In this document: piece after piece, positions 1-64,000 of the stretch | Position numbering within the stretch: position 1 is the stretch's first letter | Layout: the number at the start of each line of letters is the position of its first letter | Source of the DNA: Chlorobiaceae bacterium | GTDB lineage: Bacteria > Bacteroidota > Chlorobiia > Chlorobiales > Chlorobiaceae | Direction of reading: 5' to 3' | Assembly (NCBI GenBank): GCA_016931495.1 | Contig: JAFGER010000017.1 | Coordinates: 835-64,834, forward strand | Length of the DNA: 64,000 bases | Notes under the pieces: model-generated | The model's database searches: none | Told to the model about the DNA's origin: nothing | What the model saw: the letters and a program-made list of their open reading frames with translations, nothing else | Program-made: the position numbers and the translations under genes

Positions 1-1282
1 CGCGGAAACGCTTGATCTTGACATCCTCCTTGCCGATGATGAGAGCGGCGGTGGACTTGATCCCTTTTTTGGCCTGTTCGGCTTTTCTCGATGCCTGCCA
101 CGGCGCTGCGGAGATGAGCGTCGGGATCAGGGCGACCTTGCCGCTCTTGATCTCGCCGGGCTGCGAGCGCACGAAGCGTCCACGCTTGCTGTTGAGCGCT
201 TCGCCCCGGCTTCCGGATTTGGCCTTCTTTTTCGAGGCAAGCGAGATGTTGAGGATGTTGTCGGGCAGTTCGGTTTCGACGGCATCCATCATCAGCTCCT
301 CGATCATGTCGGGAGTCTCCTCCTGCTCCTCCTCGGCATTGGAGTCGGTCTCGTCCGGCGGCGCGTTTTCGTCCTCGCCCTCCTGTTCCGGCTGCTCCTC
401 CTCCTGCGGCGGCGGCTCCTCCTGGGCCATCTCCTCCGGCGAAGGTTCGCGCTCGGGCATGCGGGTCGCCCTCGGCACCAGCACCAGCTTCATGGCGAGC
501 TTCAGATCCTCGTCGTCCACCTCGGTGCGCTGGTTCAGCGCGGCGTTGGCGATGGCGGCGCGAATCGCGAAAATGTCAACGCGGTTGCCCTCGACGCCGA
601 GGCTGATGGCGGTCTGGATGAGCCCCTTGATCTGCTCGTTGGTCATCGAGACCTTATGCAGCTGCTCCCTGGCGGCAGCGATGAGGCCGCGCAACATGCG
701 CAGCTCGTCCTGCGTGTCCTCCTCGTCGCGCGTGCCCATGACGATGTTGACGATCTGCTTGCGGGCGCGGTAGTCGTTGACCGGCGTAAACGGCACGATG
801 ATGCCGATGCGGTCGAGCAGTCCCATGCGCACCTCGCCGTCGCTCGGGTCGTAGGTGCCAACCAGCATGAAGTCCGCCGGATGCACCTCGCTGAGTCCCT
901 CGCGCTCGACCAGCACCACGCCACGGCTCATGGCGTCCATGATGTGCGACACCGCCGAGCTGTCGAGCAGGCTGAGCGAATCGACGTACAGCACGCCCTT
1001 GTGCGCTTTGGAGAGCACGCCGTGCTGCACGACGCGCTGGCCGGAAGCAAGCGTGGCTTCGAGATCGACACCGCCAATGAGGCGGTCTTCGGTCACGTTC
1101 AGCGGCAGCTCCACAAAGGGAGTGCCTTCAGGCAGAATATCAGAGAATGCCCTTGCCAGCGTCGATTTTCCCGAACCTACGGTCGAAGGAATCACGACAC
1201 CGCCAAGGGAAGGATCGACGGCCAGGAGCATGAGCGCCTGCTTGGCCAGATCCATTCCTACAATGTCGGTAAATGCTATCAT
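1..1282 (-). CDS. bchD: Magnesium chelatase subunit D (3' end runs off the window)
   Basis: Manual translation from ATG 1282: MIAFTDIVGMDLAKQALMLLAVDPSLGGVVIPSTVGSGKSTLARA..., AAA-like N-domain followed by an acidic/Pro-rich linker (EEPPPQEEEQPEQ). ATGA overlap with bchI stop. Absent from the ORF track because it has no stop in the window. Confidence 0.95.
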   Translation of the reverse strand, partial: MIAFTDIVGMDLAKQALMLLAVDPSLGGVVIPSTVGSGKSTLARAFSDILPEGTPFVELPLNVTEDRLIGGVDLEATLASGQRVVQHGVLSKAHKGVLYVDSLSLLDSSAVSHIMDAMSRGVVLVEREGLSEVHPADFMLVGTYDPSDGEVRMGLLDRIGIIVPFTPVNDYRARKQIVNIVMGTRDEEDTQDELRMLRGLIAAAREQLHKVSMTNEQIKGLIQTAISLGVEGNRVDIFAIRAAIANAALNQRTEVDDEDLKLAMKLVLVPRATRMPEREPSPEEMAQEEPPPQEEEQPEQEGEDENAPPDETDSNAEEEQEETPDMIEELMMDAVETELPDNILNISLASKKKAKSGSRGEALNSKRGRFVRSQPGEIKSGKVALIPTLISAAPWQASRKAEQAKKGIKSTAALIIGKEDVKIKRFR

Positions 1283-2451
1283 GCGGCTGCTTCGGCTTCT
1301 CCCAGTACTTTTGCGAGTTCGCGTTCGATTTTTTCACCCGCATCGACGGTTTCGAGCGGATCCTTGCGGAGGCGGTGGCGGAGGCAGAGACCGGCGATTT
1401 CGCGAACGTGCTTCATCGTCACCTCTTTGTCGCCCTCCCAGGCAGCGTAAGCGTGGGCGGTGCGGGTGATGGTCAATTCGCCGCGGTGGCCGTCGATGCC
1501 GAGGTTCATGCAGAGCCTGGCGATGTCGGTGAGCACCGCGTCGTCCATCGTGACCTGCGGCAGGAGTTCCTGCGCGGCGACGATCTTTTTCTGAAGCTTC
1601 TGCTGCTCTTTGGTGACCTTCTTCATGAAAGCTTCCGGATCCTCGTCGTACTCGCGGCGGAGCTTGACGATCTGCACGCGCTTGGCAACGTCGTTGATGG
1701 TGATGATTCGGGCGTGGAGACCGAAACGGTCGAGGAGCTGAGGGCGAAGCTCACCCTCTTCCGGGTTGCCGGAACCGACCAGCACGAAGCGGGCGGGGTG
1801 GCGGATGCTGATACCTTCGCGTTCGACCACGTTCTTGCCGCTGGCGGCCACGTCGAGGAGCACGTCAACGAGGTGGTCGTCGAGGAGGTTGACCTCGTCG
1901 ATGTAGAGGAAGCCACGGTTGGACTGGGCGAGCAGGCCAGGCTCGAACGCCTTGACGCCGCTGGTGAGCGCCTTTTCGATGTCGATGGTGCCGCAGACGC
2001 GATCTTCGGTGGCGCCAAGCGGAAGGTCAACGACAGGAACGGGAATCATTTCGGTCTTGACATCCCCGGCTTTGATTGCCGGAGCGCCTTTTCCGGCGGT
2101 CTCCATCTCGATGTACTGCTCGACGGTGCGGTTGTAAATATCGCCCTTGACGCGCGGAATGAACGGAAGCACCTCGGCGAGCGCGCGAACAGTCGTGCTC
2201 TTGCCGGTACCGCGATGACCCATGACCAGAACGCCGCCGATCCTCGGATCGATGATGTTGAGAATCAGACTGAGCTTCATCTCCTCCTGTCCGACGATGG
2301 CAGTGAAGGGGAATGCCAGGGCACTTTTCTTCTTGGCAGCCGGCTTTTTGACTTCAGTTGCAGCCTGTGCTTCTGCGGTTGCCTTGGCTTCCGTGGTGGC
2401 CTTTGCCCTGGCTGAAGTGGTCTTTTTTGCGGCTTTGGCAGTCTGGGTCAT
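1279..2451 (-). CDS. bchI: Magnesium chelatase ATPase subunit I
   Basis: FPFTAIVGQEEMK, GHRGTGKST Walker A, DLPLGATEDRVCG, LYIDEVNLLDDHLVD, LRPQLLDRFG. ATG at 2451 chosen over TTG 2457. Confidence 0.97.
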   Translation of the reverse strand: MTQTAKAAKKTTSARAKATTEAKATAEAQAATEVKKPAAKKKSALAFPFTAIVGQEEMKLSLILNIIDPRIGGVLVMGHRGTGKSTTVRALAEVLPFIPRVKGDIYNRTVEQYIEMETAGKGAPAIKAGDVKTEMIPVPVVDLPLGATEDRVCGTIDIEKALTSGVKAFEPGLLAQSNRGFLYIDEVNLLDDHLVDVLLDVAASGKNVVEREGISIRHPARFVLVGSGNPEEGELRPQLLDRFGLHARIITINDVAKRVQIVKLRREYDEDPEAFMKKVTKEQQKLQKKIVAAQELLPQVTMDDAVLTDIARLCMNLGIDGHRGELTITRTAHAYAAWEGDKEVTMKHVREIAGLCLRHRLRKDPLETVDAGEKIERELAKVLGEAEAAA

Positions 2452-2675
2452 AGTCAATTGGTTGGTTAATACCCGACCCGGGCTTTGCCGATCACGGTTT
2501 CCCGGCAGGGGCTTTCTTGGTGAAGACTAAAGACAAAAATCGATAATGAACTCTGAATTTATGCTTTTGGCATAGACATAACAAACGCTTTTCATGAATG
2601 TGACGAGGAAAAAAGGCGTTACCGGCCGCCACCGAAGTGCCACGATTGCGAGCGCTGCCGGGGGCATTACGATTA

Positions 2676-2711
2676 GTCGGATCAGATCGATCGGTCTGAT
2701 CCGACTGATCT
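2676..2711. repeat. 9-bp-period micro-array / palindrome (GTCGGATCA-type)
   Basis: Units GTCGGATCA|GATCGATCG|GTCTGATCC|GACTGATCT at 2676, 2685, 2694, 2703. 12-bp stem AGTCGGATCAGA/TCTGATCCGACT. Confidence 0.75.
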
Positions 2712-2723
2712 CCCCTCCCCCGT

Positions 2724-4136
2724 TCACCCCATGCTCTGCAATGCCGCGAACGCAGCTTCGCGAACCGTTTCCGACAGCGTCGGGTGGGCGTGAACCGTGG
2801 TGGTGATGCCCTCCGCGGTGACGCCGTAGCGGCAGGCGAGGCCGAGTTCGCCGATCAGCTCGACGGCGTCGTGGCCGATGAGATGGCCGCCGAGCATCTT
2901 GCCGGTGGCGGCGTCGAAGACGAGCTTCACGAACCCTTCGAGCTGGCCAAAGGCGTTGGCCTTGCCGGACGCTGCGAACTGCGAGCGGCCAACCACGACT
3001 TCGTGCCCGGCTTTGATCGCCGCCTCTTCGGTCAGACCGACTGACGCCACCGAGGGCTGGGAATAGACGCAGCGCGGAATGAGAGCTTCCGCGAGCGGTT
3101 CGGGCGACTTTCCGGCGATGGCTTCGACCGCAATCGCGGCTTCGGCGGACGCCTTGTGCGCCAGCAGCATTCCGCCGCGCACGTCGCCGATGGCCCAGAT
3201 GCCCGGCGCGGAGGTGCGGCACTGCGCGTCGGTGCGGATGAATCCGCGCTCCGTCTCGACGCCCGCCGCTTCGAGGCCAAGTCCGTCGATCCCGCCAGTC
3301 ACGCCGACCGCCACGAGCAGGCACGCCGCTTCGAGCTTTTGCGGCTCCTGTCCTTCGACGACCAGCTCCGCGCTCACTCCGGCATCGCTGACAGCAACGT
3401 TGTCGAGCTTCGCGCCGCAGTGCACCGCGATGCCTGCTTTCTCGAACGAGCGCTTCAGCGCCTCCGAAACCTCCGCCTCCTCGGCGGGCAGAATGCGCTC
3501 CATCAGCTCGACGATGGTCACCTGCGCGCCTGCCTTGGCGTAAAACCACGCCATCTCGACGCCAATCGCCCCGCCGCCGACCACGATCATCGACTCCGGC
3601 ACCTCCTTGAAAATCAGCGCCTCGCGGCTCGTGATGATCTTCTTGCCGTCCGGCTCCAACCCCGGAATCACCCGCTGCTTCGAGCCCGTCGCCACGATGA
3701 TGTTCCGCGCTTCGAGCGTGCGCGTGGAGCCGTCCTGCGCCGTCACCGCGACGCCATTGCCGCCGGTCAGCACCGCCTCGCCCGGCCACACCTCGACCTT
3801 CGCCCGCTTCAGCATGAACTCCACGCCCTTCGAGCTTTTCAGCGCAACGTTCCGGCTGCGCTTGACCGCCTGCGCGAGATCGAACGCCGCCTCGCCTACG
3901 GTGACGCCGAAGGTCGCGGGATTCCGCGCCAGATCGTACACCTCGGCGCTTCGAAGCAGCGCCTTGGTCGGAATGCAGCCCCAGTTGACGCACACGCCGC
4001 CAAGCGCTGCCTTTTCGACGAGGCAGGTCTTCAGACCGTGACGCGCGGCGTGAATCGCCGCTTCATAACCGCCGGGGCCGGAGCCGATCACGGCAACATC
4101 AAATTGCGCGGTGGAATTGTCTGTCTGCTGCTGCAT
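2724..4136 (-). CDS. lpdA: Dihydrolipoamide dehydrogenase
   Basis: GSGPGGY FAD motif, GGVCVNWGCIPTK redox disulfide, GGGAIG NAD motif, HAHPTLSE C-terminus. Confidence 0.96.
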   Translation of the reverse strand: MQQQTDNSTAQFDVAVIGSGPGGYEAAIHAARHGLKTCLVEKAALGGVCVNWGCIPTKALLRSAEVYDLARNPATFGVTVGEAAFDLAQAVKRSRNVALKSSKGVEFMLKRAKVEVWPGEAVLTGGNGVAVTAQDGSTRTLEARNIIVATGSKQRVIPGLEPDGKKIITSREALIFKEVPESMIVVGGGAIGVEMAWFYAKAGAQVTIVELMERILPAEEAEVSEALKRSFEKAGIAVHCGAKLDNVAVSDAGVSAELVVEGQEPQKLEAACLLVAVGVTGGIDGLGLEAAGVETERGFIRTDAQCRTSAPGIWAIGDVRGGMLLAHKASAEAAIAVEAIAGKSPEPLAEALIPRCVYSQPSVASVGLTEEAAIKAGHEVVVGRSQFAASGKANAFGQLEGFVKLVFDAATGKMLGGHLIGHDAVELIGELGLACRYGVTAEGITTTVHAHPTLSETVREAAFAALQSMG

Positions 4137-4286
4137 AACTGTAAAGGATTATGGATCGGTCACTTCGTCCTGAATCTGCGGCGATGAACGATCACGGTTG
4201 CAGAGGATGAATCTTTGTGTATACTAATGTCAAATAAAAATCATGAGCGAACTTGTTTCGAAAGAGAAGCGTCTTTTACGCCTTTT

Positions 4287-4403
4287 GTCACTCTGAACGC
4301 AGTGAAGAATCCAGTTTCTTACACGCTCAATATCTGACTGATTAGTAATGACTTACAACATTTTACCGGATTCTTCACTGCGCGTTGCTTCGTTCAGAAT
4401 GAC
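4287..4403. repeat. REP/MITE-like inverted repeat
   Basis: Left arm GTCACTCTGAACGCAGTGAAGAATCC (4287-4312). Right arm GGATTCTTCACTGCG-(10 nt insert)-TTCAGAATGAC (4368-4403). AT-rich spacer. Confidence 0.75.
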
Positions 4404-4469
4404 CGTCGTCCGTAAACTCGAAGTTCACCTTTCGCTGACCTGATCGAGACAGCATCGAGCCGTCACAAA

Positions 4470-5519
4470 ATGCAAAAAGAGCCGATAAAAACCGAATCGC
4501 CCGCCGAGCTTCCGCCGGAACTGGAACCGAAGAAGATGACCATTCAGGTCAGCAAGGTGCAGACACCGATGCGCATCGACCGCTACCTCGCCCAGCAGGT
4601 GGAGAACGCCACGCGCAACAAGGTGCAGGAGGCCATCGAAGAGCAGCGCGTGCTGGTCAACGGCAGGCCGGTCAAGTCGAACTACCGCATCAAATCGAAC
4701 GACCAGATTCACATCACCTTCCTGCGTCCGCCCGCGCCGGAGCTTGCGCCGGAGGACATTCCGATCACCATTCTCTACGAGGATGACGACCTCATGGTGA
4801 TCGACAAGGAGGCCGGCATGGTGGTGCATCCGGCCTTCGGCAACTGGACGGGTACGCTCGCCAACGCGATTCTGCACCATCTCGGCAAGGATGCGGAGGA
4901 ACTCGACAAAACGGAGATGCGCCCCGGCATCGTGCACCGGCTCGACAAGGATACTTCGGGCCTCATCATCATCGCCAAGAATCCGACGGCGCTGCACCGG
5001 CTCGCCACGCAGTTCGCGCGGCGGCAGGTCGAGAAGGTCTATAAAGCGATTGTTTGGGGCGTGCCCAGTCCGCCGTCGGGGACAATAAAGACGAACATCG
5101 CCCGCTCGCACAAAAACCGCAAGGTGATGGCGAACTTCCCGTTCGAGGGCGCGGAAGGCAAGCACGCCATCACCGACTACCTGGTTGTCGAAGACCTCAC
5201 GTACTTCTCGCTGATGGACATGACGCTGCACACGGGGCGCACGCACCAGATTCGCGTGCACCTGCAACACCTCGGCCATCCGATTCTCGGCGACGAAACC
5301 TACGGCGGCGCGACGCCGCGCACGCTGCCCTTCAGCAAGAGCGAGCAGTTCACGAAAAACCTGCTGGAGCTGATGCCCCGCCAGGCGCTGCACGCCGAAA
5401 CGCTCCGCTTCCGCCAGCCCACCACCGGCGAGCCGCTCGCCTTCACCGCCCCGCTTCCGCCGGACATGCTGGCCTTGCTCGACAGAATCAGAAGCGTCAT
5501 CACGGCGTCTCGGGCCTGA
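4470..5519 (+). CDS. rluD: RluA/RluD-family pseudouridine synthase
   Basis: S4-like N-terminus (RIDRYLA), GIVHRLDKDTSG, GRTHQIRVH, HPILGDETYG. Confidence 0.93.
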   Translation: MQKEPIKTESPAELPPELEPKKMTIQVSKVQTPMRIDRYLAQQVENATRNKVQEAIEEQRVLVNGRPVKSNYRIKSNDQIHITFLRPPAPELAPEDIPITILYEDDDLMVIDKEAGMVVHPAFGNWTGTLANAILHHLGKDAEELDKTEMRPGIVHRLDKDTSGLIIIAKNPTALHRLATQFARRQVEKVYKAIVWGVPSPPSGTIKTNIARSHKNRKVMANFPFEGAEGKHAITDYLVVEDLTYFSLMDMTLHTGRTHQIRVHLQHLGHPILGDETYGGATPRTLPFSKSEQFTKNLLELMPRQALHAETLRFRQPTTGEPLAFTAPLPPDMLALLDRIRSVITASRA

Positions 5520-5609
5520 GAACGCTCAGACGCTCGGCGGTGTTACTTCTCCGCCCGTATCGCTTATATTGGCGGTATTACTTTTCAACCTCCGGAACAG
5601 TGCAAACCA

Positions 5610-6191
5610 ATGAAAGTCATCGGAATCAATGGCAGCCCCCGCCCGGCGGGCAACACCTCGATCATGCTCAAAACCGTTTTCGAGGTGCTCGAACAGGAGG
5701 GCATCGAAACGGAACTGCTTCAGGTTGGCGGCACCGGCATCAGGGGATGCCGCGCCTGTTACGCCTGCATCAAAACAAAAAACCGTGAGTGCTCGATCAA
5801 AGGGGACGGCTTCAATGAAATTTTTGAAAAGATGGTCGAAGCCGACGGCATGATTCTCGCCTCACCGGTCTATTTCGCCGACATCACCCCGGAGCTGAAA
5901 GCGCTCATCGACCGCGCGGGCTTCGTGTCGCGAACCAACGGCCAGCTCTTCCGCCACAAGGTCGGCGCTTCGGTCGTCTCGCTCCGGCGCGGCGGCGGCG
6001 TGCACGCTTTCGACAGCATCAACCACCTCTTCCAGATCTGCCAGATGTTCATGGTCGGCTCGACCTACTGGAACATGGGCTTCGGCGGACGCGACGGCGG
6101 CGAGGTGGTCAACGATACCGAAGGCATGGAGAACATGCGCGACCTCGGCAAATCGATGGCGTTTCTCCTGAAGAAGCTGAATGCGGGTTAA
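5610..6191 (+). CDS. Flavodoxin-like iron-sulfur flavoprotein / NADPH-dependent FMN reductase family
   Basis: INGSPRPAGNT, CxxCxxC-x6-C cluster motif (CRACYACIKTKNREC), ASPVYF. Confidence 0.85.
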   Translation: MKVIGINGSPRPAGNTSIMLKTVFEVLEQEGIETELLQVGGTGIRGCRACYACIKTKNRECSIKGDGFNEIFEKMVEADGMILASPVYFADITPELKALIDRAGFVSRTNGQLFRHKVGASVVSLRRGGGVHAFDSINHLFQICQMFMVGSTYWNMGFGGRDGGEVVNDTEGMENMRDLGKSMAFLLKKLNAG

Positions 6192-6240
6192 CGCTCCTGT
6201 ATCTCTCCAGCGGCAAGAACACACCAAAGCCACGCTGGGA

Positions 6241-6491
6241 GAAATTGGGCTAAAGCCCTGAAATATTTTGATTTATCTATATACCCCGGACTAAAGTCCA
6301 GGGCAATTATCAAGAGTTTCAGTAGCATCCATTCATTACGGACTCTTGCGTTCATGTTGCCCCGGCTTCTTAAATTCAGGAGGGATTCATCCCGACGGAC
6401 ATTCAAATCTTACATTCTCATCTGTTGCCCCGGCTTTCATGCCGGGGATTATGGATAGAGACAAAATTAATCAGGGCTTCAGCCCAATTTC
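6241..6491. repeat. REPIN/MITE-like inverted doublet
   Basis: Unit GAAATTGGGCTAAAGCCCTGA...CCCCGGACTAAAGTCCAGGGCAATT at 6241-6310 and an inverted copy at about 6423-6491. Terminal 21-mers match at 20 of 21 positions. A third copy lies at 18851. Confidence 0.85.
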
Positions 6492-6522
6492 TTGAGCCAT
6501 CCAAAACGATCCCTGACCACGT

Positions 6523-8703
6523 ATGCGAACACTCCGATTTTCTGCCCTCTGGAGCCTTGCTGCCCTGCTTTTTGCCCCATCAGCACTTGCCGGAAATCCG
6601 GCGAATATGGATGCGCCATCGGCCAGCACAGTCGAAACGGTGTGCGGCCAGCGCATCACCGACCCCTACCGGCCGCTTGAAAATCTCAAAGACCCGGAAG
6701 TTCAGGCCTGGTACAAGCGGCAGTCTGATCATGCGCGCGCGGTGCTCGACGCCATTCCGGGCCGCGGAGAGCTGCTCGGCAAGATGGTGGAGTTCGACAA
6801 GCGCCGTTCGGAGAAGATTTACAACCTCTCGATCACCGACAACGACCGCTACTTCTACCTCAAGCAGACGCCCGCCGACGAGACCGGCAAGCTCTTTTTC
6901 CGGCAAGGTTTCGAGGGCGAGGAGCGGCTGCTTTTCGACCCGGCGACCTGGAAAAATGGCGGCAACGGCGGCAACTTCGTCATCAGCCGGGTGTCGCCGA
7001 ACATCGACGGCTCGAAGGTGGTGATCGGCGTTTCGGCGAACGGTTCGGAAGATGCGATCCTGTTCGTCATGGAGGTCAAAAGCGGCGGCATCTGGCCGGA
7101 ACGCATCGACCGCGGACGGTTCGCCTCACCGTCGTGGCTGCCGGGCGGCAACGCTTTCTACTACACCCGCATGAACAGCAACGACCCGCTTGACCAGGAT
7201 CGGCAGAAAGACAGCCGGGTCTGGCTGCACCTCGTTGGAACCGATCCGGCGACCGACCGCGAAATTTTTTCGCGCACGCACGATCCCGAGCTGAAGATCA
7301 GGCCGGAGGACATTCCCTACGTTTCGTACGACCACAAGAGCCGCAAGCTCTATGCCTTTGTGAGCAGCGTCGATCCGCGCATCACCGCCTGGTACGCCCC
7401 CGCCGACGCAATCGGCAAGCATGAGATTCCGTGGAAGCCGCTTTTCCGCCCGGAAGACGAGGTGTACGATTTCGCGGCGACCAAACGCGACCTTTACATT
7501 TTCACCCCGAAAAACGCGCCCCGCTTCAAGGTGCTGAAAACCGCGCTCGACCGGCCCGATCTGGCGACCGCCGAAACGGTCATCGCCGAACCGGCGGAAG
7601 GCACCCTTACCAGCCTTGCGCTGACCGACAAGGGACTTTTCTACACCATCTCGACCAACGGCGTCCGCGAGGAGCTGTACCATCAGGAGTACGGCGGCAC
7701 GCAGCCGGAACGGATCGAAACTCCGTTCGAAGCGGGAACCATGTCGATCGCATCGAAAGGATTCGACAAACCGGAACTCTGGACAATCATGGGCGGATGG
7801 AACCGCGACTATCGCCGCTACCGCTACGACGTTCAACGCAACCGTTTCATCGACGAAACGCTCTCGTCGAAAGCGCGATTCCCCGAATACGACGACCTCG
7901 AAGTCCGGGAAGTGATGGTTCCATCGCACGATGGCGTCAAGGTGCCGCTGTCGCTCATCTATGATCGCGGAATGAAAAAGGATGGCAGGAATCCTGTGCT
8001 GATTTACGGCTACGGCGCATACGGCAACGCGATCACGCCCTTCTTCAGCCCGTCGCTCTTGCTGTGGACGTACAAGGGCGGCATCCTCGCCGTGGCGCAC
8101 GTGCGCGGCGGCGGCGAGCTTGGCGACGACTGGCACAAGGCTGGCCAGAAAACCACCAAGCCGAACACCTGGAAAGACCTCATCGCCTGCGCCGAATACC
8201 TCGTCAGGGAGGGCTACACCTCGCCGCAGCACATCGCCATCAACGCGGCCAGCGCTGGCGGCATCCTCGTGGGACGGGCGATGACCGAGCGCCCCGACCT
8301 CTTTGCCGCCGCCATGCCGCAGGTCGGCGTGCTCAATGCGCTGAGAGGCGAATTCAGCCCCAACGGCCCGGTCAACATTCCCGAATTCGGTACGGTCAGA
8401 AACCCGGCGGAGTGCAAGGCGCTTTTAGAAATGGATGCCTACCACCACCTCCGCGACGGCGTCAGCTACCCGGCGGCGCTCATCACCGCCGGCATCAACG
8501 ACCCGAGAGTCCCCGCCTGGCAACCCGCCAAATTCGCCGCCAGATTGCAGGAAGCCACTGCCTCCGGCAAGCCGGTACTTTTCTTCACCGACTACGAAGC
8601 GGGCCACGGCATCGGCGACATGAAAACAAAACAGTTCGAATCGCTCGCGGATATGCTCAGCTTCGGCCTGTGGCAAACCACCGGCGGCAAAGCCGCCGAA
8701 TGA
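6523..8703 (+). CDS. Secreted prolyl oligopeptidase (S9A)
   Basis: Signal peptide, DPYRPLE N-terminal motif, YGYGAYG, AHVRGGGELG, catalytic AASAGG / GINDPRV / AGHG. Confidence 0.93.
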   Translation: MRTLRFSALWSLAALLFAPSALAGNPANMDAPSASTVETVCGQRITDPYRPLENLKDPEVQAWYKRQSDHARAVLDAIPGRGELLGKMVEFDKRRSEKIYNLSITDNDRYFYLKQTPADETGKLFFRQGFEGEERLLFDPATWKNGGNGGNFVISRVSPNIDGSKVVIGVSANGSEDAILFVMEVKSGGIWPERIDRGRFASPSWLPGGNAFYYTRMNSNDPLDQDRQKDSRVWLHLVGTDPATDREIFSRTHDPELKIRPEDIPYVSYDHKSRKLYAFVSSVDPRITAWYAPADAIGKHEIPWKPLFRPEDEVYDFAATKRDLYIFTPKNAPRFKVLKTALDRPDLATAETVIAEPAEGTLTSLALTDKGLFYTISTNGVREELYHQEYGGTQPERIETPFEAGTMSIASKGFDKPELWTIMGGWNRDYRRYRYDVQRNRFIDETLSSKARFPEYDDLEVREVMVPSHDGVKVPLSLIYDRGMKKDGRNPVLIYGYGAYGNAITPFFSPSLLLWTYKGGILAVAHVRGGGELGDDWHKAGQKTTKPNTWKDLIACAEYLVREGYTSPQHIAINAASAGGILVGRAMTERPDLFAAAMPQVGVLNALRGEFSPNGPVNIPEFGTVRNPAECKALLEMDAYHHLRDGVSYPAALITAGINDPRVPAWQPAKFAARLQEATASGKPVLFFTDYEAGHGIGDMKTKQFESLADMLSFGLWQTTGGKAAE

Positions 8704-8830
8704 TGAATGATGAATTTTAAATGATGAATTGCAGGGGGTGCAGTGAAGCGCCCCTGCGCAACCATTTCCGTCCTCCGTCCACGAAGTCCACAACGTCCAC
8801 AACGTCCACCGAGTCCACTTCGTCCACGCC
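8701..8830 (+). repeat. Composite 7-mer repeat + hairpin + GTCCACnnn array
   Basis: TGATGAA-type 7-mers at 8701-8728, imperfect hairpin at 8731-8757, GTCCAC at 8777, 8786, 8795, 8804, 8813, 8822 (exact 9-bp period). Confidence 0.9.
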
Positions 8831-8833
8831 AAC

Positions 8834-9532
8834 TCAACGCCACCGCAACCACTCCAAGCGCTGCTCTTCCGGCAGCCGCTCAATGGCGTAGCGCAGCATC
8901 GTGCGCGGCATGGCGGTGGCGTGGCGGTCGAGGAAAGCTTCGAGCTGGGGCTGGTCACGCTTGCCGACTTCGCGGAGCATCCAGCCGGTTGCTTTGTGGA
9001 GCAGCTCTTCAGGGTCGGCGAGCAGGCGTTCGGCGAGGGCGAGGGTGTCGCGAAAGTCACCGTTGCGGATGAAGTGGAAGGTCGAGACGATGGCGATGCG
9101 GCGCTCCCAGAGGCTGGGCGATTCCACGAAGCGGTAGAGCGGCGTACGGTCACGCGAATCGAGATGGCGTCCGACGATGTGCGGGCAGGTGACATCGACA
9201 AGGTCCCAGTTGTTGATGCGGTCGGTGCGCTGGCAGTAGAAGTCGTACAGCGCTTCCCTGCCATGCTCATCCGACGCGCGGTAGCGCTCGATGAGCAAGA
9301 GCAGCGCCAGCATCCGGTCTTCGTGCCACGGCGAATCGAGCAGCTCCGAGATCACCTCGATTCCCGCGTGCCGGAACTCCCGGCAGAGCTTGCGCAGCAC
9401 CGGCACGCGAATGCCACGAAACCGGTCGCCCTCACCATACTCACCGGGGCCGGTCTTGAAAAAGCGCCGGAGAATCGCCGCTGTTGGAGCGTCGGCAAGG
9501 GATTCGAGGCGAGTGCGGATGTGAGCGATCAT
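8834..9532 (-). CDS. DNA alkylation repair protein (AlkD-like HEAT-repeat)
   Basis: FFKTGPGEYGEGDRFRGIRVP, INNWDLVD, LWERRIAIV, HKATGWMLREVGKRD, MPRTMLRYAIE. Confidence 0.9.
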   Translation of the reverse strand: MIAHIRTRLESLADAPTAAILRRFFKTGPGEYGEGDRFRGIRVPVLRKLCREFRHAGIEVISELLDSPWHEDRMLALLLLIERYRASDEHGREALYDFYCQRTDRINNWDLVDVTCPHIVGRHLDSRDRTPLYRFVESPSLWERRIAIVSTFHFIRNGDFRDTLALAERLLADPEELLHKATGWMLREVGKRDQPQLEAFLDRHATAMPRTMLRYAIERLPEEQRLEWLRWR

Positions 9533-9640
9533 GGTGAGTGGGGCGTTATTTGCAAAGAGTGTGTCTCGTGGAACAGATGGACCTTATAGGACAAATGGGA
9601 GTGAGAAAAGACGATGATGCAGTGTGGCGTGCTGCTTTTT

Positions 9641-9772
9641 GTAGGGGCAGGCCCCCGTGCCTGCCCGTTTGCTGCGAAATTCTGCGGCACTCCCGAAAGG
9701 GCAACCGCGAGGGTTGCCCCTACAAAATCCCGGCAACCTCGCGCAAGGGCGAACACGCAGGTTCGCCCCTAC
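9641..9772. repeat. Cluster of three GTAG-type REP palindromes
   Basis: GTAGGGGCAGGCCCCCGTGCCTGCCC (9641-9666, +), GTAGGGGCAACCCTCGCGGTTGCCC (9699-9723, -), GTAGGGGCGAACCTGCGTGTTCGCCC (9747-9772, -). Confidence 0.85.
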
Positions 9773-9790
9773 GACACCGTTTCATCCCCC

Positions 9791-9826
9791 GTCCACCAAG
9801 TCCACCAAGTCCACGCCGTCCACAAC
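9791..9826 (+). repeat. GTCCACnnn 9-bp array
   Basis: GTCCAC at 9791, 9800, 9809, 9818. Confidence 0.9.
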
Positions 9827-9837
9827 CACCCTCTCTC

Positions 9838-11739
9838 TCACGCCAGCTCAGCCAGCTCGCCCCAGCGATCCATGTCGCTTTCGAGCTTTTCCTGAATCTT
9901 GTGCAGTTCGTCGCCCAGCCTTTGCACGGCTTCAAAATCGGTGCCAGCGTTGGCAAGTTCGGCGTTGATCGCTTCCTGACGCGTTTCGGCTTCGGCGATG
10001 GCCTGTTCGAGCTGCTCCAGTTCTCGCTTCTCCCTGCTGTTGAGTTTGCGCTGTTTTGGCGATGATGTCGGCTTCGGCGCCTCGGACACGGGTTTTGCGG
10101 TGGACGTGGGCTTCTGTTTTGCAGCCTGCTCTTCGGCGGTGGCAGCAGCTTTCATCTCCAGATAGACGCTGTAGTTGCCGGGATAGCGGCGCACGATGCC
10201 GTCGCCCTCGAAGGCGAAGATGTGCTCGACGGTGCGGTCGAGGAAGTAGCGGTCGTGGCTCACGACGACGAGGCAGCCGGGAAAGGTGTCGAGGTAATCT
10301 TCGAGCACGCGCAGGGTCGGAATGTCGAGATCGTTGGTCGGCTCGTCGAGCAGCAGCACGTTGGGGGCTCCGATGAGCTGGCGCAAGAGGTAGAGCCGCC
10401 GCCGCTCGCCGCCGGAGAGGTTGCCGATGGGGTTGTACTGCGCCGCGCCTGAAAAGAGGAACCGTTCGAGCATCTTTGCCGCCGAGACCAGCGTACCGTC
10501 CTTCGTTTTGATCTGCTCGGCCTCCTCCTTGATGTATTCGATCACGCGCTTTTCGTCGTCGAGGTGGCGGCTCTCCTGGTCGTAATAGCCGATCTTGACC
10601 GTCGGGCCGATCTCGATGCGGCCGCTGTCGGGCTTGGTGCGCCCGGCGATCATTTCGAGCAGCGTGGTCTTGCCGGAGCCGTTCGGGCCGATGATGCCGA
10701 TGCGGTCGCCCTTTTCGAGCAGGTAGTCGAACGAGCGGAGCAGCTTTTTCTCGCCCCACGATTTCGAGACGTCGTGGAACTCGACGATCTTGTTGCCGAG
10801 CCGCTCCGCGCCGAAGCCGATCTCCATCTCCTGCTTCTGCTCCTTTTTCGGGGCGTACACCAGCGCCTCGGCCCGCTGCAACCGCGCCTTCTGCTTAGTG
10901 GTGCGCGCCTTCGCTCCGGTTCGCATCCACTCCAGCTCCTGCTTGGCCAGAGCGTTGCGCTTGCGCTCGTCGCGAATCTCCTGCGCCTCTTCCTCCTCCT
11001 TCTGGACAAGGTAGCTCGCGTAGCCGCCGGTGTAGGTTTTGGCCGTTTTGCCGTCCAGCTCGATCATGCGGGTGGCGACGCGGTCGAGAAAGTAGCGGTC
11101 GTGCGTAATCAGGATCACTGCGCCAGCGTAACGCTTGATGTAATTTTCGAGCCACTCGACGCTGTCGGCATCGAGGTGGTTGGTCGGCTCGTCGAGAATG
11201 AGCGCGTCGCTCGGCACCACGAGGGCGTGCGCCAGTGCGACGCGCTTGCGCTGGCCGCCGGAGAGCGTGCCCATCTTCGCTGTCAGGTCGTTCAGGCCGA
11301 GCTTGCCGAGCACCGACTTGGCGTTCGATTCGAGATCCCACGCGCCGCTTACGTCGAGTTCGTGCGACAGGTTCGTCACCTTCTCGATCAGCGCAGCGTC
11401 GCCGTCCGACTCCTCCAGCGCCTTGAGCGCCAGCTCGTACTCGCAGATCAGCGCCATCACCTTGTCGCCCGACTTCAGCACCGCTTCGAGCACGGTATCA
11501 TCCGCGTCGTATGGCGAGACCTGCGGCAGATAGGAGATTTTCTTTTCCTTCGACACCATCACCCTTCCAGTATCGGGCGTCTCGCTCCCGGCGAGGATTT
11601 TCATCAGCGTGCTCTTGCCGCTGCCGTTCGCGCCGATGATGCCCACCTTGTCGCGGTCATCGATGCCGAACGACACCTCCGTGAACAGCGTTTTCAACCC
11701 GTATGTCTTGCCAATTCCCTCGACCGTCAGAAGAACCAT
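9838..11739 (-). CDS. uup: ABC-F family ATP-binding protein (Uup-like)
   Basis: Two ABC cassettes (GANGSGKS, LSGGQRKR; GPNGSGKT, LSGGERRR), no TM segments, C-terminal coiled coil (KLNSREKRELEQL). Confidence 0.88.
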   Translation of the reverse strand: MVLLTVEGIGKTYGLKTLFTEVSFGIDDRDKVGIIGANGSGKSTLMKILAGSETPDTGRVMVSKEKKISYLPQVSPYDADDTVLEAVLKSGDKVMALICEYELALKALEESDGDAALIEKVTNLSHELDVSGAWDLESNAKSVLGKLGLNDLTAKMGTLSGGQRKRVALAHALVVPSDALILDEPTNHLDADSVEWLENYIKRYAGAVILITHDRYFLDRVATRMIELDGKTAKTYTGGYASYLVQKEEEEAQEIRDERKRNALAKQELEWMRTGAKARTTKQKARLQRAEALVYAPKKEQKQEMEIGFGAERLGNKIVEFHDVSKSWGEKKLLRSFDYLLEKGDRIGIIGPNGSGKTTLLEMIAGRTKPDSGRIEIGPTVKIGYYDQESRHLDDEKRVIEYIKEEAEQIKTKDGTLVSAAKMLERFLFSGAAQYNPIGNLSGGERRRLYLLRQLIGAPNVLLLDEPTNDLDIPTLRVLEDYLDTFPGCLVVVSHDRYFLDRTVEHIFAFEGDGIVRRYPGNYSVYLEMKAAATAEEQAAKQKPTSTAKPVSEAPKPTSSPKQRKLNSREKRELEQLEQAIAEAETRQEAINAELANAGTDFEAVQRLGDELHKIQEKLESDMDRWGELAELA

Positions 11740-11981
11740 GCCCAATCCCGTTTAGCGCTGAAAAAGGTGCAATATAACCTAAAAGCCCGCCGATTCCCCG
11801 CTCCTGCGCAATCGGGCATCGAACACCGTTTTGCCCCGGAAGCAGCAAAGGGTTCACCGGCCGGATGTGTGGCAGATTGATCTGGTGCTGAATGGCTGAA
11901 ATGCGAAAGCCGCCCCATCCCAAGCGGTTTCAGGACGGGGCGGCGATGGGAATGGGCGGACGAAAAAGCGGTGATCTCCGC

Positions 11982-12380
11982 TCAGTTCCACTTCCCCGGT
12001 TTCGCGACGCCGTAGCGGCCCGCTCCGAAAAAAGCGACGGCCAGAGCGCCGAAAAAGTAGAAGGCCTGGAGTTCAAGCGCGTAGCCGCCGTGCGGACCGA
12101 GCGCGGTGAGCTGGCCCATGTGCACCAGCCAGACCGCCATACCCATGACGAAGGCCAGCAGGAGCGCGGCAGGCCGGGTGTAGAGGCCGAAGATGATGAG
12201 CAGCGGAGCCACCACCTCGCCGAGCGGCACACCCGCGATCAGGAACTGGGGAAGCCCGACGGCTTTGAGTTTCGAGGCGATGAAGCCATGCCCGTAAATC
12301 AGCTTGTGCACGCCGTGAAAGAGCATCAGTCCCCCGACGCACAGGCGCAGAATCAGTTTGCCAAGATCGTCGTTTTTCAT
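11982..12380 (-). CDS. DoxX family membrane protein
   Basis: [48 protein letters not shown]; ATG at 12380. Confidence 0.88.
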
Positions 12381-12448
12381 GTATCCTCCGGAAAAAGCAG
12401 TTGCCCGCCCTTGCCTGTTCTTGCTTTTCTTTCTGAACAATCCGGCCA

Positions 12449-13570
12449 TCATGCTACCGGATAGGCTTCGACAAGCACGTCGTCGCCGATTCTTTCGATC
12501 CGCGTGAAACCGAGCTGCGGGGCGTACTCGGGACGGCTGACGTCGAGCGGGCCGAATGAACCGAGGCCGTCGCCGCCGAACAGTTTCGGCGCGATGAAGA
12601 CGTAGTATTTATCGACAAGGCCGCTCCTGACCATCGCCGCCGACAACCGGCTTCCCCCTTCAACCATCACCGAGAGCACCCTGCGCCGGTGCAGCTCCGC
12701 GAAAACTTCGGCAAGATCGAGGCTGCCCTCGGACTGGCCGACGAGCGCCACCTCCACGCCCCGCGCTTCGAGTTGGCTCGTCAGCGCCGGATCGACGCCA
12801 TCGCGCAGCGCGAAAACAAGCGTTCTGGACGCATCATTGAAAATCCGGGACTCGTGTGGCGTCTGAAGCCGGGGATCGAGCAGCACGCGCAACGGCTGGC
12901 GGCCTTCGCAGAAGCGGACGGTCAGCTCGGTGTTGTCTGCCATGACGGTCGATGCGCCGCACAAGACGGCGTCATGGACGCTCCGCAGCCGGTGCACCTC
13001 GCGCCGCGACGCTTCGCCGGTGATCCACTTCGACGCGCCGAGCGCGGTGGCGATGCGCCCGTCGAGCGTCTGCGCGGTCTTGAGCGCCACGAAGGGACGG
13101 CCCTTGCGATGCGAGGTGATGAACGCCTCGTTGAGCCGCTCCGACTCCGCTTCGAGCACGCCAAGCGTCACCTCGATTCCGGCTTCACGGAGCCGCGCAA
13201 TCCCCTTGCCCGCCACCTTTTCGTGCGGGTCGAGGCAGCCGACCACCACGCGCGGAATGCGCTTTTCGACGATCAGGTCGGCGCACGGCGGCGTCTTGCC
13301 GAAGTGCGAACACGGCTCCAGATTGACGTATAGCGTGGATTGGCGGAGCAGCGCTTCATTTTCGACCGACGCGATGGCGTTGACCTCGGCGTGCGGGCCG
13401 CCGTACTGCCGGTGCCACCCCTCGCCGATGACGCGCCCGTCGCGCACGATCACCGAGCCAACCATCGGGTTCGGGCTCACGCTGCCCGCGCCGCGCCCGG
13501 CCAGTTCGAGGCATCGCCTCATGTACGCCTCGTCCTCCGGATGCGCCGGAGCTGCTGGATTCGTCGCCAT
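12449..13570 (-). CDS. ribD: Bifunctional riboflavin deaminase/reductase
   Basis: [37 protein letters not shown]. Confidence 0.96.
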
Positions 13571-13584
13571 TCGCGCCTCTCAGC

Positions 13585-14115
13585 TCAGCAGTTCTCGGGG
13601 CTCACCTGCACCAGCCGGATGCCCGACAGCCGCAACAGCTCGGCGATGTGCTCGATCTTGTAGGCTTTGTCGTAATAGATCGTCTTGATGCCCACGTTGA
13701 TGAGCACCTTCAGGCAATGAATGCAGGGGCTGGCGGTGATGTAAATGTCGGCGTCTTTTATGGATACGCCGTGCTTTGCGGCCTGCGCGATGGCGTTGAT
13801 CTCGGCGTGGATGGTGTTGACGCAGTTCTCCTCGATGGTGCCGTCGGGATGAATGCTCTTGTAAATCTTGCAGTTGGTCTCGTTGCAGTGCGGCAGGCCG
13901 GAGGGCGCGCCGTTGTAGCCGGTCGAGAGGATGTTGTTGTCGCGCACGATCACCGCGCCAATGTGCCCCCGCGTGCAGGTCGCCCGGCGTGAAATGAGGT
14001 GTGCGACGCACATGAAATATTCGTGCCATCCGAGCCGTTGCTCCTGCCCGCCCGCGCCGCCTTCTCCCGCCGAGCCGCAGCAGCAGCCACTGTTGCTTTC
14101 TTCATGCATAGCCAT
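13585..14115 (-). CDS. dCMP deaminase family (ComEB-like)
   Basis: [37 protein letters not shown]. Confidence 0.88.
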
Positions 14116-14259
14116 CCGCTTTTATTGAGTACATTGAAATCAGGGGTGATAACCTTTTCTCGCAATAAGATAGAGCAAAGATAACGCCTTCGCAATATTT
14201 TCAACTCCAGAACCGCTAACCATCCGGAGCTGCTCACCGCCGGGTGGCGCTGTCCAGAA

Positions 14260-15879
14260 ATGATCAAAAGCTACTTCACGCTCTACCATGCCGCGCAGGA
14301 ACTGCACGAACGGCTTGCGGGCGGTTACCTCTTTGAAATCCATTCGCAGCAGAAAAACGAAATCACGCTCGCCTTCGTCACGCCGGAAGGCTCGCATTTG
14401 CAGCTCATCGTCACCGTGCGCTCGCCACACTTTTCACTGCACACCAGCGAGGGGCTGAACCGCAAGCGCCGCAATACGGCGGCCATCATGAGCGAGGTCT
14501 ATGAACGGCAGGTCGCGGGCGTGGCCGTCGCGCCCGCCGACCGACAGCTCAGCTTCCATTTCGATGACGGCCACGCCATCGTGCTCCGGATGTTCAGCGC
14601 CGAAACCAACGTGCTGCTGGTGCGCGACGGCCTGATCGCCGAGACCTTCAAGGAGGGGCGAAAGCTCGAAAACACGCCTTTCGAGGAAACAAGAGCTGAC
14701 GTACCGTACTTCAGCGCGCTGGAAACTCTTGCTAACGATCCGGAGCTGTTCGGGCGGAAGCTGGAAGAAGCCGGGGCGGATGAACCGCTCGACCGGCGGC
14801 TGCTCTCGACGCTGCCTGGCTTCGACCGCAAGCTCGTCCGGCGGCTGCTCGACATGGCGGAAGGCGAAATGCCGGAACAGCTCCACCGGGCACTCGTCAC
14901 GCTCTTCTACGACCTTGCCTCCCCCGCCCCGTGCGTCATCGAACGCCCCGGCGAGCCGCCGCGCTTTTCGCTGTTCGAGCCGCTGGATGACGCGCCGTTC
15001 ACGCCGTTCGACAGCGTGCTCGACGCGCTGAACCACTACAGCCGCAAGATGTACCGCCACCTGCACCAGCAGGAGCAGGTGACCGCCTTGCGTCGCGAGC
15101 TGACCGGAAAGATCGGCAAGCTCGAAAAGGAGCTGGAGCTGGCCAGCGGCCCGGATCCGGAGGAGATGGCGCAGCGTTACGAAACCTTCGGCCACCTGCT
15201 GACCGGCGCCATCGGAGCCGCCGGGCCGTCGGGTGATTCGATCACGGTGCAGAACTTTTTCGATTCCGGCTCGCCCGATGTGACGATTCCGCTCAGGCCC
15301 CGCCTCAACCTTCAGGAAAACGCCGCCTGGTACTTCACGCAGGCAACGAAAAACCGCAAACGCGCGGAAGCCCAAAAGCTCCGCCACGCCGAACTTGGCC
15401 GCGAGCTTGACGAGCTCCGGCAAAAGCTCCTGGCTCTCGAAGCCGCCGACTCGCCGGAAAACCTGCGGACGCTGCTCGAAACCTCCGGCGGCAAAAACGC
15501 CAGAGGCACGGCGACGAGCAAGGAGAAGCATCCGCCGTTCCGCACCATCCCGCTCGGCCCCGGCATCACGCTCTACATCGGCAAAAACGCCGCGAACAAC
15601 GAAAAACTGACCTTCGGCTTCGCCAGGCCCGACGACATCTGGCTCCACGCGCGCGGAGCCTCCGGCTCGCATTGCGTGCTCAAAGGCGCGGGAATGCACA
15701 GGCTTTCGGAAATTCAGCGCGCCGCCGAAATCGCCGCCTGGCACTCCTCGGCCAAACATTCCGAGCTGGTGCCGGTGATGTACACCGAAAAAAAGTACGT
15801 GAAAAAAGACCGCAAAAGCCCCGGCAGCGTTATCCTTGAACGGGAGAAAGTCGTGATGGTCAAACCAATAAAGGAATGA
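14260..15879 (+). CDS. NFACT/Rqc2 (fibronectin-binding protein A-like) ribosome quality-control factor
   Basis: ENAAWYF coiled-coil region, IGKNAANNEKLTF, DIWLHARGASGSH, VPVMYTEKKYVKK (NFACT-R). Confidence 0.88.
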   Translation: MIKSYFTLYHAAQELHERLAGGYLFEIHSQQKNEITLAFVTPEGSHLQLIVTVRSPHFSLHTSEGLNRKRRNTAAIMSEVYERQVAGVAVAPADRQLSFHFDDGHAIVLRMFSAETNVLLVRDGLIAETFKEGRKLENTPFEETRADVPYFSALETLANDPELFGRKLEEAGADEPLDRRLLSTLPGFDRKLVRRLLDMAEGEMPEQLHRALVTLFYDLASPAPCVIERPGEPPRFSLFEPLDDAPFTPFDSVLDALNHYSRKMYRHLHQQEQVTALRRELTGKIGKLEKELELASGPDPEEMAQRYETFGHLLTGAIGAAGPSGDSITVQNFFDSGSPDVTIPLRPRLNLQENAAWYFTQATKNRKRAEAQKLRHAELGRELDELRQKLLALEAADSPENLRTLLETSGGKNARGTATSKEKHPPFRTIPLGPGITLYIGKNAANNEKLTFGFARPDDIWLHARGASGSHCVLKGAGMHRLSEIQRAAEIAAWHSSAKHSELVPVMYTEKKYVKKDRKSPGSVILEREKVVMVKPIKE

Positions 15880-15908
15880 CCAGTGCGAACCATCCTTCCA
15901 TCCTCTAA

Positions 15909-15944
15909 TTCCTATAGGTCGAAGAGTACTTATAAGACCTATTC
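15909..15944. repeat. 9-bp-period CCTATA-type micro-array
   Basis: TTCCTATAG|GTCGAAGAG|TACTTATAA|GACCTATTC; related to the arrays at 43282 and 45093. Confidence 0.6.
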
Positions 15945-15983
15945 TTCAAAAGCTTTAACTCACCACAACCAAAACCCCCAACC

Positions 15984-16352
15984 ATGGAAACACACAAGCT
16001 CGTCATGCCGGAACATCTGAACCACTACGGATTTCTGTTCGGCGGCAATCTGCTCAAATGGATCGACGAGGTCAGCTATATCGCCGTCACGATCGACTAC
16101 CCCGGCTGCAACTTTGTCACGGTCGGCATGGACAACATCAAGTTCAAAAAAAGCATCCGGCAGGGCACAATCCTCTGCTTCGAGTCGAAGAAAAACCACG
16201 TCGGCACCACCTCGGTCGAATATGTCGTGGATGTCACCCGCGAGGAGATCGCCACGGGCCAGAAGGAGCTGGTCTTCACGACCCGCATCACCTTCGTCAG
16301 CGTGGATGAAAACGGAAACAAACGCCCGATTTCGATGGCCCGGCAGCGATGA
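15984..16352 (+). CDS. Acyl-CoA thioesterase (hotdog fold)
   Basis: [21 protein letters not shown]. Confidence 0.9.
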
Positions 16353-16362
16353 AGCCGAGCGC

Positions 16363-17694
16363 TCAGCGCGCCGATGCGTTGACCGAATGGCTCAGGCGAT
16401 ACAGCATGAACAGCCCGGCGCAGCTCAAAATGACGTTCGGCAGCCAGACGCACACGGCGGGAATCAGCAGCCCCTGCTCTGCGATCTTTTCGCCGCCGAT
16501 CATCAGCACCCAGTAGAGCACGAAAAAGGCGAGCGAAAGCGCCGCGCCAGCGCCAAATCCGCCGCGCCGCGCCATGATGCCGAGCGGCGCGCCGACCACA
16601 GCGAACACCAGGCAGGCGAAAGCCAGCGAGTACTTTTTGTTGTACTCGATCATGTACTGGCGATAATCTTCCCGGTTCTGCCGGATCCGGTCGAGCTGCA
16701 CGTCGAGGTCGCCAAGCATTCCATCCACAGCCTCGATGGCCCGTCCCGGCACGGCAGGCGGCAGGCTTGCGGCAGCTGAAGCGGCACCACCGGTGCGATG
16801 GCTCCGGATGCGGTCGATCCCGGCCTTCAGCTCATCGACACCCCTGATGGCAGCGCGCTGCGCCTCATCCCCCTTTTCCTGAAACTCACGCGCCATGGCC
16901 AACAGATCGGCTGCCGAAAGCTCCTTGCCGCCCCGGCGGCGGGCGCCCTCATCCGAACGCTCGAAACCGTAGCCGGTTGCGTCGAACACATAGCGGTTTT
17001 TCGCAAACACCATCTTCCGGTACCGGTCCATCTCGGGCAATCGCAGCTCATGAATCTGCCCATCTTCAAGCGTCAGAACGAGATAGGCGTTATCGGGCGT
17101 GAACTCGATTTTGCCCTTTGCAGCCAGAATGACCGTTCGCATATCGGGCCGCGCGCGGTCGTAAAGCACAATGTCGTAAAGCTCGCCGGTTTCGTTATCG
17201 ACATCGCGGGCCATGATGGAGTAGCCTTTGATGATGTCCGAAAAGGCGTTCTTGTCGAGCCCGAGGGTTGGCTTCATGCGGGTGATGTCGGCAAAAAGCG
17301 CGTTGGCCCGGTAGTTGGCTCCGGGCATCAGCACGTTGTTGTAGCGCTCCATCAGCAGCGAAAGGGCGAGCGCGACAAGAAGCACCGGCGAGACGAGCCG
17401 GTAGATCGAAATGCCACCGGCACGCATCACGGTCAGCTCGGAGCTGTTGGCCAGCGAGCCGAAAGCCATCACTGTGGTCACCAGCACGGCCATCGGAACG
17501 GCAAGCCCGACCATCCAGGCCGACTGCAAAACCACCACCTCGGCAATGATGCCGAAATCGAGCCCCTTGCCCACCAGCCGTTCCAGAAACTTGGTCACGA
17601 ACGACAGGACGAACACGGCCATGATCGTCACAAACGAAAAAAAGAAGGTGCCGAAATGGGTTCTGAGGATGTAGCGGTCAAATAGCTTCATCAA
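16363..17694 (-). CDS. lptF: LptF/LptG family LPS export permease
   Basis: LFDRYIL, ELTVMRAGGISIYRL, KKYSLAFACLVFAVVGAPLG, WLPN. Confidence 0.85.
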   Translation of the reverse strand: MMKLFDRYILRTHFGTFFFSFVTIMAVFVLSFVTKFLERLVGKGLDFGIIAEVVVLQSAWMVGLAVPMAVLVTTVMAFGSLANSSELTVMRAGGISIYRLVSPVLLVALALSLLMERYNNVLMPGANYRANALFADITRMKPTLGLDKNAFSDIIKGYSIMARDVDNETGELYDIVLYDRARPDMRTVILAAKGKIEFTPDNAYLVLTLEDGQIHELRLPEMDRYRKMVFAKNRYVFDATGYGFERSDEGARRRGGKELSAADLLAMAREFQEKGDEAQRAAIRGVDELKAGIDRIRSHRTGGAASAAASLPPAVPGRAIEAVDGMLGDLDVQLDRIRQNREDYRQYMIEYNKKYSLAFACLVFAVVGAPLGIMARRGGFGAGAALSLAFFVLYWVLMIGGEKIAEQGLLIPAVCVWLPNVILSCAGLFMLYRLSHSVNASAR

Positions 17695-17899
17695 TCGTCA
17701 TTTACTCCGCGGATCGTGCCGCGTGCAGCTAATATACGGCGGAACCCGCTCTCTGCAATACCGGCTGCGGATACCGGCATGGCGGCCCACCGGCGCATCA
17801 GGCGAAACCTTGCGTTTTGGTCAACCTTCAGTACATTTGGAAGTGCGATTTTTTCTGCGGATTACCGGCATTCGCGAACCATAAAAACAGGGAGAAACC

Positions 17900-18556
17900 A
17901 TGGCATCGTTTGATTTCGGACAGAAAGTCGATCCGTCAATGTTTGAACACCTGACCGGAAACGGCTACCAGGTCAACGCTTCCAACTATGTGCAGCAAGG
18001 GTGGGAGATGTTCAGGGAGCATGTCGGCGAGTTCATCGGCTTCACCCTGATCATCCTTGCCGTCTCGATCGCCGGCGCGAAAATGGAAGCGTTCGGCTCT
18101 CTGCTCCTCTCGGCGCTCGCCGCACCGCTTTATGCGGGTTACAGCATCGCTGCGTTCAGAATCATGACCGGCCAGCAGCTCCAGTTCAGCGACTTTTTCA
18201 AAGGCTTCAATTACTTCCTGCCGCTCTTTCTGGCCGGGCTGGCAAGCGGCATCATCGTCTCCGTCGGGTTCTTCCTGCTCGTCATTCCCGGCATCTATCT
18301 GGCCGTCGGCTACATGCTGACCACTTTCTTCATCATCGACCACCGCATGGAGTTCTGGCAGGCGATGGAAACAAGCCGCAAGATTGTCACCAAACAATGG
18401 CTCGCGATTTTCATTTTCGCCCTGCTGCTGTTCGTCATCAACCTGCTCGGCATCCTCGCCCTCGGCGTCGGCATCCTGGTCACCGCCCCCGTAACCTCCT
18501 GCGCCGCCGCGATTGCGTACAAGGAGATCGTGGGACTGAATTCGACGGAGTGGTAA
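17900..18556 (+). CDS. Conserved multi-pass membrane protein
   Basis: AGGGAG RBS, several TM helices, LLVIPGIY and WQAMETSRKIV motifs typical of GDPD-membrane-domain-like families. Confidence 0.75.
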   Translation: MASFDFGQKVDPSMFEHLTGNGYQVNASNYVQQGWEMFREHVGEFIGFTLIILAVSIAGAKMEAFGSLLLSALAAPLYAGYSIAAFRIMTGQQLQFSDFFKGFNYFLPLFLAGLASGIIVSVGFFLLVIPGIYLAVGYMLTTFFIIDHRMEFWQAMETSRKIVTKQWLAIFIFALLLFVINLLGILALGVGILVTAPVTSCAAAIAYKEIVGLNSTEW

Positions 18557-18850
18557 GGGCAGTCCCAAGGCTCCCGTGGCCCGTCTGTGAGGTGCGGCCC
18601 AACCTGCAACCGAAAAGAGGAGTCTGCCATGTTTGATCCCGGCTCCGGCGAATCGATGCTGCTGGCGGCTGCGCCTGTCGTCCGTTTAACCTCCCTGGTT
18701 GCCGTTTTTCAATTGACTGCAACCAGAGAGGTCCATTGTTTCGGGCTCACATTCCTGAATTTGTAAGGGAGCGCAGGGTCAGCTTCGAGAAGATTCCAGG
18801 TGTGCTTTTATTAATCCGGCGGCCATAATTCACAACAGTCACAGGAAAAA

Positions 18851-18932
18851 GAAATTGGGCTAAAGCCTTGATTTATTTTGTGTTATCCAGAAACCCCGGA
18901 CTGAAGTCCGGGGCAATTATTTGAGAATTTCA
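18851..18932 (+). repeat. Solo copy of the 6241 REP unit
   Basis: GAAATTGGGCTAAAGCC...CCCCGGACTGAAGTCCGGGGCAATTAT with the same spacing as the 6241 copy (GGGCAATTAT begins at offset +60 in both). Confidence 0.85.
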
Positions 18933-18988
18933 ATCACCGGAGTAATAATCCCGTCAACCAGAAATGAAGGATACCCGGCAGAAAACAG

Positions 18989-19024
18989 AAAAGCCCTGTA
19001 AGTCTTTATCTTACAGGGCTTTTT
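18989..19024 (-). terminator. Intrinsic terminator of secG/tRNA-Lys
   Basis: AAAAGCCCTGTAAG-loop-CTTACAGGGCTTTT. Confidence 0.8.
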
Positions 19025-19026
19025 GA

Positions 19027-19102
19027 TGGTGCACTCGCAAGGACTCGAACCTTGGACCCACTGATTAAGAGTCAGTTGCTCTACCAACTGAGCTACGAGT
19101 GC
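19027..19102 (-). tRNA. tRNA-Lys(CTT)
   Basis: GCACTCGTAGCTCAGTTGGTAGAGCAACTGACTCTTAATCAG...GGTTCGAGTCC...ACCA. Confidence 0.96.
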
Positions 19103-19107
19103 AGAAC

Positions 19108-19482
19108 TTATTTTGCCGGTTCTGCCGGCTGCTGAGCAGGAGCCGGGATGTTGCCGGTTTCCGGAAGCGATTGCGGCAGGTTTCCCGCCGGAAGCGATGC
19201 CGGAACCTCCTTCTGCAGAATGCTGCCTCCATTCCCCCCGCTCAAACGGGCCGGAAGGGTGAACTGCGCGATAAACGAAAGAACCATCACGATGCCGGCC
19301 AGCACAGCTGTCACCTTGCTCAGGAAGTCTCCGGTACGCCTGACGCCCAGCGTCTGCACCGTACCGAGGCTTGCGATGCCTCCGGTCAGACCGCTGCCCG
19401 ACTTGGGGCTTTGCAGCAGAACCGACACGATCAGAAGGATCGCAGCGATCAGAGCAAGAATGACGATCAGTCCGTTAAGCAT
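19108..19482 (-). CDS. secG: Preprotein translocase subunit SecG
   Basis: [35 protein letters not shown]...[11 protein letters not shown]; start placed at ATG 19482. Confidence 0.92.
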
Positions 19483-19569
19483 TTCAAGCAGCTGGTAAAA
19501 ATTCCCAAATTCTCTTTCGCTATCGTATCTTACGATGATGAGGGCATAATTTAGCAACTTTTCAACAAT

Positions 19570-19821
19570 ATGCAAGACCCGTTTTCAGATATGGGGAAAA
19601 TGCTCGTTTTTCTTGGAGCGTCCATCGCCGTTCTCGGACTGCTGATCATGCTCGTCCAGAAATCGGGCGGAAACGGATGGTTCGGCTGGTTCGGCAATCT
19701 CCCGCTCGACATCAACATCCGGAAGGAGAATTTCCGGTTCTATTTTCCCATCGGCAGCTCGATCGTGCTGTCGATCATCCTGAGCCTGGCTATCGGCCTC
19801 TTCGGCAAACTTTTCAGATAA
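19570..19821 (+). CDS. DUF2905-like small membrane protein
   Basis: [31 protein letters not shown] motif. Confidence 0.8.
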
Positions 19822-19848
19822 TTTTTTTCCACGACAGATTCATCATCC

Positions 19849-20433
19849 ATGACCCAGCGCATCGCTTCACACTCCCGCAAAACCGCAGAAACCGACATTT
19901 CGGCCACGGTCAACCTCGACGGCACCGGCACCTCGTCGATCAGTACCGGCGTGGTCTTTCTCGATCACATGCTGACCAGCTTCAGCCGCCACTCGGGTAT
20001 CGATGTGCAGCTCAGTTGCAGCGGCGACCTCGATGTGGATGACCATCACACGGTGGAGGACGTCGCCCTGGTGCTCGGCAAGGCGATTGCGGACGCGCTG
20101 GGCGACAAGAAAGGCATCGAGCGGTACGGCTGGGCGATCATTCCGATGGACGAGGCGCTGGCTCGCTGCTCGGTCGATCTGGGTGGACGAAGCTACTGCG
20201 TTTTCAGTGCGGAGTTCCGGAGGCCGGTGATTCAGGGGCTTTCGACGGAAATGGTCGAACACTTCTTCATTTCGCTCTCCCGCACAATGAACGCCAATCT
20301 GCACCTGGCGATCCTTGAAGGGCACAATACGCACCACCTGATCGAGGCGCTCTTCAAGTCGCTGGCCTACGCGATGAAACAAGCGGTCAGAATCAGCGGC
20401 ACGCGGATTCCCTCAACCAAAGAGTCGCTGTGA
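19849..20433 (+). CDS. hisB: Imidazoleglycerol-phosphate dehydratase
   Basis: [44 protein letters not shown]. Confidence 0.97.
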
Positions 20434-20452
20434 AAAGCGAACGACGGTAACG

Positions 20453-20491
20453 AAAAAAGGCTGCCCGGAATTTTCCGTGGCAGCCTTTTTT
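20453..20491. terminator. Bidirectional intrinsic terminator (hisB / rny)
   Basis: AAAAAAGGCTGCC...GGCAGCCTTTTTT. Confidence 0.85.
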
Positions 20492-20505
20492 GATTTCTTC
20501 AATCA

Positions 20506-20532
20506 GTCAGATCGGCCTGAACGATCCGATCT
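20506..20532. repeat. 9-bp-period GTCAGATCG-type micro-array
   Basis: GTCAGATCG|GCCTGAACG|ATCCGATCT; resembles the 2676 array. Confidence 0.5.
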
Positions 20533-20534
20533 TC

Positions 20535-22109
20535 TTACTTTGCAAACGCGACCGAGCGTTTTTCGCGCAGAATGGTGACCTTGATCTGGCCGGGGTACTG
20601 CGCTTCGGATTCGATCTTGCTGGCGATGTCGTGGGCGAGCACATCGGCCTGCGAGTCGCTGACGTTGTCGCCTTCGACGATCACCCTTATTTCGCGGCCA
20701 GCCTGCAACGCATAGGTCTTGATGACGCCAGGGAATCCTTTGGCGATCTCTTCGAGGCTTTCAAGACGCTTGACGTTGCCTTCGGCGGTCACCGCTCCGC
20801 GGGCTCCGGGGCGCGAGAGCGAGATGACGTTGGCCGCATCGACCAGATCGGCAATGGGCGACTCTTTCTCGACCTCTCCATGATGAGCGGCGATGGCGTT
20901 GAGCACCACGGGCGACTCGTTGAATTTCCTGAGGAACTCCATGCCGGCCAGCGCGTGCGGCAATTCGGTTTCTGGCAGAACAAGGCCGATGTCGTGCAGC
21001 AGGCCGGCGCGTTTGGCCTGTTTTGCGTTAAGCTTCAGCTCGGCAGCCATAAGGCCAGCCAGCATGGCAACCTCACGGCTGTGCAGGAGAAGGTTCTGGC
21101 CATAGACGGTATGGAACTTCATCTTGCCGATCAGGGCGACCAGCTCTGCGGGCATGTCGGGAATCTGCAAAGAAGAAAGCGCCTCTTCGCCGGACGACAT
21201 GATGACGTCGTCAATCTCTTTTTTGGCGTCCTGATAAGCTTTTTCAATGGCGGCGGGATGGATGATGCCATCGACGAGCAGCTTCTGCAGGGTGAGTTTG
21301 GCCATTTCCCGGCGCAGCGGATCGAAGCAGGAGAGAATGACCACCTCCGGTGTATCATCGACGATGATGTCAACGCCCGTGGCGTTCTCGAAAGCCTTGA
21401 TGTTGCGGCCTTCGCGCCCGATGATGCGGCCCTTGAGTTCGTCGCTCTGGATGTGCACCACCGACAGGGCGCTTTCGGTAGCCTGCTCAAAGGAGATGCG
21501 CTGGATGGCGGTGAGCAGAATCTTTTCGGCAATGCGGTCGGCTTTCTGGGCAGCCTCTTCGTGAATCTGGTGCACCGTTTCGGTGGCCTCTTCCCTGGCT
21601 TTGGAGATCATGTTGTCGATAAGCATCTGGCGTGCCTCTTCGGCGGTCAGGTTCGAGATACTTTCGAGGCGCTGGTTCTGCTCGAAGATGATCTTTTCAA
21701 GCTCGGCCGAACGGCTCTGCACGGTTTCGGTCAGATGTCTGAGCTCAGCCTTCTGGTCCTGAAGCTTCTTTTCGGTGTCGCGAACCTCTTTCTGCTGGCT
21801 GTTGAGTGACGTCTCCTTCTGGCGAATCTGCTTCTGCATCTGGGCGAACTTGTTGTTCTTGATCGTCACTTCGCTATCAAATTCGCGCTTGCGCTTCTTC
21901 CACTCCTGGTTGACTTCGTTGACCTTCAGATCCTTGTATTCGTTGGCCTCTTTCTGGGCCTCCTGCACGACCTGCACGGCACGCTCTTCGGCTTCGAGAA
22001 CCTTGGTGGTGCCGATACGCTCAAGAAAGAACCGGCCGATGTAGAAACCGACCGCAAAAAAGATCACGGATGCAGCAATAATGAGAAACAGATTTATTAC
22101 GATCCCCAT
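20535..22109 (-). CDS. rny: Ribonuclease Y
   Basis: N-terminal TM, coiled coil, KH domain (KGRIIGREGRNI), HD domain (AGLLHDIG, AAHH), YALQAGREIRV. Confidence 0.96.
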   Translation of the reverse strand: MGIVINLFLIIAASVIFFAVGFYIGRFFLERIGTTKVLEAEERAVQVVQEAQKEANEYKDLKVNEVNQEWKKRKREFDSEVTIKNNKFAQMQKQIRQKETSLNSQQKEVRDTEKKLQDQKAELRHLTETVQSRSAELEKIIFEQNQRLESISNLTAEEARQMLIDNMISKAREEATETVHQIHEEAAQKADRIAEKILLTAIQRISFEQATESALSVVHIQSDELKGRIIGREGRNIKAFENATGVDIIVDDTPEVVILSCFDPLRREMAKLTLQKLLVDGIIHPAAIEKAYQDAKKEIDDVIMSSGEEALSSLQIPDMPAELVALIGKMKFHTVYGQNLLLHSREVAMLAGLMAAELKLNAKQAKRAGLLHDIGLVLPETELPHALAGMEFLRKFNESPVVLNAIAAHHGEVEKESPIADLVDAANVISLSRPGARGAVTAEGNVKRLESLEEIAKGFPGVIKTYALQAGREIRVIVEGDNVSDSQADVLAHDIASKIESEAQYPGQIKVTILREKRSVAFAK

Positions 22110-22167
22110 TCACAATCCTCCTTTTTCGACCGGCCAAAAATGGCCGATCCTTCAAAATTGAACAAAA

Positions 22168-22341
22168 AAAACCCGCACCTCCAGAGATGTGTAAGATTCA
22201 AGAACCCGTTCATCACGGTGGGCGCCTCCTTCAAATTTTTTGCTTCCAATGTGGCGCTCCTAAAAGCACCAGTGCCTGGGGCTCATCACCTTTTGGCATC
22301 AAGGCCTGCAATCAAAAAGAAGAGTTTGGGCTCCCTGTTCT
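22168..22341 (-). ncRNA. ssrS: 6S RNA (boundaries approximate)
   Basis: Sits between zapA and rny, the established 6S synteny. Long imperfect self-complementarity (GGAGCCC/GGGTTC, TGATG repeats, GGCGC) and U-tract end. Confidence 0.78.
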
Positions 22342-22416
22342 AAAGTGTTAGTTCTTTTACTTACAAAACACCTCTGGTTGCGGTGCGGATATTTCTTCTA
22401 CCTTCAATGTAATGCT

Positions 22417-22680
22417 TTAGTGCAAATTCTGCTCGATAAATTCATTCACCCGGGCCATTTTGTGCCTGAGCTGCGACAGCTCTTCCTCAAGTTCATTCTT
22501 TTTTTCAGCAAACTGGATCGCTGCCAGCACGGCCAGCTTTTTGGGCTCAAGATCGGGAGCTTTCGCCGCGAAACGCCGCATGACTCCATCGACCTCTCCG
22601 GCAGCCTTGCCGGTCAGTTCACTGTTCTCTACCCTCAGAGGATAGTTGTCGCCGTAAACATTGACATTTATCTTTTCCAT
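22417..22680 (-). CDS. zapA: Cell division protein ZapA
   Basis: INVNVYGDNYPL...KKLAVLAAIQFAE; pheT-zapB-like-zapA-6S-rny synteny. Confidence 0.85.
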   Translation of the reverse strand: MEKINVNVYGDNYPLRVENSELTGKAAGEVDGVMRRFAAKAPDLEPKKLAVLAAIQFAEKKNELEEELSQLRHKMARVNEFIEQNLH

Positions 22681-22685
22681 GGACC

Positions 22686-22991
22686 TCAAAATCCGGCTTT
22701 CTCACCCCTCAGTTCCCTTTCGATCTTCTGCAAAACAAGCACAAGCTTCTGCTTGATCTGAAGCATTCCGGCATAAGAGAGGCCGTCGCCGGCCAATCCC
22801 TGCACTTCGGCTGACGGGCCTTCGGTGCCCGGCAGCTTGAATGACCGCAATATGTTCTGGAGGCTTGAAACCTCTGCTTTCAACAACTCGTTCTCTTTCC
22901 TGCACTCCGTCAACTGCTCGACAAGCCTCGTGACGTTCTCTTCGAGACCGGCCAGCAGTTCATGGCCATTATGATCGTCTTTTGCATCCAT
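22686..22991 (-). CDS. Coiled-coil protein (ZapB-like)
   Basis: LEENVTRLVEQLTECRKENELLKAEV heptads; position upstream of zapA. Confidence 0.7.
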   Translation of the reverse strand: MDAKDDHNGHELLAGLEENVTRLVEQLTECRKENELLKAEVSSLQNILRSFKLPGTEGPSAEVQGLAGDGLSYAGMLQIKQKLVLVLQKIERELRGEKAGF

Positions 22992-23003
22992 GGCTGAAAT
23001 GGC

Positions 23004-25439
23004 TCAAACTTGCCTTATTTCCGCACCAAGTTCACTCCTGGCATTGTCACTCACTTTCTGAACAACGGTGTTGATGGTCTCCTCGTTCATCGTTCCCGTC
23101 CGGTCGGCAAGCTCAAGCGAAACCGCTACACTGCGGCGGACCTGGTCGCCATCCGCGCTTTTGCCACGGTCGAACACATCAAAGATGTGCGCCGATTTGA
23201 CCAGCGGATCGCTCTGTTTAGCCAGATCAACCAGCCGTTGTGCCGGAATATGGCGGGGAAGGGCGAATGAAAGGTCTCGTTCGACTACAGGAAACTTCGA
23301 CGGCGGTTCATAGACCACACCGGGCTCGAAACAGCGCTCCAGCACGGTAACATCGAGTTCAGCAAGAAACACCTCCTGATCGAGATCAAACGCATCGAGC
23401 ACCTCTTTACCGACCTGCTGAACCGTTCCGGCCTTCAGAACCTGGCCGCTGCCGTTTTCCGGCGATGTAATTTCAATGCCAATCGTGTTGGCATTATAAA
23501 TATTAAGTGCTGATTTATCAAGTAAATTCAGCTTCTCGAGCAACATCTCGACCGCGCCCCTGAGATCGTAAAAATCGACCGGTTCATCGGCCCGGGTCCA
23601 GTTTCGGGGCGAGCGGCGGCCGGTGATGAGCAGCGAGAGCAGTTCGCGTTCACGGTACGCCGCAAGCGGCCCCTCCCCGCTGCGCTCGCCTTCCGGCACC
23701 GTCTCGAATCCGTGCGCCACCTCGAACAGGCGAAGATCGCGGTTGCCGTGCCGGATGTTGTGGCCGACAATCCTGAGCAGCGAAGGCGCCAGGCTGGGAC
23801 GCAGCACCTCAAGCTCCTCGCTGATGGGGTTCAGCGCGCTGACCTGCCGGTCGCTGAAACAGCCCGCCTCGGTTTTTCTGATGAGCGGGTTGGTCAGCGC
23901 TTCCCTGAAGTTGAGGCCAATCATGATATTTCGCAGGTGATCGGGAAAATATTCCGGCACCTTGCGCAAGACCGGATAGCTCGACACCATCTTGGGCGAG
24001 GGTTCGAGGTTGTTGTAACCGTACAGACGCGCCACCTCTTCGATGAGGTCGATCTCCTGTTCGATATCCACGCGGAACGAAGGCACCGAGAAGGCGATCT
24101 GGTCAGCGTCGTCCGAAACCGCTCCCTGCGAAACGGCCTTGATGCAGATTTTTTCAAGCAGGCGCATCATTTCGGATGGCCTGATCGCGCTGCCGAGCAC
24201 GGCGTTGGCCCGCTTCGGACGGAGGTTGACGATTTTCGGCGTTGCAGGCATGCTGCCCCACGCCTCGGCGGACTCAACCTTTCCTCCCGCGATTTCGAGA
24301 ATCATGGCAATGGCGTATTCGGCTGCCCGCTTGACGTTGCACGGATCCACACCACGCTCGTAACGATACGATGAATCGGTGGAGAGCTGAAGCTGCTTGG
24401 CCGTCTTTCTGATCGAGGCGGGATTGAAATAGGCCGCTTCGAGCAGAATGTCGGTGGTCTTTCCGGTCACGGCAGAATAAAGCCCGCCCATGACGCCACC
24501 GATGGCTACCGGCTCCCTCGAATCGCAGATGGCCGCCATGCCCGGCTGCAACCGGTACTCCTCCTGGTTGAGCGCCATGAAGGAGCCTTCGGCGTCGCTG
24601 CGAACAATGATGCGGCTTCCGGCAAGCCTCTGGCAGTCGAAAGCGTGCAGCGGCTGGCCGAACGAATGGAGAATGTAGTTGGTGATATCGACGATGTTGT
24701 TCTTCGGACGCAGGCCGATCTGCTCAAGCCGGCGGGCAAGCCAGCGCGGAGACGGCCCGACACTGACGCCCCTGATGACGGTTGCCGAGTAGTAGGGACA
24801 GGCCTCCTCGTCCTGCACCTCCACCAGCCCGCCACCGCGGGTGAACTCGATCACCGGCGCCTGGGGATAGACGATCTCGTGGCAATCGGCCAGCTCGCGC
24901 GCCACGCCAAGATGCGAAAGCGCGTCGGAACGGTTCGGCGTCACCGCGATGTCGAGCACCGTGTCGGCTTCGAGATACCCGGCCAGCGGCCTGCCCACCT
25001 CGCACGCCTCGTCGAGCACCATCACACCGTCATGATCGCCGGACAGGCCAAGCTCGTCGGCCGCGCAGATCATGCCGGACGAGTGCTCGCCGCGAATCTT
25101 TGCCGGCTTGATGGTAAAGCTCTCGCCCGCCGCGGTCGTCAGAACAGTTCCGATCGTGGCTACCGGCACCATCATGCCGGCCTCGACGTTCGGCGCGCCG
25201 CAGACGATCTGCCGCAACTCCCCTTCGCCGGTATCAACCATGCAGATGCGCAAACGGTCTGCGTTCGGATGAGGCCGCACTTCGGCCACCCGGCCTACAA
25301 TCACCTTCTGGTCGGGCAGCGTCTGCTCGAACACCTCCTCGACCTCCAGACCGAGATAGGTCAGACGATCGACAAGTTCTGCTGTTTCGGAAGAAAACGA
25401 GGGAATGAACTCCTTGAGCCAGTTGACGGAGATTTTCAT
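23004..25439 (-). CDS. pheT: Phenylalanine--tRNA ligase beta subunit
   Basis: MKISVNWLKE, HPNADRL, IVCGAPNV, TPNRSDALSHLGVARE, SKFPVVERDLS; ATG at 25439. Confidence 0.97.
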   Translation of the reverse strand: MKISVNWLKEFIPSFSSETAELVDRLTYLGLEVEEVFEQTLPDQKVIVGRVAEVRPHPNADRLRICMVDTGEGELRQIVCGAPNVEAGMMVPVATIGTVLTTAAGESFTIKPAKIRGEHSSGMICAADELGLSGDHDGVMVLDEACEVGRPLAGYLEADTVLDIAVTPNRSDALSHLGVARELADCHEIVYPQAPVIEFTRGGGLVEVQDEEACPYYSATVIRGVSVGPSPRWLARRLEQIGLRPKNNIVDITNYILHSFGQPLHAFDCQRLAGSRIIVRSDAEGSFMALNQEEYRLQPGMAAICDSREPVAIGGVMGGLYSAVTGKTTDILLEAAYFNPASIRKTAKQLQLSTDSSYRYERGVDPCNVKRAAEYAIAMILEIAGGKVESAEAWGSMPATPKIVNLRPKRANAVLGSAIRPSEMMRLLEKICIKAVSQGAVSDDADQIAFSVPSFRVDIEQEIDLIEEVARLYGYNNLEPSPKMVSSYPVLRKVPEYFPDHLRNIMIGLNFREALTNPLIRKTEAGCFSDRQVSALNPISEELEVLRPSLAPSLLRIVGHNIRHGNRDLRLFEVAHGFETVPEGERSGEGPLAAYRERELLSLLITGRRSPRNWTRADEPVDFYDLRGAVEMLLEKLNLLDKSALNIYNANTIGIEITSPENGSGQVLKAGTVQQVGKEVLDAFDLDQEVFLAELDVTVLERCFEPGVVYEPPSKFPVVERDLSFALPRHIPAQRLVDLAKQSDPLVKSAHIFDVFDRGKSADGDQVRRSVAVSLELADRTGTMNEETINTVVQKVSDNARSELGAEIRQV

Positions 25440-25676
25440 GGGCGGGTATTCAGTGCGTTCATGAATGGAATCGTCTGAAACAGTGAAGGCGATGACCATT
25501 GGGCAGGCCGTCAAGGCCGAACCGTCAAATCACCGGACGGTGTTCAGAGATGCCCCAAAACCTAACAAAAAAAGCCCTGAACTTACAAGAGCGCAGAGCT
25601 TGGCAATCACGGTATTGTATCTTTTGTGCAATCGCGCCAAGCCTGCATCAAACAAGGGCTTCAGCGCGACTGTTTG

Positions 25677-25748
25677 TGACCCCAACGGGATTCGAACCCG
25701 TGCTACCACCTTGAAAGGGTGATGACCTAACCACTAGTCGATGGGGCC
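25677..25748 (-). tRNA. tRNA-Glu(TTC)
   Basis: GGCCCCATCGACTAGTGGTTAGGTCATCACCCTTTCAAGGTGG...GGTTCGAATCCC. Confidence 0.95.
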
Positions 25749-25797
25749 AAAAAATATTATTGTCCTGAAATCCGGACAGAACCTTCGTCAGACTCGG

Positions 25798-25872
25798 GGT
25801 GAATGAGGGGACTCGAACCCCCGACCTCCAGGGCCACAACCTGGCGCTCTAACCACCTGAGCTACAATCACC
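25798..25872 (-). tRNA. tRNA-His(GTG)
   Basis: GGTGATTGTAGCTCAGGTGGTTAGAGCGCCAGGTTGTGGCCCTGG...GGTTCGAGTCC; G-1/C73. Confidence 0.95.
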
Positions 25873-25905
25873 ATGTTACATACGAACTCAAAAAACATCC
25901 TCCTG

Positions 25906-25978
<73 letters not shown>

Positions 25979-26001
25979 ATAACACCTGTCGCTGCTCTCC
26001 C

Positions 26002-26077
26002 TGGTCGGGGCACCGAGACTCGAACTCGGGACCTCCTGCTCCCAAAGCAGGCACGCTACCAGCTGCGCCATGCCCCG
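26002..26077 (-). tRNA. tRNA-Pro(TGG)
   Basis: CGGGGCATGGCGCAGCTGGTAGCGTGCCTGCTTTGGGAGCAGG...AGTTCGAGTC...ACCA. Confidence 0.95.
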
Positions 26078-26185
26078 TCTGAACGGAAGGCTGGTAATAT
26101 ACGACAACAGGAGAAAATACCAAACGATTTTTTACGATTTGCAGCACTATTGCATGCAGGTTCGCGCGGGAGGTGATCAAGCGGT

Positions 26186-26629
26186 TCAGAAATCGAAACG
26201 CTCGGCAAAATAACTGGTTATGAGCGACTTGAGTTCATCGTGAACAATCATGTCGAGCGCTTCGGCGGGAGAAACCACGCGACGCTGACGAAGATGCATT
26301 TCATCCCAGCGCTCGAGCAGCGATTCAACTTCAAGCGGATAGACCTTGACCGAATACCTGCCTGACGGACGCCGGTAAACATAGGTGCCAATCGGTTCGG
26401 ACTCCACCTTGCCGACAATCCCCCCCTCTTCCCAGGCCTCCTTGGCGGCCGACTCTGCGGGCGACATCCCTTTCTCGACGTAGCCCTTGGGAATGATCCA
26501 GCGTCCGGAACTGCGCGTCGTAATCAGGACAATCATGTCCCCCGCGATGGGCAGGACGCCTGACTGCACTGCTATTTTTCCCGATCCGTTGGCCATGACT
26601 GCATTGATAAGAGGTGCCGTTTTCTGCAT
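26186..26629 (-). CDS. NUDIX hydrolase
   Basis: RWIIPKG...SAAKEAWEEGG Nudix box; true start may be ATG 26599. Confidence 0.88.
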   Translation of the reverse strand: MQKTAPLINAVMANGSGKIAVQSGVLPIAGDMIVLITTRSSGRWIIPKGYVEKGMSPAESAAKEAWEEGGIVGKVESEPIGTYVYRRPSGRYSVKVYPLEVESLLERWDEMHLRQRRVVSPAEALDMIVHDELKSLITSYFAERFDF

Positions 26630-27045
26630 AAACCGGTCATGCGGCCCGCTGTCATCCGAAACAGGATAAAGCGGGCAGGACGCTCAACCTGAGCGCAAGA
26701 TAAGGCATTGACCCTTTTTTTCATGACCAATTCACGATGTCGTCACATTGCAAAGCCTGAAGCAACGGCACAGCCAACTGAAGCCACGCCATGACGGCAA
26801 AGAGCTGCCCAACAGAAGCGGGCGCTCGTCGTTCATCAATGGAGCCGAACCGGATGGATTCTTCATTCCGCATTGCTCCGTTCAGCATGACAGCGCCGAC
26901 TCGGCCATCTCATGGCGACGTTCTCCGGCGGAACAATAACTGTATTTTCAGCGGCATTTACCAAGGGTCGCATTCGATAATTTCAAAAAATTGAAGTACG
27001 TTAAAACCATATATTCCTTTTGTTCAACACACATCACACCCCGAT

Positions 27046-28023
27046 ATGAAAGCCATCATTCCTGTTGCTGGAGTGGGCAGCCGGCTTCGCCCCCACACCT
27101 TTTCGCAGCCGAAAGTGCTGCTCAACGTTGCCGGAAAGCCGATTATCGATCACATCATGGACAAGCTCATCGATTCCGGCATCGACGAAGTGGTGGTCAT
27201 CGTCGGCCATCTCGGCGACAAGATCGAAAGGCATCTCGAATCACGCTATTCGATCAAGATGACTTTCGTGGCCCAAACCAGGCAGCTCGGACTGGCTCAT
27301 GCCGTCCACATGTGCCGGCCTTACATCTCGGATGACGAACCGGTATTCATCATTCTCGGCGACACCATTTTCGATGTCGATCTCATGCCGGTGCTCGAAA
27401 GCGACCGCTCGTCGCTCGGCGTCAGGGAGGTCGAGGATCCGAGACGCTTCGGTGTGGCGGTCACCGAAAACGGCCGGATCACCAGACTTGTCGAAAAGCC
27501 GGAACAACCGGTCAGCAATCTGGCCCTTGTCGGTCTTTACTTTCTTCAGAACGCCGGATTGCTGTTCAGCAGCATCGAGCATATCATTGAAAACAACATC
27601 ACCACCAAGGGCGAATTCCAGCTTACCGACGCCCTGCAACACATGATCGACCTCGGCGAGCCCTTCTCGACTTTTCCGGTGCAGGGCTGGTACGATTGCG
27701 GAAAACCCGACACCCTCCTCGAAACCAACGAGGTGCTGCTGCACAAATATCATCAGGAAAAGCCAAGGAAGGGCTGCATCATCAACCCGCCGGTTTTCAT
27801 CGCCGACAGCGCAACCGTTTCCAACGCCATCATCGGCCCGAACGTCACCATCGCCGAACATGCCGTCGTGTATGACGCCATTATCATGAACGCCATCATC
27901 GGAGAGAAGTCACAGGTGAACAATATCATGCTCGACCGTTCGATCGTGGGGAGCCACACGGTGGTCTCAAGCATGGGGCATCAGCTCAACATCGGCGACT
28001 ATTCGGAAATCCGGATGGGCTGA
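27046..28023 (+). CDS. Sugar-phosphate nucleotidyltransferase (glucose-1-P thymidylyltransferase-like, with LbH tail)
   Basis: AGVGSRLRPHT..PKVLL, GLAHAV, VEKP, GEFQLTDAL, WYDCGKPDTLL. Confidence 0.9.
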   Translation: MKAIIPVAGVGSRLRPHTFSQPKVLLNVAGKPIIDHIMDKLIDSGIDEVVVIVGHLGDKIERHLESRYSIKMTFVAQTRQLGLAHAVHMCRPYISDDEPVFIILGDTIFDVDLMPVLESDRSSLGVREVEDPRRFGVAVTENGRITRLVEKPEQPVSNLALVGLYFLQNAGLLFSSIEHIIENNITTKGEFQLTDALQHMIDLGEPFSTFPVQGWYDCGKPDTLLETNEVLLHKYHQEKPRKGCIINPPVFIADSATVSNAIIGPNVTIAEHAVVYDAIIMNAIIGEKSQVNNIMLDRSIVGSHTVVSSMGHQLNIGDYSEIRMG

Positions 28024-28060
28024 CAGCGCCGGAAGGGACCGCCGGACGGCGCTCTGGCGG

Positions 28061-28573
28061 TCAGCTCATGAAAAGATAGGGCTTCCAGTCGTCGGAAATC
28101 GAGAGGAAGTGCTGCCGCATCAGGGCAATGTGGCTTGGCCGCGCCGGTTTCTGCAGCATGGTCATGCCCGCTTCGGACGGAGTGCGGTTGCCCTTGATGG
28201 TGTTGCAGGATTTGCAGGCGGTGATCAGGTTGTCCCACCGGTCTTCGCCACCCCGCGACTTCGGAATGACGTGGTCAAGCGTGAGCGGCGCGTCGTTGCG
28301 TCCGCAATACTGGCAGCGAAAACCGTCGCGCCTGAAGATATTTTTTCGGCTCAGCACCGCGTGGCGGTACTCGACCCGCACATAAACCGTGAGGCGTACG
28401 ATGCTCGGCAGCGGAAAGCTGTCGCTGACCGTGCGGATCCGGTGCTCCGGATGGCTCGCCACCATCATGGCCTTGCCGCCGAAGAGCAGCAGCACGGCAT
28501 TCCGCGCATCGCAGATGCTCAGAGGCTCGTAGCTCGTGTTGAGCACCAGGACTTTGGTATTATGCAGTGACAT
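28061..28573 (-). CDS. HNH endonuclease (McrA-like, stand-alone)
   Basis: [54 protein letters not shown]. Confidence 0.92.
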
Positions 28574-28642
28574 GACCGATCATCTCCGGCTGATCATTGC
28601 GCCGCCCGATTGGCGGTCGTGAAGAGCGGTTTCGCGACGCCC

Positions 28643-29860
28643 TCACTGAACGGCTCCGGCCGAGCGGGGAACGGCAAGCTCCCGGCCATTGAGCGAATAG
28701 CTCCACCGCTCCTTCAGAACAAAACGGAGCTGCGGCGTTTTGCCCGTATCCGGCCGTCCAGAGCCTTGCGGCCAGGCGGCGTCGGACTTCCATCCTCCGT
28801 GATCGTCGGCGAAATACTCGACCGTCACCGTCGGCCCGTCGATGGAAAAGAGATAATACCCGACCGTATAAAGCTCCCGCGAAACCTGAACCTCCCGGCT
28901 TTTCTGGCCGCGCCATCCGCCGTCATCCGCCGGTCTGGGCGTGTAGAACTTGCTGCTGACCGAAGCCGCGATGAGCTGCTCGACCTGCGATTTGCCGTCA
29001 GGACTGGTGACGACAGAGCGCTTGTGCAGATGGTCGTGGCCGCAGATGAAAAGCCGGACGCCGTTGTGGTGCAGGCTCCCGAAAAAAGCGTTCTGCCACT
29101 CCGGATGCTCGTCGGCATACCCGCTGAAGAGCGTGTCCTGATGGTTCTCGCCGATAAGGGGCTGATGCGAAAAGACGAACGCGTGCGCCGTGCCGCGTGT
29201 CCGTCGGTCGAGCCGCTCGTCAATCCACGGCTGCTGATCGGCGATAGTGTAGCCGGAAGGGTAACGGGTGGAGTTCGGCACAACCCTGCCGGGCAACGGC
29301 CAGTTGTCGATCATGACGAAACGCACGCGCTCCTCGCCTTCGCCGCAGTCGAACGAATAACTCAGCCCGTCAAGCTCGCGACTGATCTGCACCGGGCTGC
29401 TGAAATTCGAGCCGATGCGGTAACGCCCGCCGTCGTGCCTCACAAAACCGCCGTCGCGAGTCTGGGGATAACGCTGCCGGAAGCCGGGCGCGCCATAGCC
29501 GTTCTCCGCGCTTCTGGCCTCGTGGTTTCCCCGGAATGCAAAAAAACCGATGCCTGCATCGATGAGCGGCTGGGCAGCCTCGACGCGAACCTCCTGGGAA
29601 AGCTCCCGGCCATCGTCGCTCAGATCGCCCACCTGGATGACGAACTTCACACCCGCATCGATGAACTGCCGGTTCACCTGCTCGATGATCGAAACCGGTA
29701 CGGTTGAAGGATTTTCTCCGAAAGGATCGGCCGCCGTCCACTGGGTATCGCCCATCACGCCGAACCTCCAGGGTTCCGCCCGGAGCGCCGCCGGCCCCGA
29801 AAGCAGCATGAAAAGCACGAGCAGCACACCGGTTGCTCTGAACGAACGGGCACGGTTCAT
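28643..29860 (-). CDS. Secreted calcineurin-like metallophosphoesterase
   Basis: Signal peptide, GDTQ, QVGDL, RGNHE, FSHQP, CGHDH motifs; start uncertain. Confidence 0.85.
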   Translation of the reverse strand: MNRARSFRATGVLLVLFMLLSGPAALRAEPWRFGVMGDTQWTAADPFGENPSTVPVSIIEQVNRQFIDAGVKFVIQVGDLSDDGRELSQEVRVEAAQPLIDAGIGFFAFRGNHEARSAENGYGAPGFRQRYPQTRDGGFVRHDGGRYRIGSNFSSPVQISRELDGLSYSFDCGEGEERVRFVMIDNWPLPGRVVPNSTRYPSGYTIADQQPWIDERLDRRTRGTAHAFVFSHQPLIGENHQDTLFSGYADEHPEWQNAFFGSLHHNGVRLFICGHDHLHKRSVVTSPDGKSQVEQLIAASVSSKFYTPRPADDGGWRGQKSREVQVSRELYTVGYYLFSIDGPTVTVEYFADDHGGWKSDAAWPQGSGRPDTGKTPQLRFVLKERWSYSLNGRELAVPRSAGAVQ

Positions 29861-30056
29861 AGCGCGATCACGGTTTAAATGAAGAGCAAGAAATGATTCC
29901 GGGAAAATAGAACATAGCGCCAAACCCTCCTTTCCCGGCATTGTAAACTTCATGATAACACTTCCATCCCCGTTCCGTCCAGGCCTTCCACTTTTCACCA
30001 CCCGCCAGCACAAAACTTTTGCATCGCATCAGGCGAATGCGTACATTTTGTGGTTG

Positions 30057-30158
30057 ATTTTCCGGCATCCCCATTACCTATGGACACGGTGCCAAAAGCT
30101 CTCTTGCGGGACTTGTCCCCGGAGCTTGCCGAAAGGCTTCCCGTGTCCCGTCTGTCCC
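30057..30158 (+). ncRNA. SAM-Chlorobi RNA motif
   Basis: GGACACGG/CCGTGTCC closing stem, GCTC/GAGC, GGGAC-TT-GTCCC and GCC-GAAA-GGC hairpins, directly 5' of metK-ahcY. Matches the context and recalled consensus of the published SAM-Chlorobi motif. Confidence 0.8.
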
Positions 30159-30255
30159 TCCCGGCATTCATTCCCACGTGAACCTCCTTTTCGGCAGCCC
30201 TGCAGGACGCCTGCCGTTCTTGTCGTTCGATTAACAAAAAACCGAAAGGGAAACT

Positions 30256-31470
30256 ATGTCACATTCAAGGTATTACTTTACCTCGGAATCAGTTTCAGAA
30301 GGCCATCCGGACAAGGTAGCCGACCAGATCTCCGATGCCGTGCTGGATGAGTTCATCAAACAGGACCCCAACTCCCGCGTCGCCTGCGAAACCTTCGTCA
30401 CCACCGGTCAGGTGATCGTCGGCGGCGAAGTCACCACCAAAGGCATCGTCGATGTCCAGACCATCGCCCGCAAAACCATCACCGAGATCGGTTACACCAA
30501 GGGTGAATACATGTTTGACGCAAACTCCTGCGGCATCCTCTCGGCCCTGCACTCGCAGTCGCCCGACATCAACCGCGGCGTCGATCGCAAGGAAGAGATC
30601 CAGGACGAGTTCGACCGCGTCGGCGCCGGCGACCAGGGCATGATGTTCGGCTACGCCTGCACCGAAACCCCGGAGCTGATGCCTGCCGCCATCCAGTTCG
30701 CGCAGGAGCTCGTCAGGAAGCTTGCCGAAATCCGCAAGGAGGGCAAGATCATGACCTACCTCCGTCCCGACGCCAAGAGCCAGGTGACGCTCGAGTACGA
30801 CGAAAACGACAAGGTGCTCCGCGTTGACGCCGTGGTCGTCTCGACGCAGCACGATCCCGAACCGGCTGGCATGAGCGAAGCCGATTTCCAGAACGTCATC
30901 AAGAACGACATCATCGAGAACGTCGTCAGGAAGGTTATCCCTGCCGAGCTGATCGACGCGAACACCAAGTTCCACATCAACCCGACCGGCCGTTTTGAAA
31001 TCGGCGGTCCTCATGGCGACACCGGTCTGACCGGCCGCAAGATCATCGTTGACACCTACGGCGGCGCAGCTCCGCACGGCGGTGGCGCGTTCTCCGGCAA
31101 AGACCCGTCGAAGGTTGACCGCAGCGCGGCTTACGCAGCCCGCCACGTCGCCAAGAACATCGTGGCTGCCGGCCTGGCCGACAAGTGCACCGTGCAGGTC
31201 TCCTACGCCATCGGCGTGGCCCGTCCGGTCTCGATCTACATCAACACCCACGGCACCGGCAAGCACGGCCTGTCCGACGCGCAGATCCAGGAGAAAGCCG
31301 AAGCGATCTTCGATCTCCGCCCGCTGGCCATCATCCGCCGCTTCAACCTCGACCGCCCGCACGGCTGGTGCTACCGCGACACGGCAGCCTATGGCCACTT
31401 CGGTCGCGACATCTTCCCGTGGGAAAAAACCGAAAAGGTTGACGAGCTGAAAGCCGCGCTCAACCTCTGA
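30256..31470 (+). CDS. metK: S-adenosylmethionine synthetase
   Basis: [35 protein letters not shown]. Confidence 0.98.
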
Positions 31471-31554
31471 TCTGAAACCCTCCGAAAGCCTCTGCGGACA
31501 AGCGTCCCGGAGGCTTTCCTCTCTTCCGAAAACACAGAAAAACACGCTGACATC

Positions 31555-32970
31555 ATGACAACAGAAGCAGCAGTGCTCGACTACAAGGTAGCCGATATTT
31601 CGCTCGCCGAATGGGGCCGCAAAGAGATCGAAATCGCTGAAAAAGAGATGCCGGGCCTCATGGCCACGCGCAAGAAGTACGAAGGCCAGAAGCCACTCAA
31701 GGGCGCCCGCATCGCCGGCTCCCTGCACATGACCATCCAGACCGCCGTCCTGATCGAGACGCTCGTCGAACTCGGCGCCGACGTGCGCTGGGCGAGCTGC
31801 AACATCTTCTCGACGCAGGATCACGCCGCCGCCGCCATCGCCGCCGCCGGGGTGCCGGTGTTCGCCTGGAAGGGCGAGACCCTCGACGAGTACTGGTGGT
31901 GCACCCGCCAGATTCTCGAATTTGAAGGCGGCCTCGGCCCGAACCTCATCGTCGATGACGGCGGCGACGCCACCTTGATGATCCACCTCGGCTACAAGAT
32001 CGAGAACGATCCTTCGATGCTTGACAAAACTCCGGGCAACGCCGAAGAGAAGGCGCTCTTCCAGCAGCTCAAAGAGGTCTTCGCCGAAGACAACCAGCGC
32101 TGGCACAAGGTTGCCGCCGGCATGAAGGGCGTCTCCGAGGAGACCACCACCGGCGTGCACCGCCTCTACCAGATGATGGAGAAAGGCGAATTGCTCTTCC
32201 CGGCCATCAACGTCAACGACTCGGTCACCAAGTCGAAGTTCGACAACCTCTACGGCTGCCGCGAGTCTCTGGCCGACGGCATCAAGCGCGCCACCGACGT
32301 CATGATCGCCGGCAAGGTAGTCGTCGTGCTCGGCTACGGCGACGTGGGCAAAGGCTGCGCCCACTCGATGCGCACCTACGGCGCCCGCGTGATCGTCACC
32401 GAAATCGACCCGATCTGCGCACTGCAGGCCGCCATGGAGGGCTTCCAGGTTACCACGATGGAAGAGGCGCTCAAAGAGGGCAACATCTACGTCACCACCA
32501 CCGGCAACAAGGATGTCATTACCCTTGAGCACATGAAGCAGATGAAAGACGAAGCCATCGTCTGCAACATCGGCCACTTCGACAACGAAATCCAGGTCGA
32601 TGCGCTCAACAACTTCAAGGGCGCGACGAAGATCAACATCAAGCCGCAGGTTGACAAGTACGTCTTCGAGAACGGCAACTGCATGTACCTGCTCGCCGAA
32701 GGCCGCCTGGTGAACCTCGGCTGCGCCACCGGCCACCCGTCGTTCGTGATGAGCAACTCGTTCACCAACCAGACCCTCGCCCAGATTGAACTCTGGAAGA
32801 ACGACTACAAGGTTGACGTCTATCGCCTGCCGAAAAAGCTCGACGAAGAGGTCGCCCGCCTGCACCTCGGTCAGATCGGCGTCAAGCTGACCACGCTCAC
32901 CAAAGAGCAGGCCGACTACATCAGCGTACCGGTCGAAGGCCCCTACAAGCCGGAGCACTACCGCTACTGA
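31555..32970 (+). CDS. ahcY: Adenosylhomocysteinase
   Basis: [42 protein letters not shown]. Confidence 0.98.
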
Positions 32971-33015
32971 TTCCTGGCGGAACAGAAAAGGCCATCCGAA
33001 AAGAGATAGCCAACC

Positions 33016-33054
33016 ACACAAAGGGCACCCATAAAAGGATGCCCTTTGTGTTTT
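33016..33054 (+). terminator. Intrinsic terminator of metK-ahcY
   Basis: ACACAAAGGGCA-loop-TGCCCTTTGTGT followed by TTT. Confidence 0.85.
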
Positions 33055-33437
33055 ATCTCGCCCATCAAAAAATCTCAAGCTCTGCAAGAAGCTGCTTGAG
33101 ATCAGCGCCCCCACATCGCCACCAAATTAAATCGCTATCACGCAGTAAGCACCTCAAGGAAAAACGATTAGAGCCCTGCTATCCCAGCATTTCTTATACT
33201 CTTAATTTACGCTTATAGCTGTAAAAAAATAATCGGCATAAATATGAAACAATCTTTGCGTAAATTTCGTATTGTTAAAAATATGATACCCCCTCAATCA
33301 TTCAGATTATTACAGTACCGTCCAACATCAAGTACATCCTGTTGTCTTGTAACTGACCGGGTACGTTGAACTAAAGCACCATTTTTCTGCATCGGCACCG
33401 CGATCCATAATTTTTTTCAATTTAAATACCATCACTC

Positions 33438-34232
33438 ATGAAAAGTTCTCAAGTAAAATTGATGCTCGTTTCAGCCCTGCTTGCGTTTACGGCCCCGCAA
33501 GTTGCTCATGCTGAAAACGACTCTGAGCCTGCATTGCCCAACATTCACGGCAAATCGCTGGCCACTCCTACGGGATGGGGCGCAGCTTATGGCACAGTAT
33601 TTGCCGGAATGGGTGGAACGGTTCCAGCCCCCTTTAGTGACAATTCTGACGCAGCGGTTGGTTTTGGAGTAGGTATCGGAAACCCCGTTGACAATCTTGG
33701 ACTGCAAGCAAGCGTTGTTTCGCTTGACCTGAGCGACTGGAAACGATACTCGCTCAATTTCAAGCTGCACCGTTACCTCGGCAATGGAAATTCGATCGCC
33801 ATTGGTGTAAACAATATCATCTTGACCGATTCGGATACTGCCAGTGACGCAAGTGAATGTTATTATATTGTTTATAGCCAGGCCGTACAGGATCCCCATG
33901 TAATCAATGAAGATACGAACATTTCAAAACTGCATTTCAGTGTTGGCGTTGGCTATGGCGAATTCTGGGAGAACATCCCTTCATATAGCAGCATTTATCG
34001 TGAAAGTGAACGTGAAGCCAGGGTATTTGCCAATGTATCATACGAGCTGTTCGATGAATTGAATGCCATTGCAGAATGGGATTGTGAATTTCTCAATGCC
34101 GGCATATCAAAGACCTTTATGGTTGGCCCTCAAAGCGCACTGGTTGCCTCTGTTGGCGCCGGCAACCTGACGGACAGATACGATGATGGAATTCGTTTCA
34201 TCTGGAGCCTCGGTGCCGGTATCATGTTCTGA
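33438..34232 (+). CDS. Predicted outer-membrane beta-barrel protein, function unknown
   Basis: Signal peptide ending AHA, alternating hydrophobic strands, C-terminal Phe (GAGIMF); AT-rich sequence. Confidence 0.65.
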   Translation: MKSSQVKLMLVSALLAFTAPQVAHAENDSEPALPNIHGKSLATPTGWGAAYGTVFAGMGGTVPAPFSDNSDAAVGFGVGIGNPVDNLGLQASVVSLDLSDWKRYSLNFKLHRYLGNGNSIAIGVNNIILTDSDTASDASECYYIVYSQAVQDPHVINEDTNISKLHFSVGVGYGEFWENIPSYSSIYRESEREARVFANVSYELFDELNAIAEWDCEFLNAGISKTFMVGPQSALVASVGAGNLTDRYDDGIRFIWSLGAGIMF

Positions 34233-34265
34233 ACATAGTATGCAATAACCATAATCTATAACGTC

Positions 34266-34526
34266 ATGAAACGTTCAATATTTTTTGCAGGAATGCTTGC
34301 GGCCATGTTTTTCGCTCCTCCTGTTACACCGGAGGCTCTGGCCTTATGCGGAGGTTCAGATGCAGTAACAGGGGCGATGACGCTCCAGTCAGGCATCACG
34401 TGGATCAATTTCCCTCAGGAAAAGGCAGCCCCGCCACCACCTCCCGAGGTGCCGCCCCCGGTTATTGAGCCAACTGAAGAGATGAAAATGGATACAGAGA
34501 AAAAAATCGCTGTACCACGAAATTGA
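34266..34526 (+). CDS. Small exported Pro-rich hypothetical protein
   Basis: Signal-like N-terminus, AAPPPPPEVPPP tract; followed by a strong hairpin. Confidence 0.55.
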   Translation: MKRSIFFAGMLAAMFFAPPVTPEALALCGGSDAVTGAMTLQSGITWINFPQEKAAPPPPPEVPPPVIEPTEEMKMDTEKKIAVPRN

Positions 34527-34539
34527 AAGCAAACCGTCA

Positions 34540-34581
34540 AAATATCCCGAAACCATCTTAAAAAATGGTTTCGGGATATTT
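34540..34581 (+). terminator. Strong hairpin / probable terminator
   Basis: 17-bp stem AAATATCCCGAAACCAT / ATGGTTTCGGGATATTT. Confidence 0.75.
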
Positions 34582-34665
34582 GAGAAATACAGCAATTCAC
34601 CATTCGTGGAATTCCTGAAAATAATTATTCGGCTGCATTTATCTCTATTTTGCGCTTTTAGAAAG

Positions 34666-35382
34666 ATGAACGGGATGTTTGAAAAAGAATTGAAAGCAAT
34701 CTCACGCCGGCCGTTCACAAGGCATCTCTACGCTTTCATCACAACCGCCATCATAGCTTTTCATGTCGGCTCCTTATATGCATCAACAGACAGCATCGTC
34801 AATAAAGAAAATAATGTAATCGGTTCTGACGAAGTTCGTTTTGTCGTTGAAAATGCCATCAACACCGGTGACAACAGGAACAGACCGTTTGCTGTACTCG
34901 ACAAAAAAAATGCAAAAATATATATCTACAGCAGCACAGGAATCCTTCTTGCAGAAACACCGGTATTACTTGGCCTTGCTGTCGGAGATCATTTGGCGCC
35001 AGAAATAGGCAGGCTGCCACTATCGAAGATAGGCCCTTCCAACCGAATAACTCCGGCAGGCAAATATTATGCGGTAATTGGCAAAAACAGCCATGGAGGC
35101 GAGGTGCTTTGGGTCGACTACAGCAGTCGTCTGGCTATTCATCCGGTTGTAACAAACGTTCCGGCGCAACGGAGAATCCAGCGTCTCAAATCTGCAACCA
35201 TCGAGGACAACCGGATATCCTGGGGCTGCATAAACGTACCGAAAACATTTTATAAAAATTATATAAGCAAATTTTTCACGACATCAGGCGGCATGGTTTA
35301 CATCCTTCCTGAAGTGAACGCTCTTAGTGATTATACCTGGTTCAGACAAAATCAGGATACAACGCAGGAGCAAACCCGCTAA
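34666..35382 (+). CDS. L,D-transpeptidase (YkuD-like)
   Basis: FAVLDKKNAKIYIY, ITPAGKY, LAIHPV...NRISWGCINV catalytic His/Cys; start uncertain (34666 or 34675). Confidence 0.8.
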   Translation: MNGMFEKELKAISRRPFTRHLYAFITTAIIAFHVGSLYASTDSIVNKENNVIGSDEVRFVVENAINTGDNRNRPFAVLDKKNAKIYIYSSTGILLAETPVLLGLAVGDHLAPEIGRLPLSKIGPSNRITPAGKYYAVIGKNSHGGEVLWVDYSSRLAIHPVVTNVPAQRRIQRLKSATIEDNRISWGCINVPKTFYKNYISKFFTTSGGMVYILPEVNALSDYTWFRQNQDTTQEQTR

Positions 35383-35535
35383 ATCTGGGGTGCAGCATAA
35401 CAGTCACAAAAAACAGGAGTTGAAAAGCAGCGCTTTGACTCCATTTTTCTTGCACTAACCAAAGCGGCGGATTGCCAATTTTTCTGAACGGCTGCTCCGG
35501 CTCTGATTTTTTACAAGCCTCAGCGTCGTCCTTTT

Positions 35536-36159
35536 TCACCGCACCATGAGATTGCCATAACGCTCCCCCAGCCCGTCGAGCGCTGCTTGCATGACCGAGC
35601 GTTTCGCTTCGCAGAATATCCGGTCTTCGATGCCATCGAGGTTGACCTCGACGTTGGCTTTGGCGCTCTGCAGGCCAGCAACCAGCAAATAGCGGCCCAC
35701 GAAAACGTCGCTCAGCACATTGGGATTTCCGATCTGTTCGAGACGGTCAGCAAGCGGCAGCATGGCGATACAGCGTTTGAACAACTCGAACGGCACTTCC
35801 GAACTTGCCTTGAGCGCCGACTGGATCGCGGCGCGGCGGGCTTCGGCCTCCTCGGGCGCGCTCTTCGGCATACGGTAAACCTGCATGATCGTGCCGAACA
35901 CCTCCATGTCGCGGTCGGCGAGGCTGAGCATCTGGCGGCGGGCGCTTTCGCACTGTTCGAGAATCGAATGCACTTCACGCTCGACACTGGCGAACTTTTT
36001 CTTGGCGACGGTCAGGTTGCAGACCATCGAAAGCAGCGCAACACCCTGAGCCGCCGTCACTGCCGCCGCCGCGCCGCCGCCGGGCGTGGGGTCGGCGCTC
36101 GAAAGCCGGTCGAGGTAGGCTGAGATTGCGGTCGAACCGAGCGTGCCGTCAGGCCTCAT
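35536..36159 (-). CDS. fchA: Cyclodeaminase/cyclohydrolase (FTCD_C, FchA-like methenyl-THF cyclohydrolase)
   Basis: LSSADPTPGGGAAAA, MVCNLT, NVLSD, NVEVNL. Confidence 0.82.
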   Translation of the reverse strand: MRPDGTLGSTAISAYLDRLSSADPTPGGGAAAAVTAAQGVALLSMVCNLTVAKKKFASVEREVHSILEQCESARRQMLSLADRDMEVFGTIMQVYRMPKSAPEEAEARRAAIQSALKASSEVPFELFKRCIAMLPLADRLEQIGNPNVLSDVFVGRYLLVAGLQSAKANVEVNLDGIEDRIFCEAKRSVMQAALDGLGERYGNLMVR

Positions 36160-37039
36160 CGTGGTAGTTCCGGTAGAGTTGCAGGGCGTTTCTCATGCAC
36201 ATGGCCACCGTCATCGGACCAACCCTCGGAATGTAAAGCGCGGCGGCCTCCTTGGCCTCCGGCTCGAAGTTCTGGATGGAGGAAAAGTTCAGGCAGACCG
36301 CGCCCGGCTTCAGCTCTTCGGCCCTGATCTTGTCGAACTGCCTGGACGGCACGCCGGTGATGACGATATCCGATTGCCGCAGCGCCTCTTCACGGCTTAC
36401 CGGCATCTGCTCGTGGCCCGGGCCGTTGACGTCCACCACGAAGCCGCCGTCGATGTCGAACGAATAGACCCGTGCCCCGTCGTTGGAAAGCATGTAGGCC
36501 AGCGGCTTGCCGACCACCTCGGAGCGGTTGAAAATGGTGATCTGCTGACCGCCGAAGGGCAAGCCGTAAGGGATATAGGCGTCGGTCTCTTCAAGCAGCT
36601 TGATGATGGCAAGCGGCGTGCAGGGCAGAATCGCCTTGAACTTCTGCGCCTCGTCGTCGAATCGCTCGTTGGCGTAAAGCTTGGCGATCCAGTACGGGCA
36701 GAGTCCTTCGACATCCTTGTGCGGCGAAATGAGGTTACGGAGTTCCGCATCGCGGCTGTCGCCCCAGATCGGATAATAGACGAAAATACCGTGAATTGCA
36801 GGATCCGAATTGGCCTCTTCGAGCATGCTTCTGACCGATTCGGGGCCGGTTTTGCGAAGGTCGAAGCGGATGCCGACATCTTCGCACCCGGCCCGCGTGT
36901 AGTCGGCGTAGGTTGCCGATGCGGGATCGTCGGAGGCCAGAATGCCGACAATCGTGATGCTCAGCCGTTCATCGCTGATCTCGCGCCGGACGGCGTCACG
37001 AAACGAGGCGGCGACAGGATTCGGGTCAAGTGCTTTCAT
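36149..37039 (-). CDS. folD: Methylene-THF dehydrogenase, FolD family, Mtd1-type (predicted monofunctional)
   Basis: KDVEGL, ILPCTPLAIIKLL, NRSEVVGKPLA, PRVGPMTVAM; lacks the cyclohydrolase YxxxK lysine. Confidence 0.85.
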   Translation of the reverse strand: MKALDPNPVAASFRDAVRREISDERLSITIVGILASDDPASATYADYTRAGCEDVGIRFDLRKTGPESVRSMLEEANSDPAIHGIFVYYPIWGDSRDAELRNLISPHKDVEGLCPYWIAKLYANERFDDEAQKFKAILPCTPLAIIKLLEETDAYIPYGLPFGGQQITIFNRSEVVGKPLAYMLSNDGARVYSFDIDGGFVVDVNGPGHEQMPVSREEALRQSDIVITGVPSRQFDKIRAEELKPGAVCLNFSSIQNFEPEAKEAAALYIPRVGPMTVAMCMRNALQLYRNYHDEA

Positions 37040-37244
37040 GAATCAACAGTGCTGTAGGTGAGAAATCTGTACGGAATGGAAACCGAAGGGGCTGACCGGT
37101 ACGAAGAGCGCTGCGGCGCTTTGAAGGTGTGCGCCAGGAATGAGACATACAGAGCTGCACGGTCTTGCATGGCAGGCTATCGGAATCCGGTCGTTGAACC
37201 GGGTGCTTGCTGCTGAACGGCGCATGGCCCGGTGCATGAGTTTG

Positions 37245-37316
37245 CTGGGGCGGCAGGATTCGAACCTGCGAATGTCGGCTCCAAAGGCCGATGCCTTACC
37301 ACTTGGCGACACCCCA
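37245..37316 (-). tRNA. tRNA-Gln(TTG)
   Basis: TGGGGTGTCGCCAAGTGGTAAGGCATCGGCCTTTGGAGCCGA...GGTTCGAATCC. Confidence 0.95.
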
Positions 37317-37505
37317 TCGTTGACGCTGAGCCGCGTCACAAACGGCTTTGATTATACGGATAAATAGCTAAAAACACAACACGAAGCTGCCGGAAACGGG
37401 AGCGCTCTTTGCGCCGAAACATCGCCCGCCCGAACGGCGCTCTTTTTTGCGACGCTTTTTTATCTTTGGATCTGACCTGCATTGCCGAACTCCAGACAAC
37501 GCCTC

Positions 37506-38186
37506 ATGACCAGAATCAAGATTTGCGGCATCACCCGCCCGGAAGACGCCCTCGCCGCCGCCATTGCCGGGGCCGATGCCCTCGGCTTCAACTTCAGCCG
37601 CAAGAGTCCCCGGCTCATCAGCCCCGACATGGCCCGCGACATCATCGCAAGGCTTCCGCCGCTGGTCACCCCTGTCGGCATCTTCGTCGAGCACTCCCCC
37701 GAAGAGATCAACGGCATCTGCCGCCACTGCGGCCTGCAGGTCGCGCAGCTCCACTCGGATGACTACGGCCCCGAACAGAGCCTGCGCGTCAACGAGGCCA
37801 AGGTGATCCGCGTCTTCCGTCCCGGCCCGGACTTTGGCGTCGATGAGGTTCGAAGCTATGCGGAACGGACGGGCTGCCGGAGCTTTCTTTTCGACGCGTT
37901 CAGCCCCGAAATGGCCGGCGGCACGGGCAGAACCATCGAATCCCCGACTGCGGCGATGCTGTTCGAGCGCACCCGCGAGTTCGGCTGGGCGCTGCTGGCT
38001 GGTGGCCTCAATCCGGAAAATGTCGCCGATGCCGTGCGCCTCGTCAGACCGTGGGGGGTCGATACAGCCAGCGGCGTCGAGTCCGCGCCCGGCATCAAGG
38101 ATGTGCAGAAAATCGCCGGCTTTATCCGCGCGGTTCGTGAGGCTGACCGTGAGCTTGCCGCTTGTCGGCAATGTGCCCGAGAATGA
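37506..38186 (+). CDS. trpF: Phosphoribosylanthranilate isomerase
   Basis: KICGIT, ADALGFNF, SPR, GGTG, LAGGLNPENV, VDTASGVE. Confidence 0.95.
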   Translation: MTRIKICGITRPEDALAAAIAGADALGFNFSRKSPRLISPDMARDIIARLPPLVTPVGIFVEHSPEEINGICRHCGLQVAQLHSDDYGPEQSLRVNEAKVIRVFRPGPDFGVDEVRSYAERTGCRSFLFDAFSPEMAGGTGRTIESPTAAMLFERTREFGWALLAGGLNPENVADAVRLVRPWGVDTASGVESAPGIKDVQKIAGFIRAVREADRELAACRQCARE

Positions 38187-39111
38187 TCTCCGCAGCCGTC
38201 TCGGGCAGTTCGAGCGTGATGAGATGGCCGCAGCCCGGCACGCACAGGTAGGCTCCCGATTGCGATAACTCCATCAGCTTCCTTGCGTTATCGCAGGTCA
38301 TGATGGCATCGCCCTCCCCGGCCACGAACAGCACCGGCACCCTGACCGACCGGACCATCTCCGGCAGCATCCCGGTCGTTTCGAGAGCCGTAATCTGCTG
38401 AGTGGTCTGCTCAATGGCTTCCGATGCGCACAGGCCAAGGCTTTCAAAACCGACGTTGATGTCGTGCATCATGATCGAATTCCTCGAAAGCGCAAGCCTT
38501 GCGAACATATAGGCGGGAAGCCACCAGGTGAGCTTCCGCATCATGTTATTGAAGATGAAATTGATGATGGCAGGCGCGGCCTTCGTGATGAACTCGTTAT
38601 TTGGAAGGTAGCCGAAGTTGAAAAAAGTCATCGACCTGACGCTGTTCGTGTACTTGCCGACATAGTCGAGCGCCACGAACGGGCCGAACGAGAAGGCGGC
38701 AATATGAACGTCCGCGAGGCCGATCGTCCTGATCAGCCCGTCGAGGTCACGGGAGAAATCGGTGATGTGATAGCGGTTTTGCGGATCGTTCTCCGACCAT
38801 CCGTGCCCTTTCATATCGTACGCAATCGTCCGGTACCCTTCGGCATTCAGCGCGCGTATGATATGGTGCCACCACATCCACCAGCAATCCCACCCGTGAA
38901 TCAGCAGCACCGTGCCACGCGGATTTTCAGGCGACGAATCGTGATAGTGGTGCAACAGCCCGCCAACTTCGACGAAGTGGCTGTTCCGCATAAGATCGAG
39001 CTCGTAGGCCGCCCGGTTTCGCTCGCCTTTCGTAGCGGTTTCGAGCCGGTCGAGAAGCCTCAGGCGGTACGCTTTGAATTTTTCGGAGGAGGGGTCGGGA
39101 AGAGTGCTCAT
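38122..39111 (-). CDS. Alpha/beta hydrolase
   Basis: LLIHGW, AYDMKGHGWS, AFSFG nucleophile elbow, GEGD, CGHL. Confidence 0.85.
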   Translation of the reverse strand: MSTLPDPSSEKFKAYRLRLLDRLETATKGERNRAAYELDLMRNSHFVEVGGLLHHYHDSSPENPRGTVLLIHGWDCWWMWWHHIIRALNAEGYRTIAYDMKGHGWSENDPQNRYHITDFSRDLDGLIRTIGLADVHIAAFSFGPFVALDYVGKYTNSVRSMTFFNFGYLPNNEFITKAAPAIINFIFNNMMRKLTWWLPAYMFARLALSRNSIMMHDINVGFESLGLCASEAIEQTTQQITALETTGMLPEMVRSVRVPVLFVAGEGDAIMTCDNARKLMELSQSGAYLCVPGCGHLITLELPETAAEIILGHIADKRQAHGQPHEPRG

Positions 39112-39241
39112 GGTCCAAAGGATGAAGTTCACAGCAACCAGGACAAGCGAGTTCTACCTTAAAGGTAGAAAAAAAATTTCACGCTTTATTTCCCGGCATC
39201 CCGAAAAGCACTCTTTTGCGGAAACTCGAAAAAAAAATCCG

Positions 39242-41077
39242 TCACCTGCGAGGCTGGTTACCCGCAGGCTTTGGCGAAGCAGGCGCTTCAGCTGAAACGA
39301 GGTTGCCGGTTTTCACGGATGAAGCGGACGGCTCGGCAGCCGACTCCCGGAACAGCTTGCCACCTTCGCGCCGGATGATCTCCTGCTGCTCGAAGATGGT
39401 CTCCGGATCAACCTTGAAATGCCTCAACAGCTCGGAGAACATCTGGATCGAGGTCTCGAAAATTTCGGTCACGACCGCATCGGCCCCTGCCCGGTAAAAC
39501 TGCGCGGCGGACTGGAACGAGCGGGAACGGACAATGATGAACGCGTCGCTGTTGATGGTGCGCACCAGCCGGATGCACTGCACGGCGGCCTCGATTTCGG
39601 GAATGCAGATCACCACCGAACGGCAGTGGTCGGTTCCGACACGAAGCAGCGATTTGCGTTCCGTGCAATCGCCGTAAAAGAGCGGCTCGCCTTTGCGGCG
39701 CATCGTGCTGACCACCTTGCGGTTGGTATCGAGCACCGTGTAGAGCAGGTTGGTCGCGTTCATCACGGCGGCCACATTGCGCCCGATCAGGCCGTAGCCG
39801 ATGATGACCGCATGGATTTCACCTTTGCAGGCGATCGATCCGGCGGCGGCGCGCGTTGGCTGCTTCGGCTGCTGCTCGGGCATGAGAGGCATGAACCTGA
39901 AGACCGGCGCCACCTGCGCAGCGAACCCCGGAGCCGCCGAAATCAGCGCGGGCGTCACGATCATGGTGACGACGATGATGGTCAGCATCAGCTGGAACAT
40001 GTGCTGGTCGAGCAGGCCCGTATTCTTCGCCGATCCGGCCAGCACGAACGAGAACTCCCCGATCTGCGCCAGCACCATGCCCGACATCAGACTCACCCGC
40101 GACGAAAAACCGAGCGCCATGGAAATGCCCGTCATCACGATCCCCTTCACGAGCAGCACCACGAGCGCCACACCGATCAGCCACGGAAGCTCGATCATGT
40201 TCACGTCGAGCAAGAGGCCGACGGAGACGAAGAATATGCTGGTCAGCGCCTCGCGGAAAGGGTCAATGGTTCGGCTGATACGGTGGCTGCCATCGGTGCT
40301 GGCGATCACCATACCGGCCATGAACGCGCCGAGCGCCAGCGACAGCCCGATGAGCGAGGCCAGCCATGCGGCTCCGAAGCAGAGCACCAGCGCGCCGAGC
40401 ACCAGCACCTCGCCGGCATGAAGCTCGGTAATCAGCCGCACGATCTTCGGCATCAGAAGCCGGAAACCGCCGAACATGCCGATGGCGAACAGCAGAAGCA
40501 GCGCAATTTCCTGAAAGGTGGCTTCGGGGGAAATGACCTTGCCGGGAGTCAGAAAGGTCAGGCCGATCATCAGGGGCACGATGGCCATGTCCTGGAAAAT
40601 GAGGATACCGAGAGCGATCTTGCCGTGATCGAAACCAAGCTCGTCGCGGTCGGAAAGGATTTTCAGGCAGAGCGCGGTGCTGCTCACCGAAAAGGAGAAG
40701 CCGAGCACAATCGCCTCCTGGATGCTGATCCGCTTGCCGATCGCCTCCAGCAGCCAGAACGCCAACGCGGCGATAATCATACCCGTCAGCATCACCTGCG
40801 ACAGACCTCCGGCAAAGACGATCTTCTGAAGCTTCTTCATATCGTCGAGCGAAAACTCCAGCCCGATGGTGAAAAGCAGCAAAACCACGCCCAGCTCGGC
40901 GAGGATCGAGATCAGTTCGCTGTCGCTGACCACCCCGAACCCGGTCGGTCCAAGCATGATGCCCGTAAAAATCAGACCGATCACCGGAGGAATCCGGATC
41001 CTCTGGAACAGCAGAATAGTGACGATGGCAAGGGTGCCGATCAGCACCAGTTGCCCGAGAAAATCATAGTGATGCAT
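39242..41077 (-). CDS. CPA2 cation:proton antiporter with RCK (KefC-like)
   Basis: ELGVVLLLFTIGLE, LIFQD, LALGAFMAG, QIGEFSFV, IIGYGLIG TrkA-N domain. Confidence 0.9.
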   Translation of the reverse strand: MHHYDFLGQLVLIGTLAIVTILLFQRIRIPPVIGLIFTGIMLGPTGFGVVSDSELISILAELGVVLLLFTIGLEFSLDDMKKLQKIVFAGGLSQVMLTGMIIAALAFWLLEAIGKRISIQEAIVLGFSFSVSSTALCLKILSDRDELGFDHGKIALGILIFQDMAIVPLMIGLTFLTPGKVISPEATFQEIALLLLFAIGMFGGFRLLMPKIVRLITELHAGEVLVLGALVLCFGAAWLASLIGLSLALGAFMAGMVIASTDGSHRISRTIDPFREALTSIFFVSVGLLLDVNMIELPWLIGVALVVLLVKGIVMTGISMALGFSSRVSLMSGMVLAQIGEFSFVLAGSAKNTGLLDQHMFQLMLTIIVVTMIVTPALISAAPGFAAQVAPVFRFMPLMPEQQPKQPTRAAAGSIACKGEIHAVIIGYGLIGRNVAAVMNATNLLYTVLDTNRKVVSTMRRKGEPLFYGDCTERKSLLRVGTDHCRSVVICIPEIEAAVQCIRLVRTINSDAFIIVRSRSFQSAAQFYRAGADAVVTEIFETSIQMFSELLRHFKVDPETIFEQQEIIRREGGKLFRESAAEPSASSVKTGNLVSAEAPASPKPAGNQPRR

Positions 41078-41556
41078 GACGCACCCAAGTCAAAACCTGA
41101 AAAATAGCTGGAACCTGACCGTCCCGCGAAATTCTCAAGGCTGCAATGGCATCAAGACCACCCCAAGATCTGGCTGGACATGGTTCTGTCCGTAAATGAA
41201 AAGGTGTGGCCTGCCGCCCGGAAGCGTAAAAATCAGTGAACGGTCATCATCTTCAGTGTAGCAACGGAATCACAAAGCTGCAAATACCTTTGCAACATTG
41301 TCGTTAAGGGCGTTGATTTTTCCGGTAAAATCATACATTGAAGAACTGTTGACAGTTCCCGCCCGGCTTTGGCGGCTCTGTTGCCATAACCCTCCGGCCT
41401 TTTTGCGAAGCCGGAGCGTTGCCGACATCACGATGCAGAATCATCCCGGAGCGTCCTGGACTTCCGGGCTTCCGGCGTTGTATCGGCGCAACGGAACCGT
41501 ACCGGAAGCGACCCGGCGGAGAGCTGCCGTTCCTTCACATCATGTCATGTTCTGCA

Positions 41557-43263
41557 ATGTTCAAACCCAAACTCCTGACCGTTCTTCCCGAGCTGACCAG
41601 AGAGCAGCTTGGCCGGGACATCGTTTCCGGAATCCTCGTCGGCATCGTGGCCCTGCCGCTTGCCATCGCCTTCGCCATCGCTTCGGGCGTTTCGCCTGAA
41701 AAGGGCCTCATCAGCGCCGTCATCGGCGGTTTCCTAATCTCGCTCTTCGGCGGCAGCCGCGTGCAGATCGGCGGGCCGACCGGCGCGTTCATCGTCATTC
41801 TCTACGGCATCGTGCAGCAGTACGGCGTCAACGGCCTGATGATCGCCACCATCATGGCGGGCGTGATTCTCATTATCATGGGCCTGTCGCAGCTCGGCTC
41901 GCTCATCAAGTTCATCCCCTACCCGGTCGTGGTCGGCTTCACCAGCGGCATCGCCATCATCATCTTTTCGAGCGAGGTGAAAGATTTTCTCGGCCTGCGG
42001 ATGGAATCGGTGCCGGCGCACTTCCTCGACAAGTGGGCCGCCTACTTCGCCGCGCTGCCGACGACCAGCCCTGAAACCCTCGCCATCGGCGTGACGGCGC
42101 TGCTGATCATTGTCTTCTGGCCGAAGGTCTCCACGAAAATCCCCGGCCCGCTGATTGCGCTCATCGTCACCACGGTGGCCGTGCGGATGCTGCACCTCGA
42201 CGTTGACACCATCGAGAGCCGCTTCGGCGAAATTTCGGCATCGATTCCCGCGCCCTCCGCCCCATCGTTCGACCTCGCGACGATCCGCAACCTCATCATG
42301 CCCGCCACCACCATCGCCCTGCTCGGCGCGATCGAGGCGCTGCTCTCGGCGGTGGTGGCCGACGGCATGATCGGCGCGCGGCACAAGTCGAACATGGAGC
42401 TGGTCGCCCAGGGCGTGGCCAACATCGCCGCGCCGCTCTTCGGCGGCATTCCGGTGACCGGAGCCATCGCCCGCACCGCCACCAACATCAAGAACGGCGG
42501 ACGCACGCCCATCGCCGGCATCGTTCACGCGATCACGCTACTGGCAATCATGCTGGTGTTCGGCTCGTGGGCCAAGCTGATTCCGATGCCCACGCTCGCC
42601 GCAATTCTGATCGTCGTTGCCTGGAACATGAGCGAGCACCACGTCTTCCGCCAACTGCTCAAAAGCCCAAAGAGCGACGTGGCCGTGCTCCTGACCACCT
42701 TTTTCCTGACGGTGATCTTCGACCTCACCATCGCCATCGAAATCGGCATGCTGCTGTCGGTCATCCTCTTCATGAAGCAGATGGCCAGCCTCAGCAATGT
42801 CGGCGTGGTCACCGGCGAACTGAAGGATGCCGAGGACGAGAACGACCCGAACGCCATCATCACCCGCGCCATTCCGGAGGGTGTCGATGTGTTCGAGGTC
42901 AGCGGCCCCTTCTTCTTCGGAGCGGCTTCCAAATTCAAGGACGCGATGCACGTGGTCGGCAAACCTCCGGCGATCCGCATCATCCGGATGCGCAAGGTGC
43001 TGAGCATCGACGCCACGGGGCTGAACATGCTCAAAGAGCTGGTGAAGGATTGCCGGAAAACCGGCACGAAGCTGATCCTCTCCGGCGTGCACGCCCAGCC
43101 GATGTTCGCCATGCAGCAGTACGGGCTGGCCGATGAAATCGGCGAGGAGAACCTGTTCGGCAACATCGACGACGCCCTCGACCGCGCACGAACCCTACTC
43201 GGCCTGCCCACAGAGGGACGGCCACAGGAGTTCGTGGCAAGTGTGGAAAGGGAAAAGAAATAA
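41557..43263 (+). CDS. SulP/SLC26 anion permease with STAS domain
   Basis: [41 protein letters not shown]; ATG at 41557. Confidence 0.93.
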
Positions 43264-43281
43264 CAAGGCGGGAAACATTAT

Positions 43282-43329
43282 TTCCTGTAGGACTTATAGG
43301 CCCTATACGACCTATAAGTCCTACAGGAA
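43282..43329. repeat. Perfect 19-bp inverted repeat built from 9-bp CCTATA-type units
   Basis: TTCCTGTAGGACTTATAGG / CCTATAAGTCCTACAGGAA; units at 43282, 43291, 43300, 43309, 43318. Confidence 0.85.
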
Positions 43330-43344
43330 TAACGCTTTAAAACC

Positions 43345-43602
43345 TCACGCTTCCTTAACGCTGTAGGTTCTGATGCTTGAAATCGAATCGATACTGTAGT
43401 AGGTGTTGACCGATGTGTCCGACGACTCCTCGGTCACCCGCAGAAACTGGTCGCTGATGAAAAGCACGGCATTTTCATACACCGTCCCCTCGTTGATCTG
43501 CAACTTCACCCCTTTACGGATTTTCCGCGACATGGTTCCATGCAATGGCACCGAGGCGTACTCGAGCACCTTCTCCCATGTCTGCAATGCACTACCTGCC
43601 AT
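43345..43602 (-). CDS. Small hypothetical protein
   Basis: 85-aa ORF with GGGGGC RBS-like sequence; fills the gap with no conflicting gene. Confidence 0.7.
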   Translation of the reverse strand: MAGSALQTWEKVLEYASVPLHGTMSRKIRKGVKLQINEGTVYENAVLFISDQFLRVTEESSDTSVNTYYSIDSISSIRTYSVKEA

Positions 43603-43737
43603 AAAAGCCCCCTCTTTCTTACATTATTGTAAATTTTTTACTTATTTTATTAAGCAATAACTGAATATTATCTTATTTTTTAAACTTTAACAACATTCTC
43701 CGCGTTAAAACCCGAGACAATTGAAAGCCTGACAACC

Positions 43738-44049
43738 ATGGAACAAACCCCGTTACGACCTCTGGGCGAGGTCATGACAATGATCGAGGCGCTCGGCCAC
43801 GAAGTCACCTACGCTTACGAAGACCTGATCTTCATCGACCACAACGACTTCCTTTTGCAATTCGACGCTGCCGATCCCAACGCGCTCGACCTCTTTTTCA
43901 ACACCGAATGCGATGACGCCGAAGCTGACGCGGTTGCCGGGCAGATCATTCCCGAAGGCATTCAAAAGGGGCTGGTCATTCGCAGAAAAGGCACCTACAC
44001 CATGACGGAGGCCGAAGGCAACAACCTGCAAATCATCTTCAACCCCTGA
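43738..44049 (+). CDS. Small acidic hypothetical protein
   Basis: 103-aa ORF with native codon usage; VTYAYEDLIFIDHNDFLLQFD. Confidence 0.75.
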   Translation: MEQTPLRPLGEVMTMIEALGHEVTYAYEDLIFIDHNDFLLQFDAADPNALDLFFNTECDDAEADAVAGQIIPEGIQKGLVIRRKGTYTMTEAEGNNLQIIFNP

Positions 44050-44127
44050 TCGCCGTTCAGCAAAAGGTCAGCTGGCGGAACCATTTGCAACCGCATGGCA
44101 TTTTCCGGGAAAAAGAAGGAGGAAGAT

Positions 44128-44532
44128 ATGCCGAGCTGGTATGACGGGCTGGTCAAGCCAAAGCTGACGCCGCCGAAACAGGTGTTCTGGCCGGTGTGGA
44201 TGACCTTGTACGCACTCATCGCCGCAGCGCTGATCCTCTATTTCCGCACCCCGGAAAAGCCTTTCTTCACTGCGGTGATTCCGCTGCTCGCAGCGCACTT
44301 TGTTGCGGGGTTTTCGTGGACGTCGATCTTTTTCGGCAAAAAGAGAATCCTCGCCGCGCTCATCGACCTGCTTTTCATGGATGTGACGCTGGCCGTCATC
44401 ATTCCGCTTTTTTACGTGACCAATTCACTGGCGGCGGCTCTGCTCATCCCCTATTTCTGCTGGTGCCTGCTGGCGACGTACCTGAACTGGAGCCTCTGGC
44501 GACTCAATCCGCAAAACCGGCAACGGCGCTGA
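44128..44532 (+). CDS. tspO: TspO/MBR family protein
   Basis: WYDGLVKPKLTPPKQVFWPVWMTLY, LLIPYFCW..ATYLNW; AAGGAGG RBS before ATG 44128. Confidence 0.9.
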   Translation: MPSWYDGLVKPKLTPPKQVFWPVWMTLYALIAAALILYFRTPEKPFFTAVIPLLAAHFVAGFSWTSIFFGKKRILAALIDLLFMDVTLAVIIPLFYVTNSLAAALLIPYFCWCLLATYLNWSLWRLNPQNRQRR

Positions 44533-44637
44533 AACCATTGCCGCCTCATTGACGGAATCAGCCGAATCGCTATTTTACAGAAGTACCGACCGTTACAAGC
44601 TCAATCCGGAACGATCAATCTCCTGAATTCAGAAACC

Positions 44638-45081
44638 ATGAAATACTCGGAAGCAACGCAAGGACGGGTGTTCGTCATCAGGCTTGAGGATGGCGACATC
44701 TTTCATGAAGAGATCGAACGGTTCGCCAGGGAGAAAGGAATTTTACGAGCCTGGCTGAACGTGGTCGGCGGGGCGGACAAAGGGAGTCAGCTGGTGGTCG
44801 GCCCGGAAGAGAGCCGTGCTTTTCCGGTCAATCCGATGACGCTCGATCTGTACGACGCGCATGAAATTGTGGGTACAGGCACCATCTTTCCGGACGAATC
44901 CGACAACCCTGTGGTGCATCTGCACATGGCCTGCGGCCGGGAGGAAAGCACCGTCACAGGCTGCGTGCGCAACGGCGTCAGAACATGGCACGTCATGGAG
45001 GTGATTCTGGTCGAACTGCTCGGCACCGAGGCCCGCAGAGTCCCCGACAAAGCCACCGGCTTCAACCTGCTGATTCCGTAA
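44638..45081 (+). CDS. PPC (DUF296) domain protein
   Basis: GRVFVIRLEDG, HEIVGTGTI, VHLHMACGR. Confidence 0.85.
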   Translation: MKYSEATQGRVFVIRLEDGDIFHEEIERFAREKGILRAWLNVVGGADKGSQLVVGPEESRAFPVNPMTLDLYDAHEIVGTGTIFPDESDNPVVHLHMACGREESTVTGCVRNGVRTWHVMEVILVELLGTEARRVPDKATGFNLLIP

Positions 45082-45092
45082 AATCAACGCTT

Positions 45093-45128
45093 CTCCTGTA
45101 AGTCCTGTACGACCTACAGGGCTTGTAA
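45093..45128. repeat. 9-bp-period CCTGTA/CCTACA micro-array
   Basis: CTCCTGTAA|GTCCTGTAC|GACCTACAG|GGCTTGTAA, between convergent genes. Confidence 0.7.
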
Positions 45129-45147
45129 ACTCTTCCGCCCCAAAACT

Positions 45148-46251
45148 TTACGCAAACGGATTCTTCCCGCACTCGACGCCAAGCGAGGCGGCCACGGCGG
45201 GATTGATCACCTCGCCGTTCCAGACATTCAGCCCTCCGGCAAGCCCCGGCATGACAACCATCGCGCTTTCGAGGCCGAGGTCGGCGAGCCGCCGCAGGTA
45301 AGGCAGCGTCACGCCGGTCAGGGCTTCGGTCGAGCTGCCGGGATAGGCCGCCGGCATGTTGGTCACGCCATAGTGCACCACCCCCTCATCAACAAAAACC
45401 GGATCGGGATGGGTTGTCGGACGGGAGGTCTCGATACAGCCGCCCTGATCGATGGCGATATCCACAATCACCGCGCCAGGCTTCATGCCACGCACCATCT
45501 TCCGGTTCACGAGCTTCGGCGCGCTCGCCCCGGCAATCAGCACGGCGCCGATCAAAAGATCGGTTTCGGGCAACAGCTCTTCGAGGTGCTGCTCGTTCGA
45601 GTAGATCGTATGCACCTGCGCGGGAAGCACCGATTCGAGCGCACGCATCCGCTCCTGATCGGCCTCCATGACCGTCACCTCCGCGCCGAGACCGGCCGCC
45701 GCGCGTGCGGCATTCATGCCGGCGGTACCGCCGCCAAGCACCAGCACCCTGCCGGGCAGGACGCCGGGCACGCCGCCAAGCAGTTTGCCCATTCCGCCAT
45801 GAAGCTTCGACAGATAGTAGCCCCCCATGAGCACGCTCATCTTTCCGGCGATTTCGCTCATCGGAGCCAGCAGCGGCAACCGCCCGCCGACCTCCACGGT
45901 TTCGTAGCCAATCGCCGTCACGCCGGCTCCGGCAAGCGCCTCCGTCAATCCCGGAACGCCGGCCAGGTGCAGAAAGGTGAAAAGAATCAGCTCCTTGCGG
46001 AAAAAGCGGTACTCCTCCTCCAGCGGCTCCTTGACCTTGACGACGAGGTCGGCGCCCCAGACCTCCTCCTGCTCCCTGGCCAGCACCGCACCGGCAAGCC
46101 GGTACTTCTCGTCGGTGAAGCCACTCTCGGCGCCAGCGCCGCACTCGACAAGCACCCTGTGCCCCGCGCCGACAAGCTGACGCACTCCGGCAGGCGTGCA
46201 GGCGACCCTGGTTTCAAGGGTCTTGATCTCCCGTGGAATTCCTATATTCAT
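45148..46251 (-). CDS. ald: Alanine dehydrogenase
   Basis: [54 protein letters not shown]; ATG at 46251. Confidence 0.95.
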
Positions 46252-46347
46252 GGCTGAAAATTCAGGATTGACCGATTGGTAACAATGTACCACTCCAGCC
46301 TCTTTTCCGGAACAATCCCGAATGAAACAAACCTCCGAAACCCCGGC

Positions 46348-46647
46348 ATGGAACCCGAAACCTGGCCCGTTCTGGCAGACCCGCTCTTCTGGCTTCTGAC
46401 CGCCGCCAGCCTTGCCACGGCAGCCGCACCGGCGCTGCCGAGGCCAGTCGGCAAACGGAAAGCCATCGCCATTGCAGCGCTCTGGGCGACCATCTCCGGA
46501 ATCTCCGTGACGCTCTTCGGAGTGCTGCCCGCGCTTGCCTCGGCACTGTTTTCGCTGCTCTCCGGAGCTCTGCTGCTTGCCGCCTCGCTGGTTTTTTCGG
46601 GCATCCGGTCGATGCCGAACCGGCGCTACGAAGAGCGCAAACCCTGA
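46348..46647 (+). CDS. Possible small membrane protein
   Basis: Three hydrophobic segments; no recognised family. Confidence 0.4.
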   Translation: MEPETWPVLADPLFWLLTAASLATAAAPALPRPVGKRKAIAIAALWATISGISVTLFGVLPALASALFSLLSGALLLAASLVFSGIRSMPNRRYEERKP

Positions 46648-46664
46648 GCATCCTGACAAATCTG

Positions 46665-47411
46665 TCACATCGTGAACCAGGCAGGAACATGGCTCCAGGC
46701 GTGCCGCATCCGGCGGTCGTGCTCCTTCCAGTCCGGATCGTACCGCGCCACCGCGTCCCAGAACTTCGGCGAATGATTCATGTGCAGCGTGTGGCAAAGC
46801 TCATGAATCATGATGTGACGCACCAGCTCCGGCGGCAGAAAGAGCAGCTTGAGATTGAGACTGATCGTGCCCTTCGTCGAGCAGCTCCCCCACCGGCTCC
46901 GCTGCTTGCGGAACGAAACGCGCGAAATGGCAAAGCGATGCTCCGAAGCAAGTCCCAGGAGCCGGGGCGCGAGCTTGACCTTCGCACGATGCTTGAGCCA
47001 GCCTTCAAGCGCCTTGCGGCACAGTTCGTGATTGCCGACCAGGCCCGAAAGCTCGACCCGGCTGCCCTCCTTTTCCTGAATCTGAATGCCCGTCGTCTGC
47101 AACCGCTCATCACGATAGACGACATCCCACACCTCTCCGATACCGGCCAGCGCAATCCGCTCCGGAAGGGCTTCGCCGGAAACCGCTTCATCGGCGGGTC
47201 GATGTTTTTCGAAGGCCTGACGGGTTTTCATGATCCACTCCGCCTTGCTCTCGACCAGCGCCGGAACCAGCGTCCTGTCGAAACCGGCAGGCACAATGAC
47301 GACCAGACCATCGTAAGGCGAGAATTTCAGGCGAACACTCCTTGCCCGGCCACTGACCCTGACCGTATAGGGAACTGACGAGAAGTGTGATGCGGAAGAT
47401 GATGGGAGCAT
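46665..47411 (-). CDS. YgjP-like / M48-SprT metallopeptidase
   Basis: QRSRWGSCS, IMIHELCHTLHMNHSPKFW. Confidence 0.88.
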   Translation of the reverse strand: MLPSSSASHFSSVPYTVRVSGRARSVRLKFSPYDGLVVIVPAGFDRTLVPALVESKAEWIMKTRQAFEKHRPADEAVSGEALPERIALAGIGEVWDVVYRDERLQTTGIQIQEKEGSRVELSGLVGNHELCRKALEGWLKHRAKVKLAPRLLGLASEHRFAISRVSFRKQRSRWGSCSTKGTISLNLKLLFLPPELVRHIMIHELCHTLHMNHSPKFWDAVARYDPDWKEHDRRMRHAWSHVPAWFTM

Positions 47412-47601
47412 CGGAACGATTCAGAAAACAAACGGTTGAGGAAGCTGCCTTGAAGTATAAGCACTCCGCCACAAGAATAAAATTGGTCATTCCGGGAAAG
47501 CCGGAAGCGGCAATCCCTCCGGGCCATCCTTCATGCCGAAGGCAAAGAAGCGGTTTTCCATGATTTTTTCCGATCCGCAACTCCGGAAATTTGGAAAATA
47601 A

Positions 47602-47755
47602 TTAACGATTGTTAAATTAATTCCTAATCAGTACCCCGACACCATCAGCTGACCTCAAGCTGCGACAATCAGAAAACCAGCAAGACGAAACAAGTTTTTT
47701 GATAAGATCGAAAAATGTCGGATATTAACAATTGTGATTTATTAACAATCGTTAA
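47602..47755. promoter_or_regulatory. Candidate operator sites TTAAC-N4-GTTAA
   Basis: TTAACGATTGTTAA (47602-47615), its exact reverse complement TTAACAATCGTTAA (47742-47755) and partial TTAACAATTGTGAT (47725), in an AT-rich divergent promoter region. Confidence 0.6.
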
Positions 47756-47814
47756 ATCAAATCAAAAAGAAATACCGACACAACGCCTCCATCAAACCCA
47801 AACGCTCTACGACC

Positions 47815-48279
47815 ATGACAGCCAACACCCCCAACGGAATCCCGATGCCCATCATCAACCTGACCAGGTATCTTCTCGTGACAGGCATCATTCTTGCCAT
47901 CGTCCTGCAGCAGCCGCTGATCACCACAGGGCTCTTCTTTCTCATGCTTCCTGCCGTGATCTGGGGCAAAAAGGCCAGCCTGATCTTTTACATCGGATCG
48001 CACCTTTTCAAAAAATGGAACGCGACGGCTCACACCGAAAGCCCGAAACTGACCCGCTTCAACAACTCGATCGCCGTGATTCTGCTTGGCATGGCTCAGG
48101 TCGCCTTCTTTTTCAACGCTGACCTTGCCGGCTATATTTTTTCAGGTATCGTCGCCCTGGCCGCCTTTATCGCAATCTGCGGATTCTGCGTCGGCTGCTT
48201 CCTGTTCTTCCAGTACAACATGCAGAAGCACAAGCTGTTTGGACGCAAAACCTCTCCCCAGTACAACACTGCCGGCTGA
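47815..48279 (+). CDS. DUF4395-like membrane protein
   Basis: PKLTRFNNSIA...LAAFIAICGFCVGCFLF motif. Confidence 0.8.
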   Translation: MTANTPNGIPMPIINLTRYLLVTGIILAIVLQQPLITTGLFFLMLPAVIWGKKASLIFYIGSHLFKKWNATAHTESPKLTRFNNSIAVILLGMAQVAFFFNADLAGYIFSGIVALAAFIAICGFCVGCFLFFQYNMQKHKLFGRKTSPQYNTAG

Positions 48280-48292
48280 GTTTTTCCTGAGC

Positions 48293-48490
48293 GTTACTCC
48301 GGCAACCAGAACAGGCGCAGTTGAGCAAGAACGGGGGTTCTGCTCCTGAATGGAGCGCAGTGAACCACTGGATTCATGATGCCTGCATCAGGCGTGAAAC
48401 AGCGCAAATACCGTTCATTGCCGGAGTAACTGCAGCAACTCCCCCCGGAAGAAACCTGTCAGCCCTCGCGGCTTCAGGTTTCTTCTGTTT
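48293..48490 (+). other. Candidate structured RNA plus terminator-like hairpin
   Basis: 13-bp stem 48293-48305/48418-48430 enclosing a multi-stem junction; hairpin 48448-48485 followed by TGTTT. Confidence 0.5.
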
Positions 48491-48613
48491 ATCCTCCTCG
48501 TCATCGGCCAGCCCGGCCCGAAATTCAACAGCAAGCAGAGAAAAGCCCGTGACTGAAACGGAGATTCTGGTTACCTTTCCCTGAGGATCACGACAACTGT
48601 TGCAACCACGCCC

Positions 48614-49756
48614 ATGCACTTTGAAACCATCGCCATCCACGACGGCAATACGCCGGAACGGTGCGCCGGATCGGTGATGCCGCCGGTTTACCAGACTTCG
48701 ACCTTCGCGCGGCCAAGCCTCGACGAGCGGGGCGAATTCTTCTATTCGCGCATCGGCAACCCCACGCGCTCGGCGCTCGAAACGACCCTCGCGCTGCTTG
48801 AAAATGGCAGGTACGCCACGACCTTCGCCTCGGGCGTGGCGGCGATGATGGCCGCAGTGCAGGTGCTCAGACCGGGCGATCACGTCGTTTCAAGCCTCGA
48901 CGTTTACGGCGGGAGCTACCGGATTTTCGAGCAGCTTCTGCGTCCGTGGGGCGTCGAAACCTCCTACGCGGCGAGCGAGGCGACAGAGAGCTTTCTCGAC
49001 TGCATCCGCCCGGAGACGCACATGATCTGGATCGAATCGCCCTCGAATCCGCTTTTGCAAATCTGCGACATCCGCGCCCTCGCCGAAATCGCCAACGAAC
49101 GCGGCATCGTGCTCGCGGTCGATAACACCTTCGCCAGCCCGTACTTCCAGCGCCCGCTCGACCTCGGCGCGCACCTCGTCGTGCACTCGACCACCAAGTA
49201 CCTCGGCGGCCACAGCGACGTGATCGGCGGCGCGGTCGTCGCGTCGGACGACGACCTGCACCTCGCCGTCCGCAACTACCAGGGCGCGGCGGGCGCGATT
49301 CCCGGCCCGTGGGATTGCTGGCTGATTTCGCGTGGCATCAAAACGCTGAAAATCCGCATGGAGGAGCACCAGAAAAACGCGCTGCATCTGGCGCGAGCGC
49401 TTGAAGCGCATCCGGCGGTGAGCCGCGTCATCTACCCCGGCCTGCCGTCGCATCCGCAGCACGAGCTGGCCAAGAGCCAGATGAGCGGCTTCGGCGGCAT
49501 GGTCACGATTGCGCTGAAAGGCGGGCTTCCGGCAGTTCGGAAGATGATCGGCACATTGAAACTCTTCGTTATTGCCGACAGCCTCGGCGGCGTGGAGTCG
49601 CTCGTCGCCTCGCCCGCGCGCATGACCTTCGGCCCGCTGAGTCAGGCGGAGCGCGACCGACGCGCCTGCACCGACGACCTGGTGCGGCTCTCGGTCGGCC
49701 TCGAAAACGCGGAAGACCTCGAACAGGATCTCCTGCAAGCTCTTGCAACCATCTGA
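48614..49756 (+). CDS. metB: PLP-dependent trans-sulfuration enzyme (cystathionine gamma-synthase/beta-lyase family)
   Basis: PPVYQTSTF, YSRIGNPTR, ESPSNP, VDNTFASP, HSTTKYLGGHSD, SLGGVESL; MetB versus MetC not resolved. Confidence 0.8.
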   Translation: MHFETIAIHDGNTPERCAGSVMPPVYQTSTFARPSLDERGEFFYSRIGNPTRSALETTLALLENGRYATTFASGVAAMMAAVQVLRPGDHVVSSLDVYGGSYRIFEQLLRPWGVETSYAASEATESFLDCIRPETHMIWIESPSNPLLQICDIRALAEIANERGIVLAVDNTFASPYFQRPLDLGAHLVVHSTTKYLGGHSDVIGGAVVASDDDLHLAVRNYQGAAGAIPGPWDCWLISRGIKTLKIRMEEHQKNALHLARALEAHPAVSRVIYPGLPSHPQHELAKSQMSGFGGMVTIALKGGLPAVRKMIGTLKLFVIADSLGGVESLVASPARMTFGPLSQAERDRRACTDDLVRLSVGLENAEDLEQDLLQALATI

Positions 49757-49765
49757 TTTACACGC

Positions 49766-50698
49766 ATGGCTATCATCCCGAATATCACGAGCACCATCGG
49801 ACGCACACCGCTGGTGCGGCTCAACAAGCTCGCCGAGGGCCTCGAAGCCGACATTCTGCTCAAACTCGAATACTTCAACCCGCTTGGCAGCGTCAAGGAT
49901 CGCATCGGGCGAGCGATGATCGAGGCCGCCGAAGCCGAGGGAAAGATCGACGCCCGGACGCTCATCGTCGAGCCGACCAGCGGCAACACCGGCATCGCGC
50001 TCGCCTTCGTCTGCGCCCAGCGCGGCTACCGGCTGCTGCTCACGATGCCCGAAACCATGAGCGTCGAGCGGCGCAAACTGCTGCGCTACCTCGGCGCGGA
50101 GCTGGTGCTCACCCCCGGCGCACAGGGGATGAGGGGGGCGATAGAAGAGGCGGCGCGGATCGTCGAGGCCGAAAAGAACAGCTTCAACCCCGGCCAGTTC
50201 AGTAATCCGGCCAACCCCCGCATTCACCAGGCGACCACCGGCCCCGAAATCTGGAACGACACCGAGGGGCGGGTTGACATGCTCGTGGCGGGCGTCGGCA
50301 CGGGCGGCACCATCACCGGAACCTCGCGCTTTATCAAGGCGCTGAAACCCGGCTTCAAAAGCATCGCGGTCGAGCCGAAAGATTCGCCGGTGCTCTCCGG
50401 CGGCCAGCCGGGGCCACACAAAATCCAGGGGATCGGCGCAGGCTTCGTGCCCGAAGCGCTCGACGTGTCGCTGCTCGACGAGGTGGTGACGGTGAGCAAC
50501 GACGACGCCATTTCGACCGCGCGAGCGCTCGCCGCAAGCGAAGGCATCCTCTGTGGCATCTCGTCGGGCGCGGCGGTTCACGCGGCTATCGAAGTGGCCA
50601 GGCGCTCCTCGTCAGCAGGCAAAACCATCGTAGCCATCATCCCCAGCACCGGCGAGCGCTACCTCAGCACCGCGCTCTTCGAAGGCATCGAGGCGTAA
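49766..50698 (+). CDS. cysK: Cysteine synthase A
   Basis: [43 protein letters not shown]. Confidence 0.96.
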
Positions 50699-50700
50699 AA

Positions 50701-50792
50701 TGAATAATTGATAATGGATAGTTCAGGCGCGGTGATTTTCCGCGCCTTCCATTCCTGTCCACCTCGTCCACGCAGTCCACTTCGTCCACTTC
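50701..50792 (+). repeat. Composite 7-mer repeat + hairpin + GTCCACnnn array (second copy of module)
   Basis: TGAATAA|TTGATAA|TGGATAG, AGGCGCGG/CCGCGCCT hairpin at 50725-50747, GTCCAC at 50757, 50766, 50775, 50784. Confidence 0.88.
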
Positions 50793-50902
50793 TTCAAACT
50801 CCACCGCCCCACCGTTTCAACACCACCGGGGAACCTCTCTCTTTGCCGTCTTGTTTCTTTGATTATCTTTAAGTTTTTTCAGGATTTTCTTCGACGGCTG
50901 CC

Positions 50903-51112
50903 ATGTCCACGATCCACATCACCCTGAACGGCGAAAAGCGCGAACTCCCTTCCGGCTCGTCGGTCGCCGACCTGCTGAAGCTGGAGTGCGCGGAATCGCA
51001 GAAGGTGGCCGTCGTGGTCAATGAAAACATCGTGCGCCCCGACAAGCGCGAGTCCGCCGTGTTGCAGGAAAATGACCAGGTTGAAATCCTTGTTTTCGCA
51101 GGCGGCGGATAA
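50903..51112 (+). CDS. thiS: Sulfur carrier protein ThiS
   Basis: [17 protein letters not shown]-terminal GGG. Confidence 0.93.
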
Positions 51113-51144
51113 CCTCTGTCCAACTCTTGTCTTACGTTCAATCC

Positions 51145-51924
51145 ATGAATTCACTTCGTTTAGGCTCATACACCTTCACCTCCCGCCTGATTCTCGGCAC
51201 CGGCAAGTTCAGCAGCGTTTCGGCGATGATCGAGGCCGTCCGCGCCTCGAAGGCGCAGCTCGTCACGGTTGCGCTGCGGCGCTTCAATCGCGAGCAGGCT
51301 GAGGACGACCTGTTTGGCCCACTGTCCGAAATCGAGGGCCTAACGCTGATGCCCAACACCTCTGGCGCGGCGACGGCTAAAGAGGCCGTCAAAGCAGCGC
51401 ACATTTCGCGCGAGCTCTCCGGCAGCCCCTTCATCAAGGTGGAAATTCACCCGAATCCGCACCACCTGATGCCCGACCCGATCGAGACCTACGAGGCGTG
51501 CAAAATCCTTGCCGCCGAGGACTTCATCGTCATGCCCTACATCCCTGCCGATCCGGTGCTGGCCAAGCGGCTCGAAGAGGTTGGGTGCAGCTCGGTGATG
51601 CCGCTCGGCTCGGCCATCGGCAGCGGGCAGGGACTTTCGACCGCCGAGATGGTGAAAATCATCATCCGCGAAAGCAACATTCCGGTGATCGTGGACGCGG
51701 GCTTGCGCTCCCCTTCCGAAGCATGCGCGGCGATGGAGATGGGGTGCGAAGCGGTGCTCGTCAACAGCGCCGTGGCGGTGGCCCGCGATCCGGCAGCGAT
51801 GGCGAGCGCTTTCGCCAAGGCGGTCGAGGCAGGATTCGACGCCCGCAACGCCGGGCTGATGCCGCGCTCCGGATCGGCGGTTGCCAGCAGCCCGCTGACC
51901 TCGTTCCTGGGGGCTGCTCGATGA
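51145..51924 (+). CDS. thiG: Thiazole synthase
   Basis: [40 protein letters not shown]. Confidence 0.96.
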
Positions 51925-52988
51925 TTGCGCTTCCCGCATGGCTGACCGACGAGCGGCTGACCGAAGATATCGAACCGCTGCTACGGCAAACGGACGCCGA
52001 GTCGCTCGAACGGCTCGCCGCCGAAGCGCAGGCGGTCACGCTACGCCGTTTCGGGCGCATCATTTCGCTCTACGCGCCGCTCTACCTCTCCAACTTCTGT
52101 TCGAGCGGCTGCGTCTATTGCGGCTTCGCGTCGGACAGAACTTCGCCTCGCCGCAAGCTGGAGTTCGACGAGATCGAACGCGAGCTGCGGGCGATGAAGA
52201 AACTCGGCATCGGCGACGTGCTGCTGCTGACCGGCGAGCGCACCAGCGCGGCTGGCTTCGACTACCTGCGCCGTTCGGTGGAGCTTGCAGCTCGCATCAT
52301 GCCGCGCGTGGCGATCGAAGCGTTCCCGATGAGCGTTGCCGAGTACCGGGCGCTCGCTGAATGCGGCTGCACCGGCCTGACGATTTATCAGGAGACCTAC
52401 GATCCGGAGAACTACGCAAAGCTGCACCGCTGGGGGCCGAAGCAGGACTTCCTCGAACGACTCGAAACCCCGGAACGCGCCATCACCGGCGGCATCCGGA
52501 GCGTCGGCATCGGCGCGCTGCTCGGTCTGTCGGAGCCGGTCGGTGAAGCGCTCGCCGTTGCGCGGCACGCCCGCCACCTCTGCCGAACCTACTGGAAAGC
52601 GGGCGTCTCGGTCTCCTTCCCCCGCATCCGCCCGCAGGAGGGCGGCTTCCAGCCCGCCTACGAGGTGGGCGACCGCTTTCTGGCGAGGATGATTATGGCC
52701 TTTCGCACGGCGATGCCGGACATCGATCTGGTGCTCTCGACCCGCGAAAGCCCGGCCTTCCGCGACGGCATGGCGGGCCTCGGCATCACCCGCATGAGCA
52801 TCGCCAGCCGCACCACCGTAGGCGGCTACGTCGAGTCGGAGACGGCTGGAGCGAGCCAGTTCGAGGTGAGCGACGACCGCAGCGCCGAGGAGTTCTGCGC
52901 CGCCCTTCGCGCCAAAAATCTGGAACCGGTCTTCAAAAACTGGGACGCGGCCTACAACAACCCGCTGCCCGAAAAGGAGCGGGCGTGA
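51921..52988 (+). CDS. thiH: 2-iminoacetate synthase (radical SAM)
   Basis: [44 protein letters not shown]; ATGA overlap with thiG. Confidence 0.94.
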
Positions 52989-53722
52989 GCCTCAGCGACG
53001 AGCAGCGCCAGCGCTACGCCCGCCACCTCGCCCTGCCGGAAGTCGGCGAGGCCGGACAGGAGAAGCTGCTCCGCTCGAAGGTGCTGGTCATCGGCGCAGG
53101 CGGCCTCGGCTCCCCCGCCGCCTTCTACCTCGCGGCGGCAGGCGTCGGAACCATCGGCCTCATGGACGGCGACACGGTCGATCTCTCAAACCTCCAGCGC
53201 CAGATTCTGCACACCACCGCCTCGGTCGGCCAGCGCAAAACCGAATCGGCACACCAGCGAATCGCCGCCCTCGACCCCGCCATCACCGTCGAATGCCACC
53301 CTTTCCGGCTCAGTGCGGACAACGCCCCGGAAATTCTCGAGGGCTATGACTTCATCATCGACGCTACCGACTCATTCGGCTCGAAACACCTCATCTCCCG
53401 CGCCTGCCACGCGGCGAGGAAGCCGTGGTCACACGCCGGAATCTCCGACTTCCACGGCCAGACCATGACCATCATCCCCGGAAAAACCGCCTGCTTCCAC
53501 TGCCTGTTCGACGAGAATGATTCGACCGGCGACGACACGCCCCGCGGCCCCCTCGGAGCACTCCCCGGAGTCATCGGCTCGATTCAGGCCATCGAAGCGA
53601 TTAAATCCTTGCTCGGCATCGGCACGCTGCTGACCAACGCGCTGCTAACGTTCGACGCGCTGGCAATGAACTTCCGAAAAGTGACGGTGAGGCGGAATGC
53701 TGGGTGTGGGGTTTGTGGGTGA
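52985..53722 (+). CDS. thiF: ThiF/MoeB adenylyltransferase
   Basis: RYARH, GQEKL, IGAGGLG, SNLQRQ, DATD, CFHC, C-terminal CxxC. Confidence 0.88.
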   Translation: MSLSDEQRQRYARHLALPEVGEAGQEKLLRSKVLVIGAGGLGSPAAFYLAAAGVGTIGLMDGDTVDLSNLQRQILHTTASVGQRKTESAHQRIAALDPAITVECHPFRLSADNAPEILEGYDFIIDATDSFGSKHLISRACHAARKPWSHAGISDFHGQTMTIIPGKTACFHCLFDENDSTGDDTPRGPLGALPGVIGSIQAIEAIKSLLGIGTLLTNALLTFDALAMNFRKVTVRRNAGCGVCG

Positions 53723-53824
53723 GCGGTTGACGCGACAAATCTTTTCGCATGTTGATTATTTCAACGACGACTAACGATGAGGCGAGCTGCACGACAGCCC
53801 CGATATATTATGCGCAAATGGCGG

Positions 53825-54664
53825 TCATGTTGGTTCGCGGTCCAAATACTTGGCGAGCCACATCCAAGCTTCTATCATCTCATTTTCAGTGACATCGATT
53901 GTATCGGTAAGCTCAAAGTTCCTAATAAAGCAATGCGCAAACATCGCCGCTGCGATATGAACAAGGTTCGCGAAACTGGAACTCAATTGCTTGCCTTCAT
54001 TTCGAGCCGTTGCATCCTTGAATTGGATTATGCTTAAGCTGTTGGTGTGAGCATAAGCAGAGTACATGGCATAGAACTTCTTAGCCCAATACTGTCCAAC
54101 ACCGGTGCTCACCAGTATATCGGCCCAATGGGGACGGATCCACTGGCATTTCTCAACTACTACTTTTTTCTGTTTATCCGAAAGAGCGCCAAAGGTTGCT
54201 GTTCCCCTGATCACCTCAATCAGGTTGGCTATTTCAATCCTTTCCTGTTTTTTCTTTTCCTGGAGTTCGCTTGAAAAGGATACATTCACGGACTGCCTGA
54301 AGTTAAGGCCGTCAATGTACCAATTATAGAAACGGAATGTTATTTCGTCTTCATTCTTCGCATCACAGTAGAGGTAGAAGTATGTCAAGAAGGTTTCAAG
54401 GGCTGAACGAAATAGAACCATCACCGAGGAATAGTCGTACGCTCTTTTGGTGATGTCGGTCCTTGAAAACACGGAACCTTGCTCAAGTGTAAGTATAGAC
54501 GCGAGATGATATATGAACTTTACATACATTTCATGTTGAAAGACCTGCACTGGCGTTGGTCTAATTTTCTGCAGGCTGTTCTTTTCAACCAGTTTCTCAG
54601 CTATTTGTAGGAATCTCGAGATGATTTCCTCCGGTTGCATCTTCCAGTACTCAACCCTTGTCAT
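53825..54664 (-). CDS. AT-rich all-helical hypothetical protein (DUF5677-like)
   Basis: VLFRSALE and FYAMYSAYAH motifs; GGAGAA RBS upstream of ATG 54664; codon usage unlike neighbours. Confidence 0.65.
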   Translation of the reverse strand: MTRVEYWKMQPEEIISRFLQIAEKLVEKNSLQKIRPTPVQVFQHEMYVKFIYHLASILTLEQGSVFSRTDITKRAYDYSSVMVLFRSALETFLTYFYLYCDAKNEDEITFRFYNWYIDGLNFRQSVNVSFSSELQEKKKQERIEIANLIEVIRGTATFGALSDKQKKVVVEKCQWIRPHWADILVSTGVGQYWAKKFYAMYSAYAHTNSLSIIQFKDATARNEGKQLSSSFANLVHIAAAMFAHCFIRNFELTDTIDVTENEMIEAWMWLAKYLDREPT

Positions 54665-54962
54665 TTGACGCTGCTGTTCTCCGATAACCAATGGTATATG
54701 TGCTTTTGAGACTAACGTGAACCTGTATCCCCACGTCGCTTTTGCATAGCATTGTTTAGACTAATCCGCCTAAACTACGGATTTTTGAGTTACAACCTAT
54801 CTGCAGGATTTGGAACACCAGACAGGCCACGATTTTCCATGCGTATAGAGATCCTGCCTTTATACCCCTGAACAATCTCTTTAAAAGAAGCATAACAGGG
54901 TCTCGTCGTCAAAAATTGCGGTTTGTTATTAAAGATAGCTTATGTCTTTAACCAGCCAAACC

Positions 54963-56792
54963 TTACCCCCCAAACTCTCCGATCACCTGTAAAAACGGCT
55001 CCGCATACCTGTCAAGCTTCACCTCACCAATCCCCGAGACGCTAAGCATTTCGTCGCGGGTCGTGGGTTTGACAACACTCAGTTCGACGAGAGTTTTATC
55101 CGAAAACACTACATATGGCGGCACGCCTTGCTCGTCGGCGAGACGCTTGCGTAGCGTCCGGAGTTGCTCGAAGAGTTGCTTGTCGGCTTCCGAAAGCGCG
55201 TCGAGGCTGCCGCGTTTGGCGGTTGCGGATTTGCCCTTTTTCTCCTTGATGCGCACCAGCTCCACCCGCTCCTCGCCCCGGAGAATCCTCGCACCACCTT
55301 CGAGGAGATAGAGCATCGGGTACAGCCCCTCGGAGCGGGCAATCGCTTTGCGGGCGAGCAGGTCGTCGATGAGTTGCCGCCAGAACTTCTTGTCGTGTTC
55401 CTTGCCGATGCCATACACTTTCAGCCGGTCGTGACCGAAATCCTTGATTTTCTGGTTTTTGCTGCCGAGGAGGATATCGATCAGATGCGCCGCACCGAAG
55501 CGTGAGTCGGTGCGCACGATGGCGGAAAGAAGCATCTGCGCCTCGCGGGTGCAGTCGGTCAGCTCGTGCAGGCCGAGGCAGACGTCGCACGAGGCGCAGT
55601 TGTCGCGGGGATAGGTTTCGCCGAAGTAGTCGAGCAGCATCCGGCGGCGGCAGGCGGTGGATGAGGCGAACGACACCACCTTCGAGAGCGAGTCGAGCGC
55701 CCGCTGCCGCTCCTCCTCGTCGGTCATGGCGTCGATGAAAAAGCGCACCTTCGGAATGTCGGCTTGCGAAAAGAGCAGGATGCAGCGGGCCGCCTCGCCG
55801 TCGCGTCCGGCACGGCCCGTCTCCTGATAGTAGCTCTCGATGCTTTTCGGCAGGTCGGCGTGGACGACGAAGCGCACGTTGGACTTGTCGATCCCCATGC
55901 CGAAGGCCACCGTGGCCACGACGACGTCAACCTCGTCGCGGATGAAGGCCTCCTGATTGTCGTGGCGCTCCCGGTCGCTCAGCCCGGCGTGGTAAGGCAA
56001 GGCGCGGAATCCACGCTTTTGCAGCATCGCCGCCGTGTCGTTGACGCTTTTGCGGCTGGTGCGGTAAACGATGCCCGACTGGCCCGCGAATCCCTTGAGA
56101 ATCGAGACGAGCTGCGCCTCTCCCGACTCCTTGAAGCGCACTTCGTAGGTGAGGTTGGGGCGGTCGAACGACGCCCGCAGCACAAACGGATCGCGCAGGG
56201 CGAGCTTGCTGACGATGTCGCGCTGCACCCGCTCCGTCGCCGTGGCGGTGAAAGCGGCGACCGGAATGCCGGGCAGAAGTTCGAGAATCGAGGAGAGCGA
56301 GAGGTAGTCGGGACGGAAGTCGTGGCCCCATTCGGAGATACAGTGCGCCTCGTCGATCACCGCCATGCTGATGCGGCAGCTCGCGAGCAGCTCGCGGAAG
56401 TGGTCGAGGGCGAAGCGTTCGGGAGCGACGTAGAGCAGGTCGAGGTCGCCAGACTGGGGCGAGCGGAGCACGGCGGACTGTTCGGCGAAGTCGAGCGAGC
56501 TGTTGAGGTACGCCGCGCGGATGCCGTTCGAGCGCGCCCCGTCCACCTGATCCTTCATGAGCGAAATGAGCGGGCTGACCACCAGCGCCGTGCCCGGCAT
56601 GAGGACGGCGGGAAGCTGGTAGCAGAGCGACTTGCCGCCGCCGGTCGGCATGACGGCGAACACATCCCGCCCACCCATCAGCGCCCGTACAATCTCCTCC
56701 TGGTTGGGGCGGAACGACCGGAACCCGAAAATCCGGTGCAAGGCGCCGTCAAGGGAGCCGGTTCCTGAAGATCGGGCAAGGCTTTCCATCAA
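54963..56792 (-). CDS. recQ: ATP-dependent DNA helicase RecQ
   Basis: MPTGGGKSLCYQ, DEAHCISEWGHDFRP, TATAT, YYQETGRAGRDG, CRR..C..CD.C, HRDC domain. Confidence 0.96.
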   Translation of the reverse strand: MMESLARSSGTGSLDGALHRIFGFRSFRPNQEEIVRALMGGRDVFAVMPTGGGKSLCYQLPAVLMPGTALVVSPLISLMKDQVDGARSNGIRAAYLNSSLDFAEQSAVLRSPQSGDLDLLYVAPERFALDHFRELLASCRISMAVIDEAHCISEWGHDFRPDYLSLSSILELLPGIPVAAFTATATERVQRDIVSKLALRDPFVLRASFDRPNLTYEVRFKESGEAQLVSILKGFAGQSGIVYRTSRKSVNDTAAMLQKRGFRALPYHAGLSDRERHDNQEAFIRDEVDVVVATVAFGMGIDKSNVRFVVHADLPKSIESYYQETGRAGRDGEAARCILLFSQADIPKVRFFIDAMTDEEERQRALDSLSKVVSFASSTACRRRMLLDYFGETYPRDNCASCDVCLGLHELTDCTREAQMLLSAIVRTDSRFGAAHLIDILLGSKNQKIKDFGHDRLKVYGIGKEHDKKFWRQLIDDLLARKAIARSEGLYPMLYLLEGGARILRGEERVELVRIKEKKGKSATAKRGSLDALSEADKQLFEQLRTLRKRLADEQGVPPYVVFSDKTLVELSVVKPTTRDEMLSVSGIGEVKLDRYAEPFLQVIGEFGG

Positions 56793-56800
56793 GGGCCGGG

Positions 56801-57412
56801 TCAGGGACGCAACAGGTGCTTGACAGCCGACTCGACCTCATGGCCGCCACGGCTGGCGCTGTCGGCGGCACGGGCTTGCGAAAGGGGCGAGTCGATCGGC
56901 GCAAGCAGTTCCGGCGCAATCGTGATCTCCACGCCCTGCATGATGCTCTCGAAAAAGACCACCAGCCGGTCTTCGCGTCCTTCCTTGCAAACCACGCCCT
57001 CGAAATCCTTGAATGGGCCTGCCAGCACCCGCACCTTCTTGCCGCGAGGAATCGAAGCGACCGTATCACCGATCGCGTCGGGCTCATGGGTCAGGCGCTT
57101 CAGCCAGGCGATGTCTCTTTCGGAGATCACCGAAGGCGTCTTGCCGATACCGATGAACTTGACCACCCCGTCGGTTTCAAGCACAAAAACGTGCTCTTTA
57201 TGGTAGTTGATTTTCACGAAGACATAGCTTTTGATAAGGGGCAGCTCAACCCGCTTTTTGCGGTCACTCCACTGCCTGATCGTTTCGATCAGTGGCACAA
57301 AGCTGGTCAACCCTTTTTCAAGAAGCTGCTGATGGACTTTTTTCTCGTAACGTGATCGAACATAGACGGCATACCAGCACGCCTGTTCGACTGATTCATT
57401 GCTCATCGTCAT
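56801..57412 (-). CDS. upxY: NusG paralog, UpxY/RfaH-like antiterminator
   Basis: WYAVYVRSRYEKK, RQWSDRKKRVELPLIKSYVFV, KOW-like VRVLAGPFKDFEG. Confidence 0.85.
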   Translation of the reverse strand: MTMSNESVEQACWYAVYVRSRYEKKVHQQLLEKGLTSFVPLIETIRQWSDRKKRVELPLIKSYVFVKINYHKEHVFVLETDGVVKFIGIGKTPSVISERDIAWLKRLTHEPDAIGDTVASIPRGKKVRVLAGPFKDFEGVVCKEGREDRLVVFFESIMQGVEITIAPELLAPIDSPLSQARAADSASRGGHEVESAVKHLLRP

Positions 57413-57598
57413 AAGGCCAGGTCATTGCGTTCAAAATGTTCGCCAGTCCTGAAACCGGCTCAATCCGCAAAATCTGTCTGATAAAAAATTAAGTTGGTTA
57501 ATGTACAAAACTTTGATCATTCCAGACCTCACTCTAAATCCCGGAAATTGATATCCCGTTACCGGATAACGACGTAGCGTCACGATGAAGCGGCTCAT

Positions 57599-58381
57599 TC
57601 ACCGCACGCCGTGCCGGCCCGACGGCAGAACCCGTCCCTTCAGATAGACCAGGCGCCCGATCATCTCCCGCAAGGCCATTGAAGAACGTTCGAGGCCATA
57701 GGCACTCGGGAAAAAATCGATCAGGGTCGTGCGGCTTTTTGAGCCGGTCGCCCGGAAATCGACCGGGTAAGGCTCCACCATGAATCCCGCCGCACTGAAC
57801 AGTCCGGCGGCCCGCTGCATGTGAAACGCGCTCGTCACCAGAACAATGCGTCTGGAATCGCCCGGCGTCACGCCCAGCAACCTGGCGGCTGCAACGGCCT
57901 CCTGCGCAGTGTTGGCCACCCGTGAAGTCACGCGAATGCTCCCGGCGGGAACGCCGCGCAACCGGGCGCGCCGGGCAAGCAGCTCGCCTTCGGGTACACT
58001 CCGTGACTCCCAGGGAAGCTGGCCGCCGGTAAAAACCAGAAGCGGCGCTTTTCCCGCGCTGTAGAGCGCCAGCCCGCCCTCGAAACGGTCAGCCGCCTCG
58101 CTCCACTCGCCAAGCGGCGCTCCGTCGATCTGCACCATCATACCGCTCAGCACCACGATCGCATCGGCGGATTTGACGCTCGCTGCCGGCACGGGCCGAT
58201 AGGGCTGCTCGACCAGAAGCACGAGCCTGTCGCCAACCACCGGCATGCTCCAGAGCCAGAAGAGAACCAGCGAAGACCAGATCAGCCACCTTCGCCGCAA
58301 CAGCAGCCCCGCCGCGGCAAGCAGCATGCAGTGGCCTAAAGGAAGCACCAGAAGCGGGAGAAGCTTACCGAGAATCAGCAT
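57599..58381 (-). CDS. ElyC/YdcF (DUF218) family envelope protein
   Basis: AIVVLSG, LVFTGG, ANTAQEA, LVTSAFHMQRA, ALREMIG. Confidence 0.88.
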   Translation of the reverse strand: MLILGKLLPLLVLPLGHCMLLAAAGLLLRRRWLIWSSLVLFWLWSMPVVGDRLVLLVEQPYRPVPAASVKSADAIVVLSGMMVQIDGAPLGEWSEAADRFEGGLALYSAGKAPLLVFTGGQLPWESRSVPEGELLARRARLRGVPAGSIRVTSRVANTAQEAVAAARLLGVTPGDSRRIVLVTSAFHMQRAAGLFSAAGFMVEPYPVDFRATGSKSRTTLIDFFPSAYGLERSSMALREMIGRLVYLKGRVLPSGRHGVR

Positions 58382-58633
58382 GACAGGTATCGTTTAAGGA
58401 AACGGAAAAAAGGTTGGAAACCGTAGCCTGAGGCAAAGCCAAAAAGAGCAAGATGGGGCGGAACAAACAAGCCTGAAAAGAAAGCAGGGCATCTCCAAAA
58501 AGTGTCATGAGCGGCCCGAGTGCAAGGCGGACGGAGCGCAGAAACCGGAATGTACACAACGTACATGAGGATTTCGAGCACCGCCTAACGCAGCAATCGG
58601 AACGCGCAATAAGTTTTTAGAGATGCCCAGCAT

Positions 58634-59071
58634 TCAGTCGGCCAGTCCCGGATCAGCCATCGGCAGCGAAAGAGGCCGGGCAGTTTTCCGGCGATACTCG
58701 GCAAGGATGGGCTGGTCGGCTTCGGGGAAATCGAAGCCGGCGGCCTCGTCGATGCCGATCCACCGGAACTCCTCATGCGCCCCGGCCTGCGGCACGCCGC
58801 CCGCCAGTCGGCATCGGAACGCGATCAGACGCAGCGAAAGCGCCGGATACCGGTGCTCCACCGGCGTGAGGCGCTCGACAATCTCCACCTCGACCGCCAG
58901 CTCTTCACGAAGCTCCCGCGCCAGCGCCTCAACCTCAGGCTCACCCGACTCCACCTTCCCGCCCGGAAACTCCCACTTCCGGGCCAGATGCCGCCCGTCG
59001 TCAGGACGCCGGGCTATGAGAAATTTTCCGTCGCGCTCGATGATAGCGCAAACCACGTCGCCGATGTGCAT
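58634..59071 (-). CDS. MutT-like (d)NTP pyrophosphohydrolase
   Basis: KWEFPGGKVESGE..ALARELREEL, FPEADQPI. Confidence 0.88.
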   Translation of the reverse strand: MHIGDVVCAIIERDGKFLIARRPDDGRHLARKWEFPGGKVESGEPEVEALARELREELAVEVEIVERLTPVEHRYPALSLRLIAFRCRLAGGVPQAGAHEEFRWIGIDEAAGFDFPEADQPILAEYRRKTARPLSLPMADPGLAD

Positions 59072-59206
59072 GAAATCACGGAGCAAAGATCGATTCGTAA
59101 AAACACCTCCTCACCAGGCATCGCACCGACCGGAATCGGGCAAAATTCCGGACCCGGCCAACAGCTCGCCGGAGCGGCGGAAATCAGAAAAAATAAACCC
59201 GCACAC

Positions 59207-59764
59207 TCAATGCTTGAGGTCGCGGTAATCAACCGTTTTGCCGAGAACATTGTTTTCGGCATTGCAATCTTCACCCGGCTTGTAAGGGGACATATCCTTT
59301 TTGATAATCCGAAGGGTGAACAGTCGTTTGGCGTTACCGGCGCCAGCCGACGCCCATCCGCCAAAATCCGGAATCTGGTATGCGGCCCGGACGCTTATGG
59401 AGGCGCCCGCCTTCAGGCCGGTGAAAGAGCTCGTGACGAGAATGTCCGACACCCCCGTCATGGCGTATGAATATTGGGGAGCATAGGCGAGATTCATGAT
59501 CACTTCAGCGACAGAATCAAGCGTATAGTCCTCTTTGCCCACATTGGTCACCGTACCGGTAATGGTCACCATGCCGCTCTCTCCTTTCATCAGGGCAAGA
59601 TCGGCTTTAAGATCCGGACACGGCTTGACGGGAGGATACCGGAACAGGTTGACCGGAGTTTTGCTTGCCGCAGGATCTGCTGCAAGACGGGCATTCGCCT
59701 CATGAGCCAGCAACAAGGCAATGCCGCAGACAAGTGACGCCGCAAGACGTTTGGACGGTTTCAT
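59207..59764 (-). CDS. Secreted hypothetical protein, CARDB/Ig-like
   Basis: Signal peptide ending ANA; PDL...TITGTVTNVG...DCNAENN pattern. Confidence 0.6.
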   Translation of the reverse strand: MKPSKRLAASLVCGIALLLAHEANARLAADPAASKTPVNLFRYPPVKPCPDLKADLALMKGESGMVTITGTVTNVGKEDYTLDSVAEVIMNLAYAPQYSYAMTGVSDILVTSSFTGLKAGASISVRAAYQIPDFGGWASAGAGNAKRLFTLRIIKKDMSPYKPGEDCNAENNVLGKTVDYRDLKH

Positions 59765-59983
59765 GATTTCCTCCAGTGCTGAATGAAAAAGCTGACTTGT
59801 GAAAATATCCATTTTTACGATGAGAGGCCATGGCCAATCCGGGAAAAAGGCAAGGTCACGATGCCGGACAAAGGAAAGGAGCGTCTGAAAAGAACCATCA
59901 GAGCACGAAAAGCGTGCTGTGGTCACGTTCAGCAAAAAAACACGACGGACAAATCACGCCCCATGAAAAAGGAGAAACAAAAA

Positions 59984-60021
59984 AAGGCAAGCCCTCGAAC
60001 TGACGGACCTGCCTGATTTGC
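59984..60021 (-). terminator. ssrA terminator
   Basis: Minus strand AGGCAGGTCC-loop-GGGCTTGCCT followed by a T6 tract. Confidence 0.8.
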
Positions 60022-60028
60022 TACCTTG

Positions 60029-60429
60029 TGGAGATGGCGGGACTTGAACCCGCGTCCAGAACACTGCTCGATGCAGTCACCACACTCATCTCCGGTGATT
60101 GGGTTGTCGGGGGGCGATTACATCACCGGCAACGTTCGTCCCCTTATCCCGAGTTTGTACCCGCACACCCCCTCGGGCATGAATGTGCGGAGCTTACTTG
60201 CGCGAACCCGTAGGCTCAAGCGCGGGTTATGCCATCCGGCGGCTTCAGAGTAAGCGCATTCACCGCGGGACGATGGCGTCTGGGTTAACTTCTGTTAATC
60301 AGGCAGCCATTGCATACGAATAATCGTCTGCATCTATTGGTACATAGACTTGTTTAACGAGTCCGTCCATGCTGAAACTCGGAGTGCAACGACATCTCAC
60401 ACCTATCCTGTCGATAGCCTGTCATCCCC
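60029..60429 (-). ncRNA. ssrA: tmRNA
   Basis: 5' GGGGATGACAGGCTATCGAC, 3' GGGTTCAAGTCCCGCCATCTCCA; tag reading frame 60331-60299 encodes ADDYSYAMAA-stop. Confidence 0.97.
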
Positions 60430-60538
60430 AGTAAGTCAAAGAACCATGCTTGCGCATGCAAGAAGGAGTAGATAACATTTTCTCCTTTCATTGTCAACAA
60501 TTGTTCATGACGCAGAGTTCCGGCCAGCATCACAAACA

Positions 60539-61102
60539 TCAGTTCATGCCTGGCAGCTCCGGAGAGTTGGCCACGAAACAGTACTCTCCACCCTTGGAGC
60601 GGACGGTTCGGCTCCACATCCGCTCGTACTCGTCGGTGAAAACAAGCTCGTTCGATGCGTCTGCGATGTACCATGAGCCCTCCTCGAATTCATCCTTGAG
60701 CTGCCCCGGGCTCCAGCCGGCATAACCCAGGAAGAAGCGCACTTCGGATGGCTTGATGACCCCGGTGTTGATGAGGTAGCTGAGCTGCTCCTTGTCGCCT
60801 CCCCAGAACAGGCCATCAATGACTTCCAGAGCGCCGTCGATCACATCGCCCCTGGTGTGCAGAAAATGCACCGTATCGACCTGCACCGGGCCGCCCATGT
60901 GCAGCGGCTCGTCGATATCATCGAAACCGCTGATGGCTTCGCAAACCTTGAACTCCATCGGACGGTTCAGAATGAAACCGATCGAGCCTTCGTCGTTGTG
61001 CTCACACATGAGAAGAACGGTCCGCTTGAAGTTGGATTCGAGCAGATTTGCCGACGCAAGCAGCAACTTGCCCGGCTTGAGTATTTCAAATTCGTTAACC
61101 AT
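60539..61102 (-). CDS. YqgE/AlgH family protein
   Basis: FKRTVLLMCEH, GFILNRP, GGPV, RFFLGYAGWSPGQL. Confidence 0.92.
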   Translation of the reverse strand: MVNEFEILKPGKLLLASANLLESNFKRTVLLMCEHNDEGSIGFILNRPMEFKVCEAISGFDDIDEPLHMGGPVQVDTVHFLHTRGDVIDGALEVIDGLFWGGDKEQLSYLINTGVIKPSEVRFFLGYAGWSPGQLKDEFEEGSWYIADASNELVFTDEYERMWSRTVRSKGGEYCFVANSPELPGMN

Positions 61103-61105
61103 GTG

Positions 61106-61576
61106 TCAAGTTTTTGGCTGTAACCACTCAAGCACTTCAGCCGCGTGAGTTTCCGGTTTGACCTTCGGCCATACTTTTTCGATAACGCCCTGTTCGTCAA
61201 TGAGATAGGTAACCCGGTTCGTGCCCATGTACTCCTTGCCCATGAACTTTTTCAGTCCCCACACGCCATAAGGTTCGACGATTTTTTTCTCGTCATCGAC
61301 CAGAAGCGTGAAGGGCAGTTCATACTTGTCGGCGAATTTGCGGTGGGCTTTCTGCCCATCGACGCTCACGCCGAGCACTACTGCGTCCAGCTTTTGAAAA
61401 TTAGGAAAATTGTCGCGAAAAGCGCAAGCCTCCCTGGTGCAACCCGGCGTGTCGTCCTTGGGATAGAAGTAGAGAACGACCTTCCGGCCAATGAAATCAC
61501 GAAGTGAAACTTCGTTGCCATCCTGATCTTTCACGGTAAACTCCGGAGCCTTCTGGCCAGCCTGCAATAGTGCCAT
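61106..61576 (-). CDS. bcp: Thioredoxin-dependent peroxiredoxin Bcp
   Basis: [27 protein letters not shown]. Confidence 0.94.
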
Positions 61577-61947
61577 AATCGTTGATTTATCTTTCAATTT
61601 TCATTCAGTTTTCAGCATCGGACAATTCTGTCCGCCAACAAAAAGTTTCCCGGATTTTTCATCGCGCCTGAGCGAGAATGCGCATCTTCAGAAATTATTT
61701 GGTCACCGCCCCGGTTTTTTACGAATAAAATCGAGCAGCAGCATTAAGCTTCCGCTCTGAAATGAAAAACGTCTCTGAAAAGTATGACAAGCGGCCCGAG
61801 GGCGCGGCGGATCGAGATCAGAAACCGGAGCGTCCACACAGGGTGTGTGGTGATTTCGAGCACCGCCCGACACAGCAATCAGAACGCGCAAGAAGTTTTT
61901 TGATGCGCCCTCTGGAAACAACCTGAAACCGATACCTGCGTTACGGC

Positions 61948-62466
61948 ATGAAACCCTTTGCATTTTGTCCGCATTGCGCGACACCGCTGAACGAAGCCCT
62001 GATCGAGGGCCGGCAACGCAAGAGCTGCCCGCAATGCGGCTGGATTCATTATATCAATCCCCTGCCGGTGGCCGTGGCGCTCACGCTGAACAGCAACAAC
62101 GAGCTGCTGGTCATCCGGCGCGCGCACGAACCGGCGCTCAACGAATGGGCGCTGCCCGGCGGATTCCTCGAAACGGGCGAACGTCCCGAAGAGGGATGCC
62201 TGCGGGAGTTGTACGAAGAGACCTCGCTCGAAGGTTCCATTGACGGGCTGATCGGGGTCTGGCATCGCGAATCGGAGCTGTACGGTTCGCTGATGGTGGT
62301 GGCGTACCGGGTTCGCGCGGCGCATGAAAACATCCGCATCAACCACGAGGTGTTCGAGGCGGGCTTCTACACTCCAGAAAGCCTGCCGCCGGTGCGCATT
62401 CCGCTGCACGCGCAGATCATCGAGGCGAGCCGGTGGCCGGAGCCCGACCTGTCGCTCACTCCCTGA
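61948..62466 (+). CDS. Zinc-ribbon NUDIX hydrolase
   Basis: FCPHCA..CPQCG..YINP, WALPGGF..RELYEET. Confidence 0.9.
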   Translation: MKPFAFCPHCATPLNEALIEGRQRKSCPQCGWIHYINPLPVAVALTLNSNNELLVIRRAHEPALNEWALPGGFLETGERPEEGCLRELYEETSLEGSIDGLIGVWHRESELYGSLMVVAYRVRAAHENIRINHEVFEAGFYTPESLPPVRIPLHAQIIEASRWPEPDLSLTP

Positions 62467-63703
62467 CGGCCCGCTGCGGAACCGTCGCGCCCTGGAGCTG
62501 ATAGACCTTGAGATCGAAGAAGGGCAGCACGGCGAAAATATGATCCATGATGTCGGCCTGCACCGCTTCGTAGGCCGCCCAGTCCTTGGTTCTGGTGAAG
62601 CAATAGACCTCGCATGGCAAGCCGAACGCATCCGGTTGCAGGTACCGGATCATCACCATCATATCAGTGTTGATTTTGGCCATGCTGCGCACGTAAGCTT
62701 CGAGATAGGCCCTGAAAGTGCCGAGATTGGTCATGCGGCGGCCATTGACCGGCGAGCTTTCATCGGCCATCACCGCCCGGTTGAAGTTCTCGATCTCCTG
62801 ACGCCGCTCCTTCAGGTACGGCTTCAGCAACTGCACGGCTTCGATTTTTCCGGTGAGCTCGTCGTCGAGGAACCGGATGCTCTGCATGTCGATGCTGAAC
62901 GAGCGCTTGATGCGCCGGCCTTCAGACTCCTGCATACCGCGCCAGTTCCTGAACCCCTCGGAAATTAGCGTGTAGGCGGGAATCACGACGATGCTCTTGT
63001 CGAAGTTCTGCACCGAAACGGTCACGAGAGAAATATCGATCACGTCACCGTCGGCGCCGTATTTGGGCATCTCGATCCAGTCACCGATACGCACCAGATC
63101 GTTGCTCGAAAGCTGCACGCCCGCCACGAGGCCGAGGATCGAGTCCTTGAAAATCAGCAGCAGCACCGCCGTGAACGCGCCGATACCGCTGAAAAAAACT
63201 ACTGGCGACTGGCCTATGAGCCGCGAAATCACGACAATCAAACCGATAAACACGATGATGGTCTTGATGACCTGCACGATGCTTTTGACCGGCAGTCTGG
63301 TGCCCACGGGATGACGCGAGAAAAACTCGTAAAGCACATCGAGCGTCGAAATCAGCAGCATGATGACCACAAACGCGAACAGCATGATCAGCACATCGTG
63401 CACCACCGGCACCGCGTCGGGATAGAAGCGCAGCACCGTCCCGGCCATACGGTAGGCCAGCACCGGAGGCACCATGCGGGCAACCCAGACGAAGACATCG
63501 TAGCGCACCAGAAGATCGTCAAGCTTCGTGGCGGTTCTCGCCGCAAACTTGCTAATAAAACGCAGCAGCACTTTTTTAAGAATGACCTCGACGATCCAGA
63601 TCAACAGCATGGCCGCCACCACCCCGATCAGGGTGGCAAGCGGCATCGCTATGGCGCGATCGATTCTGAACGATTCAAGAAAGAGAAGCAGGGAATCAAG
63701 CAT
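62456..63703 (-). CDS. Small-conductance mechanosensitive channel (YbdG/MscM-like)
   Basis: FKDSILGLVAGVQL, RIGDWIEMPKYGADGDV, NWRGMQESEGRRIKRS, TNLGTFRAY. Confidence 0.92.
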   Translation of the reverse strand: MLDSLLLFLESFRIDRAIAMPLATLIGVVAAMLLIWIVEVILKKVLLRFISKFAARTATKLDDLLVRYDVFVWVARMVPPVLAYRMAGTVLRFYPDAVPVVHDVLIMLFAFVVIMLLISTLDVLYEFFSRHPVGTRLPVKSIVQVIKTIIVFIGLIVVISRLIGQSPVVFFSGIGAFTAVLLLIFKDSILGLVAGVQLSSNDLVRIGDWIEMPKYGADGDVIDISLVTVSVQNFDKSIVVIPAYTLISEGFRNWRGMQESEGRRIKRSFSIDMQSIRFLDDELTGKIEAVQLLKPYLKERRQEIENFNRAVMADESSPVNGRRMTNLGTFRAYLEAYVRSMAKINTDMMVMIRYLQPDAFGLPCEVYCFTRTKDWAAYEAVQADIMDHIFAVLPFFDLKVYQLQGATVPQRAVRE

Positions 63704-63828
63704 TACACGAGCAATTGATATTCATGAAATCAACATGCGGCAAAAACAGGAAAAGCCGCGTCGTGCTTAATTAAAACAAAAAATCCGGAATGAACCGAAG
63801 TGCGCCGCCGGGAGCCGGGCCAGGCCGC

Positions 63829-63999
63829 TCAGGCTTTGTCGCTCTCGTGGGCGAGCGGGAAGGTCACCGTGAAGGTCGAGCCGCTGTTGGTTCTGGAGCG
63901 CACCTCGACCTTGCCTTTGTGCGCCAGCACGATGTGCTTGACGATCGACAGGCCGAGCCCTGTGCCGCCAAGCTCGCGGGAGCGGGCCTTGTCAACGCG
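63829..63999 (-). CDS. Sensor histidine kinase C-terminal fragment (PhoR-like)
   Basis: [24 protein letters not shown]...GSTFTVTFP HATPase G2 box; 5' part lies outside the window. Confidence 0.88.
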
Positions 64000-64000
64000 G

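Follow-up and report, generated by a model that had tools for sequence, protein, structure and literature searches.

Arrays of 9-bp units behind stop codons in Chlorobiaceae look like an undescribed gene-end repeat element

The intergenic DNA of a Chlorobaculum sp. (genome of 2.25 Mb) carries short arrays of 9-bp units which, because most of them fold into long hairpins, look like an undescribed gene-end repeat element and not like chance microsatellites. The explanation we prefer, giving it about an even chance of being right, is that they constitute one lineage-specific, dispersed class of extragenic repeats in Chlorobiaceae, a REP/BIME-like, minisatellite-type stem-loop element of the 3' UTR. 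No Rfam family covers the arrays, and a full-text literature search found no description of them.

Arrays of the window and of the genome

The window, that is, the whole stretch of 64,000 nucleotides analysed, contains eight arrays and one group of companion elements:

2676-2711, no strand: GWCnGATCn family, about 4 units, self-complementary, with a 12-bp hairpin (2675-2686 / 2695-2706; z -3.9 (-3.85)); 12 nt past the stop of a pyridine-nucleotide-disulphide oxidoreductase gene (2724-4136, minus strand)
8698-8764, plus strand: companion elements of array 8777, namely AT-rich GAATGAT 7-mer repeats (8698-8729) overlapping the prolyl-oligopeptidase stop codon, then a GC hairpin GCAGGGG...CCCCTGC (8738-8764) between these repeats and the array
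8777-8827, plus strand: six GTCCACnnn units, unstructured, minus-strand reading GTGGAC; begins 6 nt past the stop of a DNA-alkylation-repair gene (8834-9532, minus strand) and lies 73 nt past the stop of the prolyl-oligopeptidase gene (6523-8703, plus strand)
9791-9823, plus strand: four GTCCACnnn units, minus-strand reading GTGGAC; 14 nt past the stop of an ABC-F gene (9838-11745, minus strand), with REP-like GTAGGGG hairpins (about 9600-9775) downstream in the ABC-F sense direction
15909-15944, no strand: degenerate G(T/A)CCTATA type, weak 7-bp stem (z -0.8); 30 nt past an NFACT-family gene stop (15879) and 40 nt ahead of a thioesterase gene start
20506-20532, no strand: degenerate GWCnGATCn type (z -1.4); 2 nt past the stop of the RNase Y gene (20535-22109, minus strand), adjoined by a canonical bidirectional terminator (about 20452-20490)
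43282-43329, no strand: G(T/A)CCTATA family, 5 units, perfect 19-bp stem (z -7.2); 19 nt past the stop of a SulP permease gene (43263)
45093-45128, no strand: CCTGTA/CCTACA variant, about 4 units, hairpin 45097-45127 (z -3.3); 12 nt past the stop of a PCC-domain gene (45081); the convergent gene stops 20 nt away (45148)
50757-50789, plus strand: four GTCCACnnn units, unstructured, inside a C-rich, G-poor tract of about 85 nt; 59 nt past the cysK stop (50698), preceded by 7-mer repeats and a hairpin (50724-50748)

A sequence-only reading of the window had placed eight intergenic arrays of fixed 9-bp period at these positions, mostly just past stop codons. All eight were found there; each is intergenic and at most 75 nt after a stop codon, six of them at most 20 nt. 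Period-9 arrays at 8776-8827, 9791-9814, 43284-43328 and 50757-50792 were reported by TRF and a further one, at 2675-2710, was recovered by a self-similarity scan, while those at 15909, 20506 and 45093 are weaker and degenerate and are interpretable solely as members of genome-wide families. The same reading described some arrays as folding and others as purely direct repeats, in agreement with the folds at 2676, 43282 and 45093 and with the unstructured state of the three GTCCAC arrays.

The 9-bp period is non-random and genome-wide. With an array defined as at least four units with at least 66% self-match, 441 kb of crude intergenic DNA from the window's genome contained 95 period-9 arrays versus 2.0 in shuffles, the control periods giving 15 versus 4.6 (period 8) and 2 versus 0.6 (period 10). 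The genome-wide comparison with shuffled intergenic sequence that the sequence-only reading had proposed returned a strong excess, both here and in a second genome, G036 (92 versus 3.8). When G-W-C was required at one period for at least four units, 59 arrays were phased at 9 bp and no more than seven at every other period from 5 to 15.

Position, polarity and pairing at gene 3' ends

In the window's genome the arrays occupy 33 convergent, 34 tandem and 6 divergent gaps, against a background of 237, 789 and 253; the corresponding counts in G036 are 24, 24 and 2. The distance from stop codon to array has a median of 6 nt (IQR 3-9), and GGAC is read in the mRNA sense in 44 of the 49 stop-proximal arrays (44:5). 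Counted by genome, arrays within 25 nt of a stop codon, which define the stop-proximal polarity set, are GGAC-sense or opposite at 22:4 in G000 and 22:1 in G036 (combined p = 8e-9). Array polarity is tied to gene orientation and not to replication direction, no replication-strand bias being found (24 leading versus 20 lagging, with a balanced cross-table).

About 61% of the stop-proximal arrays (27/44) pair with downstream sequence at z < -2, the threshold for calling a hairpin (median z -3.9), and these make up the 5' side of a long hairpin. The partner arm, C-rich and on the 3' side, is supplied by an inverted array of the class or, in self-complementary families, by the array itself. Inverted pairs have folding energies from -18 to -57 kcal/mol, mostly -30 or lower, and the G-rich arm precedes the C-rich arm in 15 of 16. 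The hairpins are not canonical intrinsic (Rho-independent) terminators, because they miss the U-tract: none of the 27 is followed by six or more T in the next 10 nt (mean 2.1 T). Among the origins and roles suggested by the sequence-only reading, an RNA 3'-end signal fits best in view of the polarity and the hairpins. Some 40% of the stop-proximal arrays, 8777 and 9791 among them, have no pairing partner and their hexamers are still perfect, for which the hairpin model does not account; it also leaves the G-arm-first polarity without explanation.

The C-rich strand might instead serve as a Rho-utilisation (rut) site that stops transcripts entering the neighbouring gene in antisense, which we consider quite unlikely. 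On the GTCC strand the arrays are unstructured, rich in C and poor in G, they are embedded in C>G tracts of 70-100 nt, and their spacers avoid G. At 8777 and 50757 a stop codon is followed by a hairpin and then by the C-rich array, an unstructured and G-poor tract, an order that resembles the arrangement of stem-loop and rut reported at Rho-dependent 3' ends (PMC13613805). However, the six primary sites of Rho fit YC dimers separated by N9-13, which recur every 11-15 nt (PMC6144790); the period of 9 (YC+N7) is shorter. Rho requires YC alone, so a conserved hexamer is left unexplained; the C-rich arm is base-paired in 61% of stop-proximal arrays, and these are G-rich in sense RNA. As a class the arrays do not fit rut sites: C>G is present, yet the units recur every 9 nt and the arm is in most cases base-paired.

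Unit structure, turnover and associated proteins

Each 9-nt unit has six constant letters (columns 1-6) and three free ones (columns 7-9). Identity within arrays reaches 0.89 in column 5 and 0.85 in column 6 and drops to 0.32, 0.29 and 0.38 in columns 7-9, where it equals the between-array background. The sequence-only reading saw one period across unrelated sequences; the families are in fact related, since all carry a GTCC/GGAC (GWC) core and occur together in mixed arrays that join them by single-base steps (GTCCAC with GTCCCT and GTCCTT; GTCCCA with GTCCTA; GTCCGATC with GTCCAT). GTCCAC, GTCCCA, GTCCYT, GTCCAT, GWCCTATA and GWCnGATC would most simply be variants of one ancestral 9-mer, from which they would have inherited their common period. 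The spacers of neighbouring units are identical in 5 of 52 comparisons versus 6.7% expected (p = 0.26), and column identities are the same for adjacent and non-adjacent units; adjacent spacers being no more alike than random, units do not arise mainly by simple recent slippage. Spacers draw on a skewed vocabulary that avoids G and is shared between species, which hints at an extra constraint. In inverted pairs the spacers of inner units are frequently complementary. Array flanks are unique to each locus, except that a single subgroup of inverted pairs has a common central loop of about 30 nt. By eye, GTCCAC units match the 9-mer DnaA box TTATCCACA at 5-6 of 9 positions; in spacer column 9 an A or C replaces the T of the box, and the other families do not match it.

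Unit number differs between orthologous loci in 9-bp steps, as in a VNTR. The prolyl-oligopeptidase locus has 6 units in the window versus 4, 4 and 3 in orthologous arrays of other lineages; the ABC-F locus has 4 units in the window and 2 in G016, G017 and G031, while 16 other species have no units there; the cysK array (50757) is missing in 20 of 20 congeneric genomes compared. Even between genomes 95% identical, one locus has 3 versus 5 units, and REP copy number differs as well. Because orthologous loci have gained and lost units, the arrays are not the invariant, vertically inherited loci that would have contradicted the sequence-only reading. In a paired element of close relatives the only two substitutions both fall inside hexamers. 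Distribution within Chlorobaculum is patchy, with dozens of arrays in some species and none in others, among them a congeneric genome of 2,154,946 bp, probably C. tepidum TLS. Outside Chlorobiaceae, GTCCAC 9-mer arrays had no match in about 310 sampled genomes except two in one genome.

Much of this turnover would suit functionless neutral or selfish minisatellites whose polarity is a by-product of transcription-linked instability, for instance R-loops at a G-rich non-template strand where RNA past the stop is uncovered by ribosomes. Patchiness to the point of absence from some species, presence or absence at individual loci, unit indels together with REP copy-number change between 95% identical genomes and substitutions inside hexamers all agree with it, and scarcity in divergent (promoter) regions is expected of any tolerated insert. 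We nevertheless regard this explanation as unlikely: it does not explain the same hexamer at more than 50 loci with unique flanks, spacers that resemble random draws from a common vocabulary, or the frequent spacer complementarity in inner units of pairs.

Periodic binding sites for an oligomeric protein, one hexamer per 9 nt or bp of RNA or DNA and with hairpins as a secondary matter, are a possible though doubtful alternative. Such a protein could bind RNA, as TRAP does with spaced triplets, or DNA, in the manner of ribbon-helix-helix proteins on tandem 7-8-bp boxes. The sharp split between constant hexamer and free spacer, the partnerless arrays that retain perfect hexamers (6/6 at 8777), the hexamers kept across four lineages while spacers and unit number change, and the polarity linked to transcription are all as such sites would have them. 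Against this, at least five hexamer variants stand together in one genome, some congeners have no arrays, and the two substitutions of the paired element hit hexamers, which speaks for weak constraint on single sites. Nor did a candidate factor emerge. CsrA (PF02599) is absent from 26 of 26 genomes of the genus while control genomes were positive, by which CsrA/Rsm GGA-repeat targets were rejected, and the Chlorobi-RRM leader has no GGAC repeats. Tandem boxes bound by oligomers include the 8-bp metboxes of MetJ, the 7-bp heptads of the omega protein and the (G/U)AG repeats bound by TRAP on RNA. Like the arrays they consist of 2-11 short units in a fixed register with free spacer bases, direct and inverted; however, they serve a few regulated promoters or leaders, whereas the arrays stand at 50-100 loci behind unrelated genes.

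The sequence-only reading had also proposed protein-templated repeat addition, mentioned similar repeats near Avd/IVP-like (four-helix-bundle) genes in other genomes and suggested a check for co-occurrence with Y1/HUH genes. A templated repeat-addition or recombination machine, be it DGR/Avd-like, a Y1/HUH transposase or a source of 9-bp transposon target-site duplications, is highly improbable as the origin of the arrays. Some of them adjoin REP-like GTAGGGG hairpins, with a constant gap of about 18 nt, and the window's genome has two Y1_Tnp genes; but most arrays have no neighbouring REP, and the array-rich G008 and G003 gave no Y1_Tnp (PF01797) match, which leaves co-occurrence with Y1/HUH genes unsupported. 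A Pfam scan of ten array-flanking genes revealed no reverse transcriptase and no Avd, and no evidence emerged for templated addition or for the Avd/IVP link. The arrays stand at 50-100 unrelated loci, simple duplication predicts an enrichment of identical neighbouring units that is not seen, and the flanks hold no conserved element body. MITEs were rejected on like grounds, the flanks being unique and no conserved body being repeated at many loci.

Proposed mode of action and relation to known repeats

Under the preferred reading, a 3'-UTR stem-loop element, the array would be the first part of the transcribed 3' UTR, starting at a median of 6 nt past the stop codon. Its constant hexamer presents the GGAC core on the mRNA-sense strand and GTCC on the other, with three nearly free bases added. 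Because each unit has the same hexamer, the arms could pair in any register, and the spacers would sit in small internal loops where they may vary. Arrays grow and shrink by whole 9-bp units, presumably through slipped-strand or unequal exchange between hexamers, and decay also through point mutation. By analogy, the element probably acts as REP/BIME does, as a largely dispensable stem-loop that protects or defines mRNA 3' ends; lying so close to the stop codon, it would have to be melted partly by the terminating ribosome.

An improbable variant is a periodic 3'-UTR code, in which a Chlorobiaceae-specific factor, or the terminating ribosome together with RNA polymerase, would read GGAC-core hexamers in a 9-nt register. 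Nascent RNA would be read right after the stop codon, coupling the end of translation to 3'-end formation or decay, and species-specific hexamer variants would come from co-evolution with the reading factor. Its sister version, sharing that low probability, is a transcription-polar R-loop birth of arrays where ribosomes leave the RNA; if true, bacteria would have a previously undescribed route to repeat formation.

The closest relatives in kind are the REP/BIME elements of Enterobacteria and Pseudomonas, which like the arrays are extragenic, lie at gene 3' ends and in convergent gaps, form hairpins, often as inverted pairs, and vary in copy number between species. REPs stabilise upstream mRNA. 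Liang, Rudd and Deutscher (2015) reportedly found many REPs within about 15 nt of stop codons, affecting translation termination and tmRNA tagging. The arrays differ from them in their tandem 9-nt modules, their 6+3 constant/variable partition, their strict G-arm-first polarity and their independence of a Y1 transposase. REPs are single palindromes of 20-40 bp with a GTAG or CGTC tag and are linked to RAYT transposases (PMC3733652). REP/BIME-RAYT in the strict sense was therefore rejected, the tandem 9-nt units being without such a tag and RAYT (Y1) being absent from array-rich G008 and G003. Similarity is also seen to STRR, the short tandemly repeated repetitive heptamers reportedly described in heterocystous cyanobacteria by Mazel et al. 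(1990): both are dispersed, intergenic and lineage-restricted, with very short tandem units and several families on one period, although that of STRR is 7 and not 9 and the sequences are unrelated. A constant/variable partition, a polarity relative to stop codons and a pairing of arms are, as far as we know, not on record for STRR.

Bacterial extragenic repeat classes form a small list (REP/BIME, STRR, Correia, MIRU), which the arrays would extend with tandem 9-nt 6+3 modules placed about 6 nt past stops and with gene-tied polarity. Since a terminating ribosome would be forced to meet a stem-loop, the elements could adjust how translation terminates, or what becomes of the mRNA, at about 5% of genes. 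C. tepidum is genetically tractable, and with array-rich species beside an array-free one, probably C. tepidum, a direct test of function should be possible. Chlorobaculum strains and MAGs also gain ready-made VNTR markers in the arrays, which in draft assemblies probably cause breaks or wrong joins.

The nine-nucleotide unit and its enrichment

The best-supported reading of the arrays is that of a lineage-specific class of REP/BIME-like stem-loops at gene ends, built of tandem 9-nt modules and evolving in a minisatellite-like manner. The unit consists of a constant hexamer with the core GGAC in the mRNA sense (GTCC on the other strand) and a 3-nt spacer. All eight arrays of the window were recovered at the positions assigned to them from the sequence alone, some of them independently by TRF:

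2676, recovered by a self-similarity scan (2675-2710)
8777, TRF period-9 array 8776-8827 (5.8 copies)
9791, TRF period-9 array 9791-9814
15909, degenerate array
20506, degenerate array
43282, TRF period-9 array 43284-43328
45093, degenerate array
50757, TRF period-9 array 50757-50792

The three degenerate arrays are too weak taken singly. The window corresponds to positions 835-64834 of contig C37 in a 2.25-Mb genome of 106 contigs. The excess of period-9 arrays over shuffled sequence, for which the sequence-only reading proposed a check, is large in intergenic DNA as a whole. In the window genome, scanned over 441 kb with a crude gene-free definition and thresholds of at least 4 units and at least 66% self-match, period 9 gave 95 arrays against 2.0 in the shuffled controls, and a second genome, G036, covered over 2.4 of its 2.8 Mb, gave 92 against 3.8. 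Other periods in the first of these scans yielded 15 arrays against 4.6 (period 8), 2 against 0.6 (period 10) and 5 against 0.2 (period 12). Phased G-(A/T)-C in at least 4 units was found in 59 arrays at period 9; none of the remaining periods between 5 and 15 gave more than 7. There were 53 exact GTCCACNNN arrays with two or more units. The seemingly coding arrays fall where ORF starts are over-extended or where ORFs end, and hence the class is essentially intergenic.

The layout of the unit, six constant and three variable positions, was established on 51 intergenic arrays chosen solely by GTCC at period 9. Within-array identity was 0.89 and 0.85 at the unascertained columns 5 and 6, and 0.32, 0.29 and 0.38 at columns 7-9, which equals the between-array background. 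Neighbouring units in this set resemble each other no more than distant units do, and adjacent spacers were identical in 5 of 52 cases (expected 6.7%, p = 0.26). The spacer vocabulary is skewed (CAA, AAA, AAC, TTC, AGC, CTC, TCA), avoids G and, for 96 of 105 spacers, ends in A or C; judged by eye, the same spacers seem frequent in other species. The families of the window genome are GTCCACnnn, GTCCCAnnn, GTCC(C/T)Tnnn, GTCCATnnn, G(T/A)CCTATAn and G(T/A)CnGATCn. Three of them had been regarded as unrelated sequences, a view that does not hold, since all of the families share GTCC/GGAC, or at minimum G-(A/T)-C, in the same phase, and single arrays of relatives mix GTCCAC with GTCCCT and GTCCTT, GTCCCA with GTCCTA, or GTCCGATC with GTCCAT. 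Given the shared core phase and the mixed arrays, the common period would most simply have been inherited from one ancestral 9-mer.

Placement and polarity at gene 3' ends

Arrays lie just after stop codons and their polarity is that of the gene. Among 78 intergenic arrays of the window genome, 33 were in convergent, 34 in tandem and 6 in divergent contexts, against a background of 237, 789 and 253, and G036 gave 24, 24 and 2. The distance from stop codon to array has a median of 6 nt (IQR 3-9), and of the arrays within 25 nt of a stop, 22/26 in the window genome and 22/23 in G036 carry GGAC in the gene sense (combined p = 8e-9). In the window, unrelated housekeeping genes flank the arrays, namely those for:

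an oxidoreductase
a prolyl oligopeptidase
a DNA-alkylation repair protein
an ABC-F protein
an NFACT-family protein
RNase Y
a SulP protein
a PCC-domain protein
cysK

A polarity set by replication was hinted at in the draft genome (24:9, from local skew) and disappeared in G036, whose origin lies near 0 and whose terminus lies near 1.26 Mb by cumulative GC skew. There the G-rich array strand is the leading one 24 times and the lagging one 20 times, and the stop-proximal GGAC-sense arrays divide 10 to 12. Array polarity is therefore that of the gene and not that of replication. A tie to the reading frame of the stop codon was weak and inconsistent (frames 0:1:2 as 2:13:8 in the window genome and 5:6:11 in G036), and a general G>C skew after stops, looked for across the genome, was just modest.

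Hairpins and candidate factors

Sixteen inverted array pairs were found, with folding energies of -18 to -57 kcal/mol, the majority at or below -30. Their inner-unit spacers are frequently complementary, and arms of different families may be paired, as in TGGGAC arms facing GTCCAC arms. Among 44 stop-proximal GGAC-sense arrays of the window genome and G036, 27 are predicted to fold with downstream sequence (z < -2; median z -3.9), which puts hairpin potential at about 60% of stop-proximal arrays; 35 of the 44 have over half of their bases paired downstream. U-tracts do not follow these hairpins, the next 10 nt containing a mean of 2.1 T and at least 6 T in 0/27. Long stem-loops without U-tracts are known at transcript 3' ends in other clades (PMC13613805).

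The distinction that had been drawn in the window between folding and purely direct arrays agrees with these predictions. Arrays of the TATA and GATC families, being self-complementary, fold by themselves (z of -7.2 at 43282, -3.9 at 2676 and -3.3 at 45093), and no folding was seen in the three GTCCAC arrays (8777, 9791, 50757). A separate hairpin adjoins each of the latter. Beside 9791 it is a REP-like doublet of the GTAGGGG type, and beside the other two it is a GC hairpin (8738-8764 and 50724-50748). For partnerless arrays, those with no pairing arm downstream, a consistent downstream hairpin was not significant.

Partnerless arrays nevertheless have perfect hexamers. This, the random order of spacers drawn from a shared vocabulary, the spread of hexamers to loci with unique flanks and the order of the inverted pairs, G-rich arm first in 15 of 16 (p = 5e-4), keep in play two other accounts. 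Periodic sites for a putative binder would be a rather unlikely explanation, and a purely neutral, transcription-driven origin is less likely still. On the favoured reading as gene-end stem-loops, the arrays would be transcribed within the 3' UTR, where identical hexamers could allow the arms to pair in more than one register, and the targets of the elements may be mRNA 3' ends or ribosomes at termination.

Candidate factors and known classes were rejected or weakened in turn. CsrA, whose GGA-type sponge or target the arrays might resemble, is absent from 26/26 genomes of the genus, and Chlorobi-RRM leaders contain no GGAC repeats, which speaks against a link to these leaders or to RRM proteins. 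Dependence on RAYT/Y1, for which co-occurrence with Y1/HUH genes had been put forward as a test, is contradicted by the array-rich genomes G008 and G003, which lack the Y1_Tnp present in the window genome. A MITE with a conserved body does not fit the unique flanks, and the match to a DnaA box is just partial. In a model of the primary binding sites of Rho, linkers of 9-13 nt separate YC dimers within a 57-nt footprint (PMC6144790), a spacing that implies a period of 11-15 nt, whereas that of the arrays is 9. No Rfam family matches the arrays; the matches in the window are:

30063-30150, SAM-Chlorobi riboswitch
60026-60429, tmRNA
25677-26077, four-tRNA cluster

The interval separating hisB from the RNase Y gene contains, at 20452-20490, a canonical intrinsic terminator that is bidirectional, with an A-run, a GC stem and a T-run; ordinary terminators therefore coexist with the arrays. 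A subgroup of inverted pairs has a common loop, AAAAACCSCGRAGAATCGYTCTTCAYTCTTC, which is about 30 nt long and includes a small GAGAA/TTCTC stem of its own; this suggests one copied sub-family:

contig C42, 22871-22901
contig C65, 2641-2667
contig C80, 9501-9538
contig C102, 4577-4608

Distribution, unit turnover and neighbouring repeats

Three-unit GTCCAC arrays are nearly confined to Chlorobiaceae among 401 genomes of the phylum, and within the genus the load ranges from dozens of arrays in some species to none or one in others. Generic four-unit GTCC-N5 arrays occur in most, not all, congeners with differing dominant hexamers (GTCCAT and GTCCYTTNG in the relative G034). Five-unit G-(A/T)-C arrays gave 14 matches per strand in the window genome, about 10 distinct loci after removal of overlaps and two coding-looking matches, and none in a single-contig genome of 2,154,946 bp, which is probably that of the naturally transformable C. 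tepidum (strain TLS).

Units are gained and lost in 9-bp steps; a check for such turnover at orthologous loci had been proposed in the sequence-only reading. Downstream of the prolyl-oligopeptidase gene there are 6 units in the window genome, against 4, 4 and 3 in the three further lineages compared, with hexamers retained and spacers altered. The ABC-F flank has 4 units against 2 in three species, the two additional ones being identical (GTGGACttg); 16 other species have no array there or different repeats. The cysK array was found at the orthologous locus in 0/20 congeneric genomes compared. Between G008 and G036 (95% identical), compared at two loci, one array has 3 against 5 units, a difference of 18 bp accompanied by a change in REP copy number, and the sole changes in a paired element are two substitutions, both in hexamers, so that per-site purifying selection on the hexamers is not strong. 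The arrays are dispensable.

Other short repeats share these flanks. AT-rich arrays of 7-bp period (GATAATN/GAATGAT) lie at 8698-8729 and 50699-50720 and at about 20 more loci of the genome, overlapping stop codons or coming straight after them in sense orientation and nearly free of C; period 7 is in excess (57 against 13 shuffled), the GATAAT hexamer is similar to the Fur-box unit, and these arrays are kept at the cysK locus in several species. Period-7 arrays of relatives, TCCACTC/TCCACTG and GTGACAA, occupy the same 3' flanks at about 3740-3800 of L002, a Chlorobiaceae MAG locus, and in the ABC-F flank of genome G010. The micro-repeats that occupy the gene-end niche thus differ between species. 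REP-like hairpins, GTAGGGGC...GCCCCTAC, stand beside arrays singly or as doublets, in the window at about 9600-9775 and at the G008 and G036 loci L095/L099, where copy number is 2 against 1. An identical 28-mer, CTTATTTCTTTTTTCTTATCCATAAACC, is found at the ends of contigs C39, C61, C62, C71, C79 and C104 (positions 4-43) and at about 10 internal sites, and probably marks the border of a multi-copy element at which the assembly breaks.

Follow-up and report, generated by a model that had tools for sequence, protein, structure and literature searches.

Three arrays of the form (GTCCACnnn)n lie within the 64,000-nt stretch analyzed here (hereafter the window), which belongs to a draft Chlorobaculum genome. 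The sequence GTCCACnnnGTCCAC occurs 11 times in the window, always on the + strand and always within these arrays, which comprise six units at 8777-8827, four at 9791-9823 and four at 50757-50789, whereas shuffled sequences gave a mean of 0.14 matches and a maximum of 2. The repeats noticed in the original prediction are therefore real, and so are the upstream parts that it described, namely AT-rich 7-mers at or just after the stop codons of POP and cysK, a GC hairpin, and a CATTC-like linker ahead of each array.

In the first module, TGATGAA-type 7-mers (8701-8730, +) begin with the POP stop codon itself (TGA, 8701-8703) and supply TGA stop codons in all three frames. They are followed by a GC hairpin (8731-8757, +; GCAGGGGG...CCCCCTGC) that is REP-like, is folded in both the MFE and the centroid structures, and has no T-run after it. 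The pyrimidine-rich linker gcaaCCATTTCC and a decayed unit, GTCCTCC (8770-8776), together occupy 8758-8776 (+) and lead into the six-unit right arm (8777-8827, +), which ends 6 nt before the stop codon of the convergent minus-strand gene at 8834-9532. As RNA, this arm is no more structured than shuffled sequence on either strand (z -0.44 and -0.26). At this locus, the module is kept in at least eight species whose coding DNA is only about 80% identical, although the hairpin sequence, unit number and spacers all differ between them. The 7-mer arm is conserved in the comparison genomes G014, G041, G002, G004, G008, G024 and G019 (G numbers denote genomes, G000 being the present one), and orthologous loci carry a different, GTAGGGG/GCAGGGG-type hairpin in the central position.

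In the second module, three GTAGGGG-type REP hairpins (9641-9666, 9699-9723 and 9747-9772, +) precede the linker GTTTCATCCCCC, and the segment 9773-9823 (+) comprises linker (gacaccGTTTCATCCCCC) and the four-unit right arm, which ends 14 nt before the stop codon of the minus-strand gene at 9838-11745. Upon closer examination, we found that this module also has a degenerate left arm that the original prediction had missed, consisting of xGGAC units (ATGGAC, AGGAC, GGGAG, AAGAC) at a period of about 9-10 (about 9573-9612, +). The orthologous arm is expanded to a run of tandem CTTATGGGA units in a sister species (G014). The REP hairpins belong to a separate repeat family lodged between the two arms; two of the three are shared with G017 and G016, and two Y1_Tnp genes in the genome could be their RAYT. 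Orthologous right arms have two units in G017 and G016 and one in G019, whereas G014 and G041 carry a reversed 7-mer arm at this place.

In the third module, TGAATAA/TTGATAA/TGGATAG 7-mers (50699-50724, +) directly follow the cysK stop codon (TAA, 50696-50698), and 7-mers lie after this stop codon in G000, G020, G001, G015, G041, G008, G024 and G010. The segment 50726-50756 (+) contains a GC hairpin (50726-50746, with GGCGCGG and CCGCGCC arms around a tgatttt loop) and the linker TTCCATTCCT; the hairpin gives a z of -2.7 for the whole module, and sister species carry a GTAGGG-type REP hairpin in its place. The right arm (50757-50835, +) consists of the four perfect units at 50757-50789 followed by decayed units (ACTCCAC, CCCCAC, CACCAC). 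What had been described as a C/A-rich tail is made of such decayed units (for example, aCTCCACcgcCCCACc after 50790) plus the 3' end of the next gene. At this locus, the perfect array occurs only in this genome. G041 has the 7-mers and the decayed tail 'ttcaaactccacc' but neither hairpin nor array, so that hairpin, linker and array behave as a single indel of about 70 nt. No terminator-like site was scored at the hairpins of the first and third modules.

A scan of the whole genome showed that these three copies are not a private three-part module but belong to a dispersed family of 53 arrays at 42 loci, of which 20 lie between convergent genes, 21 between co-directional genes and none between divergent genes. 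The + strand bias of the window does not extend to the genome, where matches to the three-unit pattern split 29 forward to 23 reverse. Period 9 stands out, with 95 arrays, 58 of them intergenic, against 5-14 arrays for periods of 7, 8, 10, 11 and 13. The general layout is polar. A left arm, often within a few bases of a stop codon, is built from GTGGAC, GGGAC or AGGAC 9-mers or from stop-rich TGATGAA/TGATAAT 7-mers; a core or hairpin and a pyrimidine CATTC linker follow, and a GTCC-type right arm comes last. All 11 paired loci read (GTGGAC)n...(GTCCAC)n and never the reverse, which has a probability of about 5e-4 by chance. The 7-mer arms elsewhere in the genome begin between 6 nt before and 12 nt after a stop codon.

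The interpretation offered in the original prediction, that of a recurrent tripartite module whose conserved architecture points to a function or to a dedicated insertion mechanism, is thus supported only in part. The order of 7-mers, hairpin, CATTC-type linker and GTCC-type array does recur beyond the window, for example at C98:12855, C106:3520, C100:3194, C26:19164 and C98:8582 (C numbers denote contigs of this genome), and the same 7-mer arm also pairs with GTCCCA or GATC-type right arms at C30:15416, C33:36334 and C56:4201. Yet this order is only one variant, seen at about 7 of the 42 loci. By our reading, about 14 loci pair the array with an inverted GTGGAC arm, about 8 with another GGAC-type 9-mer arm, and about 8 show no upstream part, an outcome that had been named in advance as evidence against the tripartite reading. 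Moreover, copy number between close genomes (G008 against G024) changes by gain or loss of whole units, as slippage would give. A CRISPR-like or polarized addition of units was rejected, because arrays share no spacer order and the differences between close genomes occur at both the outer and the inner edge. In agreement with the original prediction, we found no named element with this layout in Rfam or in the papers searched; Rfam gave nothing on the arrays, and the only nearby match was a weak, sub-threshold Chlorobi-1 hit on a REP hairpin (9630-9682).

The original prediction missed a cognate gene. C65:2003-2596 encodes a four-helix-bundle-plus-suffix protein that scores 68.2 bits against TIGR04258 (cut-off 40), 35.2 against TIGR02436 (cut-off 24) and 33.2 against PF05635 (cut-off 33.8), the family of the DGR accessory protein Avd and of proteins encoded in 23S rRNA intervening sequences (PMC10053308). 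Composite arrays flank this gene on both sides, and it holds an in-frame GTCCACtgaGTCCACcaaGTCCAC, which is itself preceded by a CATTC-type linker, as are GTCCAC arrays at many other loci. The same arrays form terminal inverted repeats around every gene of this type in the genome; they measure 29 nt at 93% identity on C93, 31 nt at 87% on C52, and 48 nt at 71% plus 35 nt at 80% on C65. All five paralogs (on C52, C65, C93, C94 and C95) have a period-9 array within 150 nt downstream, against 7.4% of 1714 genes (P about 2e-6), and each gene copy has its own word. No further four-helix-bundle gene that could be the partner of the 7-mer arms exists in this genome.

Within the genus, the word matches the gene subtype. 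The five most GTCCAC-rich of the 25 genomes scanned for both words have a full-length C65-type gene at 81% identity or more that is bracketed by GTGGAC/GTCCAC, and G041, whose arrays were not included in the genome-wide counts, has one at 93%, whereas the 69-78% relatives are bracketed by, and contain, ATGGAC/GTCCAT. GTCCAT gives 43-88 hits in 6 genomes and GTCCAC 6-56 hits in 12, and no genome has both. Gene presence against array presence gives a 17/2/1/5 table (Fisher P = 0.002). In 16 genomes of other genera in the order, where GTCCAC but not GTCCAT was searched, we found neither the gene nor GTCCAC arrays. The hexamer stays perfect at orthologous loci while the spacers change, and the units are decayed in C. 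tepidum and G002, which lack the gene. The pairing extends to many other bacterial phyla: of 40 genomes holding a four-unit GTCCAC array, 23 carry the gene, against 0 of 14 control genomes, and their genes are again bracketed by inverted 9-mer arrays with their own words. Family members carry in-frame SDx/STx tripeptide repeats in the loop before the suffix domain. Searches for the motif, STRR-type repeats, Chlorobaculum repeats and the protein family found no description of this pairing in the papers we could search.

Taken together, these observations lead us to favor, with moderate confidence, the view that the window arrays are gene-less, MITE-like members of a dispersed, polar 'nonamer-array' element family whose full-length form is a cassette of 0.7-0.85 kb, in which the arrays are terminal inverted repeats around the gene and, in the GTCCAC- and GTCCAT-type copies, also form an in-frame Ser/Thr-rich linker inside it. 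The layout was read directly from the sequence and the full-length form was established by comparison, whereas binding, mobility and the steps that follow are inferred. In this view, the protein is probably the sequence-specific reader of the 6-7 nt word and would bind cooperatively, as an oligomer, to words phased 9 nt apart, either on DNA or on an RNA/ssDNA fold-back. Arrays would be kept homogeneous and change length by unit slippage while the cognate gene is present, and would decay after its loss. Copies would persist only at gene 3' ends because they are harmless there, bringing stop codons and a hairpin with them. A precedent exists in RptR, a small four-helix protein that binds 9-bp-phased repeats with a 6-bp core (PMC12255303). 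Filled and empty orthologous sites point to insertion-like behavior, but at some orthologous loci the word differs between species or only the core is present, which fits in-place turnover equally well. Comparison of filled and empty sites at the C42 locus, whose borders have diverged, revealed no clear target-site duplication, and within subclades the genes sit at syntenic loci, with no sign of recent movement. Several exceptions weaken the correlation of gene and word: G011 has the most GTCCAT arrays (88) but no detectable gene, and G019, G014 and G017 keep 19-29 GTCCAC arrays without a C65-type gene. Furthermore, the two words follow two subclades of the genus, so that their co-variation with the gene could reflect shared descent rather than recognition. 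The protein is not a known transposase and shows no nuclease or recombinase signature. A phmmer search and a profile search of the PDB found nothing relevant, and a Foldseek search gave only a weak match to 2RLD, an S23 family protein (TM 0.55-0.67 on the target, E about 0.7-1.3).

Two alternatives remain possible but seem unlikely to us. The arrays could be passive, microsatellite-like DNA that arises and changes by replication slippage at gene 3' ends without a trans-acting partner, the gene merely sitting in, or attracting, repeat-prone DNA. The whole-unit differences between G008 and G024, long runs with identical spacers in G017 and G011, the shrinkage of arrays to nothing at some orthologous loci, and the many arrays of gene-less G011 are in line with this idea. 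However, slippage alone gives identical neighboring units, whereas here the hexamer is invariant and the spacers differ (27 kinds among 105 spacers), and it explains neither the strict polarity of the arms, the association with all five genes, the use of one word per genome, nor the recurrence of the gene-plus-array unit in other phyla. Alternatively, the elements could act at the RNA level as 3'-end structures, like REP elements, their two arms pairing into a long imperfect hairpin that ends or stabilizes the upstream transcript or forms an RNase III substrate as in 23S rRNA intervening sequences, with the protein as incidental cargo. Indeed, paired composites fold far better than shuffled sequences (z -7.3 and -7.5), all loci lie downstream of at least one gene and none in a divergent promoter gap, and in rRNA intervening sequences the gene of this family is enclosed by a stem. 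By contrast, the window's solitary arrays do not fold beyond chance yet keep perfect hexamers, arms built on non-complementary words are combined (7-mers with GTCCAC, GGGAC with GTCCAC), no T-run follows the module hairpins, as an intrinsic terminator would require, and a hairpin role does not explain why the reverse arm order never occurs.

We consider it very unlikely that the arrays are binding or loading sites for a universal host factor such as Rho or DnaA. The GTCCAC strand has one G per 9 nt, and the base before each hexamer is A or C in 96 of 105 cases, resembling a C-rich, G-poor rut site with YC dimers about 9 nt apart, and GTCCAC matches positions 3-8 of the high-GC DnaA box TTGTCCACA. 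However, solitary arrays between co-directional genes show no bias relative to the direction of the upstream gene (9 in GUCCAC sense, 7 in GUGGAC sense). Positions 1, 2 and 9 of the DnaA box, TT(A/G)TCCACA, are not conserved, as only 5 of 105 spacers end in TT and 40 of 105 begin with A. Sister species use GTCCAT or have no arrays at all, which a conserved essential factor would not allow.

The family shares features with several described systems but differs from each. Like REP/BIME/REPIN elements with their RAYT (Y1 transposase) gene, the copies are short, numerous, extragenic and concentrated after stop codons and between convergent genes, often occur as inverted pairs, and have a low-copy gene in the same genome as proposed partner. 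Yet a REP unit is a single imperfect palindrome of 20-40 nt with a conserved 5' tetranucleotide, whereas these arrays consist of 2-6 tandem 9-nt words with free 3-nt spacers. The gene that they flank, and within which they also lie in frame, encodes a four-helix-bundle protein rather than an HUH nuclease; the two Y1_Tnp genes are on C25 and C5, and this contrast rests on the flanks of the five four-helix-bundle genes, not on those of the Y1 genes. Like MITEs, the short copies keep the inverted ends of a longer gene-bearing element and are present at some orthologous sites and absent at others, but the ends are variable-length tandem arrays and the only gene in the cassette has no catalytic signature. 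With the ORF-bearing (S23p) intervening sequences of 23S rRNA, the family shares a PF05635/TIGR02436 gene enclosed by inverted repeats, but every locus inspected lies between protein-coding genes rather than in rRNA, the arms are phased tandem words, the protein has an extra suffix domain (TIGR04258), and dozens of gene-less copies exist. A link to diversity-generating retroelements was rejected, as no reverse transcriptase or template/variable repeat lies nearby and the single RVT_1 gene is on C58, away from all five genes. The RptR operator of the E. coli defense island likewise consists of 9-bp-phased direct repeats with a 6-bp core next to the gene of a small all-helical protein, which binds them cooperatively and for which two or three units suffice (PMC12255303). 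The RptR core, however, is a palindrome (TAGCTA), which GTCCAC is not; its site is a promoter and single in the genome, whereas this family is dispersed and none of its 42 loci lies between divergent genes; and RptR (9R2Z) was found neither by the profile search nor among the 50 matches listed in the fold search. Finally, the STRR heptamer repeats of filamentous cyanobacteria are intergenic tandem 7-mers without known function that can build hairpin arms and resemble the TGATGAA/TGATAAT arms, but the 7-mers here are AT-rich, carry stops in all three frames, begin at stop codons and serve as one arm opposite a 9-mer arm.

PF05635/TIGR02436 proteins are widespread but are not known to have a function outside DGRs; the suffix subfamily alone comprises about 900 clusters at E <= 1e-30 in 1.84 billion representative proteins. 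The genus offers a natural specificity swap, GTCCAC against GTCCAT with matched gene subtypes, and with it a ready-made experiment on whether each protein binds its own word. If the pairing holds, it adds a new class to the short list of bacterial interspersed repeats with a cognate gene (REPIN-RAYT) and would explain a common source of assembly breaks and of odd Ser/Thr/Asp tripeptide linkers in annotated proteins; if it fails, these are ordinary slippage-prone repeats that can be masked. A more far-reaching possibility, which we regard as speculative and unlikely on present evidence, is that protein and arrays form a self-contained, selfish 'reader plus array' system of a kind not yet described. 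Here, an oligomeric helical protein of the Avd/rRNA-IVS family would recognize its own 6-7 nt word and also drive its writing, homogenization or spread into gene 3' ends across the genome without a transposase, and its specificity could drift (GTCCAC to GTCCAT), followed by genome-wide replacement of the arrays. This would give the family its first sequence-specific target.

The window also contains two sister arrays of period 9 that are built on other words. The array at 2680-2710 is of the GATC/GATCGG type, a word type that also flanks the zinc-ribbon subtype of the four-helix-bundle gene on C94 of this genome and in a Verrucomicrobiota genome. The array at 43295-43323 is of the CCTATA/TATAGG type, and the same word flanks the four-helix-bundle genes of G010 and G014.

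We found three arrays of GTCCAC followed by three free bases in the window, at 8777-8827 (6 units), 9791-9823 (4 units) and 50757-50789 (4 units). The two-unit pattern matches 11 times, whereas shuffled sequences give a mean of 0.14. The first array begins 73 nt after the stop codon of the prolyl-oligopeptidase (POP) gene (6523-8703, +) and ends 6 nt before the stop codon of a convergent gene (8834-9532, -). The second lies between two minus-strand genes, 14 nt from the stop codon of 9838-11745, and the third lies between cysK (49766-50698, +) and thiS (50903, +). The observation of these arrays holds, and the 7-mers, GC hairpins and CATT(T)CC linkers are positioned where the original prediction had placed them, with two corrections. 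The second array also has a degenerate left arm of xGGAC units at about 9573-9612 that had been missed, and the ‘C/A-rich tails’ are decayed units plus the end of the next gene.

Upon examination of the whole draft genome (G000; 2.25 Mb, 58% GC, genus Chlorobaculum), in which the window is C37:835-64834, it became clear that these arrays belong to a dispersed family, with 53 arrays of two or more units at 42 loci on both strands. A scan of all periods showed that 9 is special, yielding 95 arrays, of which 58 are intergenic and nearly all GTCC-type, against 5-14 arrays for periods 7, 8, 10, 11 and 13. Arrays of periods 6 and 12, by contrast, are almost all coding. Other words occur with the same period, namely GTCCCA, GTCCT, GATCGG and CCTATA. 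Two such arrays lie in the window, one of GATCAGATC/GATCGG type at 2680-2710 and one of CCTATA type at 43295-43323, and in other genomes these words flank other subtypes of the four-helix-bundle gene described below.

To place the arrays relative to genes, we used our own gene caller, which recovers the known genes of the window. Twenty loci lie between convergent genes, 21 between co-directional genes and none between divergent genes. Eleven loci are pairs, and all of them read (GTGGACnnn)n, core, (GTCCACnnn)n on either strand, with none showing the opposite order. Solitary arrays display no bias relative to the upstream gene (9 to 7). However, those in GTGGAC sense lie within 3-14 nt of a stop codon at five of seven loci, whereas those in GTCCAC sense lie 15-130 nt beyond it (median about 58 nt), as would be given by the left and right arms of one layout. 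By our reading of the loci, the other arm is an inverted GTGGAC array at about 14 loci, another GGAC-type 9-mer array at about 8, an AT-rich 7-mer array at about 7, and only a hairpin, or nothing visible, at the rest. The 7-mer arms start between 6 nt before and 12 nt after stop codons, often supply the stop itself, and carry stops in all three frames. They also pair with GTCCCA or GATC-type right arms, often with a REP or terminator hairpin in between. At many loci the right edge of the core is a pyrimidine-rich CATTC/CTTC linker. The predicted tripartite order of 7-mers, hairpin and array is therefore real, but its interpretation as a module in its own right is only partly supported, as it represents one variant of a general arm, core/hairpin, arm design.

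The REP hairpins of GTAGGGGC...GCCCCTAC type at 9641-9666, 9699-9723 and 9747-9772, and also the hairpin at 8731-8757, form a separate dispersed family that lodges between the arms of the array elements, and at orthologous loci the hairpin at the same place differs in sequence. Two Y1_Tnp genes in G000 (contig positions C25:604-942 and C5:30957-31202) could be their RAYT. A weak match to the Rfam family Chlorobi-1 RNA at 9630-9682 (-), with 19 bits against a gathering score of 50 (E 0.045), overlaps the first of these hairpins, suggesting that the Chlorobi-1 model may resemble this REP family.

The hexamers and their spacers differ in how they vary. Of 105 internal spacers, seven triplets (CAA, AAA, AAC, TTC, AGC, CTC and TCA) make up 69%. 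The base before each hexamer is A or C in 96 cases and G in one, and the spacer set is not closed under reverse complement. Arrays contain 2 units (22 arrays), 3 (14), 4 (14), 5 (2) or 6 (1). When folded as RNA, paired composites fold far better than shuffles (z -7.3 and -7.5). By contrast, the module after the POP gene does not (z -0.44 and -0.26), and the module after cysK does so only through its GC hairpin (z -2.7). The presence of perfect hexamers in arms that have no complementary partner argues that pairing is not what keeps them.

One array lies inside an ORF, C65:2003-2596, encoding a 197-aa protein that matches TIGR04258 (four-helix-bundle suffix domain, 68 bits) and TIGR02436/PF05635 (four-helix-bundle or 23S rRNA intervening-sequence protein). 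PF05635 has been linked to the DGR protein Avd (PMC10053308). The in-frame array encodes the linker SSTESTKST between the bundle and the suffix, and complete GTGGAC/GTCCAC composites flank the gene on both sides. The genome contains exactly five paralogues and no other four-helix-bundle gene. All five have a period-9 array within 150 nt downstream, against 7.4% of 1714 genes (P about 2e-6), and each has its own word: GTCCCA (on contig C95), AGGAC/GTCCT (C93), GGGAC/GTCCC (C52), GTGGAC/GTCCAC (C65), and GATCGG for the zinc-ribbon subtype (C94). Three are enclosed by true terminal inverted repeats built of these units, measuring 29 nt at 93%, 31 nt at 87%, and 48 nt at 71% plus 35 nt at 80%. An AlphaFold model of the C95 protein is all-helical (pLDDT 83), and its only meaningful PDB neighbor is 2RLD of the S23 family, to which the match is weak.

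The genus offers a natural experiment on the relation between word and gene. Arrays of three GTCCAC units number 6-56 in 12 genomes and GTCCAT arrays number 43-88 in six others, whereas no genome has both and seven have neither. A full-length C65-type gene at 81% identity or more occurs in the five most GTCCAC-rich of the 25 genomes scanned for both words, and also in G041, a further genome whose arrays were not counted genome-wide. In these it is always bracketed by GTGGAC/GTCCAC, and it carries an in-frame GTCCAC linker in five of the six, G041 being the one that lacks it. By contrast, the 69-78% relatives in genomes G012, G003 and G018 are bracketed by ATGGAC/GTCCAT and contain the same word in frame. 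In G022 the gene fragments lie between GTCCAT arrays, and G006, which was left out of this comparison of flanks, has partial matches. Gene presence against array presence gives a 17/2/1/5 table (Fisher P = 0.002, not corrected for shared descent), and the 16 genomes of other genera in the order have neither the gene nor GTCCAC arrays. There are exceptions to this pattern: G011 has 88 GTCCAT arrays and no gene, although its arrays often sit at contig ends, such that the roughly 0.7 kb cassette may be unassembled, and G019 (probably C. thiosulfatiphilum DSM 249), G014 and G017 keep 19-29 GTCCAC arrays without a C65-type gene. Assemblies often break or carry N-runs at these arrays (G001 C15/C79, G011 C99:5-46 and C51:138-225, and locus L182 of G010), and draft genomes therefore probably under-count both the arrays and the short cassette gene.

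Exact 4-unit GTCCAC arrays also occur in Lentisphaeria, Sumerlaeota, Hydrogenedentota, Desulfobacterales, Acidobacteriota, Verrucomicrobiota, Planctomycetota, Myxococcota, Parachlamydiaceae and others, where they often form the same inverted pairs right after stop codons, although some hits, for example locus L065, are coding repeats. Of 40 such genomes, 23 carry TIGR04258 above its cut-off, against 0 of 14 control genomes. Their genes are again bracketed by inverted 9-mer arrays with their own words: ATGGGAA/TTCCCAT, ATAGGAC/GTCCTAT, AACGAC/GTCGTT, and, for the zinc-ribbon subtype in Verrucomicrobiota (locus L167), ATCCG/CGGAT beside GATC, which resembles the G000 C94 word. This subtype of the four-helix-bundle-plus-suffix protein, found at G000 C94:22348-23184 (-) and at L167, carries a C-terminal C4 zinc-ribbon (CPKCGxPMVLRTAKxGxNAGQQFWGCTGYPxC), and in both phyla it is followed by these related arrays. 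In Candidatus Sumerlaeia (locus L007, 4864-5352), five tandem copies of a composite of about 90 nt each have a GTCCAC arm followed by GTGGAC units, so the element itself is tandemly amplified. The protein family has 937 clusters at E <= 1e-30, and its members show in-frame SDx/STx tripeptide runs exactly in the loop before the suffix.

Comparison of orthologous loci shows how the elements turn over. At the POP locus, the module is present through the GTCCAC subclade with 2-6 units, different spacers and different hairpins. It is decayed in C. tepidum and in genome G002, which lack the gene, and GTCCAT-clade species have a plain hairpin there instead. At the cysK locus, the 7-mers are shared by eight species, but the hairpin, linker and array block of about 70 nt is unique to this genome. 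At a locus on contig C42, the composite is present in eight species and absent from five, in which the two convergent genes abut, and comparison of these sites revealed no clear target duplication. Of two further loci, one shows a different word at the same place in other species, and at the other C. tepidum keeps only the core. Close genomes differ by whole units. Insertion and deletion of whole blocks and unit slippage both occur, and in-place replacement of words cannot be excluded. In the sister genomes G019, G024, G002, G004 (taken here as C. tepidum TLS) and G014, the cysK-thiS gap (loci L241, L242, L244, L245 and L247) holds a MITE-like insert of about 250 nt with GGGCTAAAGCCC and CCCCGGACTGAAGTCCGGGG hairpins. 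This insert is absent from G000 at this site and looks like the REPIN-like doublet at 6241-6491 of the window.

Taken together, the sequence comparisons establish the family and its polar layout, its restriction to gene 3' ends, the cassette form with the four-helix-bundle gene, and the co-variation of word and gene subtype. That the protein reads the phased word, and that the arrays in the window are non-autonomous derivatives of the cassette, are our inferences from these patterns. RptR of E. coli, a small four-helix protein that binds three 9-bp-phased repeats with a 6-bp core cooperatively (PMC12255303), shows that this geometry can be read by a small helical protein. It is, however, not a detectable homologue, its core is palindromic, and its site is a promoter. 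In the literature we searched, we found no published description of the pairing of this gene with the arrays. Less probable alternatives are that the arrays reflect pure slippage, act as an RNA 3'-end hairpin, or serve as Rho or DnaA sites, of which the last two fail direct tests.

Lastly, an Rfam search of the window also identified, above gathering score, a SAM-Chlorobi riboswitch at 30063-30150 (+) and the tmRNA gene at 60026-60429 (-), both of which are ordinary features.

Follow-up and report, generated by a model that had tools for sequence, protein, structure and literature searches.

A predicted split route of C1-folate metabolism in a Chlorobiaceae bacterium: an Mtd1-type dehydrogenase encoded with an FchA-type cyclohydrolase

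Results

Two overlapping genes on the minus strand

The window, by which we mean the whole 64,000-nucleotide stretch of DNA that was analyzed, comes from the draft, Chlorobaculum-like genome of a Chlorobiaceae bacterium (2.25 Mb, 106 contigs, 92.65% complete). Two genes, mtd and fchA, overlap on its minus strand, and the features of the locus, with the evidence for each, are as follows.

36149..37039, minus strand: mtd, Mtd1-type methylene-THF dehydrogenase (predicted monofunctional, probably NAD-linked), 296 aa; open reading frame, Pfam, PDB match, model and tree
35536..36159, minus strand: fchA, FTCD_C-fold protein, predicted 5,10-methenyl-THF cyclohydrolase, 207 aa; Pfam, PDB match, no FTCD_N found in the genome
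36149..36159, minus strand: mtd/fchA overlap ATGAGGCCTGA, 11 nt; contains the fchA start and the mtd stop
36896..36910, minus strand: YADYT, residues 44–48 of the mtd protein, with Thr48 at the FolD cyclohydrolase Lys (YxxxK); alignments
36770..36790, minus strand: GIFVYYP, residues 84–90, with Tyr88 at the FolD Gln (VQxP); alignments
36644..36679, minus strand: LYANERFDDEAQ, residues 121–132, containing the Mtd1-family insertion before PCTP; 9-residue gap relative to FolD
36452..36529, minus strand: dinucleotide-binding segment from NRSEVVG (171–177) to VYSFDI (191–196); alignment
36395..36454, minus strand: insert in the dinucleotide-binding domain, residues 196–215, with an extra strand; alignment gaps, DSSP and pLDDT dip
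37244..37316, minus strand (the same as mtd): tRNA-Gln(UUG), 204 nt upstream of mtd, given as context only

The extent of the locus and the 11-nt overlap are those given in the original prediction, which had been made from the letters of the sequence. Its wording that the dehydrogenase is fused with FchA has to be corrected: these are two separate overlapping reading frames and not a fusion. In the overlap, the start codon of fchA lies inside the final codons of mtd. This arrangement by itself implies that the two genes would be co-transcribed, and they are presumably translationally coupled. The tblastn matches to mtd and fchA overlap likewise in close relatives, and in a Chlorobium MAG the two reading frames share 4 nt. 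A promoter scan of the locus returned no sigma-70-like site, a model from which Chlorobi promoters may differ, and terminator-like sites at the locus were not above chance.

Assignment of the dehydrogenase to the Mtd1 family

Sequence, predicted fold and phylogeny together support the assignment of the window dehydrogenase to the Mtd1 family, the identity that had originally been proposed for it. The protein carries both Pfam domains of FolD, PF00763 (THF_DHG_CYH) and PF02882 (THF_DHG_CYH_C), for which its scores are modest (68.8 and 61.1 bits), and it reaches none of the cut-offs of the NCBIfam FolD models (best score 89.5 bits, cut-offs 333–559). Among all PDB sequences its top match is yeast Mtd1 (1EDZ/1EE9; 210.7 bits, E 2.8e-61), whereas the best FolD scores 68.6 bits (E 5.4e-18). 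The same relationship is seen in a structure predicted with AlphaFold from 21 family members (mean pLDDT 94.1), for which the closest fold is again 1EDZ (TM 0.92, rmsd 2.4 Å), with about 50 FolD/MTHFD chains behind it at TM 0.71–0.80. A maximum-likelihood tree (IQ-TREE) was built from 62 Mtd1-type proteins and a FolD sample of 14 proteins, all bacterial. It splits the Mtd1 family from these FolDs with support of 100/99 and puts the window protein inside the Mtd1 clade and outside the FolD clade. The closest named homolog of the window protein is from Chlorobaculum parvum NCIB 8327 (89% identity).

MtdA was also considered as the identity of the dehydrogenase and was dropped in view of the FolD Pfam domains in the protein.

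Residues of the cyclohydrolase and cofactor sites

In a HMMER alignment to Pseudomonas aeruginosa FolD, Thr48 of the window protein falls on the YxxxK lysine, and Tyr88 occupies the position of the VQLP glutamine. The corresponding residues of the human enzyme, Tyr52-xxx-Lys56 and Gln100, make up its proposed cyclohydrolase site (PMC6443876). Among the 62 Mtd1-type proteins, position 48 is Thr in 44, Ile in 8, Ala in 5 and another residue in 5, and position 88 is Tyr in 50, Phe in 10 and another residue in 2. None of them has Lys at the former or Gln at the latter, the residues that all 14 FolDs have at these positions. Yeast Mtd1 was found by experiment to be monofunctional (Barlowe and Appling, 1990, as cited in PMC6443876). 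Its motifs in our alignment read YATWT, GIMVYFP and NRSEIVG, just as the original prediction had given them. The motifs named there for the window protein are also present (YADYT, residues 44–48; GIFVYYP, 84–90; AILPCTPLAII, 136–146; NRSEVVG, 171–177), as is the insertion described before ILPCTPLAIIK. Specifically, nine residues, YANERFDDE in the window protein, are inserted before PCTP; yeast Mtd1 shares this insertion, which aligns with a gap in FolD.

The dinucleotide-binding segment also separates the two groups. Position 171 is Asn in 62 of 62 Mtd1-type proteins and Gly in 14 of 14 FolDs; position 195 is Asp in 60 of 62 and His in 14 of 14, respectively, and both N-R-S and S-x-D are near-invariant in the Mtd1-type set. 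Asp195 occupies the site of the His in the xCHS NADP motif of FolD. Binding of NAD is classically determined by an acidic residue that closes the second Rossmann strand. With S-x-D, as in yeast Mtd1, replacing the C-H-S of FolD, the window dehydrogenase is probably NAD-linked. It also has an insert in this domain, residues 196–215, which alignment gaps place as missing in FolD and longer in yeast Mtd1; in the model, DSSP assigns a strand to residues 198–202, and pLDDT dips at 201–210. The yeast Mtd1 structure of Monzingo and colleagues from 2000 is said to describe the NAD site and inserted strands.

The second protein as a predicted FchA-type cyclohydrolase

The fchA product is a full-length FTCD_C protein (PF04961, 210.5 bits, residues 12–189). 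Among solved structures it comes closest to the methenyl-THF cyclohydrolase 7VG4 (E 4e-44), compared with E 6e-25 for the cyclodeaminase FTCD and 6e-23 for the cyclodeaminase 1O5H. A profile of 16 Mtd-linked FchA homologs gives 6e-57 for 7VG4 against about 1e-41 for cyclodeaminases. By the NCBIfam FchA equivalog model NF045657, against which it scores 187.8 bits and stays under the cut-off of 275, the protein would be at best a divergent FchA. A search of the window's genome for FTCD_N (formiminotransferase), a potential feeder of a cyclodeaminase, returned no gene. We predict that the fchA product is a methenyl-THF cyclohydrolase.

The FTCD_C family as a whole takes in cyclodeaminases as well as cyclohydrolases. 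Among ten long members of the Mtd1 family, no fusion of an Mtd1-type protein to FTCD_C was found. These long proteins were set aside as candidate Rosetta-stone fusions: they contain Forkhead domains and resemble chimeric gene models from eukaryotes.

FchA and canonical FolD in genomes with an Mtd1-type gene

Nineteen of 61 Chlorobia genomes contain an Mtd1-type gene. Ten of these have an abutting FchA and are without a canonical FolD, three of them as single-contig genomes (G016, G021 and G038). A canonical FolD with intact YVRNK and GILVQxP motifs is present in the other nine, and these have no FchA. The 42 genomes without an Mtd1-type gene have FolD alone, again with no FchA.

Further relatives were collected by a scan that covered one genome per GTDB species and yielded 350 stretches encoding them. 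These stretches belong to Chlorobiaceae, Paludibacterium, Achromatium, Gallionellaceae, FCPU426, Bdellovibrionota, Polyangiaceae/Sorangium, Desulfuromonadales and others. Thirty-six non-Chlorobi genomes with such relatives were searched whole, and a genome was taken as FolD-less if it had no PF02882 match above 70 bits. Half of them (18/36) have an FTCD_C gene, located beside the Mtd1-type gene in 15 and elsewhere in 3, and none of these has a canonical FolD. The other 18 have a canonical FolD (157–251 bits), and none of these has FTCD_C. Of the 55 carriers examined overall, 28 have FchA without FolD and 27 have FolD without FchA; no genome contains the two together, and no genome lacks both.

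This raw 28:27 count overstates the evidence, because related genomes are not independent. We mapped the FchA and FolD states on a tree of 50 dehydrogenases, from which five close FchA-bearing relatives in Chlorobaculum were left out. The mapping calls for at least 5 changes of state when well-supported branches are counted, and for 10 on the best tree. FchA stands opposite to FolD in all phylogenetically independent pairs; five such pairs are strongly supported, and the sign test can therefore go no lower than the p = 0.06 that it gives.

The opposition of FchA and FolD recurs across phyla.

Depending on the lineage, the mtd and fchA genes adjoin each other in one order or the other and either overlap or are separated by a short gap, and this variation argues for a functional rather than an inherited linkage between them. 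One further locus has a 14-nt overlap, with an XRE gene upstream. In three close FchA-bearing relatives (G016, G021 and G058) the neighbors of the pair are trpF, an alpha/beta hydrolase gene and a gene for a Kef-type transporter; elsewhere the surroundings of the gene are different. We also considered whether conserved synteny might point to a precise loss of fchA and dropped this idea, since the Mtd1-type gene of FolD-bearing Chlorobia lies in different neighborhoods.

Discussion

Proposed pathway and its alternatives

The window's genome yielded one FolD-family gene and one FTCD_C gene, and these are mtd and fchA themselves. SHMT is present, as are several genes with a formyltransferase domain. 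Neither a canonical FolD nor Fhs (formate-THF ligase) was found in this 92.65% complete draft, in which absence is not proven. The existence of a second, canonical folD had been raised as a check on the original prediction; none turned up here or in the complete genomes of close relatives, whose single-contig assemblies likewise lack FolD. Since neither FolD nor formate-THF ligase turned up, the mtd–fchA pair is probably the sole route from methylene-THF to 10-formyl-THF in this genome.

We propose that SHMT would generate 5,10-methylene-THF from serine and that the Mtd1-type enzyme would convert it to 5,10-methenyl-THF, probably with NAD+. This enzyme is not expected to perform the cyclohydrolase step, since the catalytic Lys and the activating Gln are replaced by Thr48 and Tyr88. 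Ring opening of methenyl-THF to 10-formyl-THF, for purine synthesis and Met-tRNA formylation, would instead be carried out by FchA, and the 11-nt overlap may couple the expression of the two genes. In genomes that also contain FolD, the Mtd1-type enzyme may serve as an extra, differently cofactor-linked dehydrogenase that leans on the cyclohydrolase of FolD. The split C1-folate route that had originally been suggested gains weight from the mutual exclusion of FchA and canonical FolD in 55 of 55 Mtd1-type carriers. Their co-occurrence pattern is strong, albeit indirect, evidence that the window dehydrogenase is without cyclohydrolase activity and that FchA supplies it. The analysis shows the identity, motifs, fold and phylogeny, the gene content and the co-occurrence rule; we infer both activities, the cofactor and the essentiality of the pair, and we consider it very likely that mtd and fchA jointly replace bifunctional FolD.

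A variant of this proposal, in which the split route holds and the dehydrogenase uses NADP+ or both cofactors, strikes us as unlikely. It draws on the retention of Arg172 of the G/N-R-S motif in 61 of the 62 Mtd1-type proteins, a residue that we take to contact the 2'-phosphate in NADP-dependent enzymes, from the human DC301 structure. It also draws on MTHFD2-type enzymes, for which the use of both cofactors is reported (PMC5718140). However, Asp195 takes the place of the xCHS His of FolD in 60 of 62 proteins, and these include the strictly NAD-dependent yeast Mtd1. The alternative that the Mtd1-type protein is still bifunctional by means of other residues, with the FTCD_C protein redundant or acting, for example, as a formimino-THF cyclodeaminase, is quite improbable. 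Whereas pipelines do label the Mtd1-type protein bifunctional, the FTCD_C family includes cyclodeaminases and the fchA product falls under the FchA equivalog cut-off, the Lys and Gln are missing in all 62 family members, and yeast Mtd1 is monofunctional (Barlowe and Appling, 1990, again as cited in PMC6443876). In addition, not one of the 55 carriers is without both FolD and FchA, which would be unexpected for a self-sufficient enzyme, and no formiminotransferase gene was found in the genome to supply a cyclodeaminase.

We give very little credence to the explanation that a folD gene was simply missed in the assembly and that mtd–fchA is no more than an accessory NAD-linked bypass next to it. 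The incompleteness of the genome and its 106 contigs would allow for this, and nine Chlorobia genomes do have FolD together with an Mtd1-type gene. Yet all ten FchA-bearing Chlorobia are without FolD, the three single-contig genomes among them, and no FolD-carrying genome has FchA.

Comparison with known systems

The closest known counterpart of the dehydrogenase is yeast Mtd1 (EC 1.5.1.15; 1EDZ/1EE9). The two proteins are of the same family, with Thr and Tyr replacing the cyclohydrolase Lys and Gln, and they share the NRSE(V/I)VG and YS(F/V)D motifs, the insertion before PCTP and the insert in the dinucleotide domain. Yeast Mtd1 works beside the trifunctional Ade3, much as the bacterial type always co-occurs with a separate source of cyclohydrolase. 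In contrast to yeast Mtd1, the window protein is bacterial, is shorter (296 versus 320 aa) with a shorter dinucleotide-domain insert, and belongs to a distinct bacterial clade (support 100/98). Its partner is an overlapping FchA and not a C1-THF synthase, and it is the only methylene-THF dehydrogenase found in its genome.

The division of labor itself is already documented, in C. perfringens and acetogens and in the methylotroph pair MtdA and Fch, and what we describe here is a variant of it. The use of a separate FchA for the cyclohydrolase step in some microorganisms is noted, in a passage citing Aluri et al. (2016), in PMC7219735. In the Wood–Ljungdahl clusters of acetogens, fchA adjoins folD. 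The Clostridium perfringens pair, also cited in PMC7219735, has the same split between a monofunctional FolD and FchA, with the FolD annotated as bifunctional, and Aluri and colleagues reportedly found that both genes are required to rescue E. coli folD. Unlike clostridia and acetogens, the window's genome has no Fhs that we could find and no Wood–Ljungdahl context; the pair would serve anabolic C1 supply in a phototroph. No Clostridia are among the best 80 of the 350 Mtd1-type relatives.

Methylobacterium extorquens likewise has a separate dehydrogenase, MtdA, and an FchA-type cyclohydrolase, Fch (FchA, 7VG4), but the window dehydrogenase differs from MtdA in carrying both FolD Pfam domains. 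To our knowledge, the sequence of MtdA is too distant from FolD to be recognized as a relative. With bifunctional FolD of the E. coli type (EC 1.5.1.5 / 3.5.4.9), the window protein has the two-domain fold in common, and the pair would accomplish the same overall reactions; it differs in its missing Lys and Gln, in its lack of the GRS...CHS NADP motif and in scoring under all NCBIfam cut-offs.

Consequences for annotation

Both NCBI and JGI name Mtd1-type proteins bifunctional FolD, as the original prediction had anticipated that pipelines would. We regard this label as wrong and its use as a systematic annotation error. It hides the need for a second gene at the cyclohydrolase step and may put the wrong cofactor into metabolic models of green sulfur bacteria and others, for which NADH rather than NADPH would be the product to enter. 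The 28 and 27 genomes, with no exceptions, also amount to a natural experiment on the idea that the Lys/Gln pair makes FolD bifunctional. In the literature searched we found no description of the bacterial Mtd1 family or of its rule of either FolD or FchA. The general picture of C1-folate chemistry is left unchanged.

Origin and distribution of the Mtd1 family

The original prediction had called the dehydrogenase eukaryote-like. This is right insofar as the family is common to eukaryotes, but relatives of yeast Mtd1, at up to about 45% identity, also occur in some 350 species of bacteria, for which the tree has a well-supported main clade. The sequences from Chlorobiaceae group together in a single clade that is nested among those of proteobacteria and FCPU426. 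Because of this nesting, and because the gene is present in only 19 of 61 Chlorobia, it was likely acquired laterally in the Chlorobiaceae.

The bacterial relatives also bear on the source of fungal Mtd1. A 2024 gene-family survey, for which only 157 bacteria were sampled, regards MTD1 as a lineage of fungi whose placement is uncertain, reading it as a fungal invention or a fast-evolving fungal orthologue of FolD/MTHFD2 (PMC11064299). More tentatively, and with rather less than even confidence, we suggest that Mtd1 could be an old, mainly bacterial, cyclohydrolase-less family that is strictly paired with FolD or FchA and was the source of fungal and diatom MTD1. In our tree the eukaryotic clades (yeast, Tremella, Penicillium and the diatom Fragilaria) and the bacterial clade form a polytomy. 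The deepest branches of the Mtd1 tree (P0244, P0133 and P0138) lie on compact, prokaryote-like contigs.

Relatives of the Mtd1-type dehydrogenase

The deepest branch in the Mtd1 family is that of P0244 (locus L120:1135-1989), a protein in which the cyclohydrolase Lys and Gln are both absent, the corresponding motifs reading YASLI and FILYP. Its NADP site retains the C-H found in FolD, and it carries N-N-S where other family members have N-R-S. P0244 may be an intermediate between the FolD and Mtd1 types; its branch is long, and its source contig is metagenomic and short.

The mtd-fchA pair L066, on a contig labeled as a Lysobacteraceae metagenome-assembled genome (MAG), has 66% identity to the window's dehydrogenase and stands as sister of all Chlorobiaceae copies. 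Either the pair marks the closest outside lineage, in which case it hints at the donor, or its contig was mis-binned.

Within Chlorobaculum, one MAG contains two mtd-fchA copies (L040 on contig 55 and L048 on contig 21), each with ~84% identity to the window's protein, and this doubling could be a duplication or could come from a bin that mixes strains. One Chlorobaculum genome, G007, encodes a 45-residue fragment with 56% identity to the FchA C-terminus (G007:C28:20839-20973), on a different contig from that genome's intact mtd-fchA pair. This FchA-like fragment is possibly a gene remnant.

In a Gallionellaceae lineage (MAG locus L083:2815-3969; protein P0114), the N-terminus of the Mtd1-type ORF is extended by ~60–90 aa, and a helix-turn-helix (HTH) precedes the dehydrogenase (PF12728 in the precomputed annotation of P0114). 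The extension would be either a fused DNA-binding domain or the product of a mis-called start. In a soil MAG (L034/L035:3738-5606), a gene for an 88-aa XRE-type HTH protein overlaps the mtd start by 4 nt and mtd in turn shares 14 nt with the FTCD_C gene, and the two overlaps thus make this a three-gene unit. Three eukaryotic proteins of ~1,100 aa each (P0144, P0220 and P0230) have a Forkhead domain alongside the Mtd1-type domains; in all likelihood, adjacent genes have here been merged into chimeric gene models.

Other features of the window

33100-35420, AT-richer block directly downstream of fchA (GC ~0.49–0.52 vs 0.58 for the window)
25676-26077, four-tRNA cluster (Glu, His, Arg, Pro)
60028-60429, tmRNA gene

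The AT-richer block holds three plus-strand ORFs, convergent with fchA. One encodes a 264-aa protein whose start resembles a signal peptide, another a small Pro-rich protein, and the third a protein of 258 aa. The tag peptide of the window's tmRNA is ADDYSYAMAA.

Follow-up and report, generated by a model that had tools for sequence, protein, structure and literature searches.

Introduction

In enterobacteria, small RNAs such as CpxQ, SroC, and DapZ are embedded in, or derived from, the 3'UTR of an mRNA. Small RNAs and 3'UTR elements are usually laid out as a structured body with a constitutive terminator behind it. EAR and put are processive antiterminator RNAs. In the multi-stem TPP riboswitch, one arm has a UGAU...GCGU internal loop, and the SAM-Chlorobi RNA (RF01724) is a Chlorobi-specific structured RNA adjoining genes of sulfur amino-acid metabolism. 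To our knowledge, very few regulatory RNAs are known in green sulfur bacteria.

The transcriptome of Chlorobaculum tepidum has been mapped by dRNA-seq, which gave 2100 internal transcription start sites and the RpoD -7 consensus TA[ATC][ATC][AT]T (bioRxiv 10.1101/172254). A CRP-like motif (CLM, PrfA-like WTAACAWWTGTTAA) has been published for Chlorobaculum and is associated with psrABC and cydAB in C. tepidum (bioRxiv 10.1101/172254).

The locus described here lies in a 64,000-nt stretch of a Chlorobiaceae metagenome-assembled genome (contig JAFGER010000017.1), hereafter the window. A structured element of approximately 140 nt was noticed there between a gene for a DUF4395 membrane protein and metB-cysK-thiSGHF. 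Like CpxQ, SroC, and DapZ, the element occupies the coding strand directly 3' of a stop codon. As with them, its structured body is conserved, it is predicted to share the intrinsic terminator of the mRNA, and no promoter is obvious for it alone. In sequence and structure, however, it is not homologous to them, and it is longer and closed by an unusually long perfect stem. It resembles EAR and put as a structured RNA between genes, ahead of intrinsic terminators and free of competing pairings, but again there is no homology. The likeness to the TPP riboswitch is confined to the multi-stem layout and the UGAU and GCGU in one arm; the UGAGA motif is absent, as was first noted and is confirmed by direct reading, the arm is not conserved in the C. 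parvum clade, and the thi genes stand behind a separate spacer. Both the element and the SAM-Chlorobi RNA adjoin sulfur amino-acid genes, but the element does not match RF01724 at E <= 10, and it sits upstream of a promoter-like box of metB, whereas the SAM-Chlorobi RNA sits just 3' of a promoter-like sequence and 5' of an ATG. We tentatively prefer to read the element as a structured 3'UTR module of the DUF4395 mRNA and possibly the source of a small RNA, a reading that we hold to be a serious possibility.

Results

Structure of the element

The features of the locus are collected in Table 1. The outer stem, the inner stem, the two arms, and the downstream hairpin of the original prediction were all found by direct reading where it had placed them. 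The outer stem P1 consists of perfect 13-bp inverted repeats approximately 112 nt apart. Within the two-part hairpin P2, P2a is GGTTC/GAACC and P2b is GCTCC/GGAGC, with the loop TGAAT and an internal loop of T on one side and GCAGT on the other. The plus strand of 48285-48495 reached a minimum free energy of -89.6 kcal/mol, compared to -64.9 +/- 4.6 kcal/mol for 200 dinucleotide shuffles, none of which folded equally well (0/200; z = -5.4). The minus strand of the region gave a z of -3.6. With the covariance model R1, the element of the window scored 135.8 bits, and those of the two related genomes G017 and G068 scored 189-190 bits.

A coding function of the element was rejected: the indels among its homologues are not multiples of three, and the single short open reading frame is not conserved. 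A leader peptide was rejected as well, since the 17-codon reading frame that starts with ATGATG in the window is broken by stop codons in G017.

Table 1. Positions of the element and of its flanking features in the window
Feature	Position	Strand	Basis or remark
Putative DUF4395 control region	47591..47754	+	sequence and pattern search
TTG-N19-TAAATT promoter-like site	47591-47618	+	overlapped by palindrome TAACGATTGTTA at 47603-47614
DUF4395 membrane-protein gene	47815..48279	+	Pfam PF14340, E 6.6e-23
Whole structured domain closed by outer stem P1	48293..48430	+	MFE and centroid folds; covariance model R1
P1 5' strand, GTTACTCCGGCAA	48293..48305	+	direct sequence reading
Inner stem, GAACGG / CCGTTC	48329-48334 / 48411-48416	+	direct sequence reading
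P2, two-part hairpin	48336..48366	+	GGTTC-T-GCTCC-TGAAT-GGAGC-GCAGT-GAACC
Second arm, TTCA-TGAT-GCCTG-CAT-CAGGC-GT-GAA	48373..48398	+	seen in this genome only
Conserved segment ATACCGTTC	48408..48416	+	adjoins P1 3' strand
P1 3' strand, TTGCCGGAGTAAC	48418..48430	+	perfect complement of P1 5' strand
Strong terminator-like hairpin, 12-bp stem and inner 4-bp stem	48447..48493 (stems 48447-48486)	+	fold
metB promoter-like region, GTGACT 48549-48554, 17 nt, TACCTT 48572-48577	48549..48577	+	sequence
Genus-wide box, in the window ATTCTGGTTACCTT	48564-48577	+
metB	48614-49756	+	Pfam Cys_Met_Meta_PP, E 3.8e-138
cysK	49766-50698	+	Pfam PALP, E 1.6e-77

Distribution and synteny

The first three copies were used to build a covariance model, with which 122 genomes of the family and 138 genomes of the class (Chlorobia) were searched. 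The element was found in 3 of the 122 and in 3 of the 138, namely the genome of the window (G000), the complete genome G017, and G068, the latter two being of C. parvum type. A pattern scan of metagenomes added two further copies, both parvum-like, and the homologues thus number five in two lineages. A scan of a genome collection returned a C. parvum metagenome-assembled genome alone, together with chance matches in other phyla; as this C. parvum genome carries a homologue, the genus was taken to be Chlorobaculum. Weak matches of the covariance model in G051, G108, G123, and L011 were rejected as spurious, since they lie in unrelated contexts (BKACE, AcrB; radical-SAM and PEP-utilising genes). 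The original prediction had held that a lack of conservation or covariation in other Chlorobi would speak against it; conservation is present, but in the C. parvum clade only.

The gene order in all five homologues is DUF4395, the element, a hairpin or terminator, and metB. The element starts 14 nt 3' of the DUF4395 stop codon on the same strand, and the DUF4395 protein is 91% and 88% identical to its orthologues in G017 and G068. Elsewhere in Chlorobaculum, DUF4395 and metB are 2.4-7.8 kb apart, with typically a response-regulator gene, a divergent tRNA-Cys, and other genes in the interval, or a metY-like paralogue lies 3' of DUF4395. The element was not found in the separated DUF4395 and metB regions of these other Chlorobaculum genomes, upstream of metB in 22 other genus genomes, or beside DUF4395 homologues at 76% identity in Logan contigs. 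It is thus confined to loci at which DUF4395 and metB are direct neighbors.

The perfect inverted repeats at the two ends of the element are also what a MITE or another small mobile element with 13-bp terminal inverted repeats would have, as the original prediction had allowed. That option is refuted: a search for extra copies found one copy in the 2.25-Mb genome and one syntenic copy in each relative, and no direct repeats flank the element as a target-site duplication. We give a mobile origin practically no credence.

Conservation and pairing

Between the genome of the window and G017, the identity at four-fold degenerate sites is 54% in DUF4395 and 62% in metB, and that of the whole intergenic region is 53%. 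The two P1 strands (13 + 13 nt), 25 consecutive bases covering most of P2 (48338-48362), and the 9-nt run of ATACCGTTC are nevertheless identical in the two genomes. Across the five homologues, the P1 5' strand differs at one point only: in the parvum clade, a single T or A is bulged out after GTTACT. The conserved segments include the apparently unpaired GAGCAAGAA, TCAGGnnTGAnA, and ATACCGTTC. The partner of CCGTTC differs by lineage, being GAACGG in the window and a local GGAATG in the parvum clade.

A long P2 helix was predicted by RNAalifold for the parvum-clade sequences. At seven pair positions of this helix, one side has changed and the pairing is preserved (G:C to G·U, U:A to U·G); no pair is broken, and one pair is G:C in one sequence and A:U in another. 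The 3' strand of P2a is GAACC in the window and GGAAUC, GGAGCC, or GAAGCC in the parvum clade, and the stem is kept. Moreover, the plus strand of the parvum-clade P2 region folds 6-7 kcal/mol better than its complement, because the pairing relies on G·U. In place of the second arm, the four homologues of the parvum clade have unrelated sequence, and the junctions and inner arms differ between the two lineages. These data suggest that P1 and P2 are a real, selected structure of the plus-strand RNA and that the remainder is lineage-specific. Since there are only two diverged lineages, the covariation is thin, and it is suggestive rather than statistically strong; with five sequences, the helices beyond P1 and P2 cannot be judged.

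P1 itself never varies and is therefore uninformative on whether it pairs as RNA or is kept as a DNA palindrome. The element may accordingly be read as devoid of RNA function, either as a rearrangement scar at the DUF4395-metB junction or as 13-bp half-palindromes that are bound by a protein as DNA. The lack of covariation in P1 and the about equal folding of the two strands of the whole element would agree with this, as would the restriction of the element to genomes in which the two genes abut, the same genes being kilobases apart in other genus members. Perfect conservation of P1 and P2 next to neutral sites of 54-62% identity is, however, unexpected of a neutral scar, and a bulge in one P1 strand only, together with a P2 pairing that is kept by G·U, fits RNA better than a DNA site. 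We consider this explanation unlikely.

Comparison with known RNA families

No Rfam 15 family matched the element in the window at the gathering score, and a search of 48200-48700 and of the G017 homologue at E <= 10 gave chance matches only. They comprised two minus-strand matches, mir-92 and sR41, and one to iscRS, which scored 26.7 bits where the gathering score is 40 and lies on the strand opposite to the G017 terminator. The TPP riboswitch model (RF00059) did not match the window at the gathering score, nor the element or its G017 homologue at E <= 10. The models for SAM-I, II, III, IV, V, and VI, SAM/SAH, and SAM-Chlorobi did not match at E <= 10. As a positive control, the same scan of the window found a SAM-Chlorobi RNA at 30063-30150 with 78.2 bits; the Rfam method thus works on this genome. 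This RNA lies 3' of a promoter-like site (TTG-N21-TACATT) and 5' of an ATG at 30257, and the gene that follows is taken to be a candidate metK.

Integron attC sites have the core order R''(RYYYAAC)...R'(GTTRRRY) and lie next to cassette genes or an integrase. An attC site was rejected, since the element has the order GTTACTC...GAGTAAC, the inverse of that in attC, and since GTTACTC departs from GTTRRRY. A relic of tRNA-Cys was rejected as well; the 10-nt match to the T arm (GAATCTTGCC) is on the wrong strand and is confined to the parvum clade. At G000:C10:17584-17600, a 17-nt run is perfectly complementary to the P1 5' strand (TGGTTGCCGGAGTAACG); it lies in the signal-peptide region of a lipoprotein reading frame and approximately 60 nt inside the coding region. 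With a BLAST E of 0.12, it was treated as a chance match and rejected as an RNA target.

A conserved core with covarying stems across many taxa or genes, as in a generic riboswitch, was not found for the element in these comparisons. In agreement with a 3'UTR element, it lies on the coding strand directly 3' of a stop codon, has an intrinsic terminator at its end, and is conserved in sequence and structure beyond neutral expectation.

Flanking genes and their control regions

The gene names metB-cysK-thiSGHF given in the original prediction hold by their Pfam matches (Cys_Met_Meta_PP, PALP, ThiS, ThiG, radical-SAM with BATS for thiH, and ThiF). The 204-nt spacer between cysK and thiS (50699-50902) contains a hairpin, AGGCGCGG...CCGCGCCT, followed by four GTCCACnnn nonamers as a repeat element, and no TPP riboswitch was found before thiS even at E <= 10. 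Since thiSGHF stands behind this separate spacer and lacks a TPP riboswitch, a link of the element to thiamine is unlikely.

DUF4395 always adjoins a gene for a Cys/Met PLP enzyme, which is metB in the window; in seven genus genomes (L073, L075, L076, L082, L084-L086), a metY-like paralogue lies approximately 70-100 nt 3' of DUF4395. This gene arrangement suggests that the DUF4395 membrane protein is functionally linked to sulfur assimilation. In our search, G000, G017, and G068 had one Cys_Met_Meta_PP gene each. The matches to the metY-like paralogue in G005, G014, G047, G035, G029, G044, and G011 contain one in-frame TGA, which may come from an alignment that overruns the end of the gene.

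In 20 of 22 genus genomes, the metB ATG is preceded at 31-40 nt (53 nt in G017) by a box, ATTCTnnTTACCTT. It is conserved whatever precedes it, and most of the genomes that carry it lack the element; in the window, the element and then the terminator both lie upstream of it. The TACCTT of the box agrees with the RpoD -7 consensus of C. tepidum, and in the genome of the window and the parvum clade a GTGACT or GTGACA hexamer stands 17 nt upstream of TACCTT. A conserved TTG at -33 of the box was not found among the Chlorobaculum genomes (L022-L046 and the window). From these sequence features, we infer that the metB box is a promoter.

Upstream of DUF4395, the palindrome TAACRATYGTTA occurs three times (47603-47614, 47726-47737, and 47743-47754) and matches the published CLM, which suggests that DUF4395 is a member of the CLM regulon. 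Elsewhere in this genome, TAACRATYGTTA sites are present at C65:11627, C82:2278, C84:28360, and C26:477 and 541. The palindrome precedes cydAB, NiFe-hydrogenase small-subunit, and SQR/FCC-like genes, as named by N-terminal sequence only; the last is a TAT-signal gene that resembles sulfide:quinone reductase or flavocytochrome c.

In 12 other genus genomes (L026, L028-L030, L035, L036, L038-L040, L042, L043, and L046), a CLM-type site, TTTGGAAA-N13-GTAACAATCGTTAA, lies 40-250 nt upstream of the metB box. No CLM-type site was found between DUF4395 and metB in the genome of the window and the parvum clade, and this leaves room for a coupling of the metB and DUF4395 transcripts. A terminator-like hairpin lies between the CLM-type site and the metB box in G032, G058, and G038, and possibly in G056 and G060; the region could be an undescribed short leader or small RNA in those genomes. 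A tRNA-Cys(GCA) is divergently placed upstream of metB-cysK in at least 9 of 22 genus genomes (L023, L025, L036, L038-L040, L043, L045, and L046). It is accompanied by a conserved hairpin motif, AAATACCGTAAAyrCGGTA, and both are absent here in this genome and the parvum clade.

A conserved promoter-like site was not found upstream of the element; the TTG.../TA... candidates lie in coding sequence and are not conserved in G017. This bears on the possibility that the element is a separate gene for a small RNA, transcribed from a promoter of its own within the coding end of DUF4395 and terminated at the downstream hairpin. The layout of a structured body and then a terminator would suit such a gene, and C. 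tepidum, which itself lacks the element, has a great many internal transcription start sites. Within approximately 60 nt upstream of P1, however, nothing fits TTG-N17-23-TA[ATC][ATC][AT]T, and the nearest candidates, TTTGGA...TACAAC, become TTCGGC...TTCAAC in G017. An independent gene is thus quite improbable in our estimation.

The downstream hairpin

The hairpin that follows the element ends approximately 125 nt before the metB ATG and has directly 3' of it a weak U-tract, GUUUAUC (GTTTATC in DNA). It was not called by a simple terminator scan of the window, because its loop exceeds 8 nt. In G017, its homologue is the middle hairpin, which has no U-tract, and a separate 12-14-bp hairpin with seven U's is located further downstream. 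As judged from these features, the C. parvum clade has a strong terminator and this genome a weak one, whose weak U-tract makes read-through into metB possible.

In constrained folding, the terminator hairpin was unchanged when the P1 5' strand was barred from pairing, both in the window and in G017, and no alternative pairing of the terminator/antiterminator kind was found in either. The usual link from an aptamer to its expression platform is therefore missing, and so are the mutually exclusive pairings, coupled to the closing helix, of a generic attenuator. This result bears on the possibility that the element is an intercistronic attenuator or riboswitch-like sensor, in which case the palindrome-controlled promoter would drive DUF4395 and metB-cysK as one transcript, and the sensing of a ligand or protein by the element would set the read-through of the terminator. 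The place of the element between a gene for a sulfur-linked membrane protein and metB, with a terminator 3' of it, is in favor of such a sensor, and so are its conserved, apparently unpaired stretches. Furthermore, read-through could keep metB under regulation in a clade that lacks the CLM palindrome before metB, and several other genus members also have a terminator between the palindrome site and the metB box. Yet, besides the missing alternative pairing in both lineages, the sensor is opposed by the absence of an Rfam match, the restriction to one locus in each of 3 among 138 Chlorobia genomes, the junctions and arms that differ between the lineages, and the promoter-like box between the terminator and metB; in G017, the terminator with seven U's would block most read-through. 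We regard a sensor of this kind as unlikely. The more specific proposal of a new intercistronic regulatory RNA, whether a ligand or protein sensor or an antiterminator, that gates read-through from the CLM-controlled DUF4395 promoter into metB-cysK and functionally replaces the CLM site that metB has directly upstream in other Chlorobaculum species seems to us somewhat less likely still.

By analogy to EAR or put, the element could also be a processive antitermination RNA that makes the polymerase resistant to the terminator or terminators between DUF4395 and metB. A structured RNA in a possible operon, directly 5' of one or two terminators and with no alternative pairing, would fit this role. 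The element shows no similarity to EAR or any other Rfam family, however, and the promoter-like box lies 3' of the terminator; we judge an antitermination RNA to be very improbable. The attenuator and antiterminator explanations nevertheless keep some weight, because read-through from DUF4395 may contribute to metB expression.

Taken together, the TPP-like or sulfur riboswitch for metB-cysK-thiSGHF that the original prediction had proposed finds no support, given the lack of an Rfam match and of an antiterminator, the metB box downstream, the occurrence in 3 of 138 genomes, and the separate thiS spacer. Its small-RNA option survives in part. The element stands as a structured RNA that ends in a terminator, but most likely as the 3'UTR of DUF4395 and not as a metB leader.

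Discussion

We tentatively prefer the 3'UTR module of the DUF4395 mRNA because of the fold of the element, its position, the lack of a conserved promoter-like site in front of it, its synteny, the selection on it, its pairing, the P1-independent terminator, and the separate control of metB. From the same features, we infer that the element is transcribed, that it has a role as a 3'UTR, and that it may have small-RNA activity. Transcription would probably start at the palindrome-controlled promoter upstream of DUF4395, on the plus strand. The transcript would run past the stop codon through the P1-closed domain (P1 and P2), the second hairpin, and the intrinsic terminator. As a module at the 3' end, the domain may serve to protect the DUF4395 transcript or to process it, and P1, as a long perfect duplex, would be a plausible site for cleavage or for blocking an exonuclease. 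The domain may, in addition, give rise to a 3'UTR-derived small RNA by release, of which the conserved P2 region would be the functional part. Under this proposal, metB-cysK would be expressed mainly from its own promoter-like box 3' of the element.

The element is unclassified and clade-restricted, and orphan 3'UTR and intergenic RNA structures form a broad and well-populated class. If the 3'UTR reading is true, the element would be another orphan, clade-specific structured RNA and, on present evidence, not a new riboswitch class. It would aid the annotation of Chlorobaculum genomes and provide a candidate 3'UTR-derived regulator in green sulfur bacteria. The comparison of the locus across the genus is arguably more useful, since it defines a genus-wide core control box of metB and since the genes of sulfur amino-acid metabolism, DUF4395 here and metB in 12 other species, seem to carry the CLM.
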